Part shown: in pieces, positions 1 to 64,000 of the stretch
Layout of the letters: every line of letters begins with the position of its first letter
How positions within the stretch are numbered: position 1 is the first letter of the stretch
Assembly: GCA_031289315.1 (NCBI GenBank)
Contig: JAITPR010000016.1
Location: forward strand, 72,751 to 136,750
Source: Clostridiaceae bacterium
Lineage (GTDB): Bacteria > Bacillota > Clostridia > Christensenellales > CAG-917
Reading direction: 5' to 3'
Length of the DNA stretch: 64,000 nt
The notes under the pieces: generated by a model
The model's database searches: none
What the model was told of the DNA's origin: nothing
What the model saw: only the letters and a program-made list of their open reading frames with translations
Made by a program: the position numbers and the translations under genes

Positions 1-1102
1 ATTTGCCGTCGCGCTTATATATCTTGTAATGGCGGCGCAGTTCCAAGGCTTTAAAGCGCCTCTCATAATAATGAGTACCATACCGTTGGCGTTTACGGGC
101 AGCTTCTTATTGCTTGCCGCGGCGAGAATGCCGATAAGCATAATGGCTATGATGGGGCTTATCATACTCATGGGCGTTGTCGTCAACAACGGTATCGTTT
201 TCGTCGATTACGCAAATAGGTTGATTGAAAGCGGCGTCGATAAGCGCACCGCGCTGTTCCGTACCGGCGTAGACCGCATGCGTCCCATATTCATGACGGC
301 GGCGACGACTATTCTTGCCATGGTCATCATGGCGGCGGACGGCTCCGATTACGGGCAAATGTTACAGCCCTTAGCAATTACCAGCATAGGCGGTCTTGCC
401 TACGCCACGGTAGTTACGCTGTTCATAATTCCTATCATCTACGACTTACTTAACCGCAAGGGCATTAACAGTGAGAAAAAACGCGTTCTGCGCGAACAAT
501 TGCTGGCTGAAGTCGACCCCGACAACATATTCGACTCCCTCGACCCCGCAATGGCGACCTTCATAGGCGAAACCGTCACCGGCAAACAGTATAGAATAAT
601 CAATATAAAACGCGGTAAAGGTAAAGAAGACACCGACTTCGCCTTAGAAATCGCGGAAACCGGTGAAATCTTCGAATTAGCCGATACGGAAATCGCCGCC
701 GACGTAGCTGATGCCGAAACCGATATACCCGTGGATGCGGAAGTATCCGCGAACGCCGAGGTAGTTGAGGATACCGCCGCCGTTGTAAAAGCCGACGACG
801 CCTTTGCAGCAACTGAAACAAATATACCGGTAAACATCTCCGCCGCCGTGACGACTGAAACCGACAAGCCTACCGCAGCTTCCGCAACAGCGGACGCCGA
901 TAAGCCCGCCGATGTCGCTGTGCCGGCGCAACCGCTGTGTGTCGGTATGCAGTTGCCCATACCCGACGGTGTGCCTGAGGGTTGGAGGTTCTTTAACGTC
1001 AAAGCCGGGCGCGGCAAGTATATATGTGAGCGTTGCGGTACCGTGAACGCCACCTCAAAGCCCGTTTGCTCCCACTGCGGCACGCTGCGTGAGAAGAAGT
1101 AA
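1..1102 (+). CDS. RND (AcrB/HAE1-like) efflux transporter, C-terminal part; the 5' end lies outside the window. It carries a ~210-aa acidic low-complexity tail ending in a Cys4 zinc ribbon.
   Basis: The frame is open from position 2. The motif LVMAAQF..F..PLIIM..IPLA and the terminal TM helices are typical of RND pumps. The tail ends in CERCG...CSHCG. Confidence 0.8.
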   Translation, partial: FAVALIYLVMAAQFQGFKAPLIIMSTIPLAFTGSFLLLAAARMPISIMAMMGLIILMGVVVNNGIVFVDYANRLIESGVDKRTALFRTGVDRMRPIFMTAATTILAMVIMAADGSDYGQMLQPLAITSIGGLAYATVVTLFIIPIIYDLLNRKGINSEKKRVLREQLLAEVDPDNIFDSLDPAMATFIGETVTGKQYRIINIKRGKGKEDTDFALEIAETGEIFELADTEIAADVADAETDIPVDAEVSANAEVVEDTAAVVKADDAFAATETNIPVNISAAVTTETDKPTAASATADADKPADVAVPAQPLCVGMQLPIPDGVPEGWRFFNVKAGRGKYICERCGTVNATSKPVCSHCGTLREKK

Positions 1103-1104
1103 AA

Positions 1105-1420
1105 TTAGAGTTCTTTTTGCTATGCGGAAATGTCCTTGTTCTTTTTGACATACGTCAAAAAGAACCAAAAAACGTGCAAGCGTGACGCTTGACCCTGATC
1201 ACTTGAAAAACGTGGTTGATGCAAGTTCCTTGCTCATCAACCGCGTTTTTAAATTTATTAGTATTCAATCACCGCCGTTGCGTCTTTTTAGTCACTTCTG
1301 CGTTGCACGGGACGATTTAGATTGTCGTCCGGCAATCGCCGTGGTAAGATTATAGCGCTCAACCGTCGCTCTTTCGTCTTTGTCGCTTCTGCGTTGCACG
1401 GAACGAGATATAAGTTAACA
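1105..1420. repeat. Mosaic multi-hairpin intergenic repeat, copy A (modules H1 GTTCTTTTTG..CAAAAAGAAC, H3 CAAGCGtgaCGCTTG, H2 terminator hairpin, plus two ~90-bp subrepeats)
   Basis: About 93% identical to 1961-2236. The same modules recur at 22714, 24407 and 52385, with H2 alone at 28219. Confidence 0.85.
1206..1250 (+). terminator. Intrinsic (bidirectional-type) terminator hairpin, module H2 of the mosaic repeat
   Basis: AAAAACGTGGTTGATGCA..TGCTCATCAACCGCGTTTTT, with an A-run before and a T-run after. It lies downstream of the RND gene. Confidence 0.7.
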
Positions 1421-1442
1421 AAATTTCCGTGGAGGATACTTT

Positions 1443-1904
1443 ATGGACGGATATATAAAATACATAAGAAAAGCAGTGGGACACCGCCGCATAATCCTTA
1501 ACTTCGCCGGAGGCGTCATTGTCGACGAAAAAGGTGGGATTTTGCTCCAAAGACGCTCCGACAGAAATAAATGGGGTTTTCTAGGCGGCGCGATTGAGCT
1601 TGGCGAGTCCGCGGCGGAAGCGGCAATCCGCGAAATAAAGGAAGAGTCAGGTTTGGTCGTAAAGGTCGATTGCCTCATTGGTATCTATACCAAATATTTT
1701 GACAAGTACCCGAACGGCGACGAAGCCCAAACCGTTACGCATGCCTTTATGTGTTCGGTAACGGGCGGCACGCTTGCCGCTAAGGACTCCGAAACATTGG
1801 AACTTAAATTTTTTTCTCCGTCCGCTCCCCCCGACCTTGTAAATGTACAACACATGGATTTGTGGGACGACGTGTGTAACGGTCGTAAAAACGTGTTCAG
1901 ATAA
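1443..1904 (+). CDS. NUDIX hydrolase
   Basis: Nudix box GGAIELGESAAEAAIREIKEESGL. GGAGG Shine-Dalgarno (SD) at 1430-1434. Confidence 0.85.
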   Translation: MDGYIKYIRKAVGHRRIILNFAGGVIVDEKGGILLQRRSDRNKWGFLGGAIELGESAAEAAIREIKEESGLVVKVDCLIGIYTKYFDKYPNGDEAQTVTHAFMCSVTGGTLAAKDSETLELKFFSPSAPPDLVNVQHMDLWDDVCNGRKNVFR

Positions 1905-1936
1905 TGCGCGCGCTTAAGGCGTCCGACACACCCAAG

Positions 1937-2255
1937 AAACCGAAAAGCCGCAAGCTTGAGCCTTGGTTCTTTTTGACACACGTCAAAAAGAACCAAAAAA
2001 CATGCAAGCGTGACGCTTGACCCTGATCACTTGAAAAACGTGGTTGATGCAAGTTCCTTGCTCATCAACCACGTTTTTAAATTTATTAGTATTCAATCAC
2101 CGCCGTTGCGTCTTTTAGTCGCTTCTGCATTGCACGGAACGATTTAGATTGTCGTCCGTCAATCGCCGTGTAAGATTATAGCGCTCAACCGTCGCTCTTG
2201 CGTCTTTGTCGCTTCTGCGCTGCACGGAACGATTTAGATTGTTGTTTATCAAGCT
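1937..2255. repeat. Mosaic multi-hairpin intergenic repeat, copy B (direct repeat of copy A; includes terminator hairpin 2034-2078)
   Basis: Aligns with 1134-1408 module by module. Together with copy A it brackets the NUDIX gene. Confidence 0.85.
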
Positions 2256-2520
2256 CTGTGCATTGTGAATAAATCTGCGTTACACGCGTAAAAGCGCAAA
2301 AAAATATATAATTTGACATACGGAGAGAGCCGAAAAAATCGCGGCGCATTGTGAATAAAGGCGCACGCTACCCGCGTAAAAAAGAAGCGAAAATAACGTA
2401 AAAATCGACTTTTTTTGACGTTTATTTTTACTTCGCGCTTTTATTTGTTTTCCCTTAAAAAAACACGTTTTCGTTCACTTAAAAAGTATGGAAATCACTA
2501 AAAAATAGGGTCGGCATACC

Positions 2521-2549
2521 TTGACATATTGGTACGTTATATATATAAT
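2521..2549 (+). promoter_or_regulatory. Consensus sigma-A-type promoter TTGACA-17-TATAAT
   Basis: TTGACA 2521-2526, 17-nt spacer, TATAAT 2544-2549. The ATG at 2560 is only ~4 nt from the expected transcription start site (TSS). Confidence 0.6.
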
Positions 2550-2559
2550 AAGTGTTGTT

Positions 2560-2898
2560 ATGGTAAGCAACGAAAACCTCTTTTTATTTGATGAAGATTC
2601 CACGGAACTTCGGGAAAAACACCGCTCATTTTGGCAAAACGGCGGTGAGAATATTTCCGTGCTTTTCCACAACGAAATAATTCGCATCGAGAAAATCGTC
2701 TACCACGGAGCGCAAGAAGACCCCGTTGTGTACAGCGATAATTCATGGCTCACCGTGCTTGAAGGCGATATCACCCTAGAAATTGCCGGCGAACGCTTCG
2801 CCTTGAATAAGGGCGACAGCCGATATATACCGCGCTATCGCAAAATTAAAGTCCTGTCCTCCTCACAACCCTGCCTCGTCTTATCATTGTTCTTCTAA
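2560..2898 (+). CDS. Cupin-domain protein (small, single domain)
   Basis: First ATG of the ORF after the promoter. The beta-barrel-like segment LEGDITLEIAGERFALNKGDSRYIP is typical of cupins. No SD, so possibly leaderless. Confidence 0.55.
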   Translation: MVSNENLFLFDEDSTELREKHRSFWQNGGENISVLFHNEIIRIEKIVYHGAQEDPVVYSDNSWLTVLEGDITLEIAGERFALNKGDSRYIPRYRKIKVLSSSQPCLVLSLFF

Positions 2899-2988
2899 AA
2901 TGACCGCCGCACATTGTGTTATCAGGGTTCTTTTAAAACAATGAAAAAAACCTAAAAAACGGCTTAAAAACCCTTAAAAAACGGCATA

Positions 2989-3018
2989 AAAAACTCCCGC
3001 AAAATTTGCGGGAGTTTT
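2989..3018. terminator. Bidirectional intrinsic terminator between convergent genes
   Basis: AAAAAACTCCCGCAAA/TTTGCGGGAGTTTT: a 10-bp perfect stem flanked by A- and T-runs. Confidence 0.75.
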
Positions 3019-3051
3019 AATAATCTTGCCGTCCGTTTGTAGTTGACCGTC

Positions 3052-3267
3052 TTATTTTCTACTGCTTTGTGTTGCAAGCGCATATAAACCTGTTTTGACG
3101 GTTTACGGCGCGGGCGGTAGTTGTTATTTTCTACTGCTTTGTGTTGCAAGTGCATATAAACCTGTCTTGACGGTTTAGAGGCGTCCGTTCGGTTGTTATC
3201 TTTTTTCTACGGCTTTGTCGTGTTCGGCGCGGTTGTGGAGTATGTTGTGCCAGTTTCTGACCATATA
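3052..3267 (-). repeat. 72-bp tandem repeat x3: the 3' end of the DUF378 gene (including its stop) and two downstream copies
   Basis: TTAT(T/C)TTT..CTAC.GCTTTGT.GTGTT units start at 3052, 3124 and 3196. The 3196 unit is the real gene end. Confidence 0.8.
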
Positions 3268-3435
3268 CCAAATCAGCCAGAGCGCCGAAATGCCTACAAG
3301 CACGTAAAATATGCGCGGTATGATATATAGGTTCGCCCCGAAAATCCAATTGATTATATTGAAATTGAACGCCCCTATAGCGAACCAGTTTATTGCGCCG
3401 AGCGTTACGATGATGAGCGCGATGATTGTAATCAT
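3196..3435 (-). CDS. DUF378-family small membrane protein
   Basis: Two TM helices with GAINWFAIGAFNFNIINWIFG, a motif typical of DUF378. GGAG SD upstream. Confidence 0.75.
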   Translation of the reverse strand: MITIIALIIVTLGAINWFAIGAFNFNIINWIFGANLYIIPRIFYVLVGISALWLIWYMVRNWHNILHNRAEHDKAVEKR

Positions 3436-3899
3436 GGTTGTTTTTCTCCTTATCTGTTTTTACGGAGGATATGCAAAGGCGCAAAAATGCTTTAATACGT
3501 TTCGTTTGCGAACGGACAAAAACACTTTTACGCGCTTTGCATCGCCTCTTGCCATTAGTATTGACGGTTGAGTGCGAAATATACGGACAATCCTTAAATA
3601 AAAACGCCTATCCTAAACGCGGCGGCAACCTTAAACAAAATTAGTGTTTTAATCGCCCCCGATAACCTTAACCGGTGGTGATAATCTTAATCGACAGCAA
3701 CCTTAAGTAAAAAACGGGTGCATACGCGCGTGCGTGAGAAGACGCAATACGGACGTCGCATAAAATAGTAACGGGCAAAAGAGGTCGCACGAAAGGGACG
3801 GGTAAAAGAGGGGTGTGAAAACGGGGGACATAAAGAATAAGAGCCGCCCAAAAGGAAGGTAAAAAATAAAAAATTTTTTTTTGAAAGAACGTAAAACGA

Positions 3900-3928
3900 T
3901 TGACAGAATACCTTGTATTTAGTATTAT
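3900..3928 (+). promoter_or_regulatory. S10-operon promoter TTGACA-17-TATTAT with an upstream A/T-run (UP-like element)
   Basis: TTGACA 3900-3905, TATTAT 3923-3928, A6TA6T10 tract at 3861-3883. A ~170-nt leader precedes rpsJ. Confidence 0.65.
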
Positions 3929-4101
3929 ATAGAGGCTGTCGGACTGTCGACGGCATTTTATGCGCGGTTTTTACCTAAAAAACGGTTCCGAAGAGAGTTC
4001 TTCGGAAGGTAAAAGAGGTAGACACACCAGTGCGCGTGGAATTAAGCGTATGGGGCGGGACAAAAACCGCTTGAAAATATAAAGTCGGAGGGCTGCTAAA
4101 C

Positions 4102-4410
4102 ATGGCCGGACAGAAAATCAGAATTAAGCTCAAGGGTTATGACCACTTCTTAGTGGACAATTCCGCGGAGAAAATCGTTGACACGGTGAAGAGAACGGGT
4201 ACAAAGGTATCCGGACCTATCCCGTTGCCGACGGAAAAGGAAATCATCACCATTCTCCGTTCTCCGCACAAGTACAAGGACTCACGCGAGCAGTTCGAAA
4301 TGAGAACGCACAAAAGACTTATCGACATATACAACCCCACTGCGAAGACGGTCGACAGCTTAATGAAGCTGGACCTCCCGGCGGGCGTAGATATATCTAT
4401 TAAGCTTTAA
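4102..4410 (+). CDS. rpsJ: 30S ribosomal protein S10 (uS10)
   Basis: The translation [14 protein letters not shown] is classic S10. First gene of the conserved S10 operon order. Confidence 0.97.
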
Positions 4411-4445
4411 TCGGTATAAAAATCAACGGAGGTGAACTTTATCAT

Positions 4446-5081
4446 ATGAATAAAGCAATCATTGGAAGAAAATTGGGCATGAGCCAACTGTTCACGGCGG
4501 ACGGGAAAGTAATTCCCGTAACCGTAATAGAGGCGGGTCCGTGTCCCGTAGTTCAGGTTAAGACCAAGGAACGGGATGGATATGAAGCGGTGCAGGTGGC
4601 ATTCGGCGAAATCAAGCCGCAGAACGTCACGCAACCGCTTACGGGACACTTCAAGAAGGCGAACACCGCCCCTAAGAGGTATCTTAAAGAGTTGAAGTTA
4701 GATAACGCCGCTACCTACAAGGCGGGGGATTTAATTCTTGCCAAGACATTTGTGGCGGGTGACCGTATCGACGTGGTAGGCGTTACGAAGGGCAGAGGCT
4801 TTTCGGGGGTGATCCAGCGCTGGAACCAGACCACGGGTCCGATGGCGCACGGTTCCGGTTATCACCGCGGCGTAGGCTCAATGGGCGCAAACAGCGACCC
4901 TTCGCGCGTGTTCAAAAATAAGCATATGCCCGGTCAATACGGCAGTGAGCAGGTTACCATTCAGAACCTCTCCGTCGTGCGGGTGGACGAAACGAAAAAC
5001 CTTATATTTATTAAGGGAGCCGTGCCCGGTCCTAAGGGCGGCATGGTAGTCGTACGTAGCACCGTCAAGACCAAGGCGTAA
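4446..5081 (+). CDS. rplC: 50S ribosomal protein L3 (uL3)
   Basis: GRKLGMSQLF...GVTKGRGFSG motif; operon position. Confidence 0.97.
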   Translation: MNKAIIGRKLGMSQLFTADGKVIPVTVIEAGPCPVVQVKTKERDGYEAVQVAFGEIKPQNVTQPLTGHFKKANTAPKRYLKELKLDNAATYKAGDLILAKTFVAGDRIDVVGVTKGRGFSGVIQRWNQTTGPMAHGSGYHRGVGSMGANSDPSRVFKNKHMPGQYGSEQVTIQNLSVVRVDETKNLIFIKGAVPGPKGGMVVVRSTVKTKA

Positions 5082-5097
5082 TCCGGAGGACGATACG

Positions 5098-5727
5098 ATG
5101 ATAGAAGTTAATATTCTAAACACGAAAGGCGCCGAGGTGGGGAAGCTTGCGCTTAACCCGGAAATCTTCGGCAAGGATTATAACGAGGCGTTAATACACC
5201 AAGTTGTGGTTGCTCAGTTAGCCAACAAAAGACAAGGCAACAAGTCGACGCTTACCAGAACGGAGGTGCGCGGAGGCGGCATTAAGCCATACAGGCAAAA
5301 AGGAACGGGACGTGCGCGTCAAGGCTCCATACGTGCTCCTCAGTACGTCAAGGGCGGCGTGGTATTCGCACCGAAGCCCCGTGATTTTTCCAAGAAAATC
5401 AATAAAAACATGAAGACCGCGGCGCTTTATTCGGTACTTTCCGAAAAAGTGAGAGCCGGTGAGTTCATCGTGATTGACAACGACGCCGCCGCGGTCGAAA
5501 ACGGCAAAACCAAGGAAATAGCCGCGGTTTTAAAGGCGTTGTCGATAAATAAAAGAGCCTTGCTGGTGTTGGCGACCGATAACGATTTAGTACTTCGCGC
5601 GTCCGGCAACATTCAAGGCTTTAAGGTCGAAAACGTGTCGTTATTGAACGTGTACGACCTCGTTGCGGCGAAGTATTGTATTATTTCGGTGGACGCCGTT
5701 AAGAAAATAGGGGAGGTTGAAGCATAA
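5098..5727 (+). CDS. rplD: 50S ribosomal protein L4 (uL4)
   Basis: VRGGGIKPYRQKGTGRARQGS motif; operon position. Confidence 0.96.
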   Translation: MIEVNILNTKGAEVGKLALNPEIFGKDYNEALIHQVVVAQLANKRQGNKSTLTRTEVRGGGIKPYRQKGTGRARQGSIRAPQYVKGGVVFAPKPRDFSKKINKNMKTAALYSVLSEKVRAGEFIVIDNDAAAVENGKTKEIAAVLKALSINKRALLVLATDNDLVLRASGNIQGFKVENVSLLNVYDLVAAKYCIISVDAVKKIGEVEA

Positions 5728-6017
5728 TGACTCCGTATGACATTATAGTAAAGCCTATACGTTCGGAAAAGAGCTACGCGGGAATAGCCAATAAGCGTTA
5801 TTCCTTTAAGGTGCTTCCGTCGGCGACGAAGACACAAGTCAAAGCGGCGATAGAAAAGATTTTCGGCGTAAAGGTCGCTAAGGTTAACACCCTCAACGTA
5901 AGAGGCAAAATAAAGAGAATGGGTAAGACGTCCGGCAAAACCTCGGCTTACAAAAAAGCAATCGTTACGCTGACGGCGGACAGCAAGGCAATCGAGTTTT
6001 TCGAGAGTTTGGCTTAA
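5727..6017 (+). CDS. rplW: 50S ribosomal protein L23 (uL23)
   Basis: Size and sequence (ITEKS-like PIRSEKS, KVNTLNVRGK); operon position. Confidence 0.95.
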   Translation: MTPYDIIVKPIRSEKSYAGIANKRYSFKVLPSATKTQVKAAIEKIFGVKVAKVNTLNVRGKIKRMGKTSGKTSAYKKAIVTLTADSKAIEFFESLA

Positions 6018-6035
6018 TTTAAGGAGATATGCGTT

Positions 6036-6863
6036 ATGGCTATTAAGAAATATAAACCAACATCTCCCGCGCGCCGTTACATGTCGGTTTCCGCCTATGA
6101 AGAGATTACGACTACCGTTCCGGAGAAAAGCCTTCTTGAAGTCAAGAAGCGTTCGGGCGGCAGAAACGCTACGGGCAGAATAACCGTGCGTCATATCGGC
6201 GGCGGCAACAGAAATAAGTACAGGGTAATTGATTTTAAGCGCAACAAGGACGGAATACCCGCCAAAGTCGCCACAATCGAATACGACCCGAACCGTTCCG
6301 CAAACATAGCGCTGTTGCACTATGCGGACGGCGAAAAGAGATATATCATAGCGCCGTTTGGTCTTAAAGCCGGCGACACCGTGGTATCGGGCAAGGATTC
6401 CGACATAAAGGTCGGCAACGCGCTTCCCTTAGAGAACATACCCGTCGGTACCATGGTGCATAACATCGAGATGCAACCCGGCAAGGGCGGACAAATAGCT
6501 AGATCGGCGGGCAATGCCGCACAGCTCATGGCGAAGGAAGGCAAATATGCCACGTTGCGTTTACCTAGCGGCGAAATGAGATACATTTTGGCACGTTGCA
6601 AAGCGACAATCGGGCAGGTAGGCAATTTGGATCACGAAATCATTTCTTTGGGCAAGGCGGGCAAGACCCGTTACAAGGGAATACGTCCGACGGTACGCGG
6701 CGTAGTCATGAACCCTTGCGATCACCCGCACGGCGGCGGCGAGGGCAAGTCACCTATAGGTATGCCGTCCCCGGTAACTCCGTGGGGTAAGCCCGCACTC
6801 GGTTACAAGACGAGAAAGAAGAAAAACGCAAGCGACAAGTTCATTGTCAAGCGTATCAATTAG
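6036..6863 (+). CDS. rplB: 50S ribosomal protein L2 (uL2)
   Basis: [15 protein letters not shown] and [13 protein letters not shown] motifs. Confidence 0.97.
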
Positions 6864-6877
6864 TTCGGAGGCATACG

Positions 6878-7156
6878 ATGAGCAGAAGTATAAAAAAGGG
6901 ACCTTTCATTGAAGAAAGATTGCTTGCAAGGATAGAAAAAATGAATGCCGCGGGCGAGAAAAAACCCGTTAAGACATGGTCGAGGGCTTCTACGATATTC
7001 CCTCAAATGGTCGGTCATACGATTGCCGTTCACGACGGTAAGAAGCATGTTCCCGTGTATGTCACGGAAGACATGGTAGGTTGCAAGCTCGGTGAGTTCG
7101 CTCCGACGCGTACCTTTAGAGGTCACGCCGCCGACAAGACCACCAAAAAGAGATAG
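6878..7156 (+). CDS. rpsS: 30S ribosomal protein S19 (uS19)
   Basis: SRSIKKGPF...[17 protein letters not shown]. Confidence 0.97.
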
Positions 7157-7164
7157 GAGGAACT

Positions 7165-7551
7165 ATGGCTACCAGAACTAAGCAAAAGGCTTTGGAGAGA
7201 AAGAATTCCAAGGATACACGTCCTAAGGCGATTGCGCGTTATATCAGGATTTCCCCCGACAAGGTGAGGATTGTATTGAATATTATACGCGGCAGAAGCT
7301 TAAACGATGCCGTAGCGGTGTTGGAAAACACGCCGAAAGCGGCTTCCGAAGTACTCTTAAAGGTCGTTAACTCCGCGGCGGCAAACGCCGAAAACAACCT
7401 TAATATGTCCAGAAACGATTTGTACGTAGCGGAATGCTTCGCGGATCAGGGTCCTATCTTAAAGAGGATTATGCCGCGCGCAAAGGGCAGAGCCTACCGC
7501 ATCAACAAGCGCACCAGCCACATCACCGTCATTTTGGACGCGGTTAAGTAG
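7165..7551 (+). CDS. rplV: 50S ribosomal protein L22 (uL22)
   Basis: Operon position; [30 protein letters not shown]. Confidence 0.95.
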
Positions 7552-7559
7552 GAGGACGT

Positions 7560-8252
7560 ATGGGACAGAAAGTTAATCCGCACGGCTTAAGAGTCGGTAT
7601 TATAAAGGAACACGACGCGCAATGGTATGCGAACAAGAAGGATTTTTCGGGCAATCTAATTGCCGACGATAAAATCAGAAAGTTTTTAAAGGACAAGTAC
7701 TACAAGGCGGGAATTTCTAAAATAACCGTTGAGCGCGCGGCGTCTAAGGTTATCATAAACATTCACACCGGCAGACCGGCGGTTTTAATCGGTAAGGCGG
7801 GCGCGGGCGTAGAAGAAATTAAGAACGAGGTTCAAAAGTTCTGCGACGCCGAAAAGTCCGTTATAATCAACATTATGGAAGTCAAACGCCCCGACGCGGA
7901 CGCACAGCTTGTCGCGGAGGTCATTGCGGAACAGCTTGAAAACAGAGCTTCTTTCCGTCGCTCCATGAAGCAGGCAATGACGCGCGCACTCAATAAAGGC
8001 GGCGCAAGAGGTATAAAGACCATGGTTTCCGGACGTTTAGACGGCGCGGAAATAGCCAGAAGCGAAAGCTATCACGAGGGTTCTATTCCTCTTCAAACGC
8101 TCCGTGCGGACATTGATTACGGCTTTGCGGAGGCACACACCACTTTCGGCGTTATCGGCGTGAAGTGTTGGATTTATAAGGGTGAAATTTTAGGCGGCAA
8201 GCAACAACAAGCTCAACCGCAACAGCCCGCCAAGGAAGGAGGTAATAACTAA
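7560..8252 (+). CDS. rpsC: 30S ribosomal protein S3 (uS3)
   Basis: [13 protein letters not shown] start, KH domain, Gln-rich C-terminal tail. Confidence 0.97.
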
Positions 8253-8253
8253 T

Positions 8254-8703
8254 ATGTTAATGCCCAAACGTGTTAAAAGAAGAAGGGTTTTTCGCGGTAG
8301 AATGAAGGGAAACGCCAACAAAGGAAACACGATAGCATACGGCGATTACGCTATTCAAGCGTTGGAGCCGTCGTGGATAACCTCTAATCAAATAGAGGCA
8401 GCCCGTGTAGCTATCACTAGATATATCAAAAGAGGCGGCAAGGTTTGGGTGGACATCTTCCCCCACAAGCCCGTAACGAAGAAGCCCGCTGAAACCCGCA
8501 TGGGTTCCGGTAAAGGTTCTCCGGAGTACTGGGTGGCGGTCGTCAAGCCCGGCAGAGTTTTATTTGAGATAGCCGGCGTCAGCGAGGAGTTGGCGCGCGA
8601 GGCATTAAGACTTGGCTCCACAAAGCTTCCTATCAAATGCAAATTCATCAAGAGGGAAGAGGTTGCCGCCGCGGCGGAGGAGGACGTCGTAAATGAAGAC
8701 TAA
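8254..8703 (+). CDS. rplP: 50S ribosomal protein L16 (uL16), with a short acidic C-terminal extension
   Basis: [19 protein letters not shown]...; operon position. Confidence 0.96.
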
Positions 8704-8929
8704 ACAATTTTACGAAATGTCTACGGAAGAACTCCAGACGAAGTTAGGCGAACTTAAATCAGAATTATTCTTTTTGAGATTTAAGCACGCAACAGACCAA
8801 CTCACCAATCCCAACGTGCTCGTTATCTGCAAAAAGGATATTGCGCGCGTCAAGACGATAATCCGCCAACGCGAGCTTAAACTCTATCCGGAGTTAAATA
8901 AGCCCGCACCCGGCAAAAAGGCTAAGTAA
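8693..8929 (+). CDS. rpmC: 50S ribosomal protein L29 (uL29)
   Basis: [25 protein letters not shown]; overlaps the rplP end by 11 nt. Confidence 0.93.
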
Positions 8930-8943
8930 AACGGAGGCATGAC

Positions 8944-9204
8944 ATGGAAACCGAAAGGAATTTAAGAAAAGAAAGAGTCGGCGTCGTGGTCTCCGACAAG
9001 ATGGATAAGACCATCGTCGTCGCGATTAAGGAGAGAGTCAAGCACCCTCTCTACAAAAAGACGGTCAACAGAACTAGTAAATTAAAAGCGCACGACGAGA
9101 AGAACGAAGCCGGAATAGGCGATACCGTACGCATCATGGAAACGAGGCACCTTTCAAAGGATAAATGCTGGAGACTGGTGGAAATCGTCGACAAGGCGAA
9201 GTAA
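8944..9204 (+). CDS. rpsQ: 30S ribosomal protein S17 (uS17)
   Basis: [29 protein letters not shown]. Confidence 0.96.
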
Positions 9205-9216
9205 CGGGAGGCTGAT

Positions 9217-9585
9217 ATGATACAACCGCAAACGATTTTAAAGGCGGCCGACAATACCGGCGCAAAAGAAATAATGTGCATAAGAGTGTTAGGCGGCTCG
9301 TTTAGAAGAAGCGGAAGCATAGGCGATATTATCGTGGCATCCGTGAAAACGGCGACAACCGGCGGCGTGGTCAAAAAGGGCGACGTTGTAACGGCGGTAA
9401 TCGTCCGCACGCACAAGGAAATCCAAAGAGTTGACGGTTCGCACATCAAGTTCGACGACAACGCGGCGGTAATAATAGACAAGCAAAAGGAACCTAAGGG
9501 TACGCGTATTTTCGGGCCTATAGCGAGAGAGCTTCGTGAGAAAGGGTTTATGAAAATTATTTCTCTTGCGCCCGAAGTGCTGTAA
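9217..9585 (+). CDS. rplN: 50S ribosomal protein L14 (uL14)
   Basis: [18 protein letters not shown]... Confidence 0.97.
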
Positions 9586-9596
9586 GGAGGTTTAAT

Positions 9597-10025
9597 ATGT
9601 CTAAATTAAATGTAAAGAAAGGTGATAACGTAATGGTTATCGCCGGCAAGGATAAGGGCAAGGCCGGCAAGGTCTTAAAGGTTGATACCGACGGCGGAAG
9701 AGTTTTTGTCGAAGGCGTCAACATGGTGTCCAAAAGCAAAAAGCCGCGCAACGCCCAACAAAAGGGCGGCATCTTAAAGCAAGAGGGTACAATTGATATA
9801 TCGAACGTAATGCACATTTGCTCGGAATGCGACAAGATCGTCAGGGTTGCCCACAAGGAAGAAACCGTAGACGGGAAAGTCAAGAAAATCCGCGTATGCG
9901 CCAAATGCGGCGCCTCCTTAGACGAGAAGAAGGTTTCGTCAAAGAGAGCCGCCAAAGCGGTAAAAAAGACCGCCGCCAAAAAGAAAGAAAAGGCGGAAAA
10001 GGGTGACGCGAAAAACGCGGAATAA
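9597..10025 (+). CDS. rplX: 50S ribosomal protein L24 (uL24), unusually long (142 aa), with CxxC...CxxC and a Lys-rich tail
   Basis: KOW motif VKKGDNVMVIAGKDKGKAGKV. Cys75/78/101/104 and the tail KRAAKAVKKTAAKKKEKAEK. Confidence 0.93.
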   Translation: MSKLNVKKGDNVMVIAGKDKGKAGKVLKVDTDGGRVFVEGVNMVSKSKKPRNAQQKGGILKQEGTIDISNVMHICSECDKIVRVAHKEETVDGKVKKIRVCAKCGASLDEKKVSSKRAAKAVKKTAAKKKEKAEKGDAKNAE

Positions 10026-10044
10026 CGGCATGGAGGATTGAACA

Positions 10045-10644
10045 GTGGCCGAAAAGAAAAATCAGGTTGCTAAAGTAGCTGCAACCGATAGCAACCGTTA
10101 TAGGTTAAGAGTTCACTATCGCGAGAACGTTATTCCCGCTCTTGTGAAACACTTCTCTTACAAGAACGTCAACCAAGTTCCCAAGGTCGAGAAAATCGTC
10201 TTGAATATGGGTTTGGGTGACTGCAAAGACAACAGCAAGAGTTTACAGCTTGCCGTAGAAGAGCTTAAATCGATAGCCGGTCAGAAGCCCGTCGTTACAA
10301 AAGCCAAGAAGAGCGTAGCTAACTTCAAGGTGAGAACGGGTATGAGCATCGGCGCGAAGGTTACCTTACGCGGCGACAGAATGTACGACTTTTTGGATAA
10401 GTTTTTATCCGTCGCACTTCCCCGCGTCCGCGACTTCAGGGGTGTCCCTGACAAGTCGTTCGACGGCAGAGGCAATTACGCGATGGGCGTCAAGGAACAG
10501 CTTATTTTCCCGGAAATTTCCTACGATAAAATCGAAAAGGTGCGGGGCTTTGACGTTTGTATAGTAACCACCGCGAACACCGACGAGGAAGCACGCGAGC
10601 TTTTGAAGCTCATGGGCTTGCCTTTCCAAAAGGGAGGTAACTGA
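10045..10644 (+). CDS. rplE: 50S ribosomal protein L5 (uL5), GTG start, with an N-terminal extension
   Basis: [14 protein letters not shown]...; GGAGG 8 nt upstream of the GTG at 10045. Confidence 0.93.
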
Positions 10645-10646
10645 TT

Positions 10647-10832
10647 ATGGCAAAGACTTCTATGAAGGTCAAACAAGCACGTCCGCAGAAATTTTCTTCG
10701 AGGGAATATACCCGTTGCAAGATTTGCGGCAGACCTCATGCCGTTTTGAAAAAGTACGGAATTTGCAGAATATGCTTCCGTGAAATGGCTTACAAGGGAC
10801 AAATTCCCGGCGTAAGAAAAGCCAGCTGGTAA
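10647..10832 (+). CDS. rpsN: 30S ribosomal protein S14 type Z (zinc-binding, 61 aa)
   Basis: [23 protein letters not shown]. Confidence 0.96.
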
Positions 10833-10850
10833 GACAAGGAGGATAGAATT

Positions 10851-11249
10851 ATGTCAGTAACAGACCCCATCGCCGATATGCTTACCAGAGTCAGAAACGC
10901 TCTAACCGCACGCAAAGAAACCGTGTTGGTTCCCGCGTCGAAGATTAAGACGGCAATCGCAGAAATTCTCGTCAGAGAAGGGTATATAAAATCTTTTGAA
11001 ACGGTGGAAAAAGAGGTTCAAAACGACCTCGTTCTCACCTTAAAGTACGCGGGCAAGACCGGCAAAGTAATTACGGGTTTAAAACGTATATCTAAGCCCG
11101 GACTGCGCGTATATGTGGAAGCGGATAACGTCCCTAAAGTGTTGAACGGACTTGGCATAGCCATTCTGTCTACTTCCAAGGGCATCATCACCGACCGCGA
11201 AGCCAGAACCGCCAATACGGGCGGCGAAGTACTGGCGTTTATTTGGTAG
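10851..11249 (+). CDS. rpsH: 30S ribosomal protein S8 (uS8)
   Basis: [14 protein letters not shown]...; operon position. Confidence 0.97.
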
Positions 11250-11261
11250 GAGGTAACGGGC

Positions 11262-11804
11262 ATGTCGCGAATAGGAAGATTACCGGTTACGATACCGGCG
11301 GGTGCGTCGGCGGAATTTAAAGACGGTGTTGTCACCGTAAATGGTCCGCTCGGAACGCTTTCGCAAAGCATAAACAAAAAAATCAACGTCAAGATAGAGG
11401 CGGGCGTGCTTCACGTGGAACGCTCAAGCGACGCCAAAGACGACCGTGCGCTTCACGGGCTGTACAGAGCCCTTATAAACAACATGGTCACCGGCGTCAC
11501 AAAGGGCTTCACAAAGGTTTTGGCGGTAAGCGGCGTAGGCTATAAGTTGGCGATCAACGGCAACAAGCTTACGATGAATATCGGTTATTCGCACCCTGTG
11601 GAATACGAAGCCCCGGCGGGCATCAAAATCACCGTCAACGGCAATACCGAAATTACCGTTGCCGGCATTGACAAGCACGCGGTCGGACAGGTTGCCGCCA
11701 CGATAAAGGACTTCAAGAAGGTCGAGCCCTACCATGGCTACGGAATCCGCTACAAGGACGAGGTGGTTCTCATGAAGGAAGGCAAGAAGTCCGGCAAGAA
11801 GTAA
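11262..11804 (+). CDS. rplF: 50S ribosomal protein L6 (uL6)
   Basis: MSRIGRLPVTIPAGA...; operon position. Confidence 0.96.
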   Translation: MSRIGRLPVTIPAGASAEFKDGVVTVNGPLGTLSQSINKKINVKIEAGVLHVERSSDAKDDRALHGLYRALINNMVTGVTKGFTKVLAVSGVGYKLAINGNKLTMNIGYSHPVEYEAPAGIKITVNGNTEITVAGIDKHAVGQVAATIKDFKKVEPYHGYGIRYKDEVVLMKEGKKSGKK

Positions 11805-11816
11805 TAGGAGTGCGTT

Positions 11817-12185
11817 ATGATTGCGAAGCAAGATAAAAACATAGTCAGAAGAAAAAGACAACAACGCGTCCGTAACAAGATTTCCGGCACCGCTGCAAGA
11901 CCCCGTCTTAACGTGTATCGCAGCAACAGCCATATCTACGTTCAGTTGATAGACGACGTTAAGGGTGTGACCTTGGTTTCCGCTTCCACGTTGGAAAAGG
12001 ACATCATAGCCGCGATAGCGGACAAGACCAAAAGCGAAGCCGCGAAGATTGTCGGCGCGGCGGCGGCAAAGAAGGCTCTTGAAGCCGGAATTACCGCGGT
12101 TGTGTTCGACAGAGCAGGCTATATTTACACCGGAAGGGTGGCAGCGGTTGCGACCGGCGCAAGAGAAGCCGGTCTGCAATTCTAG
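11817..12185 (+). CDS. rplR: 50S ribosomal protein L18 (uL18)
   Basis: [20 protein letters not shown]...[12 protein letters not shown]. Confidence 0.96.
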
Positions 12186-12194
12186 GAGGAAGTT

Positions 12195-12713
12195 ATGGCA
12201 AAGCGTGACGAAAGACCGCAGAGAAATAACGAGGTACATGACGATCTCGTAAGAAAGACTATATCCATAAACCGCGTCACAAAGGTTGTTAAGGGCGGCA
12301 GAAACATGCGTTTTGCGGCACTTGTGGTTGTCGGCGACGAAAAAGGTAGCGTCGGAATCGGATTGGGCAAGGCTCACGAGGTTCCCGAAGCTATCGAAAA
12401 GGCAATTCAAAAGGCTAAAAAGGCAATGGTTAAAATAACCACCGTCGAAACGACCATACCGCACCAAACAATCGGTAAGTTCGGCAGAGGTCAGGTTATC
12501 CTGATGCCCGCCGTAACCGGTACCGGCGTTATAGCCGGCGGACCCGTCCGTGCGGTGCTGGAAGCAGCCGGTATTAAGGATATACGTACTAAATCCTTAG
12601 GTTCTAACAACCCCATAAATTGCTCTAAAGCGACATTTGAAGGGTTAAAACAACTCCGTTCCGCGGAGCAAGTCGCGGCTTTACGCGGTATTGACGCGGC
12701 GGCGCTTAAATAA
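12195..12713 (+). CDS. rpsE: 30S ribosomal protein S5 (uS5)
   Basis: [24 protein letters not shown]. Confidence 0.97.
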
Positions 12714-12726
12714 GGAGGGCGTGAAC

Positions 12727-12900
12727 ATGTTAAAAATCACTCTCGTTAAAAGCACCATCGGACGTCTTAAAGGACATCAAGCCACAATTGAGGCGTTGGG
12801 ACTTAAAAAAATAGGCAGTTCCGTCGTGCGCGACAATACCGACGCGGTGCGCGGTGCGATTAAAAAAGTTTCTTACCTTATCAAGGTCGAAGAAATTTAA
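12727..12900 (+). CDS. rpmD: 50S ribosomal protein L30 (uL30)
   Basis: [35 protein letters not shown] at 12713-12719; the ORF-track start at 12691 was rejected. Confidence 0.93.
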
Positions 12901-12911
12901 TCGGAGGCAAT

Positions 12912-13364
12912 ATGAAAATCCACGATTTACAACCCGCTCCCGGCGCGGTTACCGCTCCCAAAAGATTGGGTCGCGGCATAGGTTCCGGACTAGGTAAAAC
13001 GAGCGGCAAAGGTCATAAAGGTCAATGGGCTAGAAGCGGCGGCGGCGTGCGTCCCGGGTTTGAAGGCGGTCAAATGCCTATCACTAGACGTATTCCTAAG
13101 CGCGGCTTTAACAACAAATTCCGCAAGGAATATTCAATTATAAACTTGGGCGCGCTTGAAGTATTCGAAGACGGCGCCGTCATTACGACGGAAACTCTTG
13201 TTGAGACGGGCATCGTCAGGAAAGTAGAGGCTTACGGCGTCAAGGTTCTTGCCGGAGGCGCACTTACCAAAAAGCTCACCGTTAAAGCGGCTAAATTCAG
13301 CGACGCCGCAGTCGAGGCAATTGTTGCCGCCGGCGGCACCGCGGAAACTGTTGAATACAAATAA
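12912..13364 (+). CDS. rplO: 50S ribosomal protein L15 (uL15)
   Basis: [20 protein letters not shown]. Confidence 0.96.
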
Positions 13365-13463
13365 GCACTTTTGCCTTGAAGCCTCCCGTGCCGAATAAGG
13401 GCGCGTACCGGAGGCGGTAAGCCCCGTCAACATCGGGGCAAGCGTTAAGCTTGGAGTATAAAA

Positions 13464-14762
13464 ATGTTTGAAACTATCAAAAATGCGTTCGCTACAAAAG
13501 AAATACGCGTAAAGATATTTCTAACCTTGCTGTTGTTATTGGTCTACAGATTGGGTTGCTATATCCCTATTCCCGGTCTTAACAGCACTGCAATCGCCGA
13601 ATCCGTGCAAGGAAACGACTTTCTGTCCATTCTTAGCATGATCACGGGCGGTTCGCTTTCTAACGGCACCATTTTTGCGCTCGGCATTTTACCGTTTATC
13701 AACGCGTTCATCATAATGCAATTGTTGACGCTTGTCATACCCGCATTGGAACGTCTTTCCAAAGAGGGCGATGACGGCAGAAAAAAGCTTACGCAAATAA
13801 CAAGATATTTCGCATTGATTTTAGCCGCCGTTCAGGGCGTGGGCATAGTCTTAAGCTGGAAAAATAACGCCGGCGGAAGTCTTATAGAGCCTACCTTTGG
13901 CAGTGAAGAGCTTACGATGGCGTTCATAATAGCCATACTTATGGCGGGCAGCACCATGGTTATGTGGTTGGGCGAACGCATTACGGAATACGGAATAGGC
14001 AACGGCACCTCACTTATCATTTTTGTCGGTATATTGTCCTCAGCCGGCACCGTATTTCTTACGGCGTTCAAAAGCTTAGGACAAACTCCGGAAAATATTT
14101 GGCGCATAATCGGCATGTTGCTGATGATTATCCTCATATTCGTGTTTATCGTGTTTTTCGATTTGGCGGAGCGGCGAGTTCAAGTGCAGTACGCCAAACA
14201 GATAAAGGGAAACAAGGTTTACGGCGGACAAACGCAGCATATACCCATTAAGGTAAACAGCTCCGGCGTTATGCCTATCATATTTGCCACCTCCTTCCTC
14301 ATGTTCCCGCAGCTTATAATGCAGTTGTTTTGGCCCACGAGCGAGGCTTATTATTGGTACGCTCAGAACATGGGTACCGGTTCCGTCGTTTACTACGTCC
14401 TGCTACCGTTGTTTATACTGTTCTTCGCTTATTTCTATGCGCAGATACAGTTTAATCCCGACGACGTCGCAAAAAATATTCAGCAGTACGGCGGTACCAT
14501 TCCCGGCATAAGACAGGGGAAGCCCACCGCGGACTACTTGAGAAAAATAAACAACCGCATCACACTTTTCGGGGCAATATTCCTTGCGATTATAGCGCTC
14601 ATACCGACGTTCATATTCAAAGCGATAAGCGGTCCGGGAGTGGATTTCAGTAACTCGTTCTCTGCAACCGGTCTGCTCATCGTAGTGTCCGTCGCGCTTG
14701 AGTTCAACAAACAGCTTGAGTCGCAAATTATGATGCGCCATTACAAGGGCTTCTTGCAGTAA
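13464..14762 (+). CDS. secY: Preprotein translocase subunit SecY
   Basis: 10-TM profile; motifs GLNSTAI..SILSMITGGS and GILPFINA; position after rplO. Confidence 0.97.
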   Translation: MFETIKNAFATKEIRVKIFLTLLLLLVYRLGCYIPIPGLNSTAIAESVQGNDFLSILSMITGGSLSNGTIFALGILPFINAFIIMQLLTLVIPALERLSKEGDDGRKKLTQITRYFALILAAVQGVGIVLSWKNNAGGSLIEPTFGSEELTMAFIIAILMAGSTMVMWLGERITEYGIGNGTSLIIFVGILSSAGTVFLTAFKSLGQTPENIWRIIGMLLMIILIFVFIVFFDLAERRVQVQYAKQIKGNKVYGGQTQHIPIKVNSSGVMPIIFATSFLMFPQLIMQLFWPTSEAYYWYAQNMGTGSVVYYVLLPLFILFFAYFYAQIQFNPDDVAKNIQQYGGTIPGIRQGKPTADYLRKINNRITLFGAIFLAIIALIPTFIFKAISGPGVDFSNSFSATGLLIVVSVALEFNKQLESQIMMRHYKGFLQ

Positions 14763-14796
14763 GAGTCTACAGCGCACGGGTTCGGTCTTTGAAGGT

Positions 14797-15417
14797 ATGA
14801 AAAACATTATTATATTGGGGGCGCCCGGCGCCGGAAAAGGAACGCAATCCGTGCTTCTTGCGAAGGAATACGGAATACCGCAGATTTCCACGGGCGACAT
14901 ACTAAGAAAGAATATCAAGGAACAGACGGAGTTAGGCAGACAAGCTAAATCGTTTATAGACGCCGGCTTGCTTGTTCCCGACGAGGTTGTAAACAATATC
15001 GTGGCGGAAAGATTGAAACAATCCGACGCGAAAAAAGGATACATCTTAGACGGGTATCCGCGTACGCTCAATCAAGCCGAGGCGTTGGATAAAAACGCCG
15101 TCATAAACACGGTAATAAATCTCGTGGTTTCGTTTGAGGAGATAATAGTCCGCATATCGGGACGCCGCGTGTGTATATGCGGTGAAACCTATCATGTTTC
15201 AACGCTTAAGGGCGCGCAGGATTGTTCTAAGTGCGGTAGCGCCTTGTTCGTAAGAGACGACGACAAGCCGGAAACCGTTTCGGCACGTTTAAGCGTCTAC
15301 GAGGCACAAACAGCGCCGCTAATCAATTATTATGCAGCTAAGGGTATCCTGACGGATATAGTGTCGAACGGAGTTGCCAAAACGTTTGCGGCGATAAAAA
15401 AGGTGTTAGAGCGTTAA
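14797..15417 (+). CDS. adk: Adenylate kinase (zinc-lid type)
   Basis: P-loop GAPGAGKGTQ; lid CICGETYH...CSKCGS. Confidence 0.97.
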   Translation: MKNIIILGAPGAGKGTQSVLLAKEYGIPQISTGDILRKNIKEQTELGRQAKSFIDAGLLVPDEVVNNIVAERLKQSDAKKGYILDGYPRTLNQAEALDKNAVINTVINLVVSFEEIIVRISGRRVCICGETYHVSTLKGAQDCSKCGSALFVRDDDKPETVSARLSVYEAQTAPLINYYAAKGILTDIVSNGVAKTFAAIKKVLER

Positions 15418-15453
15418 CCCGCCTTAATACATAAAGGTGTTAGAGCGTTAAAC
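15398..15453 (+). repeat. Tandem duplication of the adk 3' end including the stop codon (19 bp, 35-bp offset)
   Basis: AAAGGTGTTAGAGCGTTAA occurs at 15398-15416 and again at 15433-15451. Confidence 0.85.
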
Positions 15454-15485
15454 CGCTTTGATACCGACAGAGCGGAAAACTCTCA

Positions 15486-16229
15486 ATGATATACTTAAAA
15501 ACTCCGACGGAAATAGAGAGAATGCGGGAGTCCGGCAAAATTGTCCGTGACGCGCTTCTTCTTGCCGACTCAATCGTACGGGCGGGGGTTACAACTGCGG
15601 AAATAAACGCCGCGGTGGAAAAGTTAATCAGAAACGCGGGCGCGGTGCCGTCCTTCCTAAACTACAACGGATTCCCGGCTTCGGCTTGCGTGTCCGTAAA
15701 CGGTGAGGTAGTTCACGGCATACCGGGCAGGCGGATAATAAAAGACGGCGATATAGTCAGCGTGGACGTGGGAGCGGTTAAGAACGGTTACCACGGCGAC
15801 GCCGCAAGAACCTTTACGGTAGGCGCGGTAAAGCCGGAAATCCTCAAGCTTGTAAGGGTGACGGAGGAATGCTTCTTTAAAGCGGTCGAAAGCTTTAAGG
15901 ACGGCGGACGGCTAGGCGACATCGGCGAGGCGGTTCAGCGCCATGCGGAAGGCAACGGTTTTTCCGTAGTACGCGCTTTGGTGGGTCACGGAATAGGTCG
16001 CGTCATGCACGAAGACCCGGCGGTTCCTAACTACGGTACGGCTGGACACGGCATAAGACTTTCAAAGGGGCTTGCCCTTGCGATTGAGCCTATGATTAAT
16101 TTAGGAAGCTACGACGTGCGCACATTGAGTGACGGTTGGACGGTAGTCACGGCGGACGGGAAACCCTCCTCACACTACGAAAACACGGTCGTGTTGACGT
16201 CAAACGGCACGGAAATACTTACGTTATAG
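15486..16229 (+). CDS. map: Type I methionine aminopeptidase
   Basis: Metal ligand context VDVGAVKNGYHGDAA...HGIG...EPM; position after adk. Confidence 0.96.
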   Translation: MIYLKTPTEIERMRESGKIVRDALLLADSIVRAGVTTAEINAAVEKLIRNAGAVPSFLNYNGFPASACVSVNGEVVHGIPGRRIIKDGDIVSVDVGAVKNGYHGDAARTFTVGAVKPEILKLVRVTEECFFKAVESFKDGGRLGDIGEAVQRHAEGNGFSVVRALVGHGIGRVMHEDPAVPNYGTAGHGIRLSKGLALAIEPMINLGSYDVRTLSDGWTVVTADGKPSSHYENTVVLTSNGTEILTL

Positions 16230-16248
16230 CCGAATGCGGCAAATAAAC

Positions 16249-16300
16249 GGGTGTGAACAGTTCGCGGTGACACATTCAAATAAACACGGATTTTTATTGA
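16249..16300. repeat. Decayed copy of the GTGGACA-palindrome repeat
   Basis: GTGTGAACAGTTCGCGGTGAC matches the left arm. The ..CACGGATT.. right arm is eroded. Confidence 0.5.
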
Positions 16301-16358
16301 GCGGTCGGGGGCGCGTCCTTCAAAACGTATTAATCAAATCCGTAAACGGCGGTCTTGT

Positions 16359-16628
16359 ATGCGTTTAGGTTCTATTGTTTTTTCAAAGGCGGGACGCGAC
16401 CGCGAAGGTTGTTTCGCGGTTGTCGCGGTCGTTGACGAGAATTACGTCAGGATTGCGGACGGCGAAAAGCACCGCTTAGAAAATGCCAAGCTGAAAAAGC
16501 TTAAGCATTTAAAGGATTCCGGCAGCGTGTTGGTGAAGATAGCCGAAAAGCTTGAACAAGGCGCCGTGGTATTCAATCAAGAAATTCGTTCCGCGTTGCG
16601 CGCTCATCAAGCGGGTGCTGCGGAATAA
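16359..16628 (+). CDS. KOW-domain RNA-binding protein (the small conserved gene between map and infA in Clostridia)
   Basis: GSIVFSKAGRDREGCFAVV KOW-like motif; conserved position. Confidence 0.75.
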   Translation: MRLGSIVFSKAGRDREGCFAVVAVVDENYVRIADGEKHRLENAKLKKLKHLKDSGSVLVKIAEKLEQGAVVFNQEIRSALRAHQAGAAE

Positions 16629-16732
16629 GCGGATTATCGCCCTAAGCGGCGCCTACGGCAAAGCGAAGGGTTCCCGTAAAAGGGCAATGCAATACGGACA
16701 ATGTTGAAAAACAACACTGAAACGGGGGTTTT

Positions 16733-16954
16733 ATGTCTAAGGAAGATGTAATTGAGGCTGAAGGCAAGGTAATAGAAGTGTTGCCTAACGCGATATTCAA
16801 GGTGCAGCTCGGGAACGGTCACATCGTAACCGCTTATCTGTCGGGCAAGCTGAGAATGAATTATATCAAGATATTGGAGGGAGATAAGGTTACGATTGAG
16901 CTTTCTCCCTACGACCTAACCAAAGGACGTATTATCTGGCGCAGTAAGAACTAA
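16733..16954 (+). CDS. infA: Translation initiation factor IF-1
   Basis: [40 protein letters not shown]. Confidence 0.97.
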
Positions 16955-17101
16955 AACCGCCTAAAAATGCCTTTAAACCGGCAAAAAAAGGGTTCGGTTC
17001 ACATTTAATCGCGCGGCTATCCGCGGCGGCTAAGAAACAAAAAATCCATTAAGAGCGTCGGCGGCAAGCCTAAGACGCGGCAAATAAAGGAGATAACTAC
17101 T

Positions 17102-17218
17102 ATGAAAGTAAGACCTTCCGTCAAGCCCATGTGCGATAAATGCAAGGTAATCAAGCGCAACGGCAGAGTTATGGTGATCTGCGCTAAGAACAAAAACCAC
17201 AAGCAAAGACAAGGCTAA
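17102..17218 (+). CDS. rpmJ: 50S ribosomal protein L36 (bL36, zinc form); absent from the ORF track because it is under 60 aa
   Basis: Hand translation gives [46 protein letters not shown] at 17088-17093. Confidence 0.93.
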
Positions 17219-17401
17219 TTCGCTTAAGGAGCGGCTGGTTTCCCGTTTCCTCCGTCAGGGTAGAGGGCTTTATGTTTAATTACATAACGCGCTCGCCCGT
17301 CACAAACAATCGTTTGAGCGGTACCGAAAAGAGAAACAAATTCCGTAAGCGTTGATATATATAGACAAAATTAAACTTTTTACTCATTTTGGAGGTAACA
17401 G

Positions 17402-17776
17402 ATGGCAAGAATTGCTGGTGTGGATTTACCCCGCGAAAAGCGTGTGGAAATCGGCTTAACCTACATCTACGGAATAGGTCGTCCTACCGCAAATAAAATA
17501 TTGGCGGATACGGGCATCAGTCCCGACATTCGCGTTAAGGACCTTACCGAACAACAGGTAAGCCTTATCAGAGAATACATCGAGAAAAACTTACGCGTAG
17601 AGGGCGACCTCAAACGTGAAGTGCTTCTTGATATTAAGCGACTCATGGAAATCGGTTGCTACCGCGGCGTAAGACACAGAAAGGGTCTACCCGTACGCGG
17701 TCAAAGCACCAAACAAAACGCCCGCACAAGGAAAGGCCCTAAGCGTACCGTAGGTCGCAAGAAGGCTAAGAAGTAA
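17402..17776 (+). CDS. rpsM: 30S ribosomal protein S13 (uS13)
   Basis: [26 protein letters not shown]. Confidence 0.97.
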
Positions 17777-17790
17777 GGGGAGGCACGATT

Positions 17791-18183
17791 ATGGCAGTCG
17801 CTAAGAAAGTTATAAGAAGAAGAAAAGATATTCGCCGTATTGAAAAGGGACAGGCGCACATACACGCGTCCTTTAACAATACCATAGTAACCGTAACCGA
17901 TATGGAAGGTAATACGATTTCGTGGTGTAGCGGCGGTAAGCTCAACTACAAGGGCTCAAGAAAAAGCACTCCGTTTGCGGCGCAAGTAATTGCCGAAAAC
18001 GCCGCCAAAGGGGCGACCGATAACGGAATGAGAAGCGTAGAGGTCTACGTTAAGGGTGCGGGCGCCGGGCGTGAGTCCGCAATCCGCGGTCTTTCAAACG
18101 CCGGGTTGGAGGTCACGTTGATACGCGACGTTTCTCCGATACCACACAACGGTTGCAGACCCCCGAAGCGCAGAAGGTTATAG
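17791..18183 (+). CDS. rpsK: 30S ribosomal protein S11 (uS11)
   Basis: [19 protein letters not shown]...WCSGG. Confidence 0.97.
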
Positions 18184-18196
18184 GAGGTAACGGAAT

Positions 18197-18820
18197 ATGG
18201 CTAAATATACAGGCGCTGATTGCCGCCTTTGCAGACGCGAAGGTTGCCAGCTTTATTTAAAAGGAAGCAAATGCTATTCCAACGCATGCACCTTTAAGAA
18301 GCGTCCTACCCCTCCGGGGCAGCACGGCGTGGGAAGAAAGAAGCAGTCGGGATATTCGATACAGCTTCGCGAAAAGCAAAAAACCAAACGTATTTACGGC
18401 ATTTTAGAAAAGCAATTTCATATGTATTATGAGAAAGCCGACAGAATGCGCGGTATTACCGGCGAAAATATGCTTATTTTAATCGAGCGTAGGCTTGATA
18501 ACGTCGTCTACCGTTTAGGCTATGCGCCGTCACGCTCCATGGCAAGACAGCTAGTTACACACGGACACTTCACCGTCAATGGTAAAAACGTCGACATCGC
18601 GTCCGTACTCGTCAGAGTCGGCGACGTGATAGCTATTAAGGAAAACAAAAAAAGCCTTAAAATTTGGACGGACTTGAAAGACGCAAAAGTGACTACTCCC
18701 AAGTGGCTTTCCTTCGACGGCAAAGAGCTTGTGGGAAAAGTCGTGGCGTTCCCCGAACGTGCGGACATCAGCGACGTAGACATCAAAGAACACCTTATCG
18801 TCGAGTTGTACTCGAAGTAA
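18197..18820 (+). CDS. rpsD: 30S ribosomal protein S4 (uS4, Cys-containing form)
   Basis: [26 protein letters not shown]; S4 domain. Confidence 0.96.
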
Positions 18821-18845
18821 GCGACCCTAAAATAGGAGGTTCACT

Positions 18846-19802
18846 ATGATAAAAATGAAAAGCCCCAAGATTACGTATGAGGAGAACGATGCCAAAAATT
18901 ACGCCAGATTTGTTGTCGAACCGTTAGAACGCGGTTTCGGTACCACGCTTGGCAACAGCTTGAGAAGAATTCTACTCTCCGCACTGCCGGGGGCGGCCGC
19001 CGTCGGCATCAAAATTGCTGGTGTCGAGCATGAATTCTCCACCATCAAGGGCGTGAAGGAAGACGTAACAGAGCTTATCCTCAACATAAAGGGTATTGCC
19101 GTTAAAATCCATGCGGCGGAATTAAGTACCGATAAAATAGCCTTGAAGCTGTACCGCGATACCGCGGGCGTCGTTACTGCGGGCGATATAACCACGCCGC
19201 ACGACGTTGTGATAATGAACCCGGACGCCTACCTCTGCGCTATTGACGAGGGCGGCGTGCTTGACATGACTATCTACGTTGACTCCGGCAGAGGCTACAT
19301 CTCCGCGGATAAAAACAAGGACTCCCGCGCTCCGATAGGCTTTATACCCGTGGACTCAATCTTCACGCCGGTTGAAAAGGTTAACTATTCGGTTGAGAGC
19401 ACTAGAGTTGAGCAGAGCATTGATTTTGATAAGCTCACAATCGAAGTGTCCACCGACGGAACGGTTACGGCGAAGGAAATTATAAGCCTTGCCGCCAAAA
19501 TCATGAACGAACACATCAAACTCTTTGTTGAACTTGTGGATACCATGGGTAGCACGCCTATCCTTGAAGACCCCGACGACGGCAAACACCAAAAGGTTTT
19601 GGAGATGTCAATAGAGGATTTGGACTTGTCCGTGCGTAGCTACAACTGCTTGAAGCGCGCCGGTATCAACACCGTTGAGGACTTGACCAGAAGAAGTGAA
19701 GACGATATGCTGAAAGTGAGAAACTTGGGACGTAAGTCTTTGGAAGAAGTAATAAAGAAGCTTGCCGACCTCGGTTTAGGTCTGAAGAAAGGCGACGAAT
19801 AG
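18846..19802 (+). CDS. rpoA: DNA-directed RNA polymerase subunit alpha
   Basis: FVVEPLERGFGTTLGNSLRRILLS and C-terminal domain (CTD) motif LDLSVRSYNCLKRAGI. Confidence 0.97.
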   Translation: MIKMKSPKITYEENDAKNYARFVVEPLERGFGTTLGNSLRRILLSALPGAAAVGIKIAGVEHEFSTIKGVKEDVTELILNIKGIAVKIHAAELSTDKIALKLYRDTAGVVTAGDITTPHDVVIMNPDAYLCAIDEGGVLDMTIYVDSGRGYISADKNKDSRAPIGFIPVDSIFTPVEKVNYSVESTRVEQSIDFDKLTIEVSTDGTVTAKEIISLAAKIMNEHIKLFVELVDTMGSTPILEDPDDGKHQKVLEMSIEDLDLSVRSYNCLKRAGINTVEDLTRRSEDDMLKVRNLGRKSLEEVIKKLADLGLGLKKGDE

Positions 19803-19820
19803 GAAGGAGGACAAAGGAAA

Positions 19821-20309
19821 ATGCCCGCAAAATTAGGTAGACCCACAGACCAACGCCTTGCGATTTTAAAAAATCAGGTGTCCGAGTTGTTGTGGTATGG
19901 AAAAATAGAAACAACCGTTGACAGAGCTAAATCCGTCAGAAGCATTGCCGAAAAGCTTATCACCGCAGCGGCGAAAACGTACGGCGATACTCAAACGGTT
20001 CAAAAGGAAAAAACCAATCTGAAAGGCGATAAGGTTAGCGTCGAATTTAAAAACGACGGTCCCCGTAAGCTTGCCGTCAGACGTAAGCTTATGTCCAAAC
20101 TTGTAGATTTGCATGAGGTTAAAGGCGACAAGGAGTCGAAAGCTAACTTCCGTGCACGCATTAAGGATATTAATCACCCCTTAATCGAAAAGATTTTCAA
20201 TGAGTACGGTCCTAAGTATGAGTCACGTCCGGGCGGATATACCCGCATCATAAAGTTGGGGACGCGGCGCGGCGACAATGCCGAAATCGCGATACTTGAG
20301 CTTGTATAA
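19821..20309 (+). CDS. rplQ: 50S ribosomal protein L17 (bL17), long form (162 aa)
   Basis: LGRPTDQRLAILKNQVSELL..GKIETT..RAK; C-terminal GGYTRIIKLG.RRGD. Confidence 0.95.
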   Translation: MPAKLGRPTDQRLAILKNQVSELLWYGKIETTVDRAKSVRSIAEKLITAAAKTYGDTQTVQKEKTNLKGDKVSVEFKNDGPRKLAVRRKLMSKLVDLHEVKGDKESKANFRARIKDINHPLIEKIFNEYGPKYESRPGGYTRIIKLGTRRGDNAEIAILELV

Positions 20310-20360
20310 CCTCGCCTCTCCTCACTTTCTCATGGCATGAGGATTTTGAGCCATAAATTT

Positions 20361-20406
20361 AAAAGCGCGGAATGAAAGTAAATTTTTACTGCATTCCGCG
20401 TTTTGT
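20361..20406 (+). terminator. Intrinsic terminator after rplQ
   Basis: GCGCGGAATG...CATTCCGCG stem followed by TTTTG. Confidence 0.75.
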
Positions 20407-20479
20407 CGTTCATTGACTTCAAACACAAAGGGTGAGAAATCCACCCTCACTCTCAAAGAAAAAAATGGATATGTAGAAG

Positions 20480-20558
20480 CTATTTGTCTAACAGCCAGTC
20501 AAGTACGTTTACCTTGCGTATACCGCCGAAGTCTGTTTCGGGGGTTTCGTCAAGAGTA
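20480..20558 (-). pseudogene. Relic 3' end (last ~25 codons plus stop) of a paralogue of the DUF4143 ATPase gene
   Basis: About 88% identical to 22875-22955. The rest of the CDS is missing and the fragment is joined directly to a copy of the ATPase upstream region. Confidence 0.8.
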
Positions 20559-20562
20559 AATA

Positions 20563-20591
20563 AGTATATATCAGAAGCAAGGACAAGTCAA
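20563..20591 (-). promoter_or_regulatory. Orphan promoter TTGACT-17-TATACT retained in the ATPase relic locus
   Basis: The reverse complement reads TTGACT tgtccttgcttctgata TATACT. Same hexamers and spacing as the promoter at 24180-24208. Confidence 0.55.
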
Positions 20592-20599
20592 ATAAGAAC

Positions 20600-20698
20600 G
20601 GGAACATAATCCACAAATCCTATGAAATAAAGAAGTTTATGGAACGTAATCCACAAACTTTTGAAAACGCTTGAGTTTGTGGAATGCAACCCATAAGG
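20600..20698 (-). repeat. Three iteron-like ~20-bp direct repeats at a 40-bp period (relic copy)
   Basis: GGGAACATAATCCACAAAT at 20600, TGGAACGTAATCCACAAACT at 20640, TGGAATGCAACCCATAAG at 20680. Confidence 0.75.
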
Positions 20699-20810
20699 TA
20701 TAATACATTTAGAAGTGCCGAAAAAGGGTTATAGTCGATAGCGGCGAGCGGAAAATTTTCGGGTAGAATTAGATTTTTTTATGCCGTAAAAAAAATTGTG
20801 TTTGCCTATT

Positions 20811-20840
20811 GACAAATGCGTTTTAGTAGTGTTATACTGT
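20811..20840 (+). promoter_or_regulatory. Strong sigma-A-type promoter TTGACA-18-TATACT
   Basis: TTGACA 20811-20816, TATACT 20835-20840. Confidence 0.6.
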
Positions 20841-20846
20841 TCCATG

Positions 20847-21099
20847 ATATGTTGATACGTATTCTGTAAACGAAAGTTGACGGAATTCTTGCGGCAGAGT
20901 AACAATGGAAAAAGGCTTCGGGGCGGCTTGCCGTCAATCGAAACCGACAGAAAAACTGAACCAACCAAACGGACGAGGGATAAAAGATGCGTAAATACGC
21001 GGCTTTATACACAAAATGCATGGGGGGGGGGTATTTTTGATTATCAAATAACCCTCTTAAACTCACAAAAAAACGGCGGAATGCGTGCCGGTTTTTTTT
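20847..21099 (+). ncRNA. Candidate ~250-nt non-coding transcript or leader between the promoter and a terminator-like hairpin (class unknown)
   Basis: No ORF with an SD. Internal stem TTGACGG(20879)/CCGTCAA(20933). G10 tract. Ends in a weak stem plus T9 at 21067-21099. Confidence 0.3.
21022..21031 (+). repeat. Homopolymeric G10 tract
   Basis: Ten consecutive G, counted directly, ~185 bp upstream of the LRR gene start. Confidence 0.95.
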
Positions 21100-21156
21100 C
21101 TGCATTTATCTGCGACGGTCTCAATCAAAGCCATAAAACTAAATAACTGACACCCT

Positions 21157-21185
21157 AAAACGACTTTTTATCAGTCGTTTTTTTG
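21157..21185 (+). terminator. Intrinsic terminator-like hairpin directly upstream of the LRR gene
   Basis: AAAACGACT ttttatc AGTCGTTTTTTT. Confidence 0.6.
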
Positions 21186-21214
21186 CATTTTAGAGCCATA
21201 TAGGAGGTATAAAT

Positions 21215-22594
21215 ATGGATATCGATTTTACAGTCGAAAACGGAGAAATAACAATAACGACTGATGGATTAACCGGAACCTTGGCAGAGGTTAACACTGC
21301 AATAGCGAATATTAACTCCAAACAGACGGATTTACTGTGTGTGTCCGCAGATTTCGATTTTGAAGCCATAGGCGGAGAAATAACGATAACTGCTTACAAG
21401 GGCTCCGCAAGCGTCGTGACAATTCCGGCTGAAATAGCAGGTATACCCGTGTGCTATGTAGGAGAATCCATATTTGATAATTCTAACAATATAAGACAGA
21501 TCAACTTACCCAACGAAACTTGTGCCAAAGATTTTGACATAGAGAAATTTTTTTTAAACCTTGATTTTCAGGGGATAAACATATTAAATAGAAAATATGC
21601 ATATAGAGAGAGTGACATGCTGTTATCTGACTATGGCGAAACGCTTCTCTATTATAAAAACAGTGGTACAACTCTTACAATCCCCGTGGGTATTAAGACG
21701 ATAACGACAGAAACATTTTCAGATCAGAGCATTGTTGAAACTGTGCGCATACCCGCTAGTTTGGAATATATAGATGAAGAGCAGCTATCTTACTTCTCTA
21801 TAGAGTCAGAGCCGCTACAATTTTTTTCAGAGGGCGATAAATTAATTAAAATAGAAGTGGACGCTGCCAACACCAAATATAAAGATATAGACGGAGTGTT
21901 GTTTAGTAAAGACGGCAAAGTACTTATAAAATATCCTTGCTGCAAAATAGGAACCCATTATAATATCCCCGATGAAGTGGAGATTATATGCCCCTGTGCA
22001 TTTTTTGGGTGCCGTTTTTTAAATAGCATATATTTCGCTAATGTACAATTAATAAAAAGAAATTATCGCTATTATGACAGAATTAATCAAGACGACTCCT
22101 ACTTTAATAGAGAAATATTTTTTGAACTATGTTTTTCAGATTGTGAGGCATTAACAACCATAACAGTAAATTTCACAAATGCTGAGTATAAGGATATTGA
22201 CGGAGTACTATGCACGGCTACAGGAGAACTTCTCAAATATCCTGAAGCTAGAGTATGCGTAAATTATGTTATACCGGACGGTGTGAAGTATGTAAACTCG
22301 GGGGCTTTCAGGAATGCTAGGTTATTGAACGGCGTGATGATATCTCAGAATGTTACATATCGAAGAGCTCTTTTATATTTTTTGCAAAAAGATAATAAAA
22401 AAGCATTTTATTGTGGTACGACAACGCAATGGAACACTTACAAATCGGAAAACTGGAAGCAGGGTACTGAGAATGAGTTCGGCCATGACGGCAATGTAAT
22501 CAGTGAGAGATTATTATTCTGTTTCTCCGACACTCAACCGACTGAAGAGGGCAAATATTGGCATTATGTGAACGGCGTGCCGACGGAGTGGTAA
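21215..22594 (+). CDS. Leucine-rich-repeat protein, BspA-like (LRR_5 type); no signal peptide seen
   Basis: Repeated I/V-P..V..I...AF..C..L..I units (e.g. YNIPDEVEIICPCAFFGCRFLNSIYF). AGGAGG SD. Low GC. Confidence 0.8.
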   Translation: MDIDFTVENGEITITTDGLTGTLAEVNTAIANINSKQTDLLCVSADFDFEAIGGEITITAYKGSASVVTIPAEIAGIPVCYVGESIFDNSNNIRQINLPNETCAKDFDIEKFFLNLDFQGINILNRKYAYRESDMLLSDYGETLLYYKNSGTTLTIPVGIKTITTETFSDQSIVETVRIPASLEYIDEEQLSYFSIESEPLQFFSEGDKLIKIEVDAANTKYKDIDGVLFSKDGKVLIKYPCCKIGTHYNIPDEVEIICPCAFFGCRFLNSIYFANVQLIKRNYRYYDRINQDDSYFNREIFFELCFSDCEALTTITVNFTNAEYKDIDGVLCTATGELLKYPEARVCVNYVIPDGVKYVNSGAFRNARLLNGVMISQNVTYRRALLYFLQKDNKKAFYCGTTTQWNTYKSENWKQGTENEFGHDGNVISERLLFCFSDTQPTEEGKYWHYVNGVPTEW

Positions 22595-22713
22595 ATCTCG
22601 CGGTCTGCTTATGCTGACAATGCCGTGGTAGTTCGCGGTGAAGCATGATAATCTTGAACCGCGTCCGCTTGAAAGAAACAAATAGGTTCAAAGACACGAA
22701 AGGGTTACATTGT

Positions 22714-22874
22714 CACTAATAGAATTAAAAAACGCGGTTGATGGGCAAGGAACTTGCGTCAACCGCGTTTTTAAAGTAATCAGTGTCAAGCTTCAAGCTT
22801 GCGCGTTTTTGGGATTCTTTCTTGCCGGCAAGAAAGAACGGAAACTCACACTTGTGGTTTGTGCGGCGTGACGC
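22714..22874. repeat. Mosaic multi-hairpin repeat, copy C (inverted relative to A/B; includes terminator hairpin 22727-22775)
   Basis: Modules H2, H3 (CAAGCTTcAAGCTTG) and H1 (ATTCTTTCTTGccggCAAGAAAGAAC). The first ~95 bp are nearly identical to 24407-24502. Confidence 0.85.
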
Positions 22875-24074
22875 TTATTTATCTAACAGCCAATCAAGTA
22901 CGTTTAGCTTGCGTATGCCGCCGAAGTTTGTTTCGGGGGTATCGTCGAGGGTAAGGAGCAGTTTAGGGTAGTGGTCTGTTATTGCTTTGAGGGAAGCGAG
23001 TTCACGTTCAAGCGTGGCTTGGTTGCGGACTGTCGCCGCCACTTGAAAATAGGCTGTACCTTGTGAGGTAACGGCGACGAAATCGACTTCTTTTGAATCG
23101 ACCTTACCTACGTAAACGTCATAGCCCCTACGGAGGAGTTCTAAGTAAACGATATTTTCGAGGATACGCCCCTCATCGTAGTTTTGCCGTCCTAACAGCG
23201 TAAAACGAAGCCCTATATCGGTGGCGTAATATTTTTCCAGAGTTTTTAAATATTGTTTGCCTTTTATATCGTAGCGTTTTGCTTGATAGATAATAAAGCT
23301 GTTTGTAAAGGCGGAAAGGTATTTTTCAACGGTTTTTACGTCGATTTTTCTTCCGTTTGAAGTCATGGTATCCGCGATACTTTTAGTGGAAAGTAGGTTT
23401 GCAATGTTATCATATAGAAAGCGGAGGACGCTTTCAAGTTGCATTAAATCGTTGAATTTATTGTGTTGCATTATATCTTTCAAAACAACGGTAGAATAAA
23501 TCCCACGCAAATAGTCGTCCGTATTTTTTTTGTCGCCGGCAAGTTCCGTGACGTAAGGAAAAGAACTTCTTTCGATATATTCGCGGTATTTGCTGGAAAC
23601 GGACTTATTATCTTTGGTTGCAGTCGAATATTCGGCAAATGAGAGCGGGAGCATTTCTATTGTGATGTAGCGTCCGGAAAGGAGGGTGGCAAGCTCGCCG
23701 GACAAGAAAAAGGCATTTGAACCGGTGATATAAATGTCCAGTTCTTTTCGCAAAAACAGGCTATCCACTACTTGTTCAAAGTCCGCAACATTCTGAATTT
23801 CATCGAAAAACACGTAGCTTTTTTTGCCGGGTTGAATCAGCGAAATAACATATTCGTGCAATACGTGCTTGTCGCGGAGGTGAGTGTTAGACATGTTCTC
23901 GAAGTCTACGGCGATTATTTGCGCCGAATCTACGCCGCAACTTTCCGTGAGATATTCTTTAAAAAGTTCTAAGAGGGAGGATTTGCCGCAACGGCGTATC
24001 CCCGTAATTACTTTTATGACATGCTTATCCTTCCACGCGATAAGCCGATCTAAATATTCTTTACGTTGAATCAT
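22875..24074 (-). CDS. AAA+ ATPase with a C-terminal DUF4143 (PD-(D/E)XK-like) domain, COG1373 type
   Basis: Walker A GIRRCGKSSLL. MIQRKEYL start at 24074 with GGAGG SD; the longer ORF-track start at 24131 runs into the repeat and was rejected. Confidence 0.85.
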   Translation of the reverse strand: MIQRKEYLDRLIAWKDKHVIKVITGIRRCGKSSLLELFKEYLTESCGVDSAQIIAVDFENMSNTHLRDKHVLHEYVISLIQPGKKSYVFFDEIQNVADFEQVVDSLFLRKELDIYITGSNAFFLSGELATLLSGRYITIEMLPLSFAEYSTATKDNKSVSSKYREYIERSSFPYVTELAGDKKNTDDYLRGIYSTVVLKDIMQHNKFNDLMQLESVLRFLYDNIANLLSTKSIADTMTSNGRKIDVKTVEKYLSAFTNSFIIYQAKRYDIKGKQYLKTLEKYYATDIGLRFTLLGRQNYDEGRILENIVYLELLRRGYDVYVGKVDSKEVDFVAVTSQGTAYFQVAATVRNQATLERELASLKAITDHYPKLLLTLDDTPETNFGGIRKLNVLDWLLDK

Positions 24075-24094
24075 AAAAGTACCTCCGTGATTAC

Positions 24095-24165
24095 GGATGT
24101 GGACAATCCGCTGTGACGATTTGCTAGGCAAGAAAATATTTTGTCACTGCGAACTGTTTCCACCC
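24095..24165. repeat. GTGGACA-palindrome repeat, full copy in the 5' UTR of the ATPase gene
   Basis: GTGGACAATCCGCTGTGACGA..AAGAAAATATTTTGTCACTGCGAACTGTTTCCACCC. The arms pair. Its end lies 20 nt from the ATG. Confidence 0.9.
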
Positions 24166-24179
24166 ATGATTACCGTTTG

Positions 24180-24208
24180 AGTATACATCGGAAATAAGTA
24201 TAAGTCAA
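24180..24208 (-). promoter_or_regulatory. ATPase promoter TTGACT-17-TATACT
   Basis: The reverse complement reads TTGACT tatacttatttccgatg TATACT. It lies between the iterons and the palindrome repeat. Confidence 0.6.
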
Positions 24209-24216
24209 ATAAAAAT

Positions 24217-24316
24217 GGGAACGCAATCCAAAAACTCTGTAAAATAAGATAGTTTTTGGAACGCAATCCAAAAACTTTCGAAATCAACGAAGTTTTGGGA
24301 ATGTAATCCAAAAACT
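24217..24316 (-). repeat. Three iteron-like 20-bp direct repeats at an exact 40-bp period, two with internal 10-bp inverted repeats
   Basis: GGGAACGCAATCCAAAAACT at 24217, TGGAACGCAATCCAAAAACT at 24257, GGGAATGTAATCCAAAAACT at 24297. AGTTTTTGGA-n6-TCCAAAAACT at 24251-24276. Confidence 0.85.
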
Positions 24317-24406
24317 TTTAAAATGATTTTAAGAAAGTTTTTTCGTTTCGGACAAGAAAAAGGGAAGTATAGGAGTAACTAAAAAGTCACCGGGTTGATG
24401 TTTGGT

Positions 24407-24622
24407 ACTAATCAATTAAAAAACGCGGTTGATGGGCAAGGAACTTGCGGCAACCGCGTTTTTAAAGTAATCAGTGTCAAGCTTCAAGCTTGCGTGTTTT
24501 TGGTTCTTTTGCCGCATAGCAAAAGAACAAGGGCGTTCTTTTGCCGCGTAGCGAAAGAACAGAGGCTCAAGCTTTAAGCTTGCAGTTTTTCAGTTCCTTT
24601 TGGGCGTCAGAAGGAACGAGAG
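24407..24622. repeat. Mosaic multi-hairpin repeat, copy D (H2 terminator 24417-24465, H3, three H1-type hairpins)
   Basis: Direct repeat of copy C across the ATPase locus. H1 hairpins at 24497-24524, 24529-24557 and 24589-24616. Confidence 0.85.
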
Positions 24623-24623
24623 C

Positions 24624-25826
24624 TTACTTCAAGCCGTAGAAATTTTTCAGGGCTTTGGCGGCGCTATTAAGAGATGAGGCTTTGACGCAGAGAGAGATTT
24701 TCGTTTCGCTGGTGGTGATGGCGTGGACGGTTACGGAGGCGGTGCTTAGGATATTGAGCACTTCCATAGCCACACCGCTACGGTGGGGCATTCCGGCGCC
24801 TTCAATGGTTAGTTTGGCGGCGTTCTTGACGGTGGAATAATCAATGTTAAGCGACTTAACCGCCGTTTCGGCGTGCTTGCAATCGGAGCTGTGGAGGGTG
24901 AAACTGGTGTTTATGCCGGTTGTCGCAGGAGTTTGACTTATCATGTCGAGTATGACGCCGCGTTCGGCAAGCTTGAGGAGGAGCGACGAGAAGCGTTCCG
25001 GAGTTATGGCGTAGGCGGTGAACAGGCATTGTTCGGCTTCGGCGGAGATATTTGTAACGGAGTAGAAGCGGGCGAGTATGGAATTCATATCGTAAAGCCC
25101 GCTTTTTTTATCGGCAAGAAAGGACGCCGCACGGAGCGCGCCGTATACGAACACGTCTTTTGAGTTCGCCTCATGGGAGAGTGTGACGGTTTCGCCTTGC
25201 CCGATAAACATTATATCGTGCTTGCCGATTATACTTCCGCCGCGCACCGCGTGGATGCCTAACTCGCGTTTTTCGCGTCGATGGTCGGGGTCGTGTCTGC
25301 CGTAGACGGGTTCAAGGCGGTTCAGAAGCGCTTCATTGACGGCTTTGGCGATGGAAACCGCCGTGCCGCTGGGCGCGTCCAATTTGCGGTTGTGGTGTTG
25401 CTCGATGATTTCCACGTCATAGTCTTCGCCTAAGAACTTCGCCGCGTCTTTGGCAAGACCGGTTATCAGGTTCACGCCTAAGGACATGTTGCTAGACTTG
25501 AACACCGCTATGGTTTTGGCGGCGTCGCGCAGCTCGACGTCTTGAGCGGGAGAAAGCCCGGTCGTTGCGATGACGGCGTTTATGCGATTTTTGACGGCGT
25601 AGTCGATTATGCCGTCGAACGCGGCGTGGTTGGAAAAATCAATTATCACGTCGGCGGGAGCGGTTATGTCGGAGATATTCTTAAATACGGGAACATCAAA
25701 ATCCCGTTCGGTGTTTTCGGCGTATAGATCCACGCCGGCTACGATGTTGAAGTTGTCGCTTTTGTAGGTGGCGGCATATACCGCGCGTCCTAAGCGACCG
25801 CCTATACCGGTAATTATAATGTTCAT
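24624..25826 (-). CDS. dapB: 4-hydroxy-tetrahydrodipicolinate reductase fused to a C-terminal tandem ACT (aspartokinase beta-subunit-like) domain
   Basis: DapB motifs GIGGRLGR and EQHHNRKLDAPSGTA. About 148 extra residues carry GAGM..RSGVAMEVL..L......V.AITTSETKISL. Confidence 0.85.
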   Translation of the reverse strand: MNIIITGIGGRLGRAVYAATYKSDNFNIVAGVDLYAENTERDFDVPVFKNISDITAPADVIIDFSNHAAFDGIIDYAVKNRINAVIATTGLSPAQDVELRDAAKTIAVFKSSNMSLGVNLITGLAKDAAKFLGEDYDVEIIEQHHNRKLDAPSGTAVSIAKAVNEALLNRLEPVYGRHDPDHRREKRELGIHAVRGGSIIGKHDIMFIGQGETVTLSHEANSKDVFVYGALRAASFLADKKSGLYDMNSILARFYSVTNISAEAEQCLFTAYAITPERFSSLLLKLAERGVILDMISQTPATTGINTSFTLHSSDCKHAETAVKSLNIDYSTVKNAAKLTIEGAGMPHRSGVAMEVLNILSTASVTVHAITTSETKISLCVKASSLNSAAKALKNFYGLK

Positions 25827-25872
25827 AGTACCCCGTGCGTATTTTTTCCGTCTAACGGTTTAAAAGAGTTGT

Positions 25873-25901
25873 AGTATACAAAAACGGCGTTTAGTTCTCA
25901 A
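25873..25901 (-). promoter_or_regulatory. Possible dapB promoter TTGAGA-17-TATACT overlapping the dapA terminator
   Basis: The reverse complement reads TTGAGA actaaacgccgtttttg TATACT. Confidence 0.4.
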
Positions 25902-25925
25902 GTTTTTGAGTGTAAACGCCGTTTT
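25880..25925 (-). terminator. Intrinsic terminator 6 nt after the dapA stop
   Basis: AAAACGGCGTTTA...TAAACGCCGTTTTT: 13-bp stem plus T-run (read on the minus strand). Confidence 0.7.
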
Positions 25926-25930
25926 AGATT

Positions 25931-26806
25931 TTAAAATTGTTTTAAAAGCTCGGCTAATACGGCGGTATTTTCCGAAGACAGTTCGGTTAAGGGCAGGCGT
26001 ACAAGACCATTCGTCAAGCCCATAATTTCGGAAGCTTTCTTAACGGGTATCGGGTTTACCTCGGCGAATAACGCCTTTATAAGCGGCAATACCTTTAACT
26101 GCATGTCACGCGCCTTTGCCGTATCGCCTTGGAGCCACGCCGCGGTTAGGTCGTGCATGTAGCGGGGAATGACGTTCGAAGCGACGCTTATAACGCCTTG
26201 TCCGCCCACGGACATAATCGGAACAATTATTCCGTCGTCGCCGGAGTACACGTCGGCAAGCCCTTCACAGAGGCGTGCGGTTTCAGAAATCTGTTCCATG
26301 TTACCGGACGCTTCCTTAATTGCTACAATGTTCTTGTGTTCGGCAAGCTTGCGGAAGGTGGCGGGAAGTAGGTTCACGTTCGTGCGTCCCGGCACATTGT
26401 AGGCTATGATAGGTATGTTGATTGCGTCCGCCACCGCGTTGAAGTGCGCCACTAAACCGCCCTGCGTACACTTGTTGTAGTAGGGTGTGACGATAAGCAC
26501 CGCGTCCGCGCCCCACGCCTCGGCGTTTATTGCGGCTTTCACTGTAGCGTCCGTGGAGTTGCTGCCCGCGCCGGCTATGACGGGGACGCGCTTCTTCACT
26601 TTTTTGATGACGAATTTAATTACGGCTTCCTTTTCCTCCGCCGACATGGTGGCGGGTTCGCCGGTGGTACCGCACACTATAAGCGCGTCGACACCCTCGG
26701 AGAGCTGAAAGCGTATAAGCTTTTCAAGTGCGGGAAAATCCACACCGTCCGTCGCAAACGGAGTTATTAAAGCGGTTCCGCAACCCTTGAATATGGTATT
26801 CTTCAT
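25931..26806 (-). CDS. dapA: 4-hydroxy-tetrahydrodipicolinate synthase
   Basis: GTALITPF...GVDALIVCGTTGE...AIKEASG (active-site Lys context). Confidence 0.95.
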   Translation of the reverse strand: MKNTIFKGCGTALITPFATDGVDFPALEKLIRFQLSEGVDALIVCGTTGEPATMSAEEKEAVIKFVIKKVKKRVPVIAGAGSNSTDATVKAAINAEAWGADAVLIVTPYYNKCTQGGLVAHFNAVADAINIPIIAYNVPGRTNVNLLPATFRKLAEHKNIVAIKEASGNMEQISETARLCEGLADVYSGDDGIIVPIMSVGGQGVISVASNVIPRYMHDLTAAWLQGDTAKARDMQLKVLPLIKALFAEVNPIPVKKASEIMGLTNGLVRLPLTELSSENTAVLAELLKQF

Positions 26807-26957
26807 AATAAAATCCCCCTTATATTATTGCCGCATTACGGCGGCGCCGAATTTTTTTGCTTCCTTTTTTCGCAGAGGTTAGCGCAAAAATAAAATATTT
26901 TGCGTCACTATACCGGTTGACAAGCTTTTTCTTACGTTGAACGGAAAGCCTCACAAA

Positions 26958-27035
26958 TTTTTACTTGCGCAGAGTTTACCCGTGAGCGAAGCCAATTTTA
27001 CTTGCGCTTAATCTTGCCCGTGAGCATGATTTCGG
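26958..27035 (-). repeat. Tandem duplication (37-bp period) of the asd 3' end including the stop codon
   Basis: TTACTTGCGC...CCCGTGAGC occurs at 26961-26988 and again at 26998-27026 (the latter is the real gene end). Confidence 0.8.
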
Positions 27036-28005
27036 CGATTTGGATGGCGTTTGAAGCCGCCCCCTTACGTATGTTATCCGCCACGCACCAAAGGTTGCAA
27101 CCGCTTTTCACGGTGGGATCCAAACGCACTCTGCCCACGTACACCTCGTCATGGTCCACGGCGTTTATAACCATGGGGTAGACGAGATTTTTAACGTCGT
27201 CCGCAAGTACGATACCGGGAGCGTTTTTCAAGGCTTCTTTTATGCCCTCAAGCGTCGCGGGCTTTTCGAATTCGATGTTAATCGACTCGCTGTGTCCGTG
27301 GAAAACCGGCACGCGTACGGTGGTAGCCGTAACTTTTAAATCGGGTGCGTGCAAGATTTTACGCGTTTCATCAATCATTTTATGCTCTTCTTTGGTGTAT
27401 CCGTCCTCAAGAAAGACATCGATGTGCGGAAGAATGTTGTTGAATATGGGGTATGGGAACTTCTTAGGCGCTATGCCTTCGATACCGTTCTTCAAATCCT
27501 CATAGCCGGCAACGCCCGCGCCGGAAACCGCCTGATAGGTGCTGTACACGACGCGCTTTATGATGTACTTATCGTGCAACGGCTTCAACGCGACTACCGC
27601 TTGAATGGTGGAGCAGTTGGGATTGGCGATTATGCCCTTGTTCCACGCGATGTCTTCGGGGTTGACCTCCGGCACAACGAGGGGCACTTTTTCGTCCATA
27701 CGCCACTGGCTGCTGTTGTCTATGACGACCGCGCCGATTCCGGCGAAAATCGGCGCGAATTCCTTAGAAACGCCGCCGCCTGCGGAAAACAGCGCGATGT
27801 CGATTTTCTTATCGACGATATTCTCGCGCTTAAGCTCTATAACCGTGAGGTCTTTGCCCAACAGATTTATGGTTTTGCCCGCGCTTTTCGCGGAAGCGTA
27901 GAGATAATAATTCTCCACGGGGAGGTTTTTTTCGGTAAGAACCTCTAAAAACTTGTTTCCGACCATTCCCGTTGCGCCGACCACGGCTATGTTAATCTTT
28001 TTCAT
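26998..28005 (-). CDS. asd: Aspartate-semialdehyde dehydrogenase
   Basis: MKKINIAVVGATGMVG start with GGAGG SD; active-site NPNCSTI. The longer ORF-track start at 28110 overlaps the promoter and was rejected. Confidence 0.95.
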   Translation of the reverse strand: MKKINIAVVGATGMVGNKFLEVLTEKNLPVENYYLYASAKSAGKTINLLGKDLTVIELKRENIVDKKIDIALFSAGGGVSKEFAPIFAGIGAVVIDNSSQWRMDEKVPLVVPEVNPEDIAWNKGIIANPNCSTIQAVVALKPLHDKYIIKRVVYSTYQAVSGAGVAGYEDLKNGIEGIAPKKFPYPIFNNILPHIDVFLEDGYTKEEHKMIDETRKILHAPDLKVTATTVRVPVFHGHSESINIEFEKPATLEGIKEALKNAPGIVLADDVKNLVYPMVINAVDHDEVYVGRVRLDPTVKSGCNLWCVADNIRKGAASNAIQIAEIMLTGKIKRK

Positions 28006-28081
28006 TTTCGTGCCTCCGACCGCCTTGTGCGACTGCTTTGCATAAGACGGTTTTGATACTATAATTATATTATGTTGTAAA

Positions 28082-28110
28082 ATTCTATCATGCGCACGCC
28101 TATATGTCAA
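28082..28110 (-). promoter_or_regulatory. asd-dapA promoter TTGACA-17-TAGAAT
   Basis: The reverse complement reads TTGACA tataggcgtgcgcatga TAGAAT. The ~75-nt leader is too short for an L-box. Confidence 0.65.
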
Positions 28111-28218
28111 GCGCGTTTGCGTAAGAGGAGATTTAATTTAAGGTCAGATAAAGGTTTGAGTAAGTGCGCAGTGAAAATAAAAAAAACCGCTCTTGCAATT
28201 ACTTTCGCGCCTTAAAAT

Positions 28219-28263
28219 AAAAACGCAGTTGACGCAAGCAAATTGCTTTTGTCAACCGCGTTT
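28219..28263 (-). terminator. Terminator hairpin (H2-type module of the mosaic family) after the small zinc-ribbon gene
   Basis: ACGCAGTTGAC...GTCAACCGCGT stem flanked by an A-run and T-run. Confidence 0.6.
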
Positions 28264-28358
28264 AAAGTTAAAGATCTGTTTTATCGCTGTTAGGGTGTTT
28301 GGTTTTTATTGATTTATTATGTTCTTACCTATCGGTTTGGTTATACGACGCAATGAAA

Positions 28359-28607
28359 TCATGCCGACCATATACTACCGCAGTTAATACAAACATACAA
28401 CCTGGAATGGTCGCCACTAACTCCCAATAAGATCTTACCCAAAATACCGGTGAACATAAAAAATTCGCAAGATACAACACTGTGACCGCAGTATGAGCAA
28501 GATCCTCCACTCGACATATACTTCAGAAATTTATTTATTTCTGAAGATTTTAATTTTGTGTTTACGTCTAGTATTGCCTCAATTCTTCCTCTATCTGTAT
28601 AAGCCAT
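28359..28607 (-). CDS. Hypothetical 82-aa protein with CxxC...CxxC (zinc-ribbon-like) and a hydrophobic segment
   Basis: GAGGAG SD 5 nt upstream of the ATG; CSYCG...CINCG; low-GC context. The overlapping alternative frame 28325-28510 lacks an SD. Confidence 0.55.
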   Translation of the reverse strand: MAYTDRGRIEAILDVNTKLKSSEINKFLKYMSSGGSCSYCGHSVVSCEFFMFTGILGKILLGVSGDHSRLYVCINCGSIWSA

Positions 28608-28698
28608 GGGTACTCCTCATTGGTTTTATTATTTTCGTTATATTATTACTATGGTAAGAAGTCAAGTATTTTCTTACATTTGTGAGAAACTTTTTATC

Positions 28699-28908
28699 AT
28701 GAGTAACAAGTTCGGCGAAAATCTGAAAGAATTGCGTCTGGAGAGAAATTTGGGGCAAGTCGAATTGGCAAAAGCCATATCCGTTAGCAAAGGCATAATT
28801 AGTCTTTGGGAAAACAATCAACGTGAACCCACGCTGTCGTCTTTGTTGGCTTTAGCCGAATATTTTAACGTTAGTATTGACTTTCTTGTCGGACGTAATA
28901 ATTATTAA
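28699..28908 (+). CDS. XRE-family helix-turn-helix transcriptional regulator (69 aa)
   Basis: LKELRLERNLGQVELAKAISVSKGIISLWENNQREPTLSSLLALAEYFNVSIDFL is a canonical HTH_3. Start taken at the internal ATG at 28699. Confidence 0.75.
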   Translation: MSNKFGENLKELRLERNLGQVELAKAISVSKGIISLWENNQREPTLSSLLALAEYFNVSIDFLVGRNNY

Positions 28909-29150
28909 ACGTTTTTTCCCTCCGTGGCGGGATGTGCCAAACGTTCCGACGTGTTGATGTAATAATTAGACGCTGTTTTTACTCCCCGTTAAAACTGTAT
29001 ATGAGAAACTGCACTGAAAATGCCTGCGACTCGGTTTAATTTTCGCATGGTCTATCATATTACACGTGTGTTTATCATATTATCCGCACTTATTTTGCAA
29101 GTGCATTTCGACAAAAGTTTAATCGGTTTACCGCGACGCGGCACAATTAC

Positions 29151-29179
29151 TTGCAATATATGTTATGATATAGTAAAAT
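29151..29179 (+). promoter_or_regulatory. Promoter TTGCAA-17-TAAAAT
   Basis: TTGCAA 29151-29156, TAAAAT 29174-29179. Confidence 0.6.
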
Positions 29180-29184
29180 TATTT

Positions 29185-29249
29185 GGCAAGCCGGAAACAC
29201 GTTCCGGCTGTAGGGGGTTACGGAACCTAATTTATCGTACGGCTTGCCT
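29185..29249 (+). promoter_or_regulatory. Candidate structured leader with mutually exclusive helices (unknown class)
   Basis: P1 GGCAAGCCG(29185)/CGGCTTGCC(29240) encloses GTTCCG/CGGAAC. This competes with the hairpin GCCGGAA(29190)/TTCCGGC(29202). Confidence 0.3.
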
Positions 29250-29285
29250 TGTGAAAGTCCGCCGCTACGGTTTAATTTGATATTC

Positions 29286-29356
29286 GGGTGTGTACAATCC
29301 TCTGTGACGACTTACTGGCTAAGAAAATATTTTGTCACCGCGAACTGTCCCCACCC
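29286..29356. repeat. GTGGACA-palindrome repeat, full copy
   Basis: GTGTGTACAATCCTCTGTGACGACTTACTGGCTAAGAAAATATTTTGTCACCGCGAACTGTCCCCACCC. Confidence 0.9.
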
Positions 29357-29394
29357 ATTCCCCCCGAGAAAAGCAAGTGTACAAGGATGTTGTT

Positions 29395-30477
29395 ATGTCA
29401 GACGAAAATCGCTCCCTTTTTTTAAAGATGAGTACCGCGCCGGAGGAAACGGACGCGCCTAAAAAGGAATTGCCGGCAAAGGGCAGATTGAAGTACGTAT
29501 TCGGCGTTTTCCGCGCCGAAACGAATACGCTTTTTAGGGTTAATCTCCTTGTGATATTGTCGTTGATACCGCTGGGCTTTCTGTTTTTCTATTACCTGCC
29601 CGGGCAGTTGAACGCGGTTGCCGCCGGGTTCAATTTTATGGGCGGCATAGGTATAGGTTATCCGGAGGCGGTTTCATCGGCGGCGGAAAGCCAAATAGCA
29701 GTTTATAATGTATATCAAATATTTTTACTGTTGGCGACGCCGTGCGTATGGTTATTCGGTGTCACGCTGTCCGGTTTAAATTATATATGCCGCAAGCTTC
29801 TGCAAAAAGACAAGCCCGCTAAATTAGGCAAGTCGTTTTTTACCGGCATAAAGAAATATTGGTTCAACACCCTGTTAACTATCGTGTTGTTCTCGTTGAT
29901 TGCGTTGGGGGTCGGTTCTCTTGTAATTTATTTGCTTAAGAATATAGCCGCCGGGACTGCGACGGTGGGAACGTGGTTCGCGGTTATAGTACCGTCGCTA
30001 ATCGCATTACCTATTCTAATGTTGCCGTTGTTCATGCTGCCTATGTCGGTATTTTATCGGTTGAGCTTTAAGGATATACTCAAAAATTCGGTGATATTAC
30101 TTATAAAATTTCCGTTATTTGCGGTTATTATAGCGTTGGTTTCCGTCGCTCCATTGGTGTTGGTATTCGCCATACAGAGCAGTGCGCAGATTTTCATAGC
30201 CATAATATACGCGGTATTCGGCATCACACTGACGGCGATAGGCTGGACGGGCTTCGGGCAATACGTGTTCGGCGCGATAATGGAGCCTTTGGGCGAAATG
30301 CGCGTGGCGTCGAAAAAAGAAAAGGATGACACCGCACCGGTAGACGGCAATGCCGCGAACAATAAAAATAAGAAAAAGAACGTCTACGTCAACCCGAAGC
30401 AGCATAAGCACACGGATAAAAATGCCGTTAAAAAATCAGGTAAGAACGGAAGCGGCACAAACACAAAAAAGAAATAA
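29395..30477 (+). CDS. Polytopic membrane protein (DUF624/YesL-like) with a Lys-rich C-terminal tail
   Basis: Six predicted TM segments. Start moved to MSDENRSLF at 29395, because the ORF-track start at 29332 lies inside the repeat. Confidence 0.65.
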   Translation: MSDENRSLFLKMSTAPEETDAPKKELPAKGRLKYVFGVFRAETNTLFRVNLLVILSLIPLGFLFFYYLPGQLNAVAAGFNFMGGIGIGYPEAVSSAAESQIAVYNVYQIFLLLATPCVWLFGVTLSGLNYICRKLLQKDKPAKLGKSFFTGIKKYWFNTLLTIVLFSLIALGVGSLVIYLLKNIAAGTATVGTWFAVIVPSLIALPILMLPLFMLPMSVFYRLSFKDILKNSVILLIKFPLFAVIIALVSVAPLVLVFAIQSSAQIFIAIIYAVFGITLTAIGWTGFGQYVFGAIMEPLGEMRVASKKEKDDTAPVDGNAANNKNKKKNVYVNPKQHKHTDKNAVKKSGKNGSGTNTKKK

Positions 30478-30492
30478 TCTAGAAGCTATATC

Positions 30493-31371
30493 ATGGACGT
30501 AATAAAGAAATTTTTGATAATGGACGGCAGCGCGCTTGTGACCGTAGCGGACACGCGTGCGCTCACGGAACGTGCGCGTAAGTTGCACGATTTATCTCCG
30601 CTTGCGACGGCGGCACTAGGCAGAACTTTGACGGTAGCGGCATTTATGTCGCTGAAATTTAAGGATAAAGCCGCGCATTTGTCTATTACCGTCGACGGCG
30701 GCGGTCCTATAGGCAAGATAACCGTTTGTGCGGGCTACGGGGCGCAGGTGCGCGGGTTTGTGGAAAATCCGCATGTAGACCTGCCGCTTAACGCACACGG
30801 AAAGCTGGACGTCGGCGGCGCGGTGGGACACGCGGGCAACATACGTTGTGTAACCGATTTGAGATTAAAGGAGCCGTACATGGGGCAATCTCAGCTTGTT
30901 ACGGGCGAGATAAGCGAGGACTTTGCCTACTATTTCACGGTGAGCGAACAGCAACCCTCCGCGGTTGCGGCGGGCGTTTTGGTGAACGGCAAGGGCGTTA
31001 AGGCGGCGGGCGGGGTTTTCATTCAGCCGCTACCCGGTTGCGACGATTACAAGCTTACCATGCTGGAAGACATAGCGACGAACTTCGTAAACGTGTCGTG
31101 TCTTATAGACGAACACGGCGTCGACGGCATAATAGAAAATTATTTTTCGCATTTGGGCATGTCGGACACGGAAATTCTTTTTCCGAGATACAAGTGCGTG
31201 TGCGGCAAAAGAAAAATAGACGCCCTTGTAAATTCGTTGCCGGAAAAAGAAAAAGCGGAAATACTTGACGAACGCGGTGAAATAGAGGTGGTTTGTCACT
31301 TCTGCAACAAGGTTTACCGCTACGGCAGGGAAGACGTGGAAGATCTTAAGGCAAAGCATAAAAAGAAATAG
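30493..31371 (+). CDS. hslO: Redox-regulated chaperone Hsp33
   Basis: Hsp33 fold sequence and C-terminal zinc centre CVCG...CHFCN. Confidence 0.92.
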   Translation: MDVIKKFLIMDGSALVTVADTRALTERARKLHDLSPLATAALGRTLTVAAFMSLKFKDKAAHLSITVDGGGPIGKITVCAGYGAQVRGFVENPHVDLPLNAHGKLDVGGAVGHAGNIRCVTDLRLKEPYMGQSQLVTGEISEDFAYYFTVSEQQPSAVAAGVLVNGKGVKAAGGVFIQPLPGCDDYKLTMLEDIATNFVNVSCLIDEHGVDGIIENYFSHLGMSDTEILFPRYKCVCGKRKIDALVNSLPEKEKAEILDERGEIEVVCHFCNKVYRYGREDVEDLKAKHKKK

Positions 31372-31462
31372 ATTGGAAGCGACGCTATAGCGGTCGTCGC
31401 GATACTTCTTTTGAAAGGCAAGATATAAAAAAATTAAAAGTACGGTAAAGGAGCGCTTTGAA

Positions 31463-33271
31463 ATGGCGGAAATTTACGAGTTTAATCAAAATGCGGATAC
31501 ATATGCGGAGCTTGGACGCGCCGCAATTGCCGAAGGCGACAACGAGCGCGGAGTAATGCTTTTAAACAGAGCGTTGGAGATGTCTCCGGCGCACTTCAAG
31601 GCGTCGCTTTATTTGGGAAAGGTGTACGAAGCGGCGGAGGAGTACCGCATTGCCATAAAGGTATACATGCGCGCGCTCACAAAGACGACGCCGTTACTCA
31701 TGCTGAAAATAGCCTTCTGTTTCCTAAGTGAAGGCGATTTTGAAGAGGCGAATTATTATATAGATTTATTTGACTCCTCCGAACCCGCCGACGGCTATGA
31801 TTTTGCGACGGTTTTCGAGCCGTTAGACGAAGACGAGATAGAGGAGTTGGGGGAGATGTTGGGAGCGGACTCCTGCGACGACGACGACTGGGAGGACGAC
31901 GACGATGAGGACGATGAAGACGAGACGGATAACGGAAAGTTTCACATCGTCGGCGAAGACGACACGGACGAAATGTTTAAGGATTTGCCGATAGGTCTTA
32001 TTCACGATCTCATTTCCGACGGCGAGGACCAATCCGCGCTCAAAATTTTAGAAAAGGTCGCGGAGGACAGCCCGCAACGGACGACGGCGTACCATATAAT
32101 GTTTGCTATTTACACGTCGAACGGACAATACGACCGCATAATAGAGGAAGGCACACGCCTTTTGAAAAAGAGCCGCGACGAAGGCGTGCTTGCCGCGATG
32201 GCGGGGGCGTACTTGATGACCGGCGACCGCGCCGAGGCGGAAAAGTTTGCGCGTGAATTGTTGGACAAGGACCCGCAAAATTACCGCTACATAAAATCGT
32301 TTATGTTGCCGCTGGCGGAGGCGGGTGACCACAAGCAAAACGTGGAGTTCTTCACATACCTATTTAACATGCGCTCCGACTTGCTTTTGCCCGGCATGCT
32401 ACTGGCGGAAGCGCTGTTTAACGACGGACACACCGCCGATGCGATTGAAAAAATGAAACGCGTGCAAGCCTTGTTCGGGAAGTATAGCGACGCGGCGTTC
32501 TATGTGAAATATTTTTCCGACGCGGCAAACCACAAAAGAACTATAGATTACGACTTACACATACCGGAATCGGAAACGGCGGCACAGATGAAGGTGCTAG
32601 AGAAGGCGCACGACGAATATCTTCATGAGTTCGACTCCGCAAAGCTTAGGAAAAAGTTGCTTTACGACGCCGAATTTGTCGCCGCGATTAAAGCCGGATT
32701 GCGTTCTAGCCACCCCGACAACGCGCGGTCGGCGATTTTTATCATAGAGCAGTTGGCGGATTTGGGAGAGATGCCATTGGACATAATCAAGGAGTATTTG
32801 AGTGAGCCTTTTCTTAATCCCGTAATCACGGCTTTTTTGCTGACGCTTTTGTTAAGCTACCAAACGAATGTGGACATTCCCGTGGTTTTTGTTTGCAAAT
32901 GGCAAGAAACAAACATAATGTATCCTACGAAGGTGTTTCACTCCCTGCCGTCGGTTTTTGTCGCCGCCTACAGAACCGTGTTCATAGAAAATTTATTGAA
33001 GGGTACCAATATTAGGGAAACTTCCATGAAGCTTTCCAATATATTGGAGCCGCTAAAACATTTTAGAGAGGAATTGAAGAAGCGGCAGTTGCAAGGGAAA
33101 CCGCTTACCGCGGCGTTGCAAGTGGTTTTTGTTCACGGCGGTTACGGTATCCCCGCGACGGATGAGGAAATAACCGAAGCCGCGCAGTCGTTTTCCACAA
33201 AGCGTCCCTCCGTGATAAAGTATCTCAACATACTGGAAGAGCTTGTAAAAATAGACATCGCCGACGATTAG
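31463..33271 (+). CDS. TPR-repeat protein with a poly-acidic insert
   Basis: TPR-like AxxxGDxExAxxxxxxAL repeats; D/E run at aa 138-155. Confidence 0.7.
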   Translation: MAEIYEFNQNADTYAELGRAAIAEGDNERGVMLLNRALEMSPAHFKASLYLGKVYEAAEEYRIAIKVYMRALTKTTPLLMLKIAFCFLSEGDFEEANYYIDLFDSSEPADGYDFATVFEPLDEDEIEELGEMLGADSCDDDDWEDDDDEDDEDETDNGKFHIVGEDDTDEMFKDLPIGLIHDLISDGEDQSALKILEKVAEDSPQRTTAYHIMFAIYTSNGQYDRIIEEGTRLLKKSRDEGVLAAMAGAYLMTGDRAEAEKFARELLDKDPQNYRYIKSFMLPLAEAGDHKQNVEFFTYLFNMRSDLLLPGMLLAEALFNDGHTADAIEKMKRVQALFGKYSDAAFYVKYFSDAANHKRTIDYDLHIPESETAAQMKVLEKAHDEYLHEFDSAKLRKKLLYDAEFVAAIKAGLRSSHPDNARSAIFIIEQLADLGEMPLDIIKEYLSEPFLNPVITAFLLTLLLSYQTNVDIPVVFVCKWQETNIMYPTKVFHSLPSVFVAAYRTVFIENLLKGTNIRETSMKLSNILEPLKHFREELKKRQLQGKPLTAALQVVFVHGGYGIPATDEEITEAAQSFSTKRPSVIKYLNILEELVKIDIADD

Positions 33272-33331
33272 AAAAACGTAGCGGGAAAAACGCAATTGAT
33301 GCGGTTTCCCTATAAAGCGGAGCGGAATAAG

Positions 33332-34237
33332 ATGAATTTAACTGAACTGTTCTACGAATACGTGAGAACAAAAAAAAATTTTTACGATGGTGACGACGAC
33401 GGTTACGGCGGCGGGTACGATGATGACGACGACGGTTACGCGGTACACACACACGGCGGACATGTTCACGGCGATGGTTGCGAATGCGACGAGTGCGCTT
33501 CGCACGGAGTCGTTGACGCCGACGACGTGCCAGAGCTTTACGCGGAGTGGTTAAACCTATACTGTGAGGAAATAGGGCAGACTCCCGAGGCTTATATCGA
33601 CCGCATGCGCGCAGACGGTACGTTGGAGGACTACGCAGAACAATGCTTTATGTCCGATTGGGAGCTTGACGAAACGGTCGCCGGCTATTTAGCGGACGGA
33701 ACGCATACGGCTTTTTTAACCTTGAGGCTTGCCGATGCCGACGTTTCCGTAGCGCTTACGGCGGCGAAGCTTTTGGCGATTGCACCGGGTCGTGCCGCCG
33801 AAGCCGCGTTGCTTGACGCAATTATGTCCCCGGCGACGCCGTACGCGGTAAAGCTTGTCGCATACGAGGCGCTACTTGAAGCGGGCGACCACATAGTCGA
33901 CGAGATATTGAAGCGCATTTACGCGGCGGATGCGGATACGCAAACGATGCTGATTGAAATAATGGCGCGCTACAAGGGCAACAAGGCGGTTTATATGTGG
34001 CTTGTAACGCTGTTGTACCGCGGCGACGAGGCGGCGCTTGCCGCGTCGCTGTTGGGCGCTTACGGCGACGAGGACGCTATAGACGTGCTTAATTCCTTCG
34101 CGGCGGAATACGAACTTGACGCAAACGAATTGACGGAAGTCCGCAACGCGGTCGAAAGACTTGGCGGCGAATTTAACGAGAACGGTGTTTTCGGCGCGGA
34201 TAAAAACGCCGGAGAAGGAGACGAAGACCCGGAGTGA
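33332..34237 (+). CDS. Hypothetical acidic protein with a His/Cys/Asp-rich N-terminus and HEAT-like repeats
   Basis: Start at MNLTELF (GGAG upstream). HEAT-like AALLDAI...AVKLVAYEALLEAGD. Confidence 0.6.
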   Translation: MNLTELFYEYVRTKKNFYDGDDDGYGGGYDDDDDGYAVHTHGGHVHGDGCECDECASHGVVDADDVPELYAEWLNLYCEEIGQTPEAYIDRMRADGTLEDYAEQCFMSDWELDETVAGYLADGTHTAFLTLRLADADVSVALTAAKLLAIAPGRAAEAALLDAIMSPATPYAVKLVAYEALLEAGDHIVDEILKRIYAADADTQTMLIEIMARYKGNKAVYMWLVTLLYRGDEAALAASLLGAYGDEDAIDVLNSFAAEYELDANELTEVRNAVERLGGEFNENGVFGADKNAGEGDEDPE

Positions 34238-34279
34238 AAAATAATTTAAGCTTTTTATCTGGGCTTTCGGAGAGTATTT

Positions 34280-34987
34280 ATGGTAACATACGAACAAGTC
34301 AGAAGTGACGAAGAAATAAAAGCGCTTATCGGCGCCGCGGATAATATCCTAAACGTCATGCAGTATACCGAACACGGTACCCGCCACGTAACCTATGTGG
34401 CGAATACGGCATCCAAAATACTGCAGAAGCTGGGCTATCCGGAGAATCTGCAAGAGCTTGCTAAAATCTGCGGTTATTTGCACGACATCGGCAACGCCAT
34501 AAATCGCCATAATCACGGTATTACCGGAGCGATTATGGTTTACCCTATTCTGCTTAGGTTGGGCATGCCGCTTGAAGACATAGCCATTATCGTGTCCGCG
34601 ATAGGCAACCACGAGGAGGAGCTGGGCGTGGCGGTGAACCCGGTAAGCGCGGCGGTAATAATAGCCGATAAAAGCGATGCACACCGTACGCGCGTACGCC
34701 GTGACAGCTATGACCCGACGGACATTCACGACCGCGTTAACTTTTCCATTTTAAAAAACATCGTCACGGTTAAGTCCGAAAAGCGGATAATAGCCAGTAA
34801 TTTTTATATGGATAAGTCGTCGTCGGTAATGGAGTATTTTCAAATTTACCTTTCGCGCATACAGATGAGCGAACACGCCGCCGCATATCTCAATTGCGCG
34901 TTTCAGCTTTATATAAACGACGTACTTATAAACACCCCGAAGCAAAAGGTCGTGCCGCCCTCCGACATAAACGACCAAGTTAATTAG
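34280..34987 (+). CDS. HD-domain phosphohydrolase
   Basis: H..H...LHDIGN motif (GYLHDIGNAINRHNH). Confidence 0.8.
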   Translation: MVTYEQVRSDEEIKALIGAADNILNVMQYTEHGTRHVTYVANTASKILQKLGYPENLQELAKICGYLHDIGNAINRHNHGITGAIMVYPILLRLGMPLEDIAIIVSAIGNHEEELGVAVNPVSAAVIIADKSDAHRTRVRRDSYDPTDIHDRVNFSILKNIVTVKSEKRIIASNFYMDKSSSVMEYFQIYLSRIQMSEHAAAYLNCAFQLYINDVLINTPKQKVVPPSDINDQVN

Positions 34988-35057
34988 GAGTGTACGCACG
35001 CACGCGCTAACGGCGTATTTTGCCGCTTTCGGTGCTTTATTAAATGCGGAAAAAATC

Positions 35058-35111
35058 GGGTATGTACAATTCGGTGATAAAAGATTTCGTTACCACGGGG
35101 TGTCCACACCC
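35058..35111. repeat. GTGGACA-palindrome repeat, short-loop copy
   Basis: GGGTATGTACAATTCGGTGATAAAAGATTTCGTTACCACGGGGTGTCCACACCC. Ends 17 nt before the ATG at 35129. Confidence 0.75.
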
Positions 35112-35128
35112 AAAATTAGGCGCGTTAT

Positions 35129-35881
35129 ATGGCAGATGTAACTTTAAAACCCGACGAGGTGTTGGAAGATTTGGACTTAAACGGTCTTAAAATCATACAA
35201 TCACGAGTGCTTTACCGCTTCACGTCCGACGCGGTGAAGCTTGCGGCTTTGACGCGTTTAAAAAGCCGGGAGACCGTTGCGGACTTAGGAACCGGCTCCG
35301 CTATAATTCCGCTTCTCCTTGCGGGGCGGACAAACGCGTCCTATATAGCCGGCATAGAAATTCAAAGCGAGCTTGCCGATATGGCACAACGCAGTGTTGA
35401 TTATAACAATTTACAAGATAAAATAGAAATTTTTAATATTGACATAACCGGAGATTTGCACCCGCTAAAGGAAAGGCTTGCCAAACGTCTTAAAACTCCC
35501 GGCGTGCTTTTTGATGCGGTGACGGCAAATCCGCCGTATTTTGTGCTTCCGACCGCGTGCGGCGACGGCGGTGATTTTACCAATCCGGCGTTTAACGCCG
35601 CGGCGAATCCGTCCGATTTAACGGCTAAATATGAAACCGCCGCGACAATGAAGGATTTCGTCGTCGCGGCGGCTAAGCTACTTAAATTCGGCGGTAGCTT
35701 TTACACCGTCAATAAGGCGGCACGCCTTGCCGAATGCATTAACGTTATTCACGGGTGCGGCATGGAAGCTAAGGATATTACATTGATTTTTCCGAAGCAC
35801 GGCATGCCCGCCGATACCTTTATATTGCGCGCCGTTAAAGGCGGACATTCCGGAGGGCTGACCGTATCCGTTTTCGAATAA
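35129..35881 (+). CDS. SAM-dependent N6-adenine methyltransferase (tRNA m6A37 YfiC-like)
   Basis: Motif I DLGTGSAIIP and motif IV NPPYF. Confidence 0.8.
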   Translation: MADVTLKPDEVLEDLDLNGLKIIQSRVLYRFTSDAVKLAALTRLKSRETVADLGTGSAIIPLLLAGRTNASYIAGIEIQSELADMAQRSVDYNNLQDKIEIFNIDITGDLHPLKERLAKRLKTPGVLFDAVTANPPYFVLPTACGDGGDFTNPAFNAAANPSDLTAKYETAATMKDFVVAAAKLLKFGGSFYTVNKAARLAECINVIHGCGMEAKDITLIFPKHGMPADTFILRAVKGGHSGGLTVSVFE

Positions 35882-35896
35882 GGTTTGGTTCCCGCC

Positions 35897-35917
35897 GTCA
35901 CGCGAATTGCCCCCCTT
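35897..35917. repeat. Half copy (one arm) of the GTGGACA-palindrome repeat
   Basis: GTCACGCGAATTGCCCCCC matches the GTCACCGCGAA(C/T)TGTCC arm. It lies between two convergent stop codons. Confidence 0.5.
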
Positions 35918-36360
35918 TATTTTAGGGCGACGACTTCTATCTTCAGTTTGGCGGAAATTTCCGGGTAAACCTTTACTTCTACCACATAAAATCCCAAGTC
36001 TTTAATGGGGTCTTTCATGACGATTTTTCTTTTGTCGACGCCCAATCCGTCCGCAGCTAAAGCCTCCGCGATTTCCTTTGAGGTAACGCTGCCGTAGATT
36101 TTACCTTCGCCTACGCGCACGCCCACGCGAACAATCTGTTGAGATAGCTTTTCGGCAAGCAATTTAGCTTCCTCCGCTTCCTTTTTCTTTCGCGCCGCAT
36201 CCGCCGCGTTTTTTTGTTTCAAGTCGTTTACCGTCTGCGCGGTAGCCTCGGAGGCAAGCTTTCTTTTTATGAGGAAATTTCTAGCGTAGCCGTCGTTAAC
36301 TTCCACTATCTCATTCTTTTTCCCTAAACTCTTAACGTCCTCAAGCAGTAATACTTTCAT
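35917..36360 (-). CDS. rplI: 50S ribosomal protein L9 (bL9)
   Basis: MKVLLLEDVKSLGKKNEIVEVNDGYARNFL. Confidence 0.96.
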   Translation of the reverse strand: MKVLLLEDVKSLGKKNEIVEVNDGYARNFLIKRKLASEATAQTVNDLKQKNAADAARKKKEAEEAKLLAEKLSQQIVRVGVRVGEGKIYGSVTSKEIAEALAADGLGVDKRKIVMKDPIKDLGFYVVEVKVYPEISAKLKIEVVALK

Positions 36361-36379
36361 ATTGTTCTCCTTTATTTAT

Positions 36380-36446
36380 GGTGTGTATAATCCGATGTGA
36401 CGACTTGCATGCTAAGAAAATATTTTGTCACCGGAATTGCCCATCC
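36380..36446. repeat. GTGGACA-palindrome repeat, full copy in the rplI 5' UTR
   Basis: GGTGTGTATAATCCGATGTGACGACTTGCATGCTAAGAAAATATTTTGTCACCGGAATTGCCCATCC. Ends 19 nt from the ATG. Confidence 0.9.
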
Positions 36447-36499
36447 ATTTAATTAATACCGCCCGCCAACCATGTTGCGGCGCACGGATATTCCATATA

Positions 36500-36528
36500 A
36501 ATATACCACGCATGTGCCTTTTTCGCAA
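36500..36528 (-). promoter_or_regulatory. rplI promoter TTGCGA-17-TATATT
   Basis: The reverse complement reads TTGCGA aaaaggcacatgcgtgg TATATT. It lies upstream of the palindrome repeat. Confidence 0.6.
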
Positions 36529-37450
36529 GACATTTTTTGATAGGGCAGATACATATTTATGTATGCGGATTGCACAGAGATGTATCGTAAAAGTTTTCGC
36601 ACTTATTTGGGGACCTTTCGACACGACGGTGTTACGGCTATCACCGTAACACTGTCGGCTCAAGGTGACAGTCTAGAGAACAAAGCTCGGGATTGTCGAG
36701 TTCGTCGGTCATTACCGTCTGCATCTCAAGGTGACAGTCTAGAAAACAACGATCCCATTTCGGGAAGGTGTTATACTGCCGAGCATATTGTCATATTGAG
36801 CCGAAAACCTTTTTGTCTAGAGCAATATAACCCGCATTGAATGGCGGAAATATGTCCGGGAAATGTTTAGCGAAGGAGTTAAGCGGGGGAAATTTTACAG
36901 GTATATCGCACCTTAGTCGGAGGGCGGAGGCGCATTGTGCGTTGCGAAAAATGCCGTGCGGGAGGGGATCGGCGCAATTTAAAATGCGTTTGCGGGCGTA
37001 ATGTACGGAAGTACGGGCATTACAAGTTTCAACATCAAAGTAAAAAATATATTTTGTCCCTCAATTTTGCTCTTAAGAACGCGTTTCGAATAGCAAAATA
37101 TGCTCTTAAAAAATTTTTTTTTATCAAAGATGTCAAATGAGGCACTTTGTAATTAAATTTTTAGGGTGAAAGTAAAATTTTTTTTATGCAAATGTGTATA
37201 AAAACGGTTTTTTATGCGTAAAATTCATAAAAAGCGGGTTTTAATTCATATTCAGACCGCGTATAAAACCCTAATTAAGGTTGAAAAAAGCGATTTTAAA
37301 ACCCAAATTTTTATCATAATCCGCAGTTGATAATAGCAAAATATACTGATAAACATTGAATTTAGTTGAAAATAGGACTTGTCGTATTAACGTCTAACCA
37401 TGTTTATTTTGTATACAAGATCGTTTATTTACTTAAAATCCTCTGCGGGG

Positions 37451-37479
37451 TTGCATTTGGCGCAATTATGTGGTAAAAT
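37451..37479 (+). promoter_or_regulatory. Promoter TTGCAT-17-TAAAAT
   Basis: TTGCAT 37451-37456, TAAAAT 37474-37479. Confidence 0.6.
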
Positions 37480-37486
37480 CTAACGG

Positions 37487-37815
37487 AAGCTAAAGTTTTA
37501 AAAAGACTTGGTGTGACGGGAGTCGCGGGGCTTGCCCCCGGGTTGTCGGGCAGGGAATGAATGCGGAGTTTACGAAGCAGAAACCGCATGACTTTACTTG
37601 ACGGTATCCCCTCTCGTCTTTCGCTAAGAAAAACTTTTAAACTACTTGTACGCTAAAAGGCGTATGGGGGATGGTCGAGCTAAAGCGGAGGATTTCCGTG
37701 CAAGGCAAGCACGTACCGTGCGTCGTATCGTGGGCGGTTCCAAAAGATTGAACGTAGGATGAAACTGTTTTAGGTCAGTCGTAACGGTCGTTTAGAAATA
37801 CTTGAGAGGTGAGAT
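37487..37815 (+). promoter_or_regulatory. ~330-nt GC-rich leader upstream of the glucokinase gene (possible cis-regulatory RNA, class unknown)
   Basis: No ORF. Local hairpins include CGGGGcttgCCCCG at 37526 and ATGCGG..CCGCAT at 37561-37589. No intrinsic terminator seen. Confidence 0.3.
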
Positions 37816-38769
37816 ATGTACTATATCGGTATAGACATTGGCGGGATGAGCATTAAGACCGGTCTTGTCGATGAAACCGGGAGATTGCATTTTAAAAAAG
37901 TTTTTACTACTAAACCGGACGAACCGTCACTAATCATTATTTCTTGTATAGCGGATTTTGTCAAAGAGATGTTGGCAGAGAACGCCTTAACGCTTAAAGA
38001 TATTTCCGGGATAGGAATAGGCATTCCGGGATCGGTAGACAGTAAGAAGGGAACGGTTCGTTATTGTTGCAATATAAATTTGGTAGACGTCAAGCTCGTT
38101 GCGGAGCTTAGCAAATTGCTTAATTTTAAGAACATTAAAATAAGCAATGACGCTAACTGCGCGGCATTGGGCGAAACGCGTTTCGGAGCGGGACGCGGCG
38201 CGGCGAATACCGTAATGATAACCTTAGGCACGGGAGTGGGTTCCGGCATAATATCCGACGGGAGGCTGTTTGAAGGCGGCTTTTCGGCGGGAGCGGAAGC
38301 CGGACATACAACCGTAATGATGAAAGGCGGCGACGAATGCGGCTGCGGGTTTAAAGGGCACTGGGAAGCGTATGCTTCGGCTACCGCGCTAATTCGCCAG
38401 ACGAAGAGGGCGGTGGAAAAAGCGCCTACGTCGAAGCTTGCGGAGCTTGCCGAAAAAGGCGTCACAGGACGTACCGCTTTCGACGCGGCGAAGCAGGGTT
38501 GCAAAGCTGCGCAAAAGGTTGTCAGGAAATATCTTGAATATGTAGGCATCGGGCTTGTTAATCTTTGCAACCTGTTCTATCCTGAAATCGTGATAATCGG
38601 CGGCGGGATATCGAACGAGGGCGATTATATAATAAAACCCTTGCAGCGTTATGCAAACAAGTATGTTTACGGGCGCGGATACAATCCGAAAATAAAGATT
38701 ACACGCGCGGAGCTTTTGAACGACGCGGGCATAATCGGCGCGGCGTCGCTGTGTATGGAGCAATCCTAA
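37816..38769 (+). CDS. glcK: ROK-family glucokinase
   Basis: N-terminal IGIDIGGMSIK ATPase motif and ROK zinc motif GHTTV...CGCGFKGHWE. Confidence 0.85.
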   Translation: MYYIGIDIGGMSIKTGLVDETGRLHFKKVFTTKPDEPSLIIISCIADFVKEMLAENALTLKDISGIGIGIPGSVDSKKGTVRYCCNINLVDVKLVAELSKLLNFKNIKISNDANCAALGETRFGAGRGAANTVMITLGTGVGSGIISDGRLFEGGFSAGAEAGHTTVMMKGGDECGCGFKGHWEAYASATALIRQTKRAVEKAPTSKLAELAEKGVTGRTAFDAAKQGCKAAQKVVRKYLEYVGIGLVNLCNLFYPEIVIIGGGISNEGDYIIKPLQRYANKYVYGRGYNPKIKITRAELLNDAGIIGAASLCMEQS

Positions 38770-39198
38770 GCGGAGTCGTCGGATAACCGGAGGAGGCAAT
38801 CTTCCCACCGCGCATAAACAAGGTATAAAATAAACAAACGGTTGTTCTTAAACGTTTAAGCGGTTACTTAAAAGGTAACGGCGTTTAGTTAGGGACGTGC
38901 CACCGCGTGAAATCATACGTCAAGCGGACACGGACTAAAAGCGCGGGGATAAAAAAAGCGCTCTAAATTACGCGGTAGGAACAATAGAAGAAGACAACGG
39001 TGCGGCATTTAATTTAATTGCCGGTAAAGCCGCCGTTGTCAAGACGCTTAGGCGGAAGCGGATTATCCGTTTAAAATGAAGCAAACCAATTAACCCCATG
39101 TCCCTCCGACGGAACAAAAGAGGCGCGTATGCGTCAAAATAACCTTAAGGACGGCAAACAAATGCGACGGGAAGCCGCCGCGACTAATAAAAAAGACC

Positions 39199-39426
39199 AT
39201 GAATAAACTTGAAAAATTAAAGACATTATCAAAAAAATTAAACGACCTCCGCCGTGTTTCGCAACGGACTCAAAAAGAGACCGCTGAAATACTCGGCATC
39301 ACCCCCTCCGGCTACGCCAGCTGGGAGCAAGGACGCACCGAACCCAGTTTGTTCTTCGTTTTGAAAATATGCGAAATCTACGGCATTTCTCCTAACGAAT
39401 TACTCGATTGGAACATTGCGGACTAG
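39199..39426 (+). CDS. XRE-family helix-turn-helix protein (75 aa)
   Basis: TQKETAEILGITPSGYASWEQGRTEPSLFFVLKICEIYGISPNELL. No SD; isolated between ~400-bp non-coding flanks. Confidence 0.65.
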   Translation: MNKLEKLKTLSKKLNDLRRVSQRTQKETAEILGITPSGYASWEQGRTEPSLFFVLKICEIYGISPNELLDWNIAD

Positions 39427-39834
39427 GTAGTGTAACGACTTACGGTCAGTTTAGTTAATTCAAGCTCTTTTAACGTATAGCTTTACGTTAATTCCTCTCT
39501 GTGTATTTTATAGTACACATCTTAGGAATTGCCTTAATATACGCGAAAATAGCTTAAAATTCACTAAAAGCTGTTAGGTCAACACGCCCTAAATAGGCTT
39601 TTATTTCGGAATGCGCATTTAAATTAACGGTTTTTGCGCCGCACGGGGTATTTTTCCGCTTACGGGTACGGTGTATTTTCAAGTACGCCGTATCCGGCGC
39701 GGTGAGTACCATAATTTTGGCGCGCCACGAAATGAGGCTAAATTTTCGACGTTATGACGGCGGATAGACCCTCACGGTGTTTTTGCTTTCCGACGCTTAT
39801 TTTGTCGGTTATTCGCGCATTTGCGTAATTTTTC

Positions 39835-41745
39835 ATGCCGACTTTAGAGCAACGCATCAATAGAATACTTCTTAACGTTGAAAAACCCGCCCGTTATACC
39901 GGCGGAGAATTTAATACGCCGAATATGAAGAAAGCTCAGGCGCACAACAAATTGGCGCTCTGCTTTCCCGATGTCTACGAAATCGGAATGAGTAATTTGG
40001 GGCTTTCAATTCTCTATCACGCCGTGAACGCCTTACCCGCGTGGACGGCGGAGCGCTGTTTTGCCGTTAAAGCGGATATGGCACGCGAAATGAACGCGAA
40101 CGGTATTCCGCTGTTTTCGCTTGAAACAAAAACTCCTTTGAGGGAGTTTGACGCGATTGGTTTTTCCCTGCAATACGAGTTGCTGTACACGAACGTGTTG
40201 TACATGCTGGAGCTTGCCGGTATACCCTTTCGCGCCGCCGACAGAAAAAATGGAAATTATCCTCTGATAATAGCCGGCGGACCGTGTACGGTTAACCCCG
40301 CGCCGACAGAGGCTTTTTTCGATATTGTCGTGGTGGGTGAGGGCGAGAACGCGCTTGTCGCGCTGGCTAACCTTATAGACGAGGAAAAACAAAAGGGCTT
40401 TGACAGAGAGCGCGTTTTGGAGCGTGCCGAATGCATTCAAGGCGTGTACGCACCCGCGCGCGCGCACGCGAACAATAAATGTGCCACAAGCGGCGTTCAG
40501 AACGGTGATAAAACTTCCTCAAGCGGTACGCGAAAGCGTACGGTATTAAAAGCCGTCGTCGAAGACTTAAACGGCGATAAAACTTCCTCAAGCGGTACGC
40601 GAAAGCGTACGGTATTAAAAGCTACCGTCGAAGACCTGAATAAGGTTTTTTATCCGTTAAAGCCTCTCGTGCCTAACATAGAGATAGTGCATGACCGTGC
40701 CGTAATGGAGTTGTACAGAGGTTGCGGCAGCGGTTGCCGTTTTTGTCAAGCGGGGTTCTATTACCGTCCGTTGAGAGAAAAGGACGCCCAAACAGTTATT
40801 AATTGCTCGAAAGCCATGATTGAAAACACCGGCTTCGACGAGTTAACCATGTCCAGCCTTTCAAGCGGCGACTATACGCATCTGCTTGAAGCCGTTGAAG
40901 CGTTAAAGGATTTTACCGATAAAAAGCGTGTGCGCATAGCATTGCCGTCGCTTCGTTTAAACAGCTTTGACGGGCGTCTTGCCGATTATACGCGTAAGAG
41001 TTCGCTTACGTTTGCGCCGGAAGCCGGTACGCAGCGGTTGCGCGACGTGATTAACAAAAACATCACCGATGCGGATATCGACAATATCGGCGCCATGTTT
41101 GAGGCGGGTTACAGAAGCGTAAAACTTTATTTTATGTTGGGGCTTCCCACGGAAACCGATGAGGATTTGGACGGAATTGCCGAAATATGCCGCCGTTTAC
41201 GCGCGCTTTACGTCAAAACCGTAGGTAGAAAGGATGTCACGATTTCCGTTAGCTGTTCGGTATTTATTCCTAAACCGGTGACGCCCTTCCAATGGGAAAG
41301 GCAGATAAGCGTTGAGGAAATGCGCACTAAGCAGTATTATTTACGCAATAAACTCCGCGATATAAAGGGAGTTACCTTTGGTTGGCACGACGCCGAAACC
41401 TCCGAACTGGAGTCCGTGTTGGCGCGCGGCGACGAAAGGCTAGCGGCGGTAATCGAACGCGCTTACGCGGATGGCTGCAAGTTCGACGGTTGGACGGAAA
41501 GCTTTGATTTTGCCAAATGGCAGGGTGCTTTTCAAAAGGTCGGCGTCGATATGGGCGATTATACGCGCGCGATACCTACGGATGCGACGCTTCCGTGGGA
41601 TTTTATTGACACCGGCGTGGATAAGTCATATCTGCTTGCGGAGCGCGAAAAGGGCTTGCGCGCGGAGGTGACGGCTAATTGCCGCGACGGTTGCAACGGG
41701 TGCGGAGCAAATAAATTGGGCGCGTGCTTGGCGGGTAAATTATGA
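39835..41745 (+). CDS. B12-binding-domain radical SAM protein (TIGR03960-like), carrying an in-frame 69-bp tandem duplication
   Basis: CGSGCRFCQAG cluster motif. The 23-aa unit NGDKTSSSGTRKRTVLKA.VEDL occurs twice (40501-40638). Confidence 0.85.
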   Translation: MPTLEQRINRILLNVEKPARYTGGEFNTPNMKKAQAHNKLALCFPDVYEIGMSNLGLSILYHAVNALPAWTAERCFAVKADMAREMNANGIPLFSLETKTPLREFDAIGFSLQYELLYTNVLYMLELAGIPFRAADRKNGNYPLIIAGGPCTVNPAPTEAFFDIVVVGEGENALVALANLIDEEKQKGFDRERVLERAECIQGVYAPARAHANNKCATSGVQNGDKTSSSGTRKRTVLKAVVEDLNGDKTSSSGTRKRTVLKATVEDLNKVFYPLKPLVPNIEIVHDRAVMELYRGCGSGCRFCQAGFYYRPLREKDAQTVINCSKAMIENTGFDELTMSSLSSGDYTHLLEAVEALKDFTDKKRVRIALPSLRLNSFDGRLADYTRKSSLTFAPEAGTQRLRDVINKNITDADIDNIGAMFEAGYRSVKLYFMLGLPTETDEDLDGIAEICRRLRALYVKTVGRKDVTISVSCSVFIPKPVTPFQWERQISVEEMRTKQYYLRNKLRDIKGVTFGWHDAETSELESVLARGDERLAAVIERAYADGCKFDGWTESFDFAKWQGAFQKVGVDMGDYTRAIPTDATLPWDFIDTGVDKSYLLAEREKGLRAEVTANCRDGCNGCGANKLGACLAGKL

Positions 41746-42368
41746 TAATTTTGAAGTATCGAAAGACCGGAAGCGCACGCTATATTTCGCATATAGACGT
41801 CTTGCGCGGTATGGGGCGGATTTTGCGGCGCGCGGGGCTGGAACCCACCTTTTCGCAGGGCTTCAATCCTCATATGAACCTATATTTTTCGCCGCCCATA
41901 GCGCTGGGGCTGGGAAGCGTCGCGGAATACATGGCGGTCGACATACCGGAGGTTAGCCCGGAGGATTTTCTTAAGAAATATAACGCGGCGGCTCCCGACG
42001 GTTTAAAGGGTATTTCCGCAGAATATGCGGAAAAAAATCCGAATTTTGCGGCAAACGTCAAGGCGTTCGTCTACCGTACGGAGCTGAAAGGGAGTGCGGA
42101 AGCGCTTGCCAAAATTGAGAAAATCAAGGACGTTTATAATATAACGTACACACAAAAGGGCGAAACCGTAACAAAGGATGTGGGCGCGCTTATCCGTAAA
42201 ATAGAAAGAAGAGGCGATTCGGAATTCTTTTTTACGCTTGCCGCCGGTGCGGAGGTTTTACGTCCCGACAGACTACTCAAGCAGTTGGAGGTTGATTTCG
42301 GCATAGAATACAGCCTTCCCGAGGTTACAAAAACCGAACAACTTTTTGGGGTGGACAATCCGCGTTGA
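41742..42368 (+). CDS. Radical-SAM-associated DUF2344 (TIGR03936-like) protein
   Basis: ARYISHIDVLRGMGRILRRAGL..FSQGFNPH; 4-nt overlap with the upstream radical SAM gene. Confidence 0.8.
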   Translation: MIILKYRKTGSARYISHIDVLRGMGRILRRAGLEPTFSQGFNPHMNLYFSPPIALGLGSVAEYMAVDIPEVSPEDFLKKYNAAAPDGLKGISAEYAEKNPNFAANVKAFVYRTELKGSAEALAKIEKIKDVYNITYTQKGETVTKDVGALIRKIERRGDSEFFFTLAAGAEVLRPDRLLKQLEVDFGIEYSLPEVTKTEQLFGVDNPR

Positions 42369-42520
42369 CGACTTGCTGGCTAAGAAAATCTTTTCGGCTC
42401 TTTTTAGTCTAAAACCGTCTGAAATGCTCGTCCGGTAGCGGTGCTACGACTGTGCTTTTAGGTAATTTATCCTTACAAATAGCCGAAAAAATATTTTATC
42501 ACCGCAAATTGTCCACATCC
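42348..42520. repeat. GTGGACA-palindrome repeat, long form with a ~85-bp palindrome-ended insert in the loop
   Basis: Left arm 42348-42397 (overlaps the last codons of the CDS). The insert is bounded by CTTTTCGGCT/AGCCGAAAAA. Right arm 42483-42520. Confidence 0.85.
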
Positions 42521-42708
42521 AAACTTCTTTGACGCCGTAGCGTCTTACGATACAAAAACAAACCGCGTAAAGAGCGTGTTTACACTCTAAAAACCGCGTA
42601 AAAAGTAAAAACAACCTGCGTAAAGCCGCGCCCCATACCGGACCAAAGGAGAAACCTAAGGTTTTTTCCGTCCGACATTAGGCGTGATTATACGCTAAAG
42701 AGTTCTCA

Positions 42709-44199
42709 ATGAAGAAAATTTATATCGACTCATATCCTACACGCGCAGCAGCGGTCGTCATTGAAGACGGACGGGTCGTTGAATTTCTCGCCGAAAAGGA
42801 CAGAACTCCGAAGCTCGTGGGCAACATCTACAAGGGCAGGGTCGTCAATACCTTGCAAGGCATGAAGGCGGCGTTTGTCGATATAGGACTTTTAAAAAAC
42901 GCCTATTTAGATATGGGCGAATTGCCCTTCGAGGTAAGTAAGGCGGAATTCGACGGAGAAAAGATTTGCCGTCCGTTGCGGTTGGCTCCGGGCGCCGTCA
43001 TCATGTGTCAAGTCGTCAAGGAGCAGTTCGGCACAAAGGGACCGCGCGTTTCGCCGGTGGTGTCTATTCCGGGCAGATACTCCGTTATCGTACCCGATAG
43101 CGCGATGTTTTTGGTGTCGCGCAAGATTTCCGATTTGTCGCGTCGCGCGGAGTTAGAAGCGCTTATGCGCGCGAATGCCGCGCCTAATACCGGGTTTATT
43201 GCGCGCACCTTAGCGGAAGACGCCTCCGACGAGGAAATCATAGGCGATATGCGCTTTATAACCGACCGTTGGGAAAAAATTAAAGCCGACTATGAGCGCA
43301 CTCCCGTAAAGGGTTTGGCTTACGCCGACGGCGATTTACTTATCCGCACAATAAGGGATTTGATAACGCCCGACATTGAAGAGCTCGTCGTCAATAACGC
43401 GGCGGATTACGAAAGGTTTCGCGGTTTGCTTGACCGATGCGGCATTCCTAACGAAATATTAAAAATTTACGACGGCGACGAGTATATCTTTGCGCGCTAC
43501 GGCATCATTCCGCAGATTAAGACGGTGTTGGCAAGGCGCGTAGATATGGACAACGGGGGTTATTTGATAATAGACAGAACCGAAGCTCTCACCGTCATAG
43601 ACGTGAATACCGGCAAGTTTGTCGGCGAGACGGACTTACAAGATACGATTTTTAAAATGAATATGGCGGCGGCGGAGGAGATTGCCCGTCAGATACGTCT
43701 TCGCAATATAGGCGGCATTATCATAATTGATTTTATTGATATGCGCCGCAAGGAGTGCCGCGAAGCCGTCATCTCTAAGCTGTCCGAATGCGTCAAAAGC
43801 GACCGCATTAAAACATCTGTACTGGGCATGACGCAGCTAGGCTTAGTGGAGATTACCCGCCGCAAGGAATGTTCTGTCGTCAACGACATGTTTGTCGTCG
43901 AATGTCCCAATTGTGAGGGCATGGGCGTGATTTTCGTAGACGAAGTGTTGGTTCTCCGCGTTCGCGAAGCCCTTTTCCGTTTCTTTGAGAAAAACCCGTG
44001 CGACGCCGTCGTAATAACGGTTAACCCCGCGGTCGCCAAAGAAATAAACGCGTATAACATCTTTAACCGTGAGTTCGTCAAGGGCAAGTCAAAAACCCTC
44101 TATCTAGTCGAAGAAGCCTCCTTTGAGCTTAATTCCGTCGACATCAAAAATGCCCGCGCTTTCCCGCAAGAAACCCTTGATACCTTTGTAAAACTATAA
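42709..44199 (+). CDS. rng: Ribonuclease G/E family (Rne/Rng) endoribonuclease
   Basis: S1 domain GNIYKGRVVNTLQGMKAAFVDIG; catalytic region IDRTEALTVIDVNTG; zinc-link CPNCEG. Confidence 0.9.
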   Translation: MKKIYIDSYPTRAAAVVIEDGRVVEFLAEKDRTPKLVGNIYKGRVVNTLQGMKAAFVDIGLLKNAYLDMGELPFEVSKAEFDGEKICRPLRLAPGAVIMCQVVKEQFGTKGPRVSPVVSIPGRYSVIVPDSAMFLVSRKISDLSRRAELEALMRANAAPNTGFIARTLAEDASDEEIIGDMRFITDRWEKIKADYERTPVKGLAYADGDLLIRTIRDLITPDIEELVVNNAADYERFRGLLDRCGIPNEILKIYDGDEYIFARYGIIPQIKTVLARRVDMDNGGYLIIDRTEALTVIDVNTGKFVGETDLQDTIFKMNMAAAEEIARQIRLRNIGGIIIIDFIDMRRKECREAVISKLSECVKSDRIKTSVLGMTQLGLVEITRRKECSVVNDMFVVECPNCEGMGVIFVDEVLVLRVREALFRFFEKNPCDAVVITVNPAVAKEINAYNIFNREFVKGKSKTLYLVEEASFELNSVDIKNARAFPQETLDTFVKL

Positions 44200-44292
44200 T
44201 AAATATATGGGGCGTATTCGCGTTAGACGTGCGCTTGTTGTTTCCTTTGTCCACTCTCAATCCTCAATAAAAATCTTGTCATTATTGTTTCC

Positions 44293-44460
44293 GCATGGCT
44301 TTGGAGTACGTTGTTGCTATCGCCCCGATTGCCGTTTCGGAGTTTTGAGCATGGTTGCCGCTATATCGTTTGCTATCGCCCCGATTGCCGTTTCGGAGTT
44401 TTAAGCATGGTTGCCGCTATATCGTTTGTTATCACTCCGATTGCCGTCCGGAGTTTTCAT
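44293..44460. repeat. 56-bp tandem repeat x3 in a convergent intergenic region
   Basis: Units GCATGGTTGCCGCTATATCGTTTGCTATCGCCCCGATTGCCGTTTCGGAGTTTTRA start at 44293, 44349 and 44405. Confidence 0.85.
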
Positions 44461-44530
44461 TTTGGATACGGCATTATTATACACCCCTTTTTGGCGATAA
44501 GTCAAGATTTCATGTCACAATTTATCGAGT

Positions 44531-45091
44531 TTATTTTTTCAAGATGTTTTGCTGATTGCTGAACAGGTAGTTTAGCGTGGTTATAACCGAGGCGGGTGTG
44601 TCGTCCGGAAACTGTGTGATAGCAACTCTAAGGGCGGCAAAAAGCATTGATACACGGACATTGATAAAATATTTCCAGCTTCGCGTATCAAGTTGAGCAA
44701 CCTCTTTGATGAAGGAAAACTTTGTTTCAATTGTCGATACCACTTGAGTTTGAAACCATTCATACAGATTGGACTCCATAAGTGCAAAAAATAAGGCTTT
44801 TTGGTTGAGCCAAATATCAAACAAGGCATTTAAAAGGTCGTCGATACCGGTTGTTTTTTCGCTAGAAAAATGTTCTAAAAGTGCTAAAGAAATGCCTTCC
44901 GTCTGATAGAGAATTACATCGGATTTATCGTCAAAGAGTCTATAAAACGTCGCCCTGCCGACGCCGGCGCACTCCGCAATTTCGGTAACGGTTAGCATAG
45001 AATAAGGCTTTTTTTGCATGAGCGTATTTAGTCCGTCGCAAATTAACTTCGCCGAATCACGTTTACGTTTGTCGTTTCCGATACGATACAT
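44531..45091 (-). CDS. TetR/AcrR-family transcriptional regulator
   Basis: HTH TVTEIAECAGVGRATFYRLFDDKSDV; AGGAGG SD. Confidence 0.88.
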   Translation of the reverse strand: MYRIGNDKRKRDSAKLICDGLNTLMQKKPYSMLTVTEIAECAGVGRATFYRLFDDKSDVILYQTEGISLALLEHFSSEKTTGIDDLLNALFDIWLNQKALFFALMESNLYEWFQTQVVSTIETKFSFIKEVAQLDTRSWKYFINVRVSMLFAALRVAITQFPDDTPASVITTLNYLFSNQQNILKK

Positions 45092-45194
45092 TTTTATGCC
45101 TCCTGTCCCACTTCTCTAAATGGACTTTTTTTTCCTTAAGCATCTTGAATTCCACCCTATGCTATGATACAATAGTATCATAGGATAAAACGTT

Positions 45195-46775
45195 ATGTCA
45201 ATAGGGGGCGATAATTTGGATAATATAACTTCAAGTCGAGTTACAACGAAAAGAGAACGACGGGATTACGGACTGTTTTTCATCGGTCAAAATATGTTTT
45301 ATCTTTTTGTGATGAACTTCATTCAGAATTATTTTACCGATGTCGTTGGAATGGCAGCCGGAACGGTTGCTATAATAATCCTTATTGCAAGGCTGTGGGA
45401 TGCCGTAAACGACCCTATTTTTGGCGGAATTGTGGATAGAAGCCGTCTTAAAGGCGGGCGTTTTAAGCCGTGGCTGAAGCTATCACTCTGTATTTTGCCG
45501 ATTTTCACTATCGGGCTGTTTGCCGTGCCGTCGGGGCTGGCGTTGCCTATCAAAACCGCGATATGCGCAATTGTTTATTTCGTTTGGGGAATGGCTTTTA
45601 CGGTATGCGACGTGCCTATTTATTCACTTTCTACCGCTATGACAAATAACATGCAGGAACGCACCGCATTGATTGCACGCGGCAGACTGAACAGTACCTT
45701 TGGCATAATGGCGGTAATCCTTGCTACCGTGCCGCTCACGGGGTTATTCAGCAGACTTATTGGAAACGAATCTCAAGCGTGGTTGATTGTCGCCGTAATA
45801 TTCTCGGTAATAGCCTTCTTTTTCATGCGCCCGATTGCCAAAAGCGCAACCGAAAGGTTCATTGACCAAAGCACCAAAGCGTTATCTATAAAAGGAATTT
45901 TTTCATACTTAAAATCCAACAAATACCTGCTTATTTTTTACAGCGCAATGATTATATTCAGCCTGACCAATACCGTCAGCACCTTGTCGCTTTATTTCGC
46001 AACGGTAAATCTAGGCGACAAAAATATGTTTATTGTGGTGACGCTTATAACCATGATAGGCGCGCCGTTTGTTTCCATTTTTCTACCTAAGCTAAACAAG
46101 AAATTTGACAAGTTCCAAATTTTCATGTTCGGAATGGCGGTCGCTATTGTGACAAGCGTGATAATCTATTTTGTGGGATATGAGGGAGTAAGATTTGTGC
46201 CGTTTTTGATACTCTCGTTTATCAGAGGCGTAGGATTTTCTTGCACAATGGTAATGTCATATATGTTTGCGGCGGATTGTATAGAATACGGCACATATAA
46301 GAGCGGAAAAAGAGCGGAGGGGATTACGTTTTCTATTCAAACCTTTACCACTAAAATGACCGGCGCTATTTCCGGCTTCATTGCAATGGGCTTGCTAGGT
46401 TGGTTCTTTAACTATCAATCGGCTTACTATGTGGACAATGTGCTTATCAGCCCCGTTCAGCCGCAAAGCGCCGTCACGGGAATATGGTTTATGTATTCGA
46501 TTTTCCCCGCAATCGGAGCGATAATCGCGTTTATCATACTGATATTGCTGTATAAACTGCGTGATAATGACGTCCAGATTATGGCTAACGTCAACTCCGG
46601 TGAAATCACCGTTGAGGAGGGCGAAAGGCTGTTGAATGAAAAACATGGCGGAGATGTAAAAAGCGAATCCAGCGAAGAGGGTGAAAGACCGTTGAATGAA
46701 GAGCATGACGGAGAGGAGGAAGGATCGTCGAATGAAGAGCACGACGAAGATAATAAAAATAAACCCGTTGAATAG
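45195..46775 (+). CDS. Glycoside-pentoside-hexuronide (GPH/MelB-like) MFS symporter with a repetitive acidic C-terminal tail
   Basis: 12-TM profile; motif DAVNDPIFGGIVDRS. The start is uncertain: ATG at 45195, or TTG at 45216 preceded by AGGGGG. Confidence 0.85.
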   Translation: MSIGGDNLDNITSSRVTTKRERRDYGLFFIGQNMFYLFVMNFIQNYFTDVVGMAAGTVAIIILIARLWDAVNDPIFGGIVDRSRLKGGRFKPWLKLSLCILPIFTIGLFAVPSGLALPIKTAICAIVYFVWGMAFTVCDVPIYSLSTAMTNNMQERTALIARGRLNSTFGIMAVILATVPLTGLFSRLIGNESQAWLIVAVIFSVIAFFFMRPIAKSATERFIDQSTKALSIKGIFSYLKSNKYLLIFYSAMIIFSLTNTVSTLSLYFATVNLGDKNMFIVVTLITMIGAPFVSIFLPKLNKKFDKFQIFMFGMAVAIVTSVIIYFVGYEGVRFVPFLILSFIRGVGFSCTMVMSYMFAADCIEYGTYKSGKRAEGITFSIQTFTTKMTGAISGFIAMGLLGWFFNYQSAYYVDNVLISPVQPQSAVTGIWFMYSIFPAIGAIIAFIILILLYKLRDNDVQIMANVNSGEITVEEGERLLNEKHGGDVKSESSEEGERPLNEEHDGEEEGSSNEEHDEDNKNKPVE

Positions 46776-46826
46776 GGTGAAAGATCGTTAAGTGAGAACC
46801 ATGACAAAGATAATAAAATCGGAGGA
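46614..46826 (+). repeat. ~57-60-bp tandem units forming the transporter tail and continuing past its stop codon
   Basis: GA(G/A)GAGGG(C/T)GAAAG.C.GTTGAATGA..A.CATG.CGGAG units at 46614 and 46674. A third unit at 46771 carries TAG in place of GAG. Confidence 0.8.
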
Positions 46827-46837
46827 GATTAAGAAGT

Positions 46838-48613
46838 ATGATTGATTTAAAGGGAAGTCCTTTTTGTCTTAGCGACAGCGACATCGAGTGGGTGAACGGA
46901 ACCCTAAGCGGCATGACGCTTAAAGAAAAAATCGGGCAGCTGTTTTGTCCGCTTGGGCTTTTATCTAACCGTAAAAGCTTATTGCACTTGATGAAAGAGG
47001 TTGCAATCGGCGGGATTATGTTCCGTCCGACGAAGGGCAAGCATGCTCAAGGTACGCATAGGTTTTTGCAGAACAACTCCAAAATTCCGCTTTTGATAGC
47101 GGGCAACCTTGAAAGCGGCGGCAACGGGGCGGCGGCGGACGGCACGTATTTTGGCATGCCTATGCAAATTGCCGCCACCGGAAACGCGGAGATGGGTTAC
47201 CATTTGGGAAAAATAAGCTGTGCCGAAGGCGCGGCGACGGGGATAAATTGGGCGTTCGCGCCGATTGTTGACATTGATAAAAATTTTCGCAATCCTATAA
47301 CCAATCTTAGAACCTTCGGAAGCTCCCCGGACACGATAATAAGTATGGCAAGGGGATACATGCGCGCGGCGGATGAAAGCGGCGTTGCCGTGGCAATTAA
47401 GCACTTCCCCGGCGACGGCGTGGACGAAAGGGACCAACACCTGCTTACCAGCGTCAACACCTTAAGTCAAGCGGAGTGGGATGAAACCTACGGCAAAATT
47501 TATTCGGAGTTAATTGCGGCGGGCGCCAAAACCGTTATGGTAGGGCATATCGCGTTGCCGTCATATCAAAATTTATTAGAGGGCGTTGAGCGGAAAAAAA
47601 CGGTACCGGCAACCCTGTCTAAGGAATTAATGTGCGGACTGCTTAGAGAAAGGCTTAGGTTTAACGGCTTGATTGTCACGGACGCCTCTCCCATGGCGGG
47701 ATTTTGCGTGGCGATGAAGCGGGAATATGCCGTACCCTTAGCCATAGAGAACGGAGCGGATATGTTTTTATTTGCGCGGGATTTGGCTACGGACTATAAA
47801 TATATGGTGACCGGAGTGGAAAAAGGGATACTTTCGGAGCTTCGGCTTAACGAAGCGGTGACGCGAATCCTAGCGCTCAAGGCATCCTTGAAGCTGCACG
47901 TCAAGGCCAAGGAAAACAGTCTGGTGCCTTTGCCTTCAGCTCTGAATATATTAAAAAGCAAGCAAAGCCTTGCGATTACGGAAAAATGCGCGGACGAAAG
48001 CGTTACGCTGGTGAAGGATACGCAAAAGCTTTTGCCGATTTCGCCGGCGCTTCACAGGAGAGTATATCTCAACGTATTAGAAAACAGCGACGGTATACAC
48101 TCCTTGCTCAAGAGTAAATTAAAGCAAAAGCTAGAGGCAGAGGGCTTTGCCGTTACCGTGCGCAACAGGGCGGCAATTGCCGATTTAGGGATTTTGGTGA
48201 GCCCTGAAAGAACCTCAATCTTCAAGAAGGTATCCGTACTTTTCAAAGCGCGGAAATCTTTAAGCGAGTTGGTTGGCTCACCGAATGATTTTATAGCCAA
48301 ATATGACTTGGCGATCTATGTCGCTTGTTTTGAAACGGCAAGCGAAACTACGGTTGTTCGCCTCAATTGGAAGGGCTTTAAGGGAATCGGCAACGATATT
48401 CCGTGGTTTGTAAACGACGTGCCGACGATATTTATCAGTCTTGCAAATCCGTATCACCTATTGGACGTACCCATGATTAAGACCTTTATAAATGCGTATA
48501 CGAACAGTGAACCGGTTATTGATGCGGTAATCGACAAAATTCTAGGGAGAAGCGAATTCAAGGGCATTTCTCCCGTTGACGCGTCCTGCGGTCGTGAGGA
48601 CGTCTTATATTGA
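46838..48613 (+). CDS. Glycoside hydrolase family 3 (beta-N-acetylhexosaminidase/beta-glucosidase-like)
   Basis: GH3 motifs KHFPGDG and GLIVTDA; GGAGGAG SD. Confidence 0.88.
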   Translation: MIDLKGSPFCLSDSDIEWVNGTLSGMTLKEKIGQLFCPLGLLSNRKSLLHLMKEVAIGGIMFRPTKGKHAQGTHRFLQNNSKIPLLIAGNLESGGNGAAADGTYFGMPMQIAATGNAEMGYHLGKISCAEGAATGINWAFAPIVDIDKNFRNPITNLRTFGSSPDTIISMARGYMRAADESGVAVAIKHFPGDGVDERDQHLLTSVNTLSQAEWDETYGKIYSELIAAGAKTVMVGHIALPSYQNLLEGVERKKTVPATLSKELMCGLLRERLRFNGLIVTDASPMAGFCVAMKREYAVPLAIENGADMFLFARDLATDYKYMVTGVEKGILSELRLNEAVTRILALKASLKLHVKAKENSLVPLPSALNILKSKQSLAITEKCADESVTLVKDTQKLLPISPALHRRVYLNVLENSDGIHSLLKSKLKQKLEAEGFAVTVRNRAAIADLGILVSPERTSIFKKVSVLFKARKSLSELVGSPNDFIAKYDLAIYVACFETASETTVVRLNWKGFKGIGNDIPWFVNDVPTIFISLANPYHLLDVPMIKTFINAYTNSEPVIDAVIDKILGRSEFKGISPVDASCGREDVLY

Positions 48614-48656
48614 GAGATGTTTTCTTGCGGTACGTTAGCGAACTGCAAAATTTCAT

Positions 48657-48725
48657 GGTGTGGACAGTTCGCGATGATAAAATATTTTCTTAACCGGCAA
48701 GTCATCAGCGCGGATTATTCACATC
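48657..48725. repeat. GTGGACA-palindrome repeat, full copy (opposite orientation on the + strand)
   Basis: GTGGACAGTTCGCGATGAT(48660-48678) pairs with ATCAGCGCGGATTATTCAC(48704-48722). Ends 23 nt before the ATG at 48749. Confidence 0.9.
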
Positions 48726-48748
48726 TAATTTTAGGGAGGAATGCGGCG

Positions 48749-49708
48749 ATGTCTAATCCGCTTACACTTAATGACGACGACGTAAGAGTTATCGACGCCA
48801 AAAATGCGGAGCAACGCTTGTATGATTATTACGGGCTGAAGCCGGTATACCACTATATACCTTGCGAAAGGCTAGGAATTAAAATCCGCGTATGCGAAGT
48901 CGGCACGGGCGATCCCGTTTTGATAGTACCCGGCAATACTGGCGATAGCTTTCCGTTTGTGCCGCTCATGGCGGGGCTACGCGGGAAACGAATACTTGCC
49001 TTTAACCGTCCCGGAGGCGGCTTGAGCGAGGGCATAAATCACCATACGATAGGCTTCAAGGAACTGGCGACGGAAACGCTCACCGGCGTGCTTGACCACT
49101 TCTCTATCGGGCAATTGCCGGTTATTTCACATTCCATGGGCAGCCATTGGAGTTTGTGGTTTGCCGCTACCGCGCCGGAGCGGATAGAAAAGCTTGTCCT
49201 ACTAGGCGTCCCCGGCAATGTTCTGCGGTGCAAGCCGCCGTTGTTATTGAGGTTGGCGGCTATACGCGGTTTAAACAAGGCAATGTTTGAAAAAATAACG
49301 CCCAAAAGCGTTGAATCATCCTTGAAAGGGTTGACCTTTATGGGGCATTCAAGGGATACTCTGCAAGCGTTGCCGCAGGCTATGAGGGAGTGTTATTATT
49401 ATTTCCCGCGGTTGCCGCATTATGCCGAGTCCAGTCTTAGCTTGATGGAAACGACAAACACACTCTTCGGTTCCAAAAAATCGATACTAATCAACGCGGA
49501 CGACCTAAAAGATATCAATCAAAAAATACTGCTGATTTGGGGAGAAAACGACCCCTTCGGAAACGTAAAGGAAGGGGAAAAAATCGCGGCAATTTTACCC
49601 GACGCAAGGTTGGAACTAATACGGGGCGGCGGACATCTGCCGTGGTTGGATGCTCCGGCGGCTTGCGGCGAATCGGTACAAGCGTTTCTTGACGGTGAAG
49701 ATAAATAG
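48749..49708 (+). CDS. Alpha/beta-fold hydrolase
   Basis: Nucleophile elbow SHSMGS. Start at MSNPLTL with GGGAGG SD; the ORF-track start at 48617 runs through the repeat. Confidence 0.85.
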   Translation: MSNPLTLNDDDVRVIDAKNAEQRLYDYYGLKPVYHYIPCERLGIKIRVCEVGTGDPVLIVPGNTGDSFPFVPLMAGLRGKRILAFNRPGGGLSEGINHHTIGFKELATETLTGVLDHFSIGQLPVISHSMGSHWSLWFAATAPERIEKLVLLGVPGNVLRCKPPLLLRLAAIRGLNKAMFEKITPKSVESSLKGLTFMGHSRDTLQALPQAMRECYYYFPRLPHYAESSLSLMETTNTLFGSKKSILINADDLKDINQKILLIWGENDPFGNVKEGEKIAAILPDARLELIRGGGHLPWLDAPAACGESVQAFLDGEDK

Positions 49709-49792
49709 GGCAGGCAATTCCCTACATCTGCTTAGTGTGACACACTATATTTTTTATGCATAAGCCTTGAAAGATAACCGTGCAAAAAGTAC

Positions 49793-49821
49793 TTGACATA
49801 TGTTGAGTGTTGCCGCATAAT
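49793..49821 (+). promoter_or_regulatory. Promoter TTGACA-17-CATAAT
   Basis: TTGACA 49793-49798, CATAAT 49816-49821. Confidence 0.6.
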
Positions 49822-49885
49822 AAATAAAACGGAAAACAGCTTAGCAAAAGGGCTTTTTCCGTAAAACTGACAAAAAGAGGGCGCG

Positions 49886-49972
49886 ATGTTTTTCTTCGGG
49901 ATTATAATTAGCGGAATAATTATTACCATAGCGATTATTAAGATTGCTAAATTCCGCCGTTCCCCGAGATAA
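49886..49972 (+). CDS. Candidate 28-aa hydrophobic peptide MFFFGIIISGIIITIAIIKIAKFRRSPR (small membrane protein or type I toxin-like)
   Basis: AGAGGG 5 nt upstream of the ATG. One TM helix plus a basic tail. It has its own promoter and terminator. Absent from the ORF track (under 60 aa). Confidence 0.45.
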   Translation: MFFFGIIISGIIITIAIIKIAKFRRSPR

Positions 49973-50000
49973 GACGCCGCACTACTTAAAAAGGCATTTG

Positions 50001-50032
50001 AACCCCCGGGCCGTACGGCTTCGGGGGTTTTA
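50001..50032 (+). terminator. Intrinsic terminator after the small peptide ORF
   Basis: AACCCCCG ggccgtacggct CGGGGGTT plus TTTT. Confidence 0.6.
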
Positions 50033-50040
50033 AAATTTAA

Positions 50041-50110
50041 GGGTATGGACAATTCGCGGCGACAAAAAAATTTATTGCCTGGCAAGTCGTCACATCGGAT
50101 TGCCCGCACC
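50041..50110. repeat. GTGGACA-palindrome repeat, full copy
   Basis: GGGTATGGACAATTCGCGGCGACAAAAAAATTTATTGCCTGGCAAGTCGTCACATCGGATTGCCCGCACC. Ends 23 nt before the ATG at 50134. Confidence 0.9.
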
Positions 50111-50133
50111 AAAATTTAACAAGGAGTTTTTTT

Positions 50134-50688
50134 ATGACTGAACAACTTAGAGAAATCGGCAGGCGTCTTGCGGAATTGCGCGACGCGGCGGAGATGACGG
50201 CGGAGGCGTTCTGCAAGGAAGCCGACGTGAGTTTAAGCGAACTTGCCGCATACGAGGAGGGCAAGAAGGATTTTTCTTTTTCCTTTCTTTATAACGCCGC
50301 GCATATTTTGGGCGTGGACGTAATGGATTTGATGAGCGGTGACACTCCGCGGCTTTCGTCTTGGTGCGTGGTTAAAAAGGGCAAGGGTTACACGGTAAAC
50401 CGCCGTTCCTCCTACAAATATTCGCATTTGGCATTCACCTTCCGCGATAAGAAAGCCGAACCGTTTTTGGTTACGGTGGAGCCGAAGACGGCGGCGGAGG
50501 TTGCGCTTCATTCGCACGACGGACAGGAGTTCGACTGGATTGTTTCCGGGCGCATACTCTTTAAAATTGCCGACGTGTCTTACGAACTGGAAGCCGGCGA
50601 CAGCGTATATTTCAACTCTGCGCTTCCTCACGCGATGTCCGCATTAGACGGCAAGTCCGCGCAATTTATTGCCGTAGTCATGAAATAG
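50134..50688 (+). CDS. XRE-family HTH regulator with a C-terminal cupin domain
   Basis: N-terminal HTH_3 (LRDAAEMTAEAFCKEADVSLSELAAYEEG) and cupin (HSHDGQEFDWIVSGR...GDSVYFNSALPH). Confidence 0.88.
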   Translation: MTEQLREIGRRLAELRDAAEMTAEAFCKEADVSLSELAAYEEGKKDFSFSFLYNAAHILGVDVMDLMSGDTPRLSSWCVVKKGKGYTVNRRSSYKYSHLAFTFRDKKAEPFLVTVEPKTAAEVALHSHDGQEFDWIVSGRILFKIADVSYELEAGDSVYFNSALPHAMSALDGKSAQFIAVVMK

Positions 50689-50700
50689 GAGTAAGCTTTT

Positions 50701-52383
50701 ATGCCGCTATACGAATTATATACGGGCAAAAATCGCGACGATTTTGCCACACTAGAAGATTTACAAAAAAATTACAAACTCACGGTTCCGGACGATTTCA
50801 ACTTTGCGTTCGATTGCCTTGACCGTTTAGCCGCCGAAAAGCCGGATGCGCTTGCGTTGCTTTGGATTTCCAACGACAACGAGGAAAAGCGGTTCACCTA
50901 CGGCGATATACGCAAGCTTAGCCTAAAAGCCGCCAATTTCTTCAAAAAACACGGCATCGGCAAAGGTGATATGGTTATGCTTACCATGAGCCGCGACTGG
51001 CGGTTTTGGCCGGTACTCATGGGGCTTCACCGCATGGGCGCGACGGCGGTTCCCGCTTCCTACTTGCTCACCGCGAAGGATATAGTATACCGCATGAACG
51101 CCGCGTCTATAAAAATGCTTCTCACAACTCCGCGTTTCGGCGTTACTCAAGCCATGGAGGAGGCGCTTTCACAGTGTCCTACCGTTAAAAAGCTAGCCGT
51201 GTTTGGCGGCAAGCTGCCCGCGTCAAATCTGTGGATAGATTTCGATAAGGAGTTGGAAGCCGCGCCGGAAACGCCGTTTAAACGTTGCACAATCAAGTCT
51301 GATACCATGCTTATGGCATTTTCGTCCGGCACAAGCGGATACCCCAAAATGGTTCAGCACGACTACACGTATCCGTTGGGACACATTCCGACCGGCTGTT
51401 TTTGGCAACGTTGTATCGACGGCGGTCTGCACCTCACCATATCCGACACCGGTTGGCTTAAAAGTCTTTGGGGCAAGATGTACAGCCAATGGCTTGCCGG
51501 CAGCGCGGTTTTTTGCTACGACTTCGACAAGTTCTCCGCGTCCGACATCCTTGAAAAAATCGAAAAATATAAGGTGACTACCTTCTGCGCCCCCCCGACG
51601 ATGTACCGCTATATGATTAAAGAGAACCTCAAAAAATATGATTTCTCTTCACTCAAGCACTGCTGCGCCGCCGGCGAAGCCCTTAACCCCGAAATCTATA
51701 AGGTGTGGTTTGCCGGTACCGGGCTTAAAATATTTGAGGGCTTCGGACAAACCGAAACCACCCTGTCCTGTTGGACCGGCTATCCGTGGATGCAACCGCG
51801 CTTAGGCTCTATGGGGCTTCCCGCCCCCGGCTACCGCATGATAGTCTGCGACGAAACCGGCGTCGAACTGGGCGCCGGCGTCACCGGAGAAATTTGTATC
51901 CGTACCGACGACGCGGGCGGCGGTAAGCCCTACGGGCTGTTCAAGGGCTACTACCGCGACGCGGAGATGACCTCCCAAATTTGGCACGACGGCATATATC
52001 ATACCGGCGATACCGCCTATAAGGACGAGATGGGCTTCCTCTGGTACGTGGGGCGTATGGACGACGTGATTAAATCCTCCGGCTACCGCATAGGTCCATT
52101 TGAGGTCGAGTCCGCACTCATGGAACACCCCGCCGTCACCGAATGTGCCGTTACCGGGCTGCCGGACCCCGAACGCGGTTTCGTCGTCAAAGCCACCGTG
52201 GTTCTCTCCACCGGTTATACGCCCTCCGACGCGCTCACTAAAGAGCTGCAAAACCATGTCAAAAAGGTGACCGCTCCCTATAAATACCCCCGAGTAATCG
52301 AGTATGTCGACGCGCTTCCCAAAACCGTTAACGGCAAAATCCGCCGCGTAGAAATCCGTAACCGCGACATCGAAAAGAAATAG
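50701..52383 (+). CDS. AMP-forming acyl-CoA synthetase (medium-chain/AcsM-like)
   Basis: AMP-binding motif FSSGTSGYPK, plus YHTGD and SSGYRIGPFEVE. Confidence 0.9.
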   Translation: MPLYELYTGKNRDDFATLEDLQKNYKLTVPDDFNFAFDCLDRLAAEKPDALALLWISNDNEEKRFTYGDIRKLSLKAANFFKKHGIGKGDMVMLTMSRDWRFWPVLMGLHRMGATAVPASYLLTAKDIVYRMNAASIKMLLTTPRFGVTQAMEEALSQCPTVKKLAVFGGKLPASNLWIDFDKELEAAPETPFKRCTIKSDTMLMAFSSGTSGYPKMVQHDYTYPLGHIPTGCFWQRCIDGGLHLTISDTGWLKSLWGKMYSQWLAGSAVFCYDFDKFSASDILEKIEKYKVTTFCAPPTMYRYMIKENLKKYDFSSLKHCCAAGEALNPEIYKVWFAGTGLKIFEGFGQTETTLSCWTGYPWMQPRLGSMGLPAPGYRMIVCDETGVELGAGVTGEICIRTDDAGGGKPYGLFKGYYRDAEMTSQIWHDGIYHTGDTAYKDEMGFLWYVGRMDDVIKSSGYRIGPFEVESALMEHPAVTECAVTGLPDPERGFVVKATVVLSTGYTPSDALTKELQNHVKKVTAPYKYPRVIEYVDALPKTVNGKIRRVEIRNRDIEKK

Positions 52384-52384
52384 A

Positions 52385-52560
52385 GGAATAAGGCATAGTT
52401 CTTTTTGCCCGCGCAAAAAGAACCCAAAGTTGGTGCGCCTTGCGAGGTTCGCAAGGCGCACTGCGCAAGCTTGAAGTTTGACCCTGATTACTTGAAAAAC
52501 GCGGTTGACGCAGGATTATATCCTTAGCGTCAACCGCGTTTTTAAATTCATTAGTGTTAA
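52385..52560. repeat. Mosaic multi-hairpin repeat, copy F (H1, an extra 13-bp hairpin, H3, H2 terminator 52494-52544)
   Basis: GTTCTTTTTGcccgcgCAAAAAGAAC; GTGCGCCTTGCGAggtTCGCAAGGCGCAC; CAAGCTTgAAGTTTG; AAAAACGCGGTTGACGC..GCGTCAACCGCGTTTTT. Confidence 0.85.
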
Positions 52561-52658
52561 CCCTCTCACTTACCGTTCTTTATGTTCGTTATTTCTTCTC
52601 AATAGGAGCGGACAAAACAGATTTTTTTGGTTTTTGCGGTAAATTATAAAATTAATGC

Positions 52659-52687
52659 TTGACAAGCGGCAAATCGTGAAATACAAT
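52659..52687 (+). promoter_or_regulatory. aro-operon promoter TTGACA-17-TACAAT
   Basis: TTGACA 52659-52664, TACAAT 52682-52687. Confidence 0.65.
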
Positions 52688-52739
52688 GTAAATAGACTTG
52701 AAATCCGTCTACGGGGAAAAAGTCTACGGATAACCTTAT

Positions 52740-52796
52740 ATGAACAAGAATTTCGCTTTTTACGCATACTTTTACTTTACGACCTATAAGGCGTAA
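52740..52796 (+). CDS. Candidate Phe/Tyr-rich leader peptide MNKNFAFYAYFYFTTYKA (18 aa)
   Basis: Hand translation gives 4 Phe and 4 Tyr within 12 consecutive codons. It lies between a promoter and an intrinsic terminator, upstream of Phe/Tyr biosynthesis genes. The SD is weak. Confidence 0.6.
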   Translation: MNKNFAFYAYFYFTTYKA

Positions 52797-52836
52797 TTTT
52801 TCCGTGCGGTTTTAAGCGAAGCAATTAAAGTTAAGT

Positions 52837-52866
52837 AAAGACCGCCTGAATGGGCGGTTTTTTTAT
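52837..52866 (+). terminator. Attenuator-type intrinsic terminator in the aro leader
   Basis: ACCGCC tgaatg GGCGGT plus T8. The 5' arm can alternatively pair with 52806-52813. Confidence 0.7.
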
Positions 52867-53082
52867 TCCCGTTAGCCTATGCGGAACACGCGGGGCTTGC
52901 GGAGGAAAAACAAATAACAGCGTCGTCGCTAGCTTGCGCGGAGAAAATCAAAGCGGCACACACATGCTGCAAAGCCGGAGCGGACGCGGCGAAACAAAGT
53001 GGCACACAAGTGTGGCAGAAAGAGCGGAAGCGCACCTTTGCGTGCTAAAACAAATAAAACAAGTAAAGAGGCATAGATAAGT

Positions 53083-54096
53083 ATGATAGTGGTAATTAAA
53101 AACAATCAAGAAGAGAAGCAAGTAAACAACTTGATTAAGTGGATTAAGAGTTTAGGCTTAGCGGTGAACGTGAGCAAGGGCGAAAGCTCCACGGTGCTGG
53201 GGCTAATCGGCGACACCACGAAGGTGGACATGGAACTTATAGCTTCGCTTGACATAGTGGAGACCGTGAAGCGCATTCAAGAGCCGTTCAAGAACGTGAA
53301 CCGTAAGTTTCATCCGCAAGACACGGTTGTGGACATCAACGGGTGCAAATTCGGCGGCGGGTTTTTTCAGGTAATCGCGGGTCCGTGTTCTGTGGAGTCG
53401 GAGGAGCAAATTATCGCCATAGCCAAAGCCGTTAAGGCGGCGGGAGCGACCGTACTCAGGGGCGGAGCCTTTAAACCGCGTTCTAGCCCGTATTCGTTTC
53501 AAGGTATGGGCGGCAGCGGCTTAGAGCTATTGTTCAAGGCACGCGAGGTTACCGGCATGCCGATTATAACGGAAATAGTCGACGTGCGGCATATCGACTT
53601 ATTCAAGGACGTGGATATAATTCAGATAGGCGCGCGTAACATGCAGAACTTCGAGCTTTTGAAGGAACTGGGGCGCATAAGAAAACCGGTACTGTTAAAG
53701 CGTGGTCTTGCCGCGACGATAGAGGAATGGCTGATGAGCGCGGAATATATCATGGCGGGCGGCAACGCGGAAATAATCCTTTGCGAACGCGGTATAAGAA
53801 CCTACGAGCCGTTCACTAGAAATACGCTTGACCTATCGGCAATTCCGGTAGTCAGAGAACTTACGCACTTACCCGTAATAGTCGACCCATCCCATGCTTC
53901 GGGGCTGTCGCGGTTGGTGCCGCCCTTGTCGCTTGCGTCGGTTGGCGTAGGCTGTGACGGGCTGATAATAGAGGTACACAATGACCCGATGCACGCGAAA
54001 TCGGACGGTGCACAGTCGCTGAAGCCGGAGCAGTTCGCCGATTTGATGGGAAAGATACGTCCGCTCATGGACATAGTAGGCAAGCACACCTTTTAA
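53083..54096 (+). CDS. aroF: 3-deoxy-7-phosphoheptulonate (DAHP) synthase, type I-beta, with an N-terminal ferredoxin-like regulatory domain
   Basis: KDO8PS-like core (GPCSVESEEQ, KPRSSPYSFQG, DPSH) preceded by a ~75-aa domain, as in the Thermotoga enzyme. Confidence 0.9.
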   Translation: MIVVIKNNQEEKQVNNLIKWIKSLGLAVNVSKGESSTVLGLIGDTTKVDMELIASLDIVETVKRIQEPFKNVNRKFHPQDTVVDINGCKFGGGFFQVIAGPCSVESEEQIIAIAKAVKAAGATVLRGGAFKPRSSPYSFQGMGGSGLELLFKAREVTGMPIITEIVDVRHIDLFKDVDIIQIGARNMQNFELLKELGRIRKPVLLKRGLAATIEEWLMSAEYIMAGGNAEIILCERGIRTYEPFTRNTLDLSAIPVVRELTHLPVIVDPSHASGLSRLVPPLSLASVGVGCDGLIIEVHNDPMHAKSDGAQSLKPEQFADLMGKIRPLMDIVGKHTF

Positions 54097-54167
54097 GTAA
54101 GCGGGCAATAAAAAAATATTTTCGTTCGGGCAAGCCTCGCGAAATAAAAAAATGAACGGAACGCAAA

Positions 54168-54256
54168 TTTATGCGGGGCAAAGCGTGTTTATAAGACGAG
54201 GTCTTACGGCGGCGTATGCGGGGCAAAGCGTGTTTATAAGACGAAGGTCTTAGGCG
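54168..54256 (+). repeat. 45-bp tandem repeat x2, each with the palindrome TAAGAC-n-GTCTTA, directly upstream of tyrA
   Basis: ATGCGGGGCAAAGCGTGTTTATAAGACGA(A)GGTCTTA occurs at 54171 and 54216. Confidence 0.85.
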
Positions 54257-54263
54257 TAGAGTT

Positions 54264-55136
54264 ATGAAGATAGGTATAATAGGGTTGGGCTTAATAGGCG
54301 GGTCTTTGGGGCGTGCGGTGAAAAAGAAAACGCCGCACACGGTTTTCGCTTGCGACAACGACGCCGGAGCCATGCTGAAGGGCGCGCTTCTTAACGCGTA
54401 CGACGAGGAATTGACGGAGGACAATGCGGGGGAGCTTGATATGCTAATATCCGCGGTGTATCCGGCGGCATCCGTCGCGGCAATTTGGCGGTACCTACCT
54501 AAGCTTAAAGCCGGTGCTATAGTTTTCGACAGCGGAGGCAACAAGCGCGGCGTGGTTGAGGCTATGCGGAATATGTCGGAAAAGCGCAAGGATTTATATT
54601 TTTTCGGCGTTCACCCTATGGCGGGCAGAGAATTTTCCGGCATATCGCACTCCACGCCGTCGCTTTTTGAGAACAGCACAGTGCTTATGGTACCGTTGGG
54701 CGCACCGATAGAGGTTTTGTCTTGCGTGAAGGGCTTATTTTTGGATTTAGGGTGCGAAGGCGCGGTTATAACCAACGCGGAGGAACACGACAAAATTATT
54801 TCGTATACCTCACAGTTGGCGCACGTTGTTTCTAGCGCGTATATAAAAAACGACATTGCCGCGGAGCATTACGGGTTTTCGGCGGGCAGCTTCCGCGACA
54901 TGACAAGAGTTGCCAAGCTTAATTCGGATATGTGGGCGGAGCTTATGTTGGATAACCGCGAAAATCTGTTGGAAAATTTGGATATATTCGCCGCGCGCAT
55001 AGGCGAATATAGAAACGCGCTTGCCGTGTGCGACGCGGAAGAGCTGAAACGGCTTCTTGCGGAGGGTAACGCCGCAAAGGAAAGGGTGGAGAGCAACAGA
55101 AAACAAAAGCTTTCCGCCAGAATAGACGGAGTATAA
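54264..55136 (+). CDS. tyrA: Prephenate dehydrogenase
   Basis: Rossmann motif KIGIIGLGLIGGSLG; HPMAG; context. Confidence 0.9.
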   Translation: MKIGIIGLGLIGGSLGRAVKKKTPHTVFACDNDAGAMLKGALLNAYDEELTEDNAGELDMLISAVYPAASVAAIWRYLPKLKAGAIVFDSGGNKRGVVEAMRNMSEKRKDLYFFGVHPMAGREFSGISHSTPSLFENSTVLMVPLGAPIEVLSCVKGLFLDLGCEGAVITNAEEHDKIISYTSQLAHVVSSAYIKNDIAAEHYGFSAGSFRDMTRVAKLNSDMWAELMLDNRENLLENLDIFAARIGEYRNALAVCDAEELKRLLAEGNAAKERVESNRKQKLSARIDGV

Positions 55137-55143
55137 GCTTAGA

Positions 55144-55212
55144 GGGCGTGGACAATACGAGATGACGACTTGCGAGGCAAGAAAATATTTTACATAGCGA
55201 ACTGTCCGCACC
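55144..55212. repeat. GTGGACA-palindrome repeat, full copy between tyrA and aroB
   Basis: GGGCGTGGACAATACGAGATGACGACTTGCGAGGCAAGAAAATATTTTACATAGCGAACTGTCCGCACC. Ends 22 nt before the ATG at 55235. Confidence 0.9.
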
Positions 55213-55234
55213 AATCTTAGATAGATGGAGATTT

Positions 55235-56290
55235 ATGAATAACGAAATAATTACCGTAAGGGTAAACGCTTCCACAAGCTACGACGTGACGATAGGGCGC
55301 GGCATTTTGCAATATGTCGGAAAGTACATTGCGGATTTGGGCAATATCGACAAGGTGGCGATTGTCACCGACGACCTTGTTGATGCGCTGTATTCCGACA
55401 CAGTTGAGAAGTCTTTACGCGAATGCGGTCTTAAAACCGTGAAAAGCGTGTTTAAAAACGGCGAAAAGAGTAAAACTTTGTCTACGGTCGGCAAAATTAC
55501 CGATGACCTTGCTAAGGCGGAGTTGACCCGTTCGGATTTAGTGCTTGCCTTAGGCGGCGGAGTAGTCGGCGATATGGCGGGCTTTGCCGCCGGCATATAT
55601 ATGAGGGGAATAAGATACGCGCAGGTACCCACAACCCTGCTTGCGATTATAGACTCGTCCGTGGGCGGTAAGACCGGCGTCAACCTTCGTACCGGCAAAA
55701 ATTTAGCGGGGCTTTTCAATCAGCCCGAATTGGTGTTCGCGGATACGGACACGCTTAAGACGCTTCCCGAGGAGCAGATGCTCAACGGTATCGGCGAGGG
55801 TATAAAGTACGCCGTTTTGGACGGCGGAGAGCTTTTCGACATCATGGAGGCGGGGCTTGACGACGGTAACACGGTTCGTTTTGCGGAGCTTTGCGTAAGT
55901 TATAAGCGCGATGTGGTGGAGGCGGACGAGCGCGAAAGCGGCATAAGAAGGCTGTTAAATTTAGGGCATACGGTCGGACACGCCATTGAAAAGCTTAGCC
56001 GCTATACCGTTTCTCACGGGTTTGCCGTCGCGTCCGGTTTAAAGGTAATATCGGAGGCGTGCGTAAGGCGCGGACTTCTTGATGCGGGTGAGTGCGCGCG
56101 CATAACGGCGCTACTCGACAAGTACGGATTGGGAGCGGACGCCGGATATCCCGTGAGCGCTTTGATTCGCGAAATGCCACACGACAAAAAACGCGTCGGC
56201 GCTAAAATAAGTCTAGTCATAGTAAACGCCATAGGAAAGTGTGCGTATATTTCCGTCGAAACCGCGCGTTTAAAGGAGTTTTTTTCATGA
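55235..56290 (+). CDS. aroB: 3-dehydroquinate synthase
   Basis: GGGVVGDMAGFAA, VPTTLLA.IDSSVGGKTG and HTVGHAIE motifs. Confidence 0.95.
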   Translation: MNNEIITVRVNASTSYDVTIGRGILQYVGKYIADLGNIDKVAIVTDDLVDALYSDTVEKSLRECGLKTVKSVFKNGEKSKTLSTVGKITDDLAKAELTRSDLVLALGGGVVGDMAGFAAGIYMRGIRYAQVPTTLLAIIDSSVGGKTGVNLRTGKNLAGLFNQPELVFADTDTLKTLPEEQMLNGIGEGIKYAVLDGGELFDIMEAGLDDGNTVRFAELCVSYKRDVVEADERESGIRRLLNLGHTVGHAIEKLSRYTVSHGFAVASGLKVISEACVRRGLLDAGECARITALLDKYGLGADAGYPVSALIREMPHDKKRVGAKISLVIVNAIGKCAYISVETARLKEFFS

Positions 56291-57900
56291 ACGTGACGAT
56301 TAAGCCGGGGCGTGTTTGCGGCGCGGTTGAGGTTATAACCTCAAAGTCATTCGCTCACCGCGCCTTGCTTTGTGCCGCGCTTGCTTCTCTTAACGGCGGC
56401 GAAACCGCCTTAAAGGACGTCAACGACAGCGACGACGTGAACGCCACTGTAGGCGCGCTTGCCGCGTTGGGTTTTATCTTCAGGCGTGAGGGCGGTACGG
56501 TTACCTTTCAAAAAACCGACAAGGCAAGCTTAAATCAAAATGCCGTTATAGATTGCCGTGAGAGCGGTTCGACGTTGCGTTTCATACTACCCGTGGCGGC
56601 GGCGCTCGGGGTGAATGCGGAGATTACCGGCACCAAAAAATTGTTGAGCCGTCCGCTAGACGACCTTATCGGCGCGTTGACCTCTCACGGGATTACCGTG
56701 TTCCGAAACGGAGAACGCATAAATATTTCCGGCAAGCTTACGGGCGGTGTGTTTAATATCGCGGGCAACGTCAGTTCGCAGTTTGTAACCGGGCTTATGC
56801 TTGCCGCGCCGCTACTTGTAGGCGGAGCCGAAATAAGAATTTACGAGGGACTTGTGTCGGAGGACTACGTTTGGCTTACCGCTAACATCATGGGAAAATT
56901 CGGCATTTTATTTAAGTCTAACGCCGGTAGCTTCTTTAAAACGGACGGCGGCAATGCGGCGGAAAATAAGGACGACGACGGTTTATTTAAGACGGACGGC
57001 GGCAACGCAGCGGAAAATCAAACCGGCGGAAGGAGTTTTTTTTCACTTGCAGTCGAAGCCGTGAAAGAAAATTTTAACACGTATCGCCGCTCGTTAGGCG
57101 GCAAGCTGACGGTTGAGGCGGACTGGTCGAACGCGGCGTTTCCGCTTGCGGCGGGCGCCGTCGCGGGGGATAAGGGCGGTGTTACCGTTTCGAACGCGGC
57201 GCTTTCCACTCAAGGCGACATACGCATATTGGGTATTCTAGAGAGGTCGGGCGCGGCGGTGGACTTCCACGGCATCGGCGAGTGGTATTTAAAGCTTGTC
57301 GGGTCGTTGGAGCTGTCGGAGAGTTATTTAGGCGACGATAGAGAAAATATTGGGGCGAAAGCCATTGCCAAACGATTCAATGAGTCGCGGCACCGTGCGA
57401 CGGTCAACGAGGTTTCCGAGGGCAAGGTAGCGGGTGGCGGATTGAGCAACGATAGCGGTTTATATCCCGTAACCGCCGCGCCGAAAAAGCTTAAGGCGTT
57501 CAAGGTTGATGCTGAGAACATTCCCGACATGGTACCCATACTTTCCGTGCTTGCGGCAAACGCAAGGGGCAAGAGCGTGATAACCAACGTGAACCGCTTG
57601 TGCGAAAAGGAAAGCAACAGGCTGGCGGCAATCATGGAAAATCTTACGACTATGGGCGGCAAGATAAGCTATGACGAAAGCGTTCCCGGCGGCGCCTTGT
57701 ATATAAAGGGTGGCAAGCTTAAGGGAGCGGTGTTGAAATCCCACAACGACCACCGTATGGTGATGTCGGCGGCGGTAGCCGCGCTTACGGCAAATGGCGA
57801 AACGACGATTTTAGACGCCGAAGCGGTAAATAAATCGTATCCCGGATTTTTCGACATGATGAAATCGCTGGGGGCAAGCATCACGGTAAGCGGCGATTGA
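56287..57900 (+). CDS. aroA: 3-phosphoshikimate 1-carboxyvinyltransferase (EPSP synthase) with two lineage-specific insertions
   Basis: SKSFAHRALLCAAL, RESGSTLRF, LCEKESNRL and HNDHRM motifs. ATGA start/stop overlap with aroB. 537 aa, versus the ~430 aa I expect for this enzyme. Confidence 0.92.
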   Translation: MNVTIKPGRVCGAVEVITSKSFAHRALLCAALASLNGGETALKDVNDSDDVNATVGALAALGFIFRREGGTVTFQKTDKASLNQNAVIDCRESGSTLRFILPVAAALGVNAEITGTKKLLSRPLDDLIGALTSHGITVFRNGERINISGKLTGGVFNIAGNVSSQFVTGLMLAAPLLVGGAEIRIYEGLVSEDYVWLTANIMGKFGILFKSNAGSFFKTDGGNAAENKDDDGLFKTDGGNAAENQTGGRSFFSLAVEAVKENFNTYRRSLGGKLTVEADWSNAAFPLAAGAVAGDKGGVTVSNAALSTQGDIRILGILERSGAAVDFHGIGEWYLKLVGSLELSESYLGDDRENIGAKAIAKRFNESRHRATVNEVSEGKVAGGGLSNDSGLYPVTAAPKKLKAFKVDAENIPDMVPILSVLAANARGKSVITNVNRLCEKESNRLAAIMENLTTMGGKISYDESVPGGALYIKGGKLKGAVLKSHNDHRMVMSAAVAALTANGETTILDAEAVNKSYPGFFDMMKSLGASITVSGD

Positions 57901-57959
57901 ACGACGTAAACCCGTGCGGGGCAACCGGCAATTGCCGGGCGGACTAAAACACGGATACA

Positions 57960-58056
57960 AAAAACGGCGGTTAGTAGGGTGTAAGCCTTAATCGGCGGTT
58001 AAGCAGATACAAGCTTCAAGCGGCGGTATAAGTAAACCTTAAGCGGCGGTTGAATA
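57960..58056 (+). repeat. Four phased copies of a small palindromic motif CTTAA-nCGGCGG-TTAAG-like
   Basis: CGGCGGT occurs at 57965, 57993, 58021 and 58044 (spacing 28/28/23), each flanked by TTAA/TAAG-type inverted arms. Confidence 0.7.
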
Positions 58057-58088
58057 AACAAACAGAGCGTATAAAATAAGGGTTGCTA

Positions 58089-59165
58089 ATGAAAGGCAGT
58101 TTAAAAGTAGAGATATACGGAGAGTCGCATTCCGAGGAAGTCGGCGTACGCATTTACGGAGTACCGACGGGCTTGCATATTGATACGGAGGAATTGCAAC
58201 GTTTTACCGACAGACGGAAGAGCGCTAACAACGAGTTTTCCACGCCGCGCCGTGAGAACGACACCGTAGAGATAACCGCCGGAATAGCGGACGGCACCAC
58301 CGACGGCGGCGTTATATGCGCGCGCGTTAAAAACCTAAATATAAAGAAATCCGACTATGAAAAAATAAAGACGGTGCCGCGTCCGTCACACGCCGACTAC
58401 TGTTCCTATATAAAGTACGGCAAAATCCCGTCCGGCGGCGGGCGGTTTTCCGGGCGTATGACATTGCCGCTTTGTATTGCGGGCGGCATAGCCGCACAGA
58501 TATTAAAATGCGCGGGCATTGAGGTCGCGGCGTATGTTTCGGAGATAGGGGGTGTAAAGGGGCGTACCTACTTAGACGGCGTTCCGTCCCTTTCGGAGGT
58601 GCGCGCGGCGCAAAGGACGGGGCTTTCCGTACCCGCGGAAGACGGCGCTAAGGAGGCAATCCGCGCGGTCTTGCGTTTGGCGGCGGCGGAGGGTAACTCC
58701 GTCGGAGGCGCCGTGGAGTGCATTATATACGGCATACCGGCGGGAGTAGGCGGCGCGTTGTTCGACGGCTTAGAGGGAGCGATAGCTCAAACGGTTTTTG
58801 CCGTTCCCGCCGTCAAGGGCTTGGAGTTCGGGTGGGGCTTCTTATTCGCGTCCGCGAAGGGTAGCGACGCAAACGACGGCTACGGAGCCGACGCGTACGG
58901 AAACATAGTGCAACTAAGCAACAATTGCGGCGGTATTTACGGCGGTATTTCGTCGGGAGCGCCGGTGCTGTTCCGCGTGGCGTTCAAGCCCACTCCGTCC
59001 ATATCGCTTCCGCAGAAAAGCGTCGACCTAGTTTCTCATAAGGACGAGGAACTAGTCATAAAGGGCAGGCATGATTGCTGTATCGTGCCGCGCGCGTCGG
59101 TGTGCATTGAGGCGGCGGCGGCGCTTGCCGTGTTCGGCGTACTGCTTGCAGAAAAAAAGTTATAA
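58089..59165 (+). CDS. aroC: Chorismate synthase
   Basis: GESHS, RPSHADY and GGGRFSGR motifs. ATG at 58089 preferred to the TTG at 58083. Confidence 0.94.
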   Translation: MKGSLKVEIYGESHSEEVGVRIYGVPTGLHIDTEELQRFTDRRKSANNEFSTPRRENDTVEITAGIADGTTDGGVICARVKNLNIKKSDYEKIKTVPRPSHADYCSYIKYGKIPSGGGRFSGRMTLPLCIAGGIAAQILKCAGIEVAAYVSEIGGVKGRTYLDGVPSLSEVRAAQRTGLSVPAEDGAKEAIRAVLRLAAAEGNSVGGAVECIIYGIPAGVGGALFDGLEGAIAQTVFAVPAVKGLEFGWGFLFASAKGSDANDGYGADAYGNIVQLSNNCGGIYGGISSGAPVLFRVAFKPTPSISLPQKSVDLVSHKDEELVIKGRHDCCIVPRASVCIEAAAALAVFGVLLAEKKL

Positions 59166-59190
59166 ATTCTAAATATAACTAAAGAAAAAA

Positions 59191-59232
59191 CGGATTGTCC
59201 GTACCCAAAGAAACAAGGGGATGTCCGCACCC
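59191..59232. repeat. Two arm-end fragments of the GTGGACA-palindrome repeat
   Basis: CGGATTGTCCGTACCC (59191) and GGGATGTCCGCACCC (59217). The second ends 18 nt before the ATG at 59251. Confidence 0.6.
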
Positions 59233-59250
59233 AACAAGGAGATGATAAAT

Positions 59251-60387
59251 ATGATTGAAGCTTACCGCGCAAAACTGGACGCTATCGACAACAAAATCGC
59301 AGAGCTTTACCGCACCCGCATGGAGCTTGCACGCGTTATAGGGCTGTACAAAGCCAACAACGACTTGCAAGCGTTTGACGCCGCGCGGGAAAAAGAGATA
59401 ATAAACCGCGTTACAAAGGAATTCCCAACCGAGCTTAAAGCGTACGCAAAGCAACTTTTCGATACGCTGATTGAGACTAGCAAGGCGTATCAGAGCCGCT
59501 TTTTGAAGCCCGATTTGGACGAGCTTTTGGAAAACACCTTAAAATCCGCCGACAAGCCTTTCCCGGTGAGCGCAAGCGTCGCGTGTCAAGGTGTGGAGGG
59601 TTCCTTCTCGTCGATTGCCGCCGAAAAATTGTTTACCATATCCGACATAACCTATTTCAAAAATTTTGAAAGTGTGTTCAACGCGGTGGAAAAGGGACTT
59701 TGCGAATACGGCGTACTGCCTATCGAAAACAGCACCGTGGGTTCCGTGAACGAGGTGTACGACCTCATGAAACGCCATCGCTTCTATATAGTCAGGAGCT
59801 TGCGGTTGCCGGTGGCGCACAGCTTGCTGGCAAAGCGCGGCACGGAGCTTAAGGACGTCAAGGAAATATTCTCTCACGAGCAGGCAATCAATCAATGCAG
59901 TGAGTATTTGACGAAGCTTGGTAGCAAGGTAAAGGTGACGGTGTGCGAAAATACCGCCGCCGCCGCGCGCGCCGTTGCCGACAGTAAGAGAAAAGACGTC
60001 GCCGCGATAGCTTCCGAAAATTGTTGTTCCTTGTATTCGCTTAGCGCGCTTGCGCGGGGCGTTCAGAACAAAGAGAGAAATTACACGCGGTTTATCTGCA
60101 TTTCTAAAAATCCGGAGATTTTTGAGCGCGCGGACAAGGTGAGCATCATGGTAAGCTTGCCGCACGAGTCGGGTAGCCTTAACAGACTTCTCAATAAATT
60201 TTCGGTTTTGGGGCTGAATTTAACTAAATTAGAGTCGCGCCCGCTAGAGAGCAGTGAATTCGAATTCATGTTTTATTTTGACTTCGACGCGGATTTGAGG
60301 AAGCCGGAGGTAAGAAATCTTATTGCGGAGTTGAGCGTAACCTTGCCGCAATTCATCTTCTTAGGCTGCTATTCGGAAAAGATGTAA
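59251..60387 (+). CDS. pheA: Bifunctional chorismate mutase / prephenate dehydratase (P-protein) with a C-terminal ACT domain
   Basis: Chorismate mutase N-terminus (R..LD.ID..I..L...R), PDT domain (ENS.VGSV, TRF) and ACT. Start chosen 9 nt after AAGGAG; the ORF-track ATG at 59221 lies inside the repeat. Confidence 0.9.
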   Translation: MIEAYRAKLDAIDNKIAELYRTRMELARVIGLYKANNDLQAFDAAREKEIINRVTKEFPTELKAYAKQLFDTLIETSKAYQSRFLKPDLDELLENTLKSADKPFPVSASVACQGVEGSFSSIAAEKLFTISDITYFKNFESVFNAVEKGLCEYGVLPIENSTVGSVNEVYDLMKRHRFYIVRSLRLPVAHSLLAKRGTELKDVKEIFSHEQAINQCSEYLTKLGSKVKVTVCENTAAAARAVADSKRKDVAAIASENCCSLYSLSALARGVQNKERNYTRFICISKNPEIFERADKVSIMVSLPHESGSLNRLLNKFSVLGLNLTKLESRPLESSEFEFMFYFDFDADLRKPEVRNLIAELSVTLPQFIFLGCYSEKM

Positions 60388-60419
60388 AAGAACACGGTAT
60401 AAAACGGATTTATAAAGTT

Positions 60420-61715
60420 ATGAACCTTGCCTTAATCGGCGAAAGGCTGTCGCACAGCTATTCCGCTTATATTCACAACGCGCTTGGAAGCGGGTATCAA
60501 CTCGTACAGCTTCCGCGCGCTACCGTGGCGGAATTTGTGAAGACCAACGGTTTGGACGGCTACAACGTCACCATACCCTATAAGGAGGAGGTCATTCCTC
60601 ATCTTGACTGGGTGTCGGGCGGCGCGTCCGCAATAGGCGCGGTGAACACAGTTACTAAGTGCGGCGGCAAAAGCTTCGGTCACAACACCGACCTCGTTGG
60701 TATGTGGGCGGCGTTTTTACGGCGCGGCATTTCCTTAAATGGCAAAACCGTCATGATTTTGGGCGGCGGCGGCACCTCGAAGACGGCGCAAGCCTTGAGT
60801 GCCGGTGCGGCGCATGTTTACGTTGTAGGCAGAAATGGCGCGATAAACTATGATAATTATACCAATTATGCCGCCGATACCGATATTTTGATAAATACCA
60901 CGCCGGTCGGTATGTATCCGGACATGGATGCCGCTCCGCTTTCCTTAAAGCCTTTCACGAGGTTGAAATTTGTTTTCGACGCCATTTACAACCCGAAAGA
61001 AACGGAGTTGCTGTACGAAGCGCACGTCTTAGGCATACCTGTGGAGAACGGGCTTTTTATGCTTGCGGCGCAAGCGAAGTTCGCGTACGATTTATTCGGG
61101 GCTTATTACAACGCGGACGCGCGCGGCTTACCCGCCCCTAAGGACGGTTCTAGAAGACTGCTAACCGCGCCGGACGGCTGTACGAAAAGCGGCGTTGCGG
61201 AGATAGAACGGCTTTATAATTTATTGCGTTTAAAGACCTGCAACATAGTGCTTATAGGCATGCCGGGTTGCGGCAAAAGCTCTAAGGGTCGCGTCATAGC
61301 CGATACCTTGAGCTATGAGTTCGTCGATACTGACGATTTGATTGTCCGCGCGGCGGGAAAAAGTATTCCGGAAATATTTGCGGACGGCGGCGAAGCCGTG
61401 TTCCGCGATTACGAGGAAGCCGCCGTGCGCGAAGCCGCGGCAAGGAAAAACGCCGTGATAGCCGTGGGCGGCGGGGCGGTATTGCGCGGAGAAAACCGCA
61501 AGCGTTTAAGGCGTTGCGGCACGGTGGTTTACGTCAAGCGCGATTTAAACGAGCTTGCCTTTGACGGGCGTCCTCTTTCTAAGGATGCGGCGGCGGTAGA
61601 AAAGATGTACGGCGTTCGTAAGCCGTTATACGAAGGCACTGCGGACGTCACGGCGGAAGGTCGCGGAACCGTGGAAGAATGCGCGGCGGATATATTGAGG
61701 CTTTTGGGTCGGTAA
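60420..61715 (+). CDS. aroE/aroK: Shikimate dehydrogenase fused to shikimate kinase
   Basis: AroE motifs GYNVTIPYK, AVNTV and GHNTD, then P-loop GMPGCGKSS and DTDD of AroK. Confidence 0.9.
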   Translation: MNLALIGERLSHSYSAYIHNALGSGYQLVQLPRATVAEFVKTNGLDGYNVTIPYKEEVIPHLDWVSGGASAIGAVNTVTKCGGKSFGHNTDLVGMWAAFLRRGISLNGKTVMILGGGGTSKTAQALSAGAAHVYVVGRNGAINYDNYTNYAADTDILINTTPVGMYPDMDAAPLSLKPFTRLKFVFDAIYNPKETELLYEAHVLGIPVENGLFMLAAQAKFAYDLFGAYYNADARGLPAPKDGSRRLLTAPDGCTKSGVAEIERLYNLLRLKTCNIVLIGMPGCGKSSKGRVIADTLSYEFVDTDDLIVRAAGKSIPEIFADGGEAVFRDYEEAAVREAAARKNAVIAVGGGAVLRGENRKRLRRCGTVVYVKRDLNELAFDGRPLSKDAAAVEKMYGVRKPLYEGTADVTAEGRGTVEECAADILRLLGR

Positions 61716-61790
61716 AAAACGCTAAAAAAACGCTAAAAAAACGGCAAAAAAAACGGCAAAAAACCATAAAAAACGCCTTTAAATACCGCA
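61713..61790 (+). repeat. Phased A-tract array (A6-8 every 10-12 bp) starting at the aroE/aroK stop codon
   Basis: TAAAAAACGC TAAAAAAACGC TAAAAAAACGGC AAAAAAAACGGC AAAAAACCAT AAAAAACGCC. Confidence 0.85.
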
Positions 61791-61956
61791 AGAAAAGAGA
61801 GTGCCGCCGCGATTACCGTAGGCGAAAAATCCATAAAAACCGCGTTTAAACGACGGCGGGGTGTATCGGCGAAGCCGCGGCGGATTTTGATGAAATACGT
61901 AATTAGGATTTTAGTCTTAAAGCGCGGAAAATAAAAAAACAAAACGGACTTAAAAT

Positions 61957-62736
61957 ATGTTAGAAATTCTAAGAGATAAACGGTTGCTTATATTCGACCT
62001 TGACGGCACGGTCGCCGATACGGAGTCTCTCCATTGGGAGGCTTATAATATTTTACTGGAAAAGCAAGGCACACATCTTGACGAAGCGGATATTTTGCGG
62101 TACATCGGACGTCCGGAGCGCGAAATATACGCGGACATAGAGCGCGACAAGGGCATAAAAATAAATGTCGACGAGTTTTTAACGGCGCGTACGGCGCTCT
62201 ATTTAAGGCTTACGGAGGAACGCGGACTGCAACCGTACAAATACTTCAAGGAACTGCTTGCATTGAACGGGAAGGGCGTTTTACCGCCCGCGATTCTTTT
62301 ATCCGCGCAAATGCCGTACGTGGCGGACGCCGTGATAAAAAGGTTGGGCGCGGACGGGTTTTTCCCCGACGACCTGCGTTTTTTTGCTCATAACGGCAAA
62401 ATTACCAAAAGAGGCGTGCTTGCCGACATAAACGCGTACATCGGTTTCGGCGAAGACGGTAAGGTATTTTCTAAAAATCCGTATACGCGGTTCGATGCCG
62501 TTTCCATTTCATTTAGGGAAGCTTTAAAGGGTGCGCACGCTTCCTCCGCATTGTCGGGTTCGGACGGAATTAAAAATTTCGCGAATGAGATTAAAAATTC
62601 CGAAGCCGTTCTTTTTGAGGATGCCCCTTCGGTGCTTGAATTTGCCGTCGCAAACGGGTTTTACACGGTGGGCGTAGAACATTCCTTGAATGTAGGAAAA
62701 ATTAAAGCCGACGTGAAATTGACATATATACTTTAG
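61957..62736 (+). CDS. HAD-superfamily hydrolase
   Basis: Motif I FDLDGTVADTE. Confidence 0.8.
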   Translation: MLEILRDKRLLIFDLDGTVADTESLHWEAYNILLEKQGTHLDEADILRYIGRPEREIYADIERDKGIKINVDEFLTARTALYLRLTEERGLQPYKYFKELLALNGKGVLPPAILLSAQMPYVADAVIKRLGADGFFPDDLRFFAHNGKITKRGVLADINAYIGFGEDGKVFSKNPYTRFDAVSISFREALKGAHASSALSGSDGIKNFANEIKNSEAVLFEDAPSVLEFAVANGFYTVGVEHSLNVGKIKADVKLTYIL

Positions 62737-62767
62737 GGAGAATGTCTTATCGGGGTACCATATTTTC

Positions 62768-62833
62768 GGGCGTGGACAATTTTATCCTTAGAAATAGCTT
62801 GAAAATATTTATCACCGCGAATTGTCCCTACCC
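62768..62833. repeat. GTGGACA-palindrome repeat, internally deleted derivative of the long form
   Basis: GTGGACAAT is joined directly to TTTATCCTTAGAAATAGCTTGAAAATATTTATCACCGCGAATTGTCCCTACCC, which aligns with 42467-42520. Confidence 0.8.
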
Positions 62834-62837
62834 ACGG

Positions 62838-62866
62838 TTGAAATTGTTGAAAATATGTGATATTAT
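62838..62866 (+). promoter_or_regulatory. Promoter TTGAAA-17-TATTAT
   Basis: TTGAAA 62838-62843, TATTAT 62861-62866. Confidence 0.55.
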
Positions 62867-62918
62867 ATATCAAACGGAGCAAGGTTGAAACTATTGTCCG
62901 CGAAAGGAGAACACTAAA

Positions 62919-63569
62919 ATGAATACTGTTAGAACAAGAGCGGTGGAGATAGGATCGATTCCCGCGTTAGCCTATAAACAGAAACTTTCTACGGGCGGTG
63001 CCGGAATAAAAATTCACAGATTGGATTGCGATGCCGTAGCCGTATTTACTTTGGATAAGCGTGGCGGGCAAGCGACTGCTTACGGTAAGTTCGATTCGGA
63101 ATTGTTTCCGGAAGCTTCCGTTCAAGAGGCGATTGAAAGCACTATAGGACTTCCTTACTCCACCTATACGCGTATTGTCTTAAAAATTGCCGCGCAATCC
63201 GATGCGGAAGCTCAAGACGAAGGAAATGCCGAAGAAATAATCGACATGCTTTCAAGTAAGGAGTACAACGCGATTATCGGCGAATACGTAAAGGAAAACG
63301 GCAAGCTGGATTATACCCGTTTGAACAAGGAATTCATTCAGTTTGCAAGTAAGAGCAAGACGGTAGCCGGACTTGCGGCAAAATCCGCCGGAGTTGACGA
63401 GATATTGCGGTTCGTCGTCAAAAACCGTGCCGCGTATCTGGCAAAGGAAAAGGAATTACTTAGCGACGCGCAAACGACGGCATTAATCGAAATTCTAGAC
63501 GATATAAATCCGAGAAGCGCATTAAAAGAGCTTTCGTCGCACATAAAGAAGATGCTTGCGAAAAAATAA
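62919..63569 (+). CDS. Hypothetical protein (216 aa)
   Basis: Long ORF with an AAAGGAG SD; no recognisable motif. Confidence 0.6.
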   Translation: MNTVRTRAVEIGSIPALAYKQKLSTGGAGIKIHRLDCDAVAVFTLDKRGGQATAYGKFDSELFPEASVQEAIESTIGLPYSTYTRIVLKIAAQSDAEAQDEGNAEEIIDMLSSKEYNAIIGEYVKENGKLDYTRLNKEFIQFASKSKTVAGLAAKSAGVDEILRFVVKNRAAYLAKEKELLSDAQTTALIEILDDINPRSALKELSSHIKKMLAKK

Positions 63570-63570
63570 A

Positions 63571-63586
63571 CGGATTGTCCACGCCC
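63571..63586. repeat. Half copy of the GTGGACA-palindrome repeat right after a stop codon
   Basis: CGGATTGTCCACGCCC; compare GCGGATTATCGCCC at 16629 after the stop of the KOW gene. Confidence 0.55.
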
Positions 63587-63604
63587 TAACACACAAAATA
63601 AACT

Positions 63605-63637
63605 TAAAAACGCCGTAAAATAAAATTACGGCGTTTT
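63605..63637 (+). terminator. Intrinsic terminator
   Basis: AAAACGCCGTAA aataaaa TTACGGCGTTTT: 12-bp stem. Confidence 0.8.
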
Positions 63638-63639
63638 AA

Positions 63640-63667
63640 CTTGACTTTTCCGGTCGTCCGTTTATAA
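63640..63667 (+). promoter_or_regulatory. Promoter TTGACT-16-TATAAT
   Basis: TTGACT 63640-63645, TATAAT 62-67 of the 636xx block (63662-63667). Confidence 0.6.
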
Positions 63668-63742
63668 TATTGTCAATATGCTATAGTGCGGTAGTGTTTG
63701 CGCCATGTGTAAAAGCGTTCTTCGGTTTGCTACGGAATTTAC

Positions 63743-63913
63743 GTTTTCGCTTAGGCGTATACGCGTAAAAATGAGGTACGTGCATAGGTGCGGGAGTCGG
63801 CGCCGATTACGGTTTTCGCTTAGACGTGTACGCGTAAAAATGAGTCGAATATCTCTTAATTTTGCCGCCGTGCTTGTCCGGTTTTCGCTTAGGCGCACAC
63901 GTGCAAGATAAGC
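63743..63913 (+). repeat. Three ~33-bp direct repeats at an exact 69-bp period separated by unrelated 36-bp spacers (CRISPR-like geometry; third repeat degenerate)
   Basis: GTTTTCGCTTAGGCGTATACGCGTAAAAATGAG at 63743; GTTTTCGCTTAGACGTGTACGCGTAAAAATGAG at 63812; GTTTTCGCTTAGGCGCACACGTGCAAGATAAGC at 63881. Confidence 0.8.
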
Positions 63914-63972
63914 CTATTTACCATATAAAAAAAGCGGATTTAGAAAATCCGTCTTAATAAGGAGGGGACAAA

Positions 63973-64000
63973 ATGTTTGTTCCATTTGTAGTACTGGTAG
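63973..64000 (+). CDS. Start of an unidentified CDS (MFVPFVVLV...), truncated by the window end
   Basis: AAGGAGGGG SD 5 nt upstream of the ATG. Only 9 codons are visible. Confidence 0.35.

Follow-up and report, generated by a model that had tools for sequence, protein, structure and literature searches.

A lineage-specific family of modular, probably terminator-carrying repeats between genes of an uncultured member of the Clostridia

Analysis of a 64,000-nt stretch of DNA (hereafter, the window) from the MAG of an uncultured member of the Clostridia, named "Clostridiaceae bacterium" at NCBI, makes it probable that this organism carries dispersed intergenic repeats of modular build that bear a terminator and form a family specific to its lineage. 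The family is real and lineage-specific, and it adds a fresh instance to a type of bacterial repeat that is already well known. Judged from their sequence and position, its members most likely supply the transcription terminators of the genes that lie upstream of them. For the purposes of annotation, the family points to the 3′ ends of genes, and to likely boundaries of transcription units, in a little-known lineage of Clostridia, and it accounts for the fragmentation of short-read assemblies of this organism at these points. It also combines, outside Streptococcus, a terminator-shaped dispersed repeat (as in SPRITE) with modules of variable number (as in BOX). The sense-oriented placement close to stop codons is unusually strict, which would make the family well suited to asking if repeats of this kind have been recruited as terminators or are merely tolerated. 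On present evidence, the family opens no new mechanism.

Copies of the repeat and their detection

Self-BLAST of the window aligned copy A (1134–1406) and copy B (1961–2232) as direct repeats that are 95.6% identical over 274 columns, with 98% identity in the opening 151 nt. The original prediction was right about this pair, although its figures of about 93% identity and about 290 bp were not reproduced. A core of about 120–210 nt, consisting of one to three H1 modules, one or two H3 modules and one H2 module, recurred at 22712–22841 (copy C), 24405–24617 (copy D) and 52398–52560 (copy E). A profile built from the cores recovered these five full copies in the window with E values from 6e-42 to 2.5e-35 (A, 6e-42; B, 7e-41; C, 1.4e-39; D, 2e-37; E, 2.5e-35), and it matched a site with H2 alone at 28218–28263 (E = 2e-6). 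The further members that had been predicted at 22714, 24407 and 52385, and the lone H2 at 28219, were thus all recovered. The motif GTTCTTTTTG was found 8 times against 0.42 expected from shuffles, and the corresponding values were 6 against 0.01 for the H1 pattern, 7 against 0.05 for the H3 pattern and 11 against 0.24 for the H2 arm. The unpaired spacers ACCCTGATYACTTG and AAATTnATTAGT are conserved among the copies as well, which indicates that the copies are homologous and do not merely resemble each other in shape. Copies C and D, which are 92.9% identical across 113 nt of the core and share no extended identity, are no closer to each other than to other members.

A sixth copy (F) lies 2 kb beyond the end of the window, after the stop codon of an H+-PPase gene (13243–13301 of the Logan contig L010). 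The seventh is located on a different contig of 70,438 bp, where it is known solely as a translated "protein", P0178. It was found in a census that made use of spurious ORFs, in which the translated repeat was searched against 1.8 billion and 5.8 billion proteins. Only three repeat "proteins" were retrieved; two of them correspond to copies B and D, and the third is P0178. With six full copies in about 66 kb and one on another contig, the repeat is a dispersed intergenic one, and the possibility that the copies are confined to this region is contradicted by P0178. In P0178, an H3 of the A/B type is joined to a 3′ tail of the E type, and this mosaic suggests that copies swap segments. The Logan contigs L001 and L010 (run SRR14710897) end inside copies B, E and F, as would be expected from a multi-copy repeat; L001, which was checked, is 100% identical to the window.

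No Rfam family matched at the gathering score anywhere in the window, and a search of 1050–2550 at E ≤ 1 returned only chance matches to miRNA hairpins (E > 0.1). The two-armed H2 pattern found four unrelated single hairpins among GTDB species representatives and four among JGI metagenomes, none of them like those in the window, which suggests that the lineage is either absent from these collections or diverged there. In viral contigs, the H3–H2 junction pattern had zero matches and the H3–H1 pattern had one chance match. BLAST of copy A against plasmid and phage sequences gave no match.

Module structure, folding and covariation

Each copy comprises, in order, one to three H1, one or two H3 and a single extended palindrome of about 85 nt centred on H2. 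H1 is an AT-rich hairpin of 25–28 nt that is perfect or near-perfect, and H3 is a 15-nt hairpin, CAAGCKTNAMGCTTG. H2 has a stem of 15–20 bp with the base CGCGG/CCGCG, preceded by a run of A5–6 and followed by a run of U5–6; its folding energy is −22 to −32 kcal/mol, and it has U5–6 tails in both directions. The stem, the A-tract before it and the U-tract after it bear out the form of a bidirectional terminator-like hairpin that had been proposed for H2. The surrounding region of about 85 nt is an imperfect palindrome with self-inverted matches at 74–78% identity. Relative to shuffles, the folding of entire copies gave z values of −6.8 to −9.1.

The core of copy A (1110..1264, plus strand) begins 7 nt after the stop of an RND-pump gene (29..1102) and contains a decayed H1 (1110–1135), H1 (1138–1165), H3 (1177–1191), H2 (1206–1250) and the conserved 3′ box AAATTTATTAGT (1251–1262, plus strand). 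Its tail (1265..1406, plus strand) consists of about 1.6 units of a tandem subrepeat of about 90 bp. The gene for a NUDIX hydrolase of 153 aa (1443..1904, plus strand) separates A from B. The core of copy B (1915..2092, plus strand) starts about 10 nt past the stop codon of NUDIX; it contains the remnant of an H1 3′ half with spacer (about 1915–1950), a decayed H3 (1951–1965), H1 (1966–1993), H3 (2005–2019), H2 (2034–2078) and the 3′ box (to 2090), and is followed by a tail with about 1.8 units of the subrepeat (2093..2260, plus strand). Both copies therefore begin earlier than originally placed, with decayed modules right after the stop codons (1110–1135 in A, about 1915–1965 in B).

Copies C and D lie on the minus strand. 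Copy C (22712..22841) is situated between convergent genes, 35 nt from the stop (22875) of an AAA_14/DUF4143 ATPase gene, and is composed of H1 (22839–22814), H3 (22801–22787) and H2 (22772–22728). Copy D (24405..24617), 6 nt from the stop of dapB-ACT (24624), has the largest set of modules: H1c (24617–24593), H3b (24582–24568), H1b (24560–24535), H1a (24528–24503), H3a (24492–24478) and H2 (24463–24419). On the plus strand, copy E (52398..52560) follows the stop of an AMP-ligase gene (50701..52383) by 14 nt. It contains H1 (52398–52423), H3 with a G·U pair (52466–52480) and H2 (52495–52543), together with an extra perfect GC-rich hairpin at about 52431–52460 (−21.7 kcal/mol). The solitary H2-like hairpin (28219..28266, strand unassigned; −22 to −24 kcal/mol) follows a small ORF on the minus strand (about 28606..28360) at a distance of about 95 nt; it may belong to the family in diverged form, or else be an ordinary terminator in the same style.

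In the covariation analysis, 97.8% of the stem cells were paired, and three stem pairs were altered on both sides yet still paired. One of these is the change from U-A to G-C in H3, which confirms the earlier observation of a paired change that keeps the palindrome. The other two are in H2: a C-G pair that is U·G in A and U-A in B, and a U-A pair that became C-G. The observed covariation score of 0.111 was reached by 16 of 500 shuffles, and slid controls gave 0–0.037. In copy E, the apical stem of H2 is swapped for a different stem with pairing retained. The stem mismatches comprise three G·U on the sense strand and two C·A (in H1b and H1c of copy D) that would be G·U on the other strand; since they favour neither strand, the structure could matter as DNA as much as RNA. 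The H1 arms were compared by folding each instance singly; length variants spoiled a MAFFT alignment of the H1 instances. The presence of H1 one to three times per copy was confirmed, but its stem, which had been described as conserved, shows length variants and compensated changes. The overall description as a mosaic, BOX/BIME-like intergenic repeat carrying a terminator fits the data, with a module number that varies and a mosaic copy in P0178.

Two other interpretations of the repeated hairpins were rejected. A CRISPR array is incompatible with spacers of only 6–7 nt between H1 copies, and the ORFs across the copies are short and frame-inconsistent and mirror the palindrome on both strands, which argues against coding sequence.

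Placement downstream of genes and relation to known repeats

All full copies begin 4–35 nt past a stop codon; the gap between the stop codon and the first module is 7, about 10, 35, 6, 14 and 4 nt in A to F, respectively. The upstream genes are unrelated, encoding an RND pump, the NUDIX hydrolase, the AAA ATPase, DapB, the AMP-ligase and the H+-PPase. In all five informative cases, namely the copies between same-direction genes, the order is stop codon, H1, H3, H2; the probability of such co-orientation with the upstream gene by chance is 1 in 32. Both this figure and the stop-codon distances come from a small sample of 6–7 copies. The copies do occur on both chromosome strands, as had been predicted, but with respect to the gene ending immediately upstream their orientation is constant.

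H2 has the form of an intrinsic terminator in all copies, with a G+C-rich stem-loop directly followed by a U-tract and a position 3′ of genes. By this form, H2 would act as the terminator of the upstream gene and would also stop transcription coming from the opposite side. H3 and the T6 after it may form a second terminator-like site when the reverse strand is read. This combination was flagged by the terminator scan, in which the loop limit was 8 nt, hence H2 was not flagged. REP elements are known to shield transcripts against 3′ exonucleases, and by analogy the H1 and H3 stem-loops in the 3′ UTR could do the same; alternatively, they may be variable passenger modules, like boxB. The family would have spread by copying, for which transposition in trans and recombination or gene conversion among copies are the candidates, and copies would have persisted where the terminator was useful or harmless. 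For pneumococcal repeats, the 3′ bias was argued to come from purifying selection against promoter insertions (PMC3049150). The 3′ bias of the present copies could, by analogy, reflect such selection rather than function.

On the best reading, the family comes closest to SPRITE and BOX of pneumococci and to REP/BIME of enterobacteria. SPRITE, which is also dispersed, is shaped like a Rho-independent terminator and enriched near the 3′ ends of coding sequences (PMC3049150). The likeness is one of architecture only, drawn from descriptions, and extends to a length of about 100 nt, a long stem with a U-rich tract after it, the 3′-end enrichment and the proposed co-option as a terminator (PMC3049150). 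However, SPRITE occurs in another class of Firmicutes and has a single 18-bp duplex, whereas the present family has variable H1 and H3 modules in addition, and A- and U-tracts on both sides. The architecture of BOX from S. pneumoniae and S. suis (boxA-boxB(n)-boxC), compared by description in the same way, is likewise composite and intergenic, with a variable number of internal modules (PMC3049150) and a module that folds independently. In BOX, boxA and boxC pair with each other, and there is neither a terminator nor a strict position after stop codons; in contrast, the present family carries self-contained variable hairpins on its 5′ side and the terminator at its 3′ end. REP/BIME elements of enterobacteria and pseudomonads are also short extragenic palindromes, single or in mosaics, that are often found in 3′ UTRs or between convergent genes, and they affect mRNA stability and recombination. 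Their hosts belong to a different phylum, however, and REPs are G+C-rich imperfect palindromes with a 5′ tetranucleotide of the GTAG type, arranged in alternating clusters and linked to RAYT, whereas H1 is AT-rich and perfect and starts with GTTC. No RAYT (Y1 transposase) gene is present among the ORFs of the window.

The NUDIX pair and alternative explanations

The tails of A and B set this pair apart. The subrepeat motif GTCGCTTCTGCGTTGCACGGAACGA occurs four times, in A and B only, in accordance with the original prediction of two subrepeats of about 90 bp in these copies. The units each end in GTCrCTTCTGCGTTGCACGGrACGA and are common to A and B alone; the tail is absent from C, D, E and P0178, and so is not part of the dispersed family. 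The tail of B continues past the point where that of A is cut, at the NUDIX-proximal junction (1406/1407). At the other end, A opens with a decayed H1 that resembles H1b of copy D, B opens with what is left of an H1 and with a decayed H3, resembling the 5′ end of copy D, and high identity between A and B begins only at the last H1. Because their stop-proximal modules differ, A and B were not copied as whole units. We propose that A and B are adjacent members of the family, A following the pump gene and B the NUDIX gene, and that their final 274 bp (H1-H3-H2 and the private tail) were recently homogenised by local duplication or gene conversion. The NUDIX gene would then be bracketed because consecutive same-direction genes each carry a 3′ element. 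Deletion by homologous recombination is possible between any direct repeats, and these 274-bp repeats, 828 bp apart, can delete the NUDIX gene by this ordinary route. A side observation concerns its expression: no σ70-type promoter was predicted between H2 of copy A and the NUDIX start, and transcription of the gene is accordingly hard to account for if H2 terminates efficiently.

The dispersed homologous copies with conserved unpaired spacers, their density of about one per 10 kb in the window, the BOX-like modular variation and the extended palindrome of the H2 region would also fit a selfish non-autonomous mobile element, MITE-like or a REP mobilised by RAYT, with a terminator shape that is incidental and copies that survive at 3′ ends because they are least harmful there. 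Moreover, a second, unrelated family of inverted-repeat elements of about 72 nt is present in the same genome, which suggests that repeats proliferate readily here. The likeness to the Correia element of Neisseria and other MITEs includes a dispersed intergenic repeat of 100–160 nt with a long hairpin and a possible effect on transcription. However, MITEs bear terminal inverted repeats and target-site duplications (TA for Correia). The whole element here runs from GTTCTTT in H1 at its 5′ end to ATTAGT at its 3′ end, with a palindrome only in the internal H2 region, and inspection of the flanks of A, C, D, E and F by eye, with no statistics, revealed no shared direct repeat. Neither a transposase that could point to a parent IS nor a Y1 gene was found in the window, and mere tolerance downstream of a gene does not need the co-orientation seen in five of five cases. 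We consider this explanation rather unlikely. That the modules are arrayed binding sites (operators or nucleoid-protein sites) or small RNAs derived from 3′ UTRs, with termination secondary, is in our judgement extremely improbable. H3 does contain tandem AAGCTT palindromes, H1 is conserved beyond the needs of pairing, and BIMEs are bound by IHF, gyrase and Pol I (PMC3184786); but the flanking genes have no common function, there is free variation in the number of modules and in their spacing, no Rfam family matches and no candidate binding protein is evident.

The repeats might instead be portable sites of homology or recombination, with the NUDIX and ATPase genes as mobile single-gene cassettes that each travel with one repeat copy, which is the cassette-like gain or loss of the original prediction. 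The repeat-unique-repeat layout at NUDIX (274, 554 and 274 bp) is what an 828-bp circle integrating into a resident copy would leave, and the left junction between A and NUDIX splits a subrepeat unit mid-way. The ATPase gene, whose start codon is uncertain, is likewise bracketed (by C and D), has a low GC content (42.7%) and has a gutted paralogue at 20481–20696; the mosaic P0178 shows exchange of segments between copies. Against this, the genes ahead of four of the six copies (RND pump, dapB, AMP-ligase and H+-PPase) belong to core metabolism or housekeeping and do not seem cassette-like, and the base composition of NUDIX is native, with a GC content of 48.7% (window mean, 49.3%) and a GC3 of 53% (window mean, 57%). 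Among the scanned ORFs, which covered essentially all those of at least 100 aa in the window, there was no integrase, recombinase or transposase. C and D lack extended identity, the deletion junction of the ATPase relic involves no family copy, and the differing stop-proximal modules of A and B fit two resident elements that were later made alike. The comparison with integron attC/VCR sites leads in the same direction: these too are imperfect palindromes of about 120 nt directly 3′ of single small genes, and their direct copies bracket, for example, NUDIX hydrolases, but the GTTRRRY/RYYYAAC end boxes are missing here (GTTCTTT has pyrimidines where purines are required), as are an integrase gene and an array, and 20–28 kb of housekeeping genes separate copies over a span of more than 60 kb. 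The cassette claim thus found no support, and we regard it as quite improbable. Still more doubtful is shuffling independent of an integrase, in which a gene with one terminator-bearing repeat would loop out between copies and re-enter at any other copy, so that small genes (NUDIX, the AAA_14/DUF4143 ATPase) would be "terminator-delimited cassettes"; the mosaic P0178, the repeat-unique-repeat arrangement around NUDIX and a junction that falls within a subrepeat unit are compatible with this scheme and do not demonstrate it.

The NUDIX locus was also compared with other genomes. For the NUDIX protein, the sole exact database entry comes from the source MAG, and the next homologue is 62% identical; the nearest homologue of L3 is 76% identical. 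In a relative with 75% L3 identity, the cupin-DUF378-S10 order is kept with typA upstream, and both NUDIX and the family copies are absent; this relative is too distant for a call on gain versus loss of NUDIX. In other Clostridia, NUDIX homologues with 57–59% identity follow rplM-rpsI, which is a different context.

A dispersed family of modular hairpin repeats

A search with a profile of the core sequences, which carry the hairpin modules H1, H3 and H2, recovered five full copies in the window with E values from 6e-42 to 2.5e-35. These are A (1134-1406), B (1961-2232), C (22712-22841, minus strand), D (24405-24617, minus strand) and E (52398-52560, plus strand); the same profile detected an H2-only hairpin at 28219-28266 (E = 2e-6). 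All modules were found far more often than expected from shuffled sequences: 6 versus 0.01 for the H1 pattern, 7 versus 0.05 for the H3 pattern and 11 versus 0.24 for the H2 arm. The order of the modules is the same in all copies and consists of one to three H1 hairpins (GTTCTTTTTG..CAAAAAGAAC and variants), the spacer CCAAAAAACRYG, H3 (CAAGCKTGAMGCTTG), ACMCTGATYACTTKA, the long hairpin H2 (AAAAACGYGGTTGA ... TCAACCRCGTTTTT) and then WAATTnATTAGT. Copy D has an additional H1-H3 block and reads H1c-H3b-H1b-H1a-H3a-H2, and in copy E a further hairpin, perfect and GC-rich, lies between H1 and H3. The conservation covers the unpaired spacers as well as the stems, which indicates that the copies share ancestry and not merely shape. 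A lone H3-like palindrome with one position unpaired, CAAGCGTTAAGCTTG, lies between rplO and secY (13439-13453) and could be a stray module or a chance occurrence.

Confinement of the copies to this region would have counted against the original prediction; the family extends outside the window. Two Logan-assembly contigs of run SRR14710897 start or stop inside repeat copies. One of them, 100% identical to the window, starts at 2087, inside B; the other starts inside H2 of E (~52528 by coordinate offset) and ends 2.2 kb past the window inside a sixth copy, F, where the H+-PPase stop codon is followed by 4 nt, GTTCTTTCTTGCACGCGCAAGAAAGAAC, a spacer and CAAGCTTGAAGCTTG. We also translated the repeat and searched it against two protein collections, where it matched three spurious "hypothetical proteins", corresponding to copy B, copy D and a seventh copy, P0178, on a different contig of 70,438 bp. 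P0178 is a mosaic, with an H3 of the A/B type ("ASVTL" = GCAAGCGTGACGCTTG) and a 3′ flank that resembles E. Therefore, the G-C form of H3 marks a subfamily and is not a private change, and parts have been exchanged among copies.

No match to the family was found in Rfam, in plasmid and phage collections or among IMG/VR viral contigs, and the H2 pattern had no match in GTDB representatives or JGI metagenomes. The family is real and apparently has no earlier description. Judged from its sequence, it is a dispersed modular repeat with a putative terminator at gene 3′ ends, a kind of element that is already known. By description, not by comparison of sequences, its closest described analogues would be pneumococcal repeats. 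SPRITE is dispersed, has the form of a Rho-independent terminator and is enriched near the 3′ ends of coding sequences, and its co-option as a terminator has been proposed; BOX contains internal boxB modules that vary in number and fold independently (PMC3049150). The family has general biology in common with REP/BIME and Correia/MITE elements (PMC3184786), but when tested it showed neither the REP traits (G+C-rich sequence, GTAG-type start and, among the window's ORFs, a RAYT partner) nor the MITE traits (terminal inverted repeats and, by eye in the flanks of A, C, D, E and F, target-site duplications).

Folding of the modules and position relative to genes

Whole copies fold with z scores of -6.8 to -9.1 relative to shuffles, and the module folding energies are -8 to -16 kcal/mol for H1, -2 to -5.5 for H3 and -22 to -32 for H2. 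H2 has the stem base CGCGG/CCGCG, is preceded by A5-6 and followed by U5-6, and therefore has the form of an intrinsic terminator from both sides; H3 followed by T6 is terminator-like too, on the reverse strand. In the five-copy alignment, pairing is present in 97.8% of cells, and both-sided changes occur at three pairs. The paired change claimed for H3 was seen as U-A to G-C with pairing kept; H2 columns 39/73 are C-G in C, D and E, U.G in A and U-A in B, and columns 46/66 change from U-A to C-G. The covariation score of 0.111 was reached by 16 of 500 column shuffles, and controls in which the partner was slid by one to three columns scored 0-0.037. In copy E, the apical stem of H2 is swapped for another stem that is still paired. 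These five related sequences lend modest support to selection on pairing. Stem mismatches favour neither strand (three G.U on the sense strand; two C.A, equivalent to G.U on the antisense), so that the structure may matter as RNA or as DNA.

All full copies start shortly after a stop codon. The gap to the first module is 7 nt after the RND pump gene (A), ~10 nt after the NUDIX gene (B), 35 nt after the AAA_14/DUF4143 ATPase gene (C), 6 nt after dapB-ACT (D), 14 nt after the AMP-ligase gene (E) and 4 nt after the H+-PPase gene (F), and in each copy the transcript of the upstream gene meets H1, H3 and H2 in that sequence. Copy C was left out of the orientation count because the genes on its two sides are convergent, which makes its orientation uninformative; the other five (A, B, D, E and F) are all co-oriented with the upstream gene (chance 1 in 32). 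Four of the spacers between same-direction genes are long (340-700 nt), and in all of them the element lies next to the upstream gene, not next to the start of the downstream one. The proposal that copies occur in both orientations is thus correct for the chromosome strands but not relative to genes, where it masks a regular co-orientation.

Origin of the repeats around the NUDIX gene

As originally described, A and B are direct repeats around a NUDIX hydrolase gene (1443..1904, 153 aa). Their identity was measured as 95.6% over 274 columns and 98% over the first 151 nt. The high-identity block comprises the last H1, H3, H2 and a ~145-bp tail of ~90-bp tandem subrepeats, which within the window are found in A and B alone, not in C, D or E, and are likewise missing from P0178. 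Upstream of the block, the copies diverge: A starts with an H1 shortened by 5 nt in the 3′ arm and similar to H1b of D, and B starts with an H1 remnant and a decayed H3 that resemble the 5′ block of D. Because these upstream parts differ, A and B are two resident elements, each ending its own gene, whose 3′ portions would have been made alike by local duplication or gene conversion. The A tail is broken in mid-subrepeat at 1406/1407, at the start of the NUDIX leader, and the B tail continues, which fits some rearrangement in the subrepeat array. Promoter prediction gave no σ70-type site in 1250-1442, the interval from H2 of A to the NUDIX start, but one with perfect TTGACA-17-TATAAT for the cupin gene (2521-2549). 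NUDIX may be expressed by read-through of A or from a non-consensus promoter within the tail subrepeats.

It had been proposed that the bracketing repeats drive gain and loss of single genes as cassettes, which we consider improbable. The NUDIX gene has native composition (GC 48.7% and GC3 53%, versus window means of 49.3% and 57%), housekeeping genes precede most copies, the scanned ORFs of the window include no recombinase, integrase or transposase, the element ends do not match attC boxes, and the likeness of C and D stops at the core limits. Two points leave some room for the proposal: the ATPase gene and the adjacent LRR gene are low in GC (42.7% and 37.6%), and a gutted ATPase paralogue lies at 20481-20696, although the repeat family is not involved in the paralogue's deletion junction. 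Relatives for the proposed strain comparison are distant. The closest L3 homologue shares 76% identity; a relative with 75% L3 identity keeps cupin-DUF378-S10 with typA upstream and has neither NUDIX nor family copies, and NUDIX homologues elsewhere (57-59% identity) follow rplM-rpsI. We conclude that the NUDIX bracket is the local result of two neighbouring copies and a recent 274-bp homogenisation and does not count as evidence of a cassette system.

The paralogue is the relic of a second AAA_14/DUF4143 gene (compared with 22876-22954 and 24180-24313), in which the last ~26 codons (90% identical) are joined directly to a duplicate of the region upstream of the ATPase gene (75% identical), indicating that nearly the whole coding sequence was deleted. 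The ATPase upstream region contains three direct repeats of ~35 bp each (GGAACGCAATCCAAAAACTyT).

Genomic setting and other repeats

The window is ordinary chromosome of an uncultured member of the Clostridia and contains the S10-spc-alpha ribosomal protein cluster, asd-dapA-dapB, an aromatic amino acid operon, RNase E/G and other housekeeping genes. The 400-aa dapB product (24624-25826, minus strand) has C-terminal ACT domains fused on, and the RND (AcrB-family) permease (29-1102) has an acidic, Ala/Thr-rich extension of ~210 aa past the Pfam domain, ending in a zinc-ribbon-like CxxC...CxxC motif (CERCGTVNATSKPVCSHCG). The low-GC genes at 21215-24131 and 28606-28908, encoding the BspA-type LRR protein, the ATPase and an HTH_3 regulator (35.3%) in a genome of ~49% GC, may have been acquired horizontally.

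A second dispersed repeat, unrelated to the hairpin family, is ~72 nt long with inverted ends (GGTGTGGACAATCCG...TGACGACTTGC..AAGAAAATATTTT.TCACCGCGAATTGTCCACACC). At least six full copies (24094-24167, 29285-29358, 36380-36449, 48653-48725 and 50041-50114 on the minus strand, and 55144-55215) and three partial ones (42348-42394, 42466-42514 and 62801-62834) occur in the 64 kb. It folds weakly (z = -1.2 to -2.7), has no Rfam match and may be MITE-like or a promoter carrier. Its sites are short intergenic gaps and often overlap annotated start codons, suggesting miscalled TTG starts in some cases. Between rplI and a ROK-family gene, 1.45 kb (36361-37815) lack any ORF longer than 93 aa and gave no hit in Rfam at E <= 0.1; the direct repeat CTCAAGGTGACAGTCTAGArAACAA lies within this stretch at about 36661 and 36727. 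A 72-bp tandem repeat (2.1 copies, 87% matches) is located upstream of the DUF378 gene (3052-3199), and an intergenic 22-bp unit, AAAAAACCTAAAAAACGGCAT, is in tandem at 2944-2994 and recurs at 61713-61777.

Follow-up and report, generated by a model that had tools for sequence, protein, structure and literature searches.

Which process placed a dispersed imperfect palindrome directly before the ribosome-binding sites of functionally unrelated genes? We addressed this question in a stretch of 64,000 nt (the window), for which a first-pass annotation had proposed a 5′ stabiliser or processing hairpin, a protein-binding site or a MITE-like element that prefers certain insertion sites as possible roles of the repeat. 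We report that it is a hitherto undescribed miniature transposon (MITE) of ~70 bp, which has spread within the genome of an uncultured Clostridia-like bacterium. Very probably, the family was amplified in this lineage and came to lie at the Shine-Dalgarno (SD) side of genes via the AT-rich tract located there.

Inventory and anatomy of the repeat

The window contains six full copies of ~69 nt, one long form of 173 nt, one variant, two decayed copies and four single arms, which lie on either strand and are confined to 16-64 kb (Table 1). Full, long-form, variant, degenerate and truncated copies were located by an nhmmer profile. That the copies are real is supported by this profile and by the excess of the motif GTGGACA (16 occurrences, 3.0 expected) and of the arm pattern GCGRAYTGTCCNCACC with ≤3 mismatches (23 occurrences, 4.0 expected). 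Alignment scores bore out the single arms annotated before at 35897, 59190, 59216 and 63570, the score of the first being reached by 0.6% of random windows, real arms among them; the fragment at 16629 was indistinguishable from chance, with an equal score in 2-8% of random windows. Copy 62768 was considered as a decayed copy, which was rejected in favor of a variant subfamily.

Table 1. Repeat copies and single arms in the window, with their target-site duplications (TSDs) and surroundings.
Feature	Position	Strand	Support	TSD	Context
Truncated copy, one arm and part of core	16250..16282	-	nhmmer E=2.9e-4, model positions 43-70; arm pattern, 1 mismatch		20 nt past map stop codon; identical in Logan contig L005
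Full 70-nt copy	24095..24164	+	nhmmer E=2.6e-22	24086-24094 CGTGATTAC / 24165-24173 CATGATTAC, 8/9	5′ UTR of AAA_14/DUF4143 ATPase gene (minus strand), 20 nt from ATG 24074
Full 70-nt copy	29286..29355	+	nhmmer E=9.8e-23	None recognisable, 1/9	5 nt past stop of 86-aa ORF; 38-39 nt upstream of ATG 29395
Degenerate 52-nt copy, core largely deleted	35059..35110	-	nhmmer E=1e-4; 3 mismatches in each arm	6/9	17 nt upstream of methyltransferase ATG 35129
Probable single arm GTCACGCGAATTGCCCCCC	35897..35915	+	Local alignment score 12		Between convergent methyltransferase and rplI genes
Full 68-nt copy	36380..36447	+	nhmmer E=7e-20	TTTATTTAT / TTTAATTAA, 7/9	rplI 5′ UTR (minus strand), 19 nt from ATG 36360
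173-nt long form	42348..42520	+	nhmmer matches 42348-42394 and 42481-42517 (also given to 42520)	CAACTTTTT / AAACTTCTT, 7/9	At DUF2344 stop codon; main-type left half, 87-nt unique internal segment, right half like the 62768 variant
Full 69-nt copy	48657..48725	-	nhmmer E=2.5e-21	6/9; TAATTTTAG adjoins GGAGG	Between GH3 and alpha/beta hydrolase genes, 23 nt upstream of hydrolase ATG 48749
Full 70-nt copy	50041..50110	-	nhmmer E=2.4e-21	AAAATTTAA, 50032-50040 and 50111-50119, perfect	Between terminator-like hairpin and cupin-HTH SD, 23 nt upstream of ATG 50134
Full 69-nt copy	55144..55212	+	nhmmer E=1.8e-19	AAGCTTAGA / AATCTTAGA, 8/9	Aromatic amino-acid operon, tyrA/aroB junction, 22 nt upstream of aroB ATG 55235
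Two tandem single arms ACGGATTGTCCGTACCC and GGGGATGTCCGCACCC	59190..59233	+	Pattern, 2 mismatches; alignment scores 12 and 11		End of second arm 17 nt upstream of pheA ATG 59251
65-nt variant subfamily copy	62768..62832	+	nhmmer E=1.5e-5 (right half)	None, 4/9	Upstream of promoter of gene 62919; different core, common to long-form right half (match at 42466-42481)
Single arm ACGGATTGTCCACGCCC	63570..63586	+	Pattern, 2 mismatches; alignment score 14		Directly after stop of gene 62919-63569; 78% identical to 59181-59216

A full copy consists of two imperfect terminal inverted repeats (TIRs) of ~22 bp, with the consensus 5′-GGGTGTGGACAATCCGC.GTGAC ... GTCACCGCGAACTGTCC.CACC-3′, around an AT-rich core of ~25 bp that holds a small CTTGC...GCAAG hairpin and the palindrome AAAATATTTT. 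Copies are 69-85% identical to each other (mean 77%) in star-like relationships. Measured against the MITE criteria of PMC10969869 and PMC3049150, further traits of such elements are the deletion variants, the long form, the truncated copies and the single arms. Genome, metagenome, viral, plasmid and phage collections yielded no copies of the repeat. The Rfam search suggested by the first-pass annotation, performed with two copies, matched no family at the gathering threshold and none at E≤1, and the statement that the sequence is not REP/BIME, BOX, RUP, ERIC or Correia was correct. Pfam scans of ~30 window genes revealed neither a transposase nor an autonomous element, with ~66 kb of the genome read.

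Target-site duplications and empty sites

Direct duplications of 9 bp lie on either side of the copies, with 9, 8, 8, 7, 7, 6, 6, 4 and 3 of 9 positions matching (flank-swap permutation p = 0.00055; P(≥8) at random genomic positions = 0.0043). These duplications, the key feature of the family, were absent from the earlier annotation. Given a copy identity of ~77%, about two mismatches are expected per TSD pair, and the observed median is two. Two full-size copies (29286 and 62768) have no recognisable TSD, which we count as evidence against the MITE reading.

The sole close relative in public data is distant rather than a sister strain (54-72% protein identity; RNase G 72%, AroA 54%). Its L056 and L058 sequences (15.4 kb in total) contain no copy of the repeat, and four orthologous sites are empty. 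At rplI, the conserved promoter is shared by the relative, in which TTAAATAATAAGGAG runs uninterrupted through the insertion site. Its tyrA-aroB junction is 7 nt long and element-free, compared with a spacer of ~20 nt here before insertion, and its SD-proximal sequence at pheA is conserved but lacks the single arms. The long form has lengthened the DUF2344 ORF, which now ends ...EQLFGVDNPR*; deleting the element and one TSD gives back ...EQLF*, and the ORF of the relative, without the element, ends ...LEQII*. Of the three roles proposed earlier, the preferentially inserting, MITE-like element is the one upheld by the TSDs, the TIRs, the empty orthologous sites and the stop-codon insertion.

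In the proposed mechanism, a transposase whose gene lies at another genomic locus, or has since been lost, would have bound both ends and cut AT-rich targets with a 9-bp stagger, resulting in the duplicated 9 bp seen as TSDs. Amplification in this lineage followed the split from this sole sampled relative, and later decay to ~77% pairwise identity left the truncated copies and single arms.

Placement at Shine-Dalgarno sites

Six of the ten copies end 17-23 nt upstream of a start codon, compared with a null of 3.4-3.7% for a window of 15-25 nt (binomial p~3-5e-7). This placement is far narrower than a uniform or an AT-rich intergenic null predicts. The non-random placement claimed before was thus reproduced (p~5e-7), with distances of 20, 17, 19, 23, 23, 22 and 38 nt, to which pheA adds 17 nt when measured from the proximal single arm. 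The narrow spacing arises because the duplicated target adjoins the SD: TSD and GGAG/GAGG are contiguous (0 nt) in three copies and separated by 2 and 5 nt in two others. Relative to the downstream gene, the copies are oriented 5:4. All five copies in reverse-consensus orientation are SD-proximal, compared with one of four in the other (Fisher p~0.05-0.09, not significant), and both pheA single arms represent the same element end. All statistics are based on ~10 copies.

We favor the explanation that the element inserted into the AT-rich tract preceding the SD, the sole stretch of these compact spacers able to take 70 bp; true SD-directed targeting or orientation-specific selection is possible. 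The tract would be the preferred target and would offer almost the only room for an element of this size that leaves promoter, terminator and ribosome-binding site intact, so that surviving copies would cluster at a distance of exactly one TSD (9 nt) between element end and SD. In the ATPase gene before insertion, -10 box and SD were separated by ~15 nt. Neither the narrow placement nor the orientation skew is an obvious prediction of a purely passive account.

Transcription, folding and alternative explanations

Because of their SD-side location in compact spacers, the copies are co-transcribed in 5′ UTRs and intercistronic regions. The promoters expected upstream of two copies were found, namely TTGACT-17-TATACT (24208-24180, minus strand) just upstream of the ATPase copy and the conserved CTTGCG-N17-TGGTATATT upstream of the rplI copy. 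Effects on mRNA processing or stability would be by-products rather than a selected function.

An alternative that we consider unlikely is a domesticated MITE, in which the repeat serves as a mobile 5′-UTR module and its one-orientation, SD-proximal copies are kept by selection or targeted by the transposase to the junction of AT-tract and SD. Such a module would act via an mRNA-protecting or -processing 5′ hairpin or an outward promoter. The start-codon spacing, the TSD adjoining the SD and the orientation association all fit this idea, but the last falls short of significance with so few copies. In four of the six full copies folded both ways, folding energy is lower in the reverse-consensus sense (e.g. 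-23.2 vs -19.8 and -19.9 vs -12.1 kcal/mol; exceptions are copies 36380 and 50041), yet in the transcribed sense the rplI copy (-11.6 kcal/mol, z = -0.6) and copy 29286 (z = +0.09) fold poorly. Copy 48657 carries TGGACA-N16-TATTTT in the reverse-consensus sense, and Correia elements are reported to lie mostly immediately upstream of genes and to bear promoters (PMC10969869). However, the internal promoter suggested earlier turned out to be weak: hexamers match at 7-9 of 12 positions, differ between copies, and those facing the gene score no higher than those facing away. Promoters of their own already serve rplI and the ATPase gene. Neither covariation nor maintenance of pairing was detected, and in the relative the same genes are expressed without the element.

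A structured cis-regulatory RNA or a 5′ hairpin for stabilisation or processing, which would have evolved in that role rather than as mobile DNA, is largely refuted and highly improbable. The arms do pair, as had been stated (85% of the cells across 22 arm positions are standard pairs), the hairpins predicted for the copies range from -12 to -24 kcal/mol, with a lowest z-score of -4.3, and their 5′ UTR location beside the SD would suit this role. A.C/G.U asymmetry favors one sense, although of the two positions described as consistently G-T only columns 14/58 (6/7 copies) held, columns 12/60 reaching 4/7. Against this, covariation in the arms did not exceed chance: paired cells amount to 84.8% compared with 84.4% in shuffles (203/500), and pairs changed on both sides number 3 compared with 2.0 (156/500). 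The claim that both arms changed together reduces to one C-G to T-A (copy 48657) and one G-C to A-T (copy 55144), at chance level. The 9-bp duplications, the 5:4 orientation, the lack of an Rfam match, the poor folds of some copies, the unrelated neighboring genes, one copy on a stop codon and others just past stop codons, and the absence upstream of rplI, aroB and pheA of the relative also argue against it as the primary function.

Barely credible is a paired operator with two GGACAAT...ATTGTCC half-sites for a global DNA-binding protein: palindromic arms, single half-sites and nearby promoters and start codons would fit, but there are TSDs, copies lie downstream of mapped promoters, within an operon and on a stop codon, the arms decay freely (69-85% identity), orthologous genes of the relative lack the element, no functional theme unites its neighbors, and neither covariation nor the 5:4 orientation suggests protein binding as the primary function. 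A REP/REPIN-type element moved by a RAYT (IS200/IS605-like) transposase via single-stranded hairpin recognition would account for a short imperfect palindrome dense in intergenic DNA and for a consistent arm asymmetry by which the strand of each copy can be told, but is similarly far-fetched, as such elements insert without TSDs and usually in 3′ or convergent positions, whereas this repeat has 9-bp TSDs, lies 5′ of genes, shows no hairpin covariation and has no Y1 transposase among the ~30 window genes scanned by Pfam.

Comparison with known systems

Candidate parents of the MITE are IS1 and IS6/IS26. IS1 has TSDs of 8-9 bp, clostridial IS6-like clades exist, and IS26-type elements move via cointegrates; we know of no MITE families derived from the latter. 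The terminus GGnnnTG is common to IS1 and most IS6/IS26 members, the TSD of IS6/IS26 being 8 bp (PMC6807381). The consensus terminus GGGTGTG of this repeat fits that motif, the comparison being one of end motifs only, and its TSD is 9 bp (one perfect 9/9).

BOX, RUP and SPRITE of Streptococcus pneumoniae and REP/BIME and ERIC of enterobacteria are likewise dispersed intergenic palindromic repeats of the chromosome, often transcribed and sometimes nested or leaving fragments. Those of S. pneumoniae are found in excess where genes converge, away from 5′ ends (PMC3049150 Table 1), a positional bias opposite to that of this SD-adjoining repeat, whose sequence is unrelated to any of these families. 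REPs have no TSDs and depend on RAYT, unlike this repeat with its 9-bp TSDs.

Correia elements duplicate the dinucleotide TA rather than 9 bp. With 100-155 bp and TIRs of 26 bp they are twice the size of this repeat, and they possess an IHF site, defined promoters and RNase III processing sites, none of which was detected here. Correia elements (CREE/NEMIS) of Neisseria resemble it as abundant, small, TIR-bounded repeats that are mostly located immediately upstream of genes and co-transcribed with them, form mRNA hairpins and are able to alter expression (PMC10969869, PMC3049150).

MITEAba12 of Acinetobacter (113 bp; 16-bp TIRs GGCTTTGTTGCACAAA) is mobilised by ISAba12, whereas no parent IS is known for this repeat of ~70 bp with TIRs of ~22 bp; the hosts belong to different phyla and sequence similarity is limited to G1 G2 T4 T6 G7. 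Both are non-coding, with imperfect TIRs opening with GG, AT-rich targets, 9-bp TSDs that can be recognised in some copies only (40% in MITEAba12), hairpins of similar energy in either sense (about -24 to -27 kcal/mol in MITEAba12), putative outward sigma-70-like hexamers and fusion to neighboring ORFs (PMC6382973). An SD-proximal bias is not reported for MITEAba12 (PMC6382973). The repeat is an ordinary kind of element, with the exception that most surviving copies stand directly before ribosome-binding sites.

Results

A family of small dispersed inverted repeats

The imperfect-palindrome element of about 70 nt that is scattered through the window is a real, previously undescribed family of miniature transposons (MITEs) in a poorly sampled Clostridia-like lineage. 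It is small and non-coding, with terminal inverted repeats (TIRs), fixed-length target-site duplications (TSDs), dispersed copies in both orientations and empty orthologous sites; TSDs, TIRs, dispersed variants and empty sites bear out the MITE option that the first-pass annotation had listed among several roles. That the dispersed repeat itself is real follows from three agreeing lines: the heptamer GTGGACA occurs 16 times versus 3.0 expected, a repeat finder recovered direct and inverted families where the first-pass annotation had placed them, and an nhmmer profile built on six copies detects the family (Table).

In total, 10 copies and 4 single arms were found on both strands within 47 kb, and an arm-only pattern gave 23 matches in the window versus 4.0 expected. 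All copies lie within 16-64 kb; the first 16 kb, with tightly packed ribosomal-protein operons, contains none. A fragment proposed at 16629 received no support from alignment scoring. The copies measure 52-70 nt, with one long form of 173 nt, and an ORF is absent from every copy. The TIRs are imperfect arms of ~22 nt, 85% of whose pairs are standard (7 copies). Pairwise identities of the full copies range from 69 to 85% (mean 77%), no pair being markedly closer than the others, which fits a single old burst followed by independent decay. The variant at 62768 has a core, AATTTTATCCTTAGAAATAGCTTGAAAATATTT, that matches the long form (173 nt) in its right half; the 87-nt segment inside that long form occurs nowhere else in the window. 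MITE families typically include deletion forms both long and short, together with truncated elements and isolated ends (PMC10969869), and this family has a long form, a variant subfamily, deletion variants and remnants.

Table. Copies and single arms of the element with their flanking 9-mers (copies aligned in a single orientation), and a second repeat family. nhmmer E values of the six full copies range from 1e-19 to 1e-23.
Feature	Position	Strand	Detection	Adjacent gene	Left flank	Right flank	Flank match
Full copy	24095	+	nhmmer	AAA_14/DUF4143 ATPase	CGTGATTAC	CATGATTAC	8/9
Full copy	29286	+	nhmmer				
Full copy	36380	+	nhmmer	rplI	TTTATTTAT	TTTAATTAA	7/9
Full copy	48657	-	nhmmer				
Full copy	50041	-	nhmmer	cupin-HTH	AAAATTTAA	AAAATTTAA	9/9
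Full copy	55144	+	nhmmer	aroB	AAGCTTAGA	AATCTTAGA	8/9
Split copy (long form)	42348-42394 + 42481-42520		nhmmer	DUF2344 (stop codon)	CAACTTTTT	AAACTTCTT	7/9
Partial match (variant copy)	62768-62832		nhmmer				
Degenerate copy	35059-35110		nhmmer				
Truncated copy	16250-16282		nhmmer				
Single arm	59190		arm-only pattern	pheA			
Single arm	59216		alignment scoring	pheA			
Single arm	63570		arm-only pattern				
Single arm	35897		alignment scoring				
Second repeat family	1130-1290	+					
Second repeat family	1958-2118	+					
Second repeat family	52440-52590	+					
Second repeat family	22700-22850	-					
Second repeat family	24380-24540	-					

Target-site duplications

Direct repeats of 9 nt, overlooked in the first-pass annotation, lie next to both ends of the element. 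Besides the copies listed with their flanks in the Table, two further ones have a flank match of 6/9. For equally spaced random positions in the genome, the probability of at least 8 of 9 matches is 0.0043; a permutation that reassigned left and right flanks among the copies, and so allowed for AT-rich composition, gave p = 0.00055. From the 77% mean identity of the copies about 2 mismatches are expected per 9-bp TSD pair, in agreement with the observed median. Staggered-cut (DDE-type) transposition leaves direct duplications of fixed length as its footprint; neither a palindromic RNA element nor an operator or REP sequence would give rise to them.

Orthologous sites in the relative

The lineage is isolated. 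For RNase G a single relative reaches 72% identity, followed by one at 46%; for AroA that relative stands at 54%, with the remainder at 41% or less. One contig of this relative (L056) carries the gene order rplI-ROK-HTH-radical SAM-DUF2344-rng and another (L058) the aro operon. Together these 15.4 kb contain 0 element copies; the syntenic regions of the window hold three copies and one pair of single arms, and four orthologous sites are empty in the relative. Given a relative as distant as this (54-72% amino acid identity), the empty sites show lineage-specific gain, not recent mobility.

At rplI, window and relative share the conserved promoter CTTGCG-N17-TGGTATATT, and the site reads TTAAATAATAAGGAG-N7-ATG in the relative and TTAATTAAAT-element-ATAAATAAAGGAG-N7-ATG in the window. 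The tyrA-aroB junction is 7 nt in the relative, and subtracting the element plus one TSD from the window spacer would leave ~20 nt. At pheA, ACAAGGAGAT.A.AAATATGATTGA next to the Shine-Dalgarno (SD) sequence is conserved and the relative lacks both single arms. In the DUF2344 gene the stop codon is the site of the long form: the ORF now runs into the element and ends ...EQLFGVDNPR*, its C-terminus being encoded by the element, excising the element together with one TSD brings back ...EQLF*, and the relative ends ...LEQII*. Two ORFs, 29332-30477 and 48617-49708, appear to begin inside element copies. Spotting the element during annotation avoids false calls at these apparent starts and at the DUF2344 C-terminus.

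Logan contigs of SRR14710897, reached via RpoA and the last gene and 100% identical to the window, extended it by ~2 kb with no new copies; exact-protein matching of SecY, P0001 and the first window gene gave no record. The AMP-binding gene loci L053-L055 were rejected as empty-site evidence: they lack the element but are not syntenic and appear to represent a horizontally shared cassette. The cupin-HTH/AMP-binding pair of the window (50134-52383) is 80-83% identical to genes of MAGs labelled Endomicrobium, Oscillospiraceae and Treponema; set against the 72% and then 46% of RNase G, the pair looks like such a cassette.

AroA (EPSP synthase; 56287-57900) has 537 aa, whereas its closest relative has 435 aa and other homologs range over ~405-435 aa, and is matched by its Pfam domain in three stretches, hence it carries an insertion of ~100 aa. 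From the rplI promoter region to the ROK gene (36450-37800), ~1.35 kb contain no ORF of at least 100 aa and no Rfam hit; the matching gap in the relative is ~660 nt.

Placement next to Shine-Dalgarno sequences

Six of the 10 copies end 17-23 nt from the start codon they face, compared with 3.7% of random intergenic positions (p = 5e-7) and 3.4% of AT-rich 9-mers (p = 3e-7), and the proximal single arm at pheA is a seventh case of close placement. The first-pass annotation had called the placement non-random, and this survives both nulls; the statistic is genuine and is the one interesting point remaining. The start codons of rplI, aroB and pheA are secure because they align with those of the relative. 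The range is narrow because the gene-proximal TSD abuts the SD, the TSD/SD junctions reading GTAATCACG/GAGGT, ATAAATAAA/GGAGA, TAATTTTAG/GGAGG, AAAATTTAA/caAGGAG and AATCTTAGA/tagatGGAG.

Before insertion, the -10 box of the ATPase gene (TTGACT-17-TATACT) was only ~15 nt from the SD. At copy 50041, a GC-rich terminator hairpin and the SD enclose a single AT tract, which is the target, and the remaining upstream sequence of the rplI leader is GC-rich. In these cramped spacers, as in that between tyrA and aroB, an AT tract before the SD is thus both the preferred and nearly the only harmless target. A large part of the placement bias has this simple cause.

Part of the narrowness remains beyond the AT-tract account, and orientation is skewed as well: 5/5 reverse-consensus copies are SD-proximal versus 1/4 in the other orientation (Fisher p~0.05). 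Because of these two points we keep, as an unlikely minority hypothesis, that the transposase targets the AT-tract/SD junction in a preferred orientation or that selection keeps such copies. If true, the element would be a mobile 5′-UTR cassette: placed exactly one TSD ahead of the ribosome-binding sites of housekeeping genes (rplI, aroB, pheA), it would supply a hairpin and perhaps also a weak promoter. The internal promoter finds little backing, with hexamers that match at 7-9 of 12 and have no direction bias.

The stretch at 49793-50035, adjoining the upstream side of the cupin-HTH and acetyl-CoA-synthetase-like genes, has a strong sigma-70-like promoter (TTGACA-17-CATAAT) and, ~180 nt later, a GC-rich hairpin with a T-run. 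It could be a leader, an attenuator or a small RNA, unrecognised so far; it matches no Rfam family (best, His_leader, E = 0.78).

RNA structure and other readings

A structured cis-regulatory RNA was weighed as one alternative to a transposon. The copies fold with energies of -11.6 to -24.1 kcal/mol; in the transcribed sense two show no advantage over shuffled sequences (29286, z = +0.09; rplI copy, z = -0.6). The arm pairing is equalled by shuffles (84.4%; 203/500 reached or exceeded the observed value), 3 pairs differ on both sides versus 2.0 expected (156/500), and observed equals shuffled on every measure of helix-maintaining covariation. As pairing is at the shuffled expectation, substitutions struck the two arms independently; the pairing was inherited from the inverted repeats of the founder and has not been upheld by selection. 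The ATGAT/ATCAG case, previously read as compensatory, amounts to a single C-G to T-A substitution. Of two arm positions described as consistently asymmetric, that in columns 14/58 stands (C.A in 6/7 copies, G.U in the opposite sense) and that in columns 12/60 does so partially (4/7), as expected for an IS whose left and right ends differ. With respect to the gene downstream, the copies split 5:4 in orientation, and Rfam gave no match at the gathering threshold across 64 kb and, within 48500-50200, nothing overlapping the copies at E<=1. The first-pass arguments for covariation and an RNA function are unsupported, and we regard this reading as very unlikely: it has neither an Rfam match, nor covariation, nor a fixed strand, and the element is absent at the relative's orthologous rplI, aroB and pheA.

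A mobile promoter was rejected since the hexamers are weak and no better toward genes than away. An intrinsic terminator fails on a main stem without T-run, only a 5-bp inner stem preceding AAAATATTTT. Against RAYT-mobilised REP/REPIN sequences, which insert without duplication, stand the 9-bp TSDs, and an integron attC site is dismissed by core housekeeping neighbours, varying orientation and the TSDs.

Mobilising enzyme and candidate parent

No transposase was found among the ~30 window genes scanned with Pfam (~66 kb read in all), and no RAYT (Y1 transposase) gene in the window. The consensus had no relatives among 72,556 plasmids and 50,697 phages, and a conserved core pattern gave 4 matches in genome contigs, 47 in metagenome contigs and 2 in viral contigs, all chance matches to the 25-nt core. 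The family is missing from the searched genome, metagenome, viral, plasmid and phage collections.

TSDs are 8 bp in IS6/IS26 and 8-9 bp in IS1; that of the element, 9 bp with one perfect 9/9 case, may be closer to IS1. The consensus end GGGTGTG (left ends include GGATGTG, GGGTGTG and GGGCGTG) fits GGnnnTG, a terminus common to both families (PMC6807381). The 9-bp TSD may suit an IS1-like or IS5/IS903-like parent (e.g. ISAba12, PMC6382973) over IS6/IS26, which is only a lead.

Other repeats in the window

A second, unrelated palindromic family has 5 copies of ~110-130 nt with three hairpins each (Table); one hairpin, AAAAACGCGGTTGA...TCAACCGCGTTTTT, resembles a bidirectional terminator. Two of its copies flank the AAA_14/DUF4143 ATPase gene. 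A 151-nt repeat (1138-1288 and 1966-2116; 98% identity, 828-bp spacing) points to recent tandem duplication of a ~0.8-kb segment. The sequence 20481-20696 juxtaposes the 3′ end (22876-22954, 90% identical) and the upstream region (24180-24313, 75%) of the ATPase gene, and appears to be the residue of a further copy of this gene module that has lost its gene body.

Tandem units were seen at 63743-63913 (three of 69 nt, upstream of an H+-pyrophosphatase gene), 40501-40638 (two of 69 nt, within the radical-SAM gene) and 44314-44425 (two of 56 nt). Intergenic phased A-tract runs at 2931-2994 and 61713-61798, with a 10-12-nt period (e.g. TAAAAAACGCTAAAAAAACGCTAAAAAAACGG), may be intrinsically bent DNA.

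Discussion

New MITE families are found routinely and the classification is in itself ordinary. At ~70 bp, however, the element is near the MITE minimum, with two predicted transposase-binding ends and a 25-bp core, and so offers a compact case for what a transposase requires in cis. The element is very dense, at about one copy per 5 kb over 47 kb, and its lineage has only one sampled relative; it may thus have remodelled numerous 5′ UTRs and operon junctions, among them those at rplI and in the aro operon. Given the full genome, the tight positional bias would provide a clean natural experiment on target-site choice versus purifying selection in bacterial intergenic DNA.

The closest parallels are partial. 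MITEAba12 likewise has GG-initiated imperfect TIRs, a 9-bp TSD, AT-rich targets and ORF fusions (PMC6382973), but its TIR, GGCTTTGTTGCACAAA, and the element consensus, GGGTGTGGACAATCCG, have only G1, G2, T4, T6 and G7 in common (Table 2, PMC6382973). Correia elements resemble the element in their position upstream of genes and in co-transcription. They duplicate TA at the target, whereas the element shows no TA duplication and no IHF or RNase III features. They also have 26-bp TIRs and lengths of 100-155 bp (PMC3049150), in contrast to its 9-bp TSD, ~22-bp arms and ~70 bp. BOX, RUP and SPRITE accumulate between convergent genes (PMC3049150), and these and REP have a positional bias opposite to that of the element. 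Differing in TIR sequence from MITEAba12 and Correia, and roughly half their size, the element belongs to neither.

What the first reader, a model, noticed from the sequence alone, without database searches (positions are those of the whole stretch)
20480..24316. Iteron-like 20-bp repeats at an exact 40-bp period upstream of a DUF4143 ATPase promoter, conserved in a gene-less relic locus
- Intact locus: upstream of the ATPase promoter (TTGACT-17-TATACT, 24180-24208) lie three repeats (G/T)GGAA(C/T)G(C/T)AATCCAAAAACT starting at 24217, 24257 and 24297. They sit exactly four helical turns apart. The second contains a perfect AGTTTTTGGA-n6-TCCAAAAACT inverted repeat.
- Relic locus: 3.6 kb away (20480-20698) is a second copy in the same orientation. 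It keeps three diverged repeats (..AATCCACAAA..) with the same 40/40-bp spacing. It also keeps the same promoter hexamers and spacing.
- Deletion: in the relic, the promoter is followed directly by only the last ~25 codons of a paralogous ATPase (88% identical). This is a ~1.2-kb deletion, with a possible GAGTA microhomology junction.
- Interpretation: conservation of the spacing despite sequence drift argues for a cooperative protein-binding array. The binder could be an autoregulator, or the ATPase's own PD-(D/E)XK-like domain.
- Arrangement: the two loci flank the low-GC LRR gene as direct repeats.
- Background: as far as I know, COG1373/DUF4143 ATPases are abundant but functionally uncharacterised.
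Basis: partly seen in the sequence, partly recalled or inferred. Interest (0 to 1): 0.65.

Follow-up and report, generated by a model that had tools for sequence, protein, structure and literature searches.

The report
Self-operator array of a defence-candidate ATPase
The 40-bp-spaced repeats are palindromic binding sites built into the promoter of a very common but uncharacterised ATPase-nuclease gene (phage-defence candidate PDC-S01), and sequence evidence from about 250 related genes indicates that the protein binds them itself to control its own expression.

Summary
Three 26-bp units lie at an exact 40-bp period (24211-24236, 24251-24276, 24291-24316), upstream of a TTGACT-17-TATACT promoter. 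A gene-less copy lies at 20563-20699.

Each unit is a palindrome, AGTTTTTGGA-N6-TCCAAAAACT, not a direct iteron.

The gene (22875-24074, minus strand) encodes an AAA_14/DUF4143 protein that matches the PADLOC candidate PDC-S01.

In 167 usable related loci from many phyla, 68% carry the same kind of palindrome just upstream, against 0.02 expected. Half-site spacing peaks sharply at 40/41 bp. The usual module is: full operator, 14-bp spacer holding the -35, a lone half-site, then the -10.

No neighbouring gene is conserved.

The inner operator bases track residues of a predicted winged-helix recognition helix inside the ATPase. Lys247 goes with G in 40 of 40 cases, and His247 with A or C in 27 of 27. 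The pattern recurs in a separate set of 39-53% relatives.

Best reading: the protein binds its own promoter through this internal winged helix, most likely as a cooperative autorepressor. Binding and its direction are inferred, not shown.

I found no published description. Iteron/origin, RNA-hairpin and host-regulator readings are not supported.

The parts
22875..24074 (-). ATPase-nuclease gene (399 aa). Predicted domains: AAA+ 1-150, helical lid, winged helix about 207-285 (recognition helix 246-258), PD-(D/E)XK-like 301-399.
   Evidence: Pfam AAA_14 (7e-33) and DUF4143 (2e-20). PADLOC PDC-S01 model PDLC04787, E=1e-153 over the full length. AF2 model pLDDT 89, pTM 0.89.
24075..24179 (-). About 100-nt 5' leader between the -10 and the ATG. 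It holds a degenerate duplicate of the RBS segment that the 82%-identical relative L001 lacks.
   Evidence: Sequence read. Function not tested.
24180..24208 (-). Promoter TTGACT (24203-24208) -17- TATACT (24180-24185). The 17-nt spacer holds a degenerate remnant of the promoter-internal half-site.
   Evidence: for the promoter. Family architecture.
24211..24236 (-). Operator unit 3 (promoter-proximal): AGTTTTTGGA-TTGCGT-TCCCATTTTT. The distal arm is intact and the arm nearest the promoter is degenerate.
24251..24276 (.). Operator unit 2: the perfect palindrome AGTTTTTGGA-TTGCGT-TCCAAAAACT.
   Evidence: 10 of 10 arm pairs.
24291..24316 (.). Operator unit 1 (distal): AGTTTTTGGA-TTACAT-TCCCAAAACT, 9 of 10 arm pairs. 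The 14-nt spacer towards unit 2 contains TTGATT, a -35-like remnant.
20563..20699 (-). Relic promoter (-10 at 20563-20568, -35 at 20586-20591) plus three diverged operator units at 20594-20619, 20634-20659 and 20674-20699. Their half-sites are of the TTTGTGGA type.
   Evidence: Gapless 75% alignment to 24180-24313. Promoter scan.
20480..20560 (-). Relic 3' end of a paralogous ATPase: the last 26 codons plus the stop.
   Evidence: translation. 90% DNA identity to 22876-22954.
22723..22812 (+). Direct repeat D2, copy 1. It is a terminator-like hairpin segment just after the ATPase stop codon.
   Evidence: 98% identical to copy 2. extends it to about 128 nt at 90.6%.
24414..24503 (+). Direct repeat D2, copy 2. 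It lies upstream of the operator array and downstream of dapB.

Best explanation
The repeats are operators for the product of the gene they precede.

The protein and its sites
- The ATPase is an AAA+ / winged-helix / PD-(D/E)XK protein of the PDC-S01 (AAA_14-DUF4143, COG1373) family.
- It carries an internal winged helix that reads a 26-bp palindrome, AGTTT-xxxxx-N6-xxxxx-AAACT, as a dimer.
- The variable inner triplets of the two arms lie 11 bp apart. That is one helical turn, which would suit two recognition helices in adjacent major grooves.
- The conserved T-tracts could be read by the wings.

The family's basic module
- One full operator abuts the -35.
- A 14-bp spacer contains the -35.
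- A lone half-site fills the -35/-10 spacer.
- The -10 sits where the centre of the next palindrome would be.

Consequence
- Occupancy of these sites should exclude RNA polymerase, which gives negative autoregulation of a potentially toxic nuclease that travels between hosts as a single-gene cassette.
- The window's gene has three tandem 40-bp modules: two strong distal operators and a weakened proximal one. This suggests cooperative, concentration-dependent repression.
- The relic locus is a decayed second cassette. Its operators are of a different specificity type (TTTGTGGA).

Shown and inferred
- Shown by computation: conservation, geometry, absence of any partner gene, and protein-operator covariation.
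- Inferred: physical binding, the dimeric mode, the direction of regulation and cooperativity.
For: Conservation
- Family-like palindromes occur in 114 of 167 upstream regions, against 0.021 per 220 nt in 911 kb of flanks.
- A palindrome with at least 9 of 10 arm pairs occurs in 58 of 83 upstream regions, against 12% of control windows.
- The hosts include Treponema, Clostridia, Bacteroidales, Gastranaerophilales, Elusimicrobia, Synergistales, Oxalobacter and Thermotogota.

Phasing
- The histogram of same-orientation half-site spacings has 93 pairs at 40 bp, 62 at 41, 15 at 80 and 24 at 82, over a background of 1-11 per bin.
- 33 of 36 protein clusters (70% identity) have half-sites 39-42 bp apart.

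Promoter embedding
- 48 of 107 proximal operators are followed at once by TTGA[CTA], against 5.8% at random; 39 of those have a -10 at 16-18 nt.
- 47 of 107 have a half-site exactly one period downstream. 43 of these lack the right arm, and 33 are followed within 0-1 nt by TAnnnT.

No partner gene
- The largest cluster of homologous neighbours is found in only 8 of 81 loci.

Covariation
- Residue 247 in the predicted recognition helix ranks first of 271 variable columns for mutual information with the operator.
- K247 goes with G at operator position 9 in 40 of 40 cases, H247 with A or C in 27 of 27, and D245 with G in 42 of 45.
- Q246 goes with A at position 7 in 12 of 13 cases. K231 and the wing residue K277 track position 6.
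- These pairings (Lys-G, Gln-A, Asp opposite C) are chemically conventional. That judgement rests on my own knowledge.

Tree-aware test
- The top co-changing columns are K231 (position 6; 5 co-changes against 0.3 expected, P=8e-7), T248 (position 8) and K247 (position 9; 6 against 1.1 expected, P=2e-4).

Separate set of more distant relatives
- Relatives of 39-53% identity on viral contigs keep the architecture. H247 goes with xTGCA, K247 with xGGAC, and new residues go with new cores.

Structure
- The model has H-H-H-hairpin winged-helix topology at residues 210-284. The whole protein resembles ORC/Cdc6 and STAND AAA+-WHD proteins.
Against: - No experiment shows binding or regulation.
- Covariation is confounded by shared ancestry. 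A cruder test gave only 2 helix-turn-helix columns among the top 10 raw-MI columns (P=0.10). Non-HTH columns such as L34 and N156 also score well.
- About a third of the upstream regions lack a motif that passes my thresholds.
- Three paralogues of 30-38% identity show no obvious equivalent, so the result may not extend to all DUF4143 proteins.
- In the window itself the promoter-proximal sites are the weakest. Activation or a mixed switch is therefore not excluded.
- The winged-helix assignment rests on a predicted model. Pfam gives only a sub-threshold MCM_C wHTH hint (E=0.035).
Confidence: 0.75

Rival explanations
1. Iterons of a replication origin or a partition site. The AAA+/winged-helix protein would act like Orc1/Cdc6 or a plasmid Rep protein, with the array as the origin of a small integrated replicon.
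For: - The fold resembles ORC/Cdc6, including Sulfolobus Orc1 bound to origin DNA (2qby_B).
- The repeated sites lie next to the gene of the putative binder, as at archaeal origins.
- The cassette is widely transferred between hosts.
Against: - The units are palindromes, not direct repeats.
- Most family members have only one full site plus a half-site, positioned precisely around the -35 and -10.
- No other replicon gene is conserved nearby.
- The site lies in a chromosome between rplQ and dapB.
- I did not look for an AT-rich unwinding element or DnaA boxes.
Confidence: 0.04
2. The sites do bind the ATPase, but as an activator or a two-state switch, in the manner of restriction-modification C proteins or lambda cI. 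High-affinity distal sites would stimulate transcription and weak proximal sites would shut it off.
For: - In the window and in its 82% relative L001, the strong palindromes are distal and the promoter-proximal elements are degenerate.
- The full operator ends at the -35, a position where some activators bind.
Against: In most relatives a well-conserved half-site occupies the -35/-10 spacer and abuts the -10. That position is typical of repression by occlusion. No data bear on the direction of regulation.
Confidence: 0.15
3. Neutral tandem duplication and shared ancestry. The period would simply reflect a duplicated 40-bp segment with no function.
For: - The upstream spacers retain -35-like remnants (TTGATT at 24278-24283 on the gene's strand). 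This indicates that the array grew by duplication of an operator-plus-(-35) module.
Against: - Palindromy and spacing persist from 39% to 100% protein identity.
- Both arms change symmetrically, and the changes match changes in the protein.
- In the gene-less relic the units are decaying, as expected once selection is lost.
Confidence: 0.03
4. A structured RNA or DNA hairpin, such as a weak terminator or insulator against read-through from dapB, or a site for a host-encoded regulator.
For: - The terminator scan flags the units as stem-loops followed by T-rich tails.
- The array folds with z = -5 against shuffles.
- Symmetric arm changes would also preserve a hairpin.
Against: - Any palindrome array folds well, so the fold score does not discriminate.
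- The stems are A/T-rich, with 3 G-C pairs.
- The units lie upstream of the promoter, after a much stronger terminator (D2).
- There is no Rfam match.
- A hairpin does not explain covariation with residues 231 and 245-248.
- A host regulator cannot be shared across so many phyla, and no regulator gene is linked.
Confidence: 0.03

Closest known systems
Controller (C) proteins and C-boxes of restriction-modification systems; lambda cI at OR (recalled from my own knowledge)
   Same: - Palindromic operators are built into the promoter of the regulator's own gene.
- Adjacent sites differ in strength.
- The presumed purpose is to keep a mobile, potentially toxic nuclease gene under tight self-control.
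   Different: - Here the DNA-binding domain is part of the ATPase-nuclease polypeptide itself, not a separate small HTH protein.
- The operators are 26 bp and repeat at 40/41 bp.
- There is no methylase partner.
Archaeal Orc1/Cdc6 with ORB elements, and DnaA autoregulation at dnaA boxes
   Same: - An AAA+ module followed by a winged helix (Foldseek hits to ORC/Cdc6 including 2qby_B).
- Repeated specific sites lie next to the protein's own gene.
   Different: - The sites are inside a sigma-70-type promoter, not flanking an unwinding element.
- The protein carries a C-terminal PD-(D/E)XK domain.
- There is no evidence of origin function.
Plasmid iterons with Rep initiators
   Same: Multiple phased copies of a roughly 20-bp motif lie upstream of a gene whose product may bind them, with possible autoregulation.
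   Different: - Iterons are direct repeats, usually about 22 bp apart, in a replicon that also has an AT-rich region and DnaA boxes.
- These units are inverted repeats at 40 bp in a chromosomal promoter.
PDC-S01 (PADLOC phage-defence candidate; AAA_14-DUF4143, COG1373)
   Same: The window protein matches the PDC-S01 HMM over its full length.
   Different: The literature I could search describes only the family's abundance and domain content. It says nothing about DNA specificity, operators or regulation, and defence activity is untested.
Dedicated repressors of defence islands (for example RptR, title seen; BrxR and CapW recalled from my own knowledge)
   Same: Transcriptional control of defence genes through palindromic sites in their promoters.
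   Different: Those are separate regulator genes. Here regulator and effector appear to be one protein.

Membership tests
PDC-S01 / AAA_14-DUF4143 ATPase | N-terminal AAA_14 P-loop domain | tested here: met
   PF13173, E=7e-33, residues 20-149.
PDC-S01 / AAA_14-DUF4143 ATPase | C-terminal DUF4143 (PD-(D/E)XK-like) region | tested here: met
   PF13635, E=2e-20, residues 199-345. The model shows a winged helix followed by an alpha-beta-beta-beta-alpha-beta domain. DUF4143 is listed as PD-(D/E)XK in PMC3424549. Catalytic residues were not examined.
PDC-S01 / AAA_14-DUF4143 ATPase | Match to the PADLOC PDC-S01 profile | tested here: met
   PDLC04787, E=9.6e-154, model positions 10-408 of 412.
PDC-S01 / AAA_14-DUF4143 ATPase | Anti-phage activity | not testable with these tools
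   PDCs are untested candidates according to 10.1101/2024.01.29.577857 and PMC12988326.
Autoregulatory operator array | Palindromic sites that overlap or flank the -35 and -10 of the regulator's own promoter | tested here: met
   the operator abuts the -35, and a half-site fills the spacer and abuts the -10.
Autoregulatory operator array | The binder is the product of the downstream gene | tested here: inconclusive
   Supported by covariation between operator bases and recognition-helix residues and by the absence of any conserved neighbour. No binding experiment exists.
Autoregulatory operator array | Fixed spacing of multiple sites, consistent with cooperative binding | tested here: met
   A sharp 40/41-bp peak with an 80/82-bp harmonic. 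Cooperativity itself is inferred.
Plasmid iterons / replication origin | Direct (non-palindromic) repeats of about 17-22 bp at a period of roughly two helical turns | tested here: not met
   The units are 10-6-10 inverted repeats at a 40-bp period.
Plasmid iterons / replication origin | Linked Rep initiator and other replicon functions | tested here: not met
   The neighbours are rplQ, an LRR protein and dapB/dapA/asd. No neighbour is conserved across 81 loci.
Orc1/Cdc6-ORB origin | AAA+ ATPase with a C-terminal winged helix that binds origin boxes | tested here: inconclusive
   Fold resemblance only, with TM-scores of about 0.3 over the full length. The protein has an extra nuclease domain, and the sites are embedded in a promoter.
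Known structured RNA / intrinsic terminator | Match to an Rfam family, or a G+C-rich stem with a U-tail within a transcript | tested here: not met
   No Rfam match with E of 0.1 or better in 15000-30000. The stems have 3 G-C pairs and lie upstream of the promoter.

The most novel reading that the evidence does not exclude
The sequence-specific winged helix and its operator array may be more than a dial on expression. Two readings remain open.

(a) The array could be a parking and assembly site. An ORC/STAND-like oligomer of the ATPase-nuclease would be held inactive there and released or activated on infection. Each paralogue would have an orthogonal 'address', which would explain the diversifying recognition code.

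(b) The cassette could be a new kind of self-mobilising single-gene element. Its site-specific ATPase-nuclease would mediate its own insertion. Possible traces are the imperfect 50-230-bp flanking direct repeats in several unrelated loci, the orphan operator arrays and the relic copies.
Probability: 0.12. Interest if true: 0.85.

Novelty: new variant of a known kind. Interest (0 to 1): 0.6.

Why it matters
PDC-S01 (COG1373, AAA_14-DUF4143) is reported as the fourth most common defence-type gene in prokaryotes and the most frequent single locus in rumen genomes (PMC12988326, PMC13356809). Nothing is known about how it works.

This analysis makes three points testable:
- The protein appears to be a sequence-specific DNA binder with a readable recognition code.
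- It carries its own operator-promoter module wherever it travels.
- The 40/41-bp phasing follows from promoter geometry.

These points suggest direct experiments: band-shift assays, specificity swaps at residues 245-251, and reporter fusions. They also give a way to predict the cognate site of any family member. In addition, they explain how a potentially toxic single-gene nuclease could establish itself in very different hosts. Orphan operator arrays may also be useful as markers of lost cassettes.

Tried and rejected
- **Iteron/origin reading.** Rejected on repeat symmetry, promoter embedding and the lack of replicon genes.
- **RNA element.** No Rfam hit. The strong fold z-score is expected for any palindrome array, so it is uninformative.
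- **Linked regulator gene.** None is conserved.
- **Solved relatives by sequence.** Nothing better than E = 0.1. NCBIfam was uninformative.
- **Pfam scan of the isolated winged-helix segment.** Only a sub-threshold MCM_C wHTH hint.
- **Crude enrichment test.** Helix-turn-helix columns among the top 10 raw-MI columns were not significant (P=0.10). I rely instead on the rank-1 column, the near-deterministic contingency tables, the tree-aware co-change test and the separate viral-contig set.
- **More distant paralogues (30-38% identity).** No obvious equivalent motif, so I do not generalise to all DUF4143 proteins.
- **Literature.** Searches for DUF4143, PDC-S01 and guilt-by-embedding found no description of the operators. 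The AAA_14/COG1373 search was mostly noise.
- **GAGTA microhomology at the relic junction.** It could not be confirmed from the sequence.
Full report
**1. What is in the window**

- The gene at 22875-24074 (minus strand) encodes a 399-aa protein with AAA_14 and DUF4143 domains.
- It matches the PADLOC phage-defence candidate PDC-S01 over its full length (E=1e-153).
- Upstream lie a TTGACT-17-TATACT promoter (24208-24180) and three units at 24211-24236, 24251-24276 and 24291-24316.
Tandem Repeats Finder reports a period of 40.
- Each unit is a 10-6-10 palindrome, AGTTTTTGGA-N6-TCCAAAAACT. The middle one is perfect.

**2. The relic**

- 20563-20696 aligns without gaps to 24180-24313 at 75% identity, so the promoter and the 40/40 spacing are kept.
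- It is followed directly by the last 26 codons of a paralogous ATPase, with 23 of 26 residues identical.
- The whole segment 20300-24500 has a lower G+C content (0.34-0.46) than its flanks (0.48-0.55). It sits between rplQ and dapB.

**3. Relatives**

- The protein is identical to one from a MAG labelled Clostridiaceae, and it has thousands of homologues.
- I collected 8 loci by exact protein look-up, 80 from species genomes, 80 from metagenomes and 80 from viral contigs.
- Proteins 52-62% identical occur in Treponema, many Clostridia, Bacteroidales, Gastranaerophilales, Elusimicrobia, Synergistales, Oxalobacter, Thermotogota and Coriobacteriia. The gene therefore moves between phyla.
- No neighbouring gene is conserved. 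The largest cluster of homologous neighbours occurs in 8 of 81 loci.

**4. The palindrome is a family feature**

- Nearly every upstream region shows AAGTTT-xxxx-N6/7-xxxx-AAACTT.
- A palindrome with at least 9 of 10 arm pairs occurs in 58 of 83 upstream regions, against 12% of control windows.
- A family-like operator occurs in 114 of 167 upstream regions, against 0.021 expected per 220 nt from 911 kb of flanking DNA.
- The outer AGTTT/AAACT is nearly constant. The inner five bases differ between lineages (TTGGA, TTGCA, TTGTA, TGGGA, TGGAA, TAGGA, GTAAA and others), and both arms change together.

**5. The 40-bp period is a family feature and has a structural reason**

- Distances between same-orientation half-sites peak at 40 (93 pairs) and 41 (62), with harmonics at 80 (15) and 82 (24). 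The background is 1-11 per bin.
- Units with a 6-nt centre repeat at 40 bp and units with a 7-nt centre at 41 bp. The 14-bp edge-to-edge spacer is therefore what stays constant.
- 33 of 36 protein clusters (70% identity) show the phasing, and 10 have three or more units in a chain.
- The common module is: full operator, then N-TTGAyw-N7 (the -35 inside the 14-bp spacer), then a lone 10-nt left half-site, then TATAAT where the next palindrome's centre would be. L100, L122, L024 and L011 are clear examples.
  - 48 of 107 proximal operators are followed at once by TTGA[CTA], against 5.8% at random. 39 of those have a -10 at 16-18 nt.
  - 47 of 107 have the downstream half-site. 43 of these lack the right arm, and 33 abut TAnnnT.
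- Seven spacer bases plus the 10-nt half-site give the optimal 17-nt gap between the -35 and the -10. The period is thus tied to promoter geometry.
- The window's upstream spacer still contains TTGATT. This indicates that longer arrays grew by duplication of the operator-plus-(-35) module.

**6. Who binds**

- The AF2 model (pLDDT 89, pTM 0.89) shows four parts:
  - an AAA+ core (residues 1-150);
  - a helical lid;
  - a winged helix (helices 210-222, 230-236 and 246-258, with a hairpin at 262-284);
  - an alpha/beta nuclease-like domain (301-399).
- Foldseek's best hits are AAA+-WHD proteins: STAND proteins (Apaf-1, CED-4, plant NLRs), ORC/Cdc6 and clamp loaders.
- Across 106 distinct proteins, the alignment column most informative about the operator is residue 247, in the predicted recognition helix. 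It ranks first of 271 variable columns.
- The contingency tables are nearly deterministic:

| Residue | Operator base | Count |
|---|---|---|
| K247 | G at position 9 | 40 of 40 |
| H247 | A or C at position 9 | 27 of 27 |
| P247 | A at position 9 | 9 of 10 |
| D245 | G at position 9 | 42 of 45 |
| Q246 | A at position 7 | 12 of 13 |

- K231 (helix 2) and K277 (wing) track position 6.
- I built a neighbour-joining tree without the winged-helix columns and used parsimony to find changes on the same branch. The best columns were K231 for position 6 (5 co-changes against 0.3 expected), T248 for position 8 and K247 for position 9 (6 against 1.1 expected).
- In the separate viral-contig set (39-53% identity), H247 again goes with xTGCA and K247 with xGGAC. 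New residues (D, V) go with new cores (TTCGA, TTGAA).
- Caveats:
  - Shared ancestry inflates such associations.
  - A cruder top-10 enrichment test gave P=0.10.
  - Some columns outside the helix-turn-helix also score well.

**7. Mechanism**

- The most economical reading is that the ATPase-nuclease binds its own promoter through the internal winged helix.
- The variable triplets of the two arms are 11 bp apart, as expected for a dimer that uses successive major grooves.
- Sites on both sides of the -35, reaching to the -10, point to repression by occlusion.
- In the window and in its 82% relative L001, the promoter-proximal elements are degenerate while the two distal palindromes are strong. 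A cooperative or two-state switch therefore remains possible.
- Binding, stoichiometry and the direction of regulation are all inferred.

**8. The relic and related observations**

- The relic's half-sites are mostly TTTGTGGA, whereas the intact gene has TTTTTGGA. It probably belonged to a paralogue with a different specificity and is now decaying.
- Gene-less operator arrays also occur next to relatives: L040 5240-5340, L042 around 7297 and L025 around 5811.
- The intact cassette is bracketed by a 90-nt direct repeat (98% identical), at 22723-22812 and 24414-24503.
- Imperfect flanking repeats of 50-230 nt occur in several unrelated loci. 17 of 212 loci share a 16-mer across the gene, against 2 of 138 controls (P=0.007). 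I could not decide between target duplication, integration of a circular intermediate and remnants of tandem cassettes.

**9. Comparison with known systems and novelty**

- Functionally this resembles self-controlled mobile nuclease genes (restriction-modification C proteins) and AAA+/winged-helix initiators that bind repeats beside their own genes (Orc1/Cdc6, DnaA). These comparisons rest on my own knowledge.
- It fails the defining tests for iterons: the repeats are inverted, there is no replicon, and the sites are embedded in a promoter.
- The searchable literature treats PDC-S01 only as an abundant, untested candidate made of an ATPase fused to a PD-(D/E)XK domain. I found no description of operators, DNA specificity or autoregulation.
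- I rate it a new variant of a known kind. Autoregulation itself is ordinary. The family's abundance, the built-in DNA reader and the readable code make the finding useful.
- Paralogues of 30-38% identity lacked an obvious equivalent. The claim is therefore limited to the PDLC04787-type subfamily, down to about 39% identity.

Noticed in passing
window 22723-22812 and 24414-24503; also L019, L230/L232, L132, L026, L016, L063, L048: The ATPase cassette is bracketed by a 90-nt direct repeat (98% identical; about 128 nt at 90.6% when extended). Imperfect flanking repeats of 50-230 nt with locus-specific sequence occur in several unrelated homologous loci. 17 of 212 loci share a 16-mer across the gene, against 2 of 138 control segments (P=0.007). 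This could be a trace of insertion or only a remnant of tandem cassettes.
   Followed up: partly
L040 5240-5340; L042 about 7297-7323; L025 about 5790-5836: Operator arrays of the family type occur with no ATPase gene behind them, like the window's relic. They may be traces of lost cassettes or decoy sites.
   Followed up: partly
window 21022-21031: A G10 homopolymer lies between a strong promoter-like site (TTGACA-18-TATACT with an upstream TG, 20809-20838, plus strand) and the low-G+C BspA-type LRR gene (21215-22594). It could be a phase-variable tract. Terminator-like hairpins lie at 21074-21090 and 21157-21181.
   Followed up: no
window 24075-24179: The ATPase leader is about 100 nt long. 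It contains a degenerate duplicate of the RBS segment (GTAATCATGGGTGG against GTAATCACGGAGGT) and a small inverted repeat. The 82%-identical relative L001 has a leader of only about 25 nt.
   Followed up: no
window 20300-24500: A 4-kb island of lower G+C content (0.34-0.46, against 0.48-0.55 in the flanks) lies between the end of the ribosomal protein/rpoA/rplQ operon and dapB-dapA-asd. It holds the relic, the LRR gene and the intact cassette.
   Followed up: partly
L054 compared with L051: A MAG labelled Methanomethylophilaceae (archaeon) and a Bacteroidaceae genome show the same operator call (position and arms) with a bacterial-type promoter; the two printed 26-mers differ at one central base. 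This suggests bin contamination or very recent transfer.
   Followed up: no
L236, L239, L240, L243 (viral contigs, about 40% identity): A variant layout in which two half-sites in the opposite relative orientation (TTTCCCAAAATC ... GATTTTGGGAAA) flank the -35 directly, with a gap of about 11 nt, instead of the full-operator-plus-half-site module.
   Followed up: no
L045, L053, L152, L161: A second, distant (30-38% identical) DUF4143 paralogue lies next to the first in four of the 169 loci searched. Three were examined, and none shows an obvious equivalent of the operator motif.
   Followed up: partly
window 3052-3199, 40501-40635, 44314-44457, 54170-54256, 61713-61777: Other tandem repeats in the window: 72 nt x2.1, 69 nt x2, 56 nt x2.6, 45 nt x1.9, and an 11-nt AAAAAACGC-type unit x6. 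None was examined.
   Followed up: no
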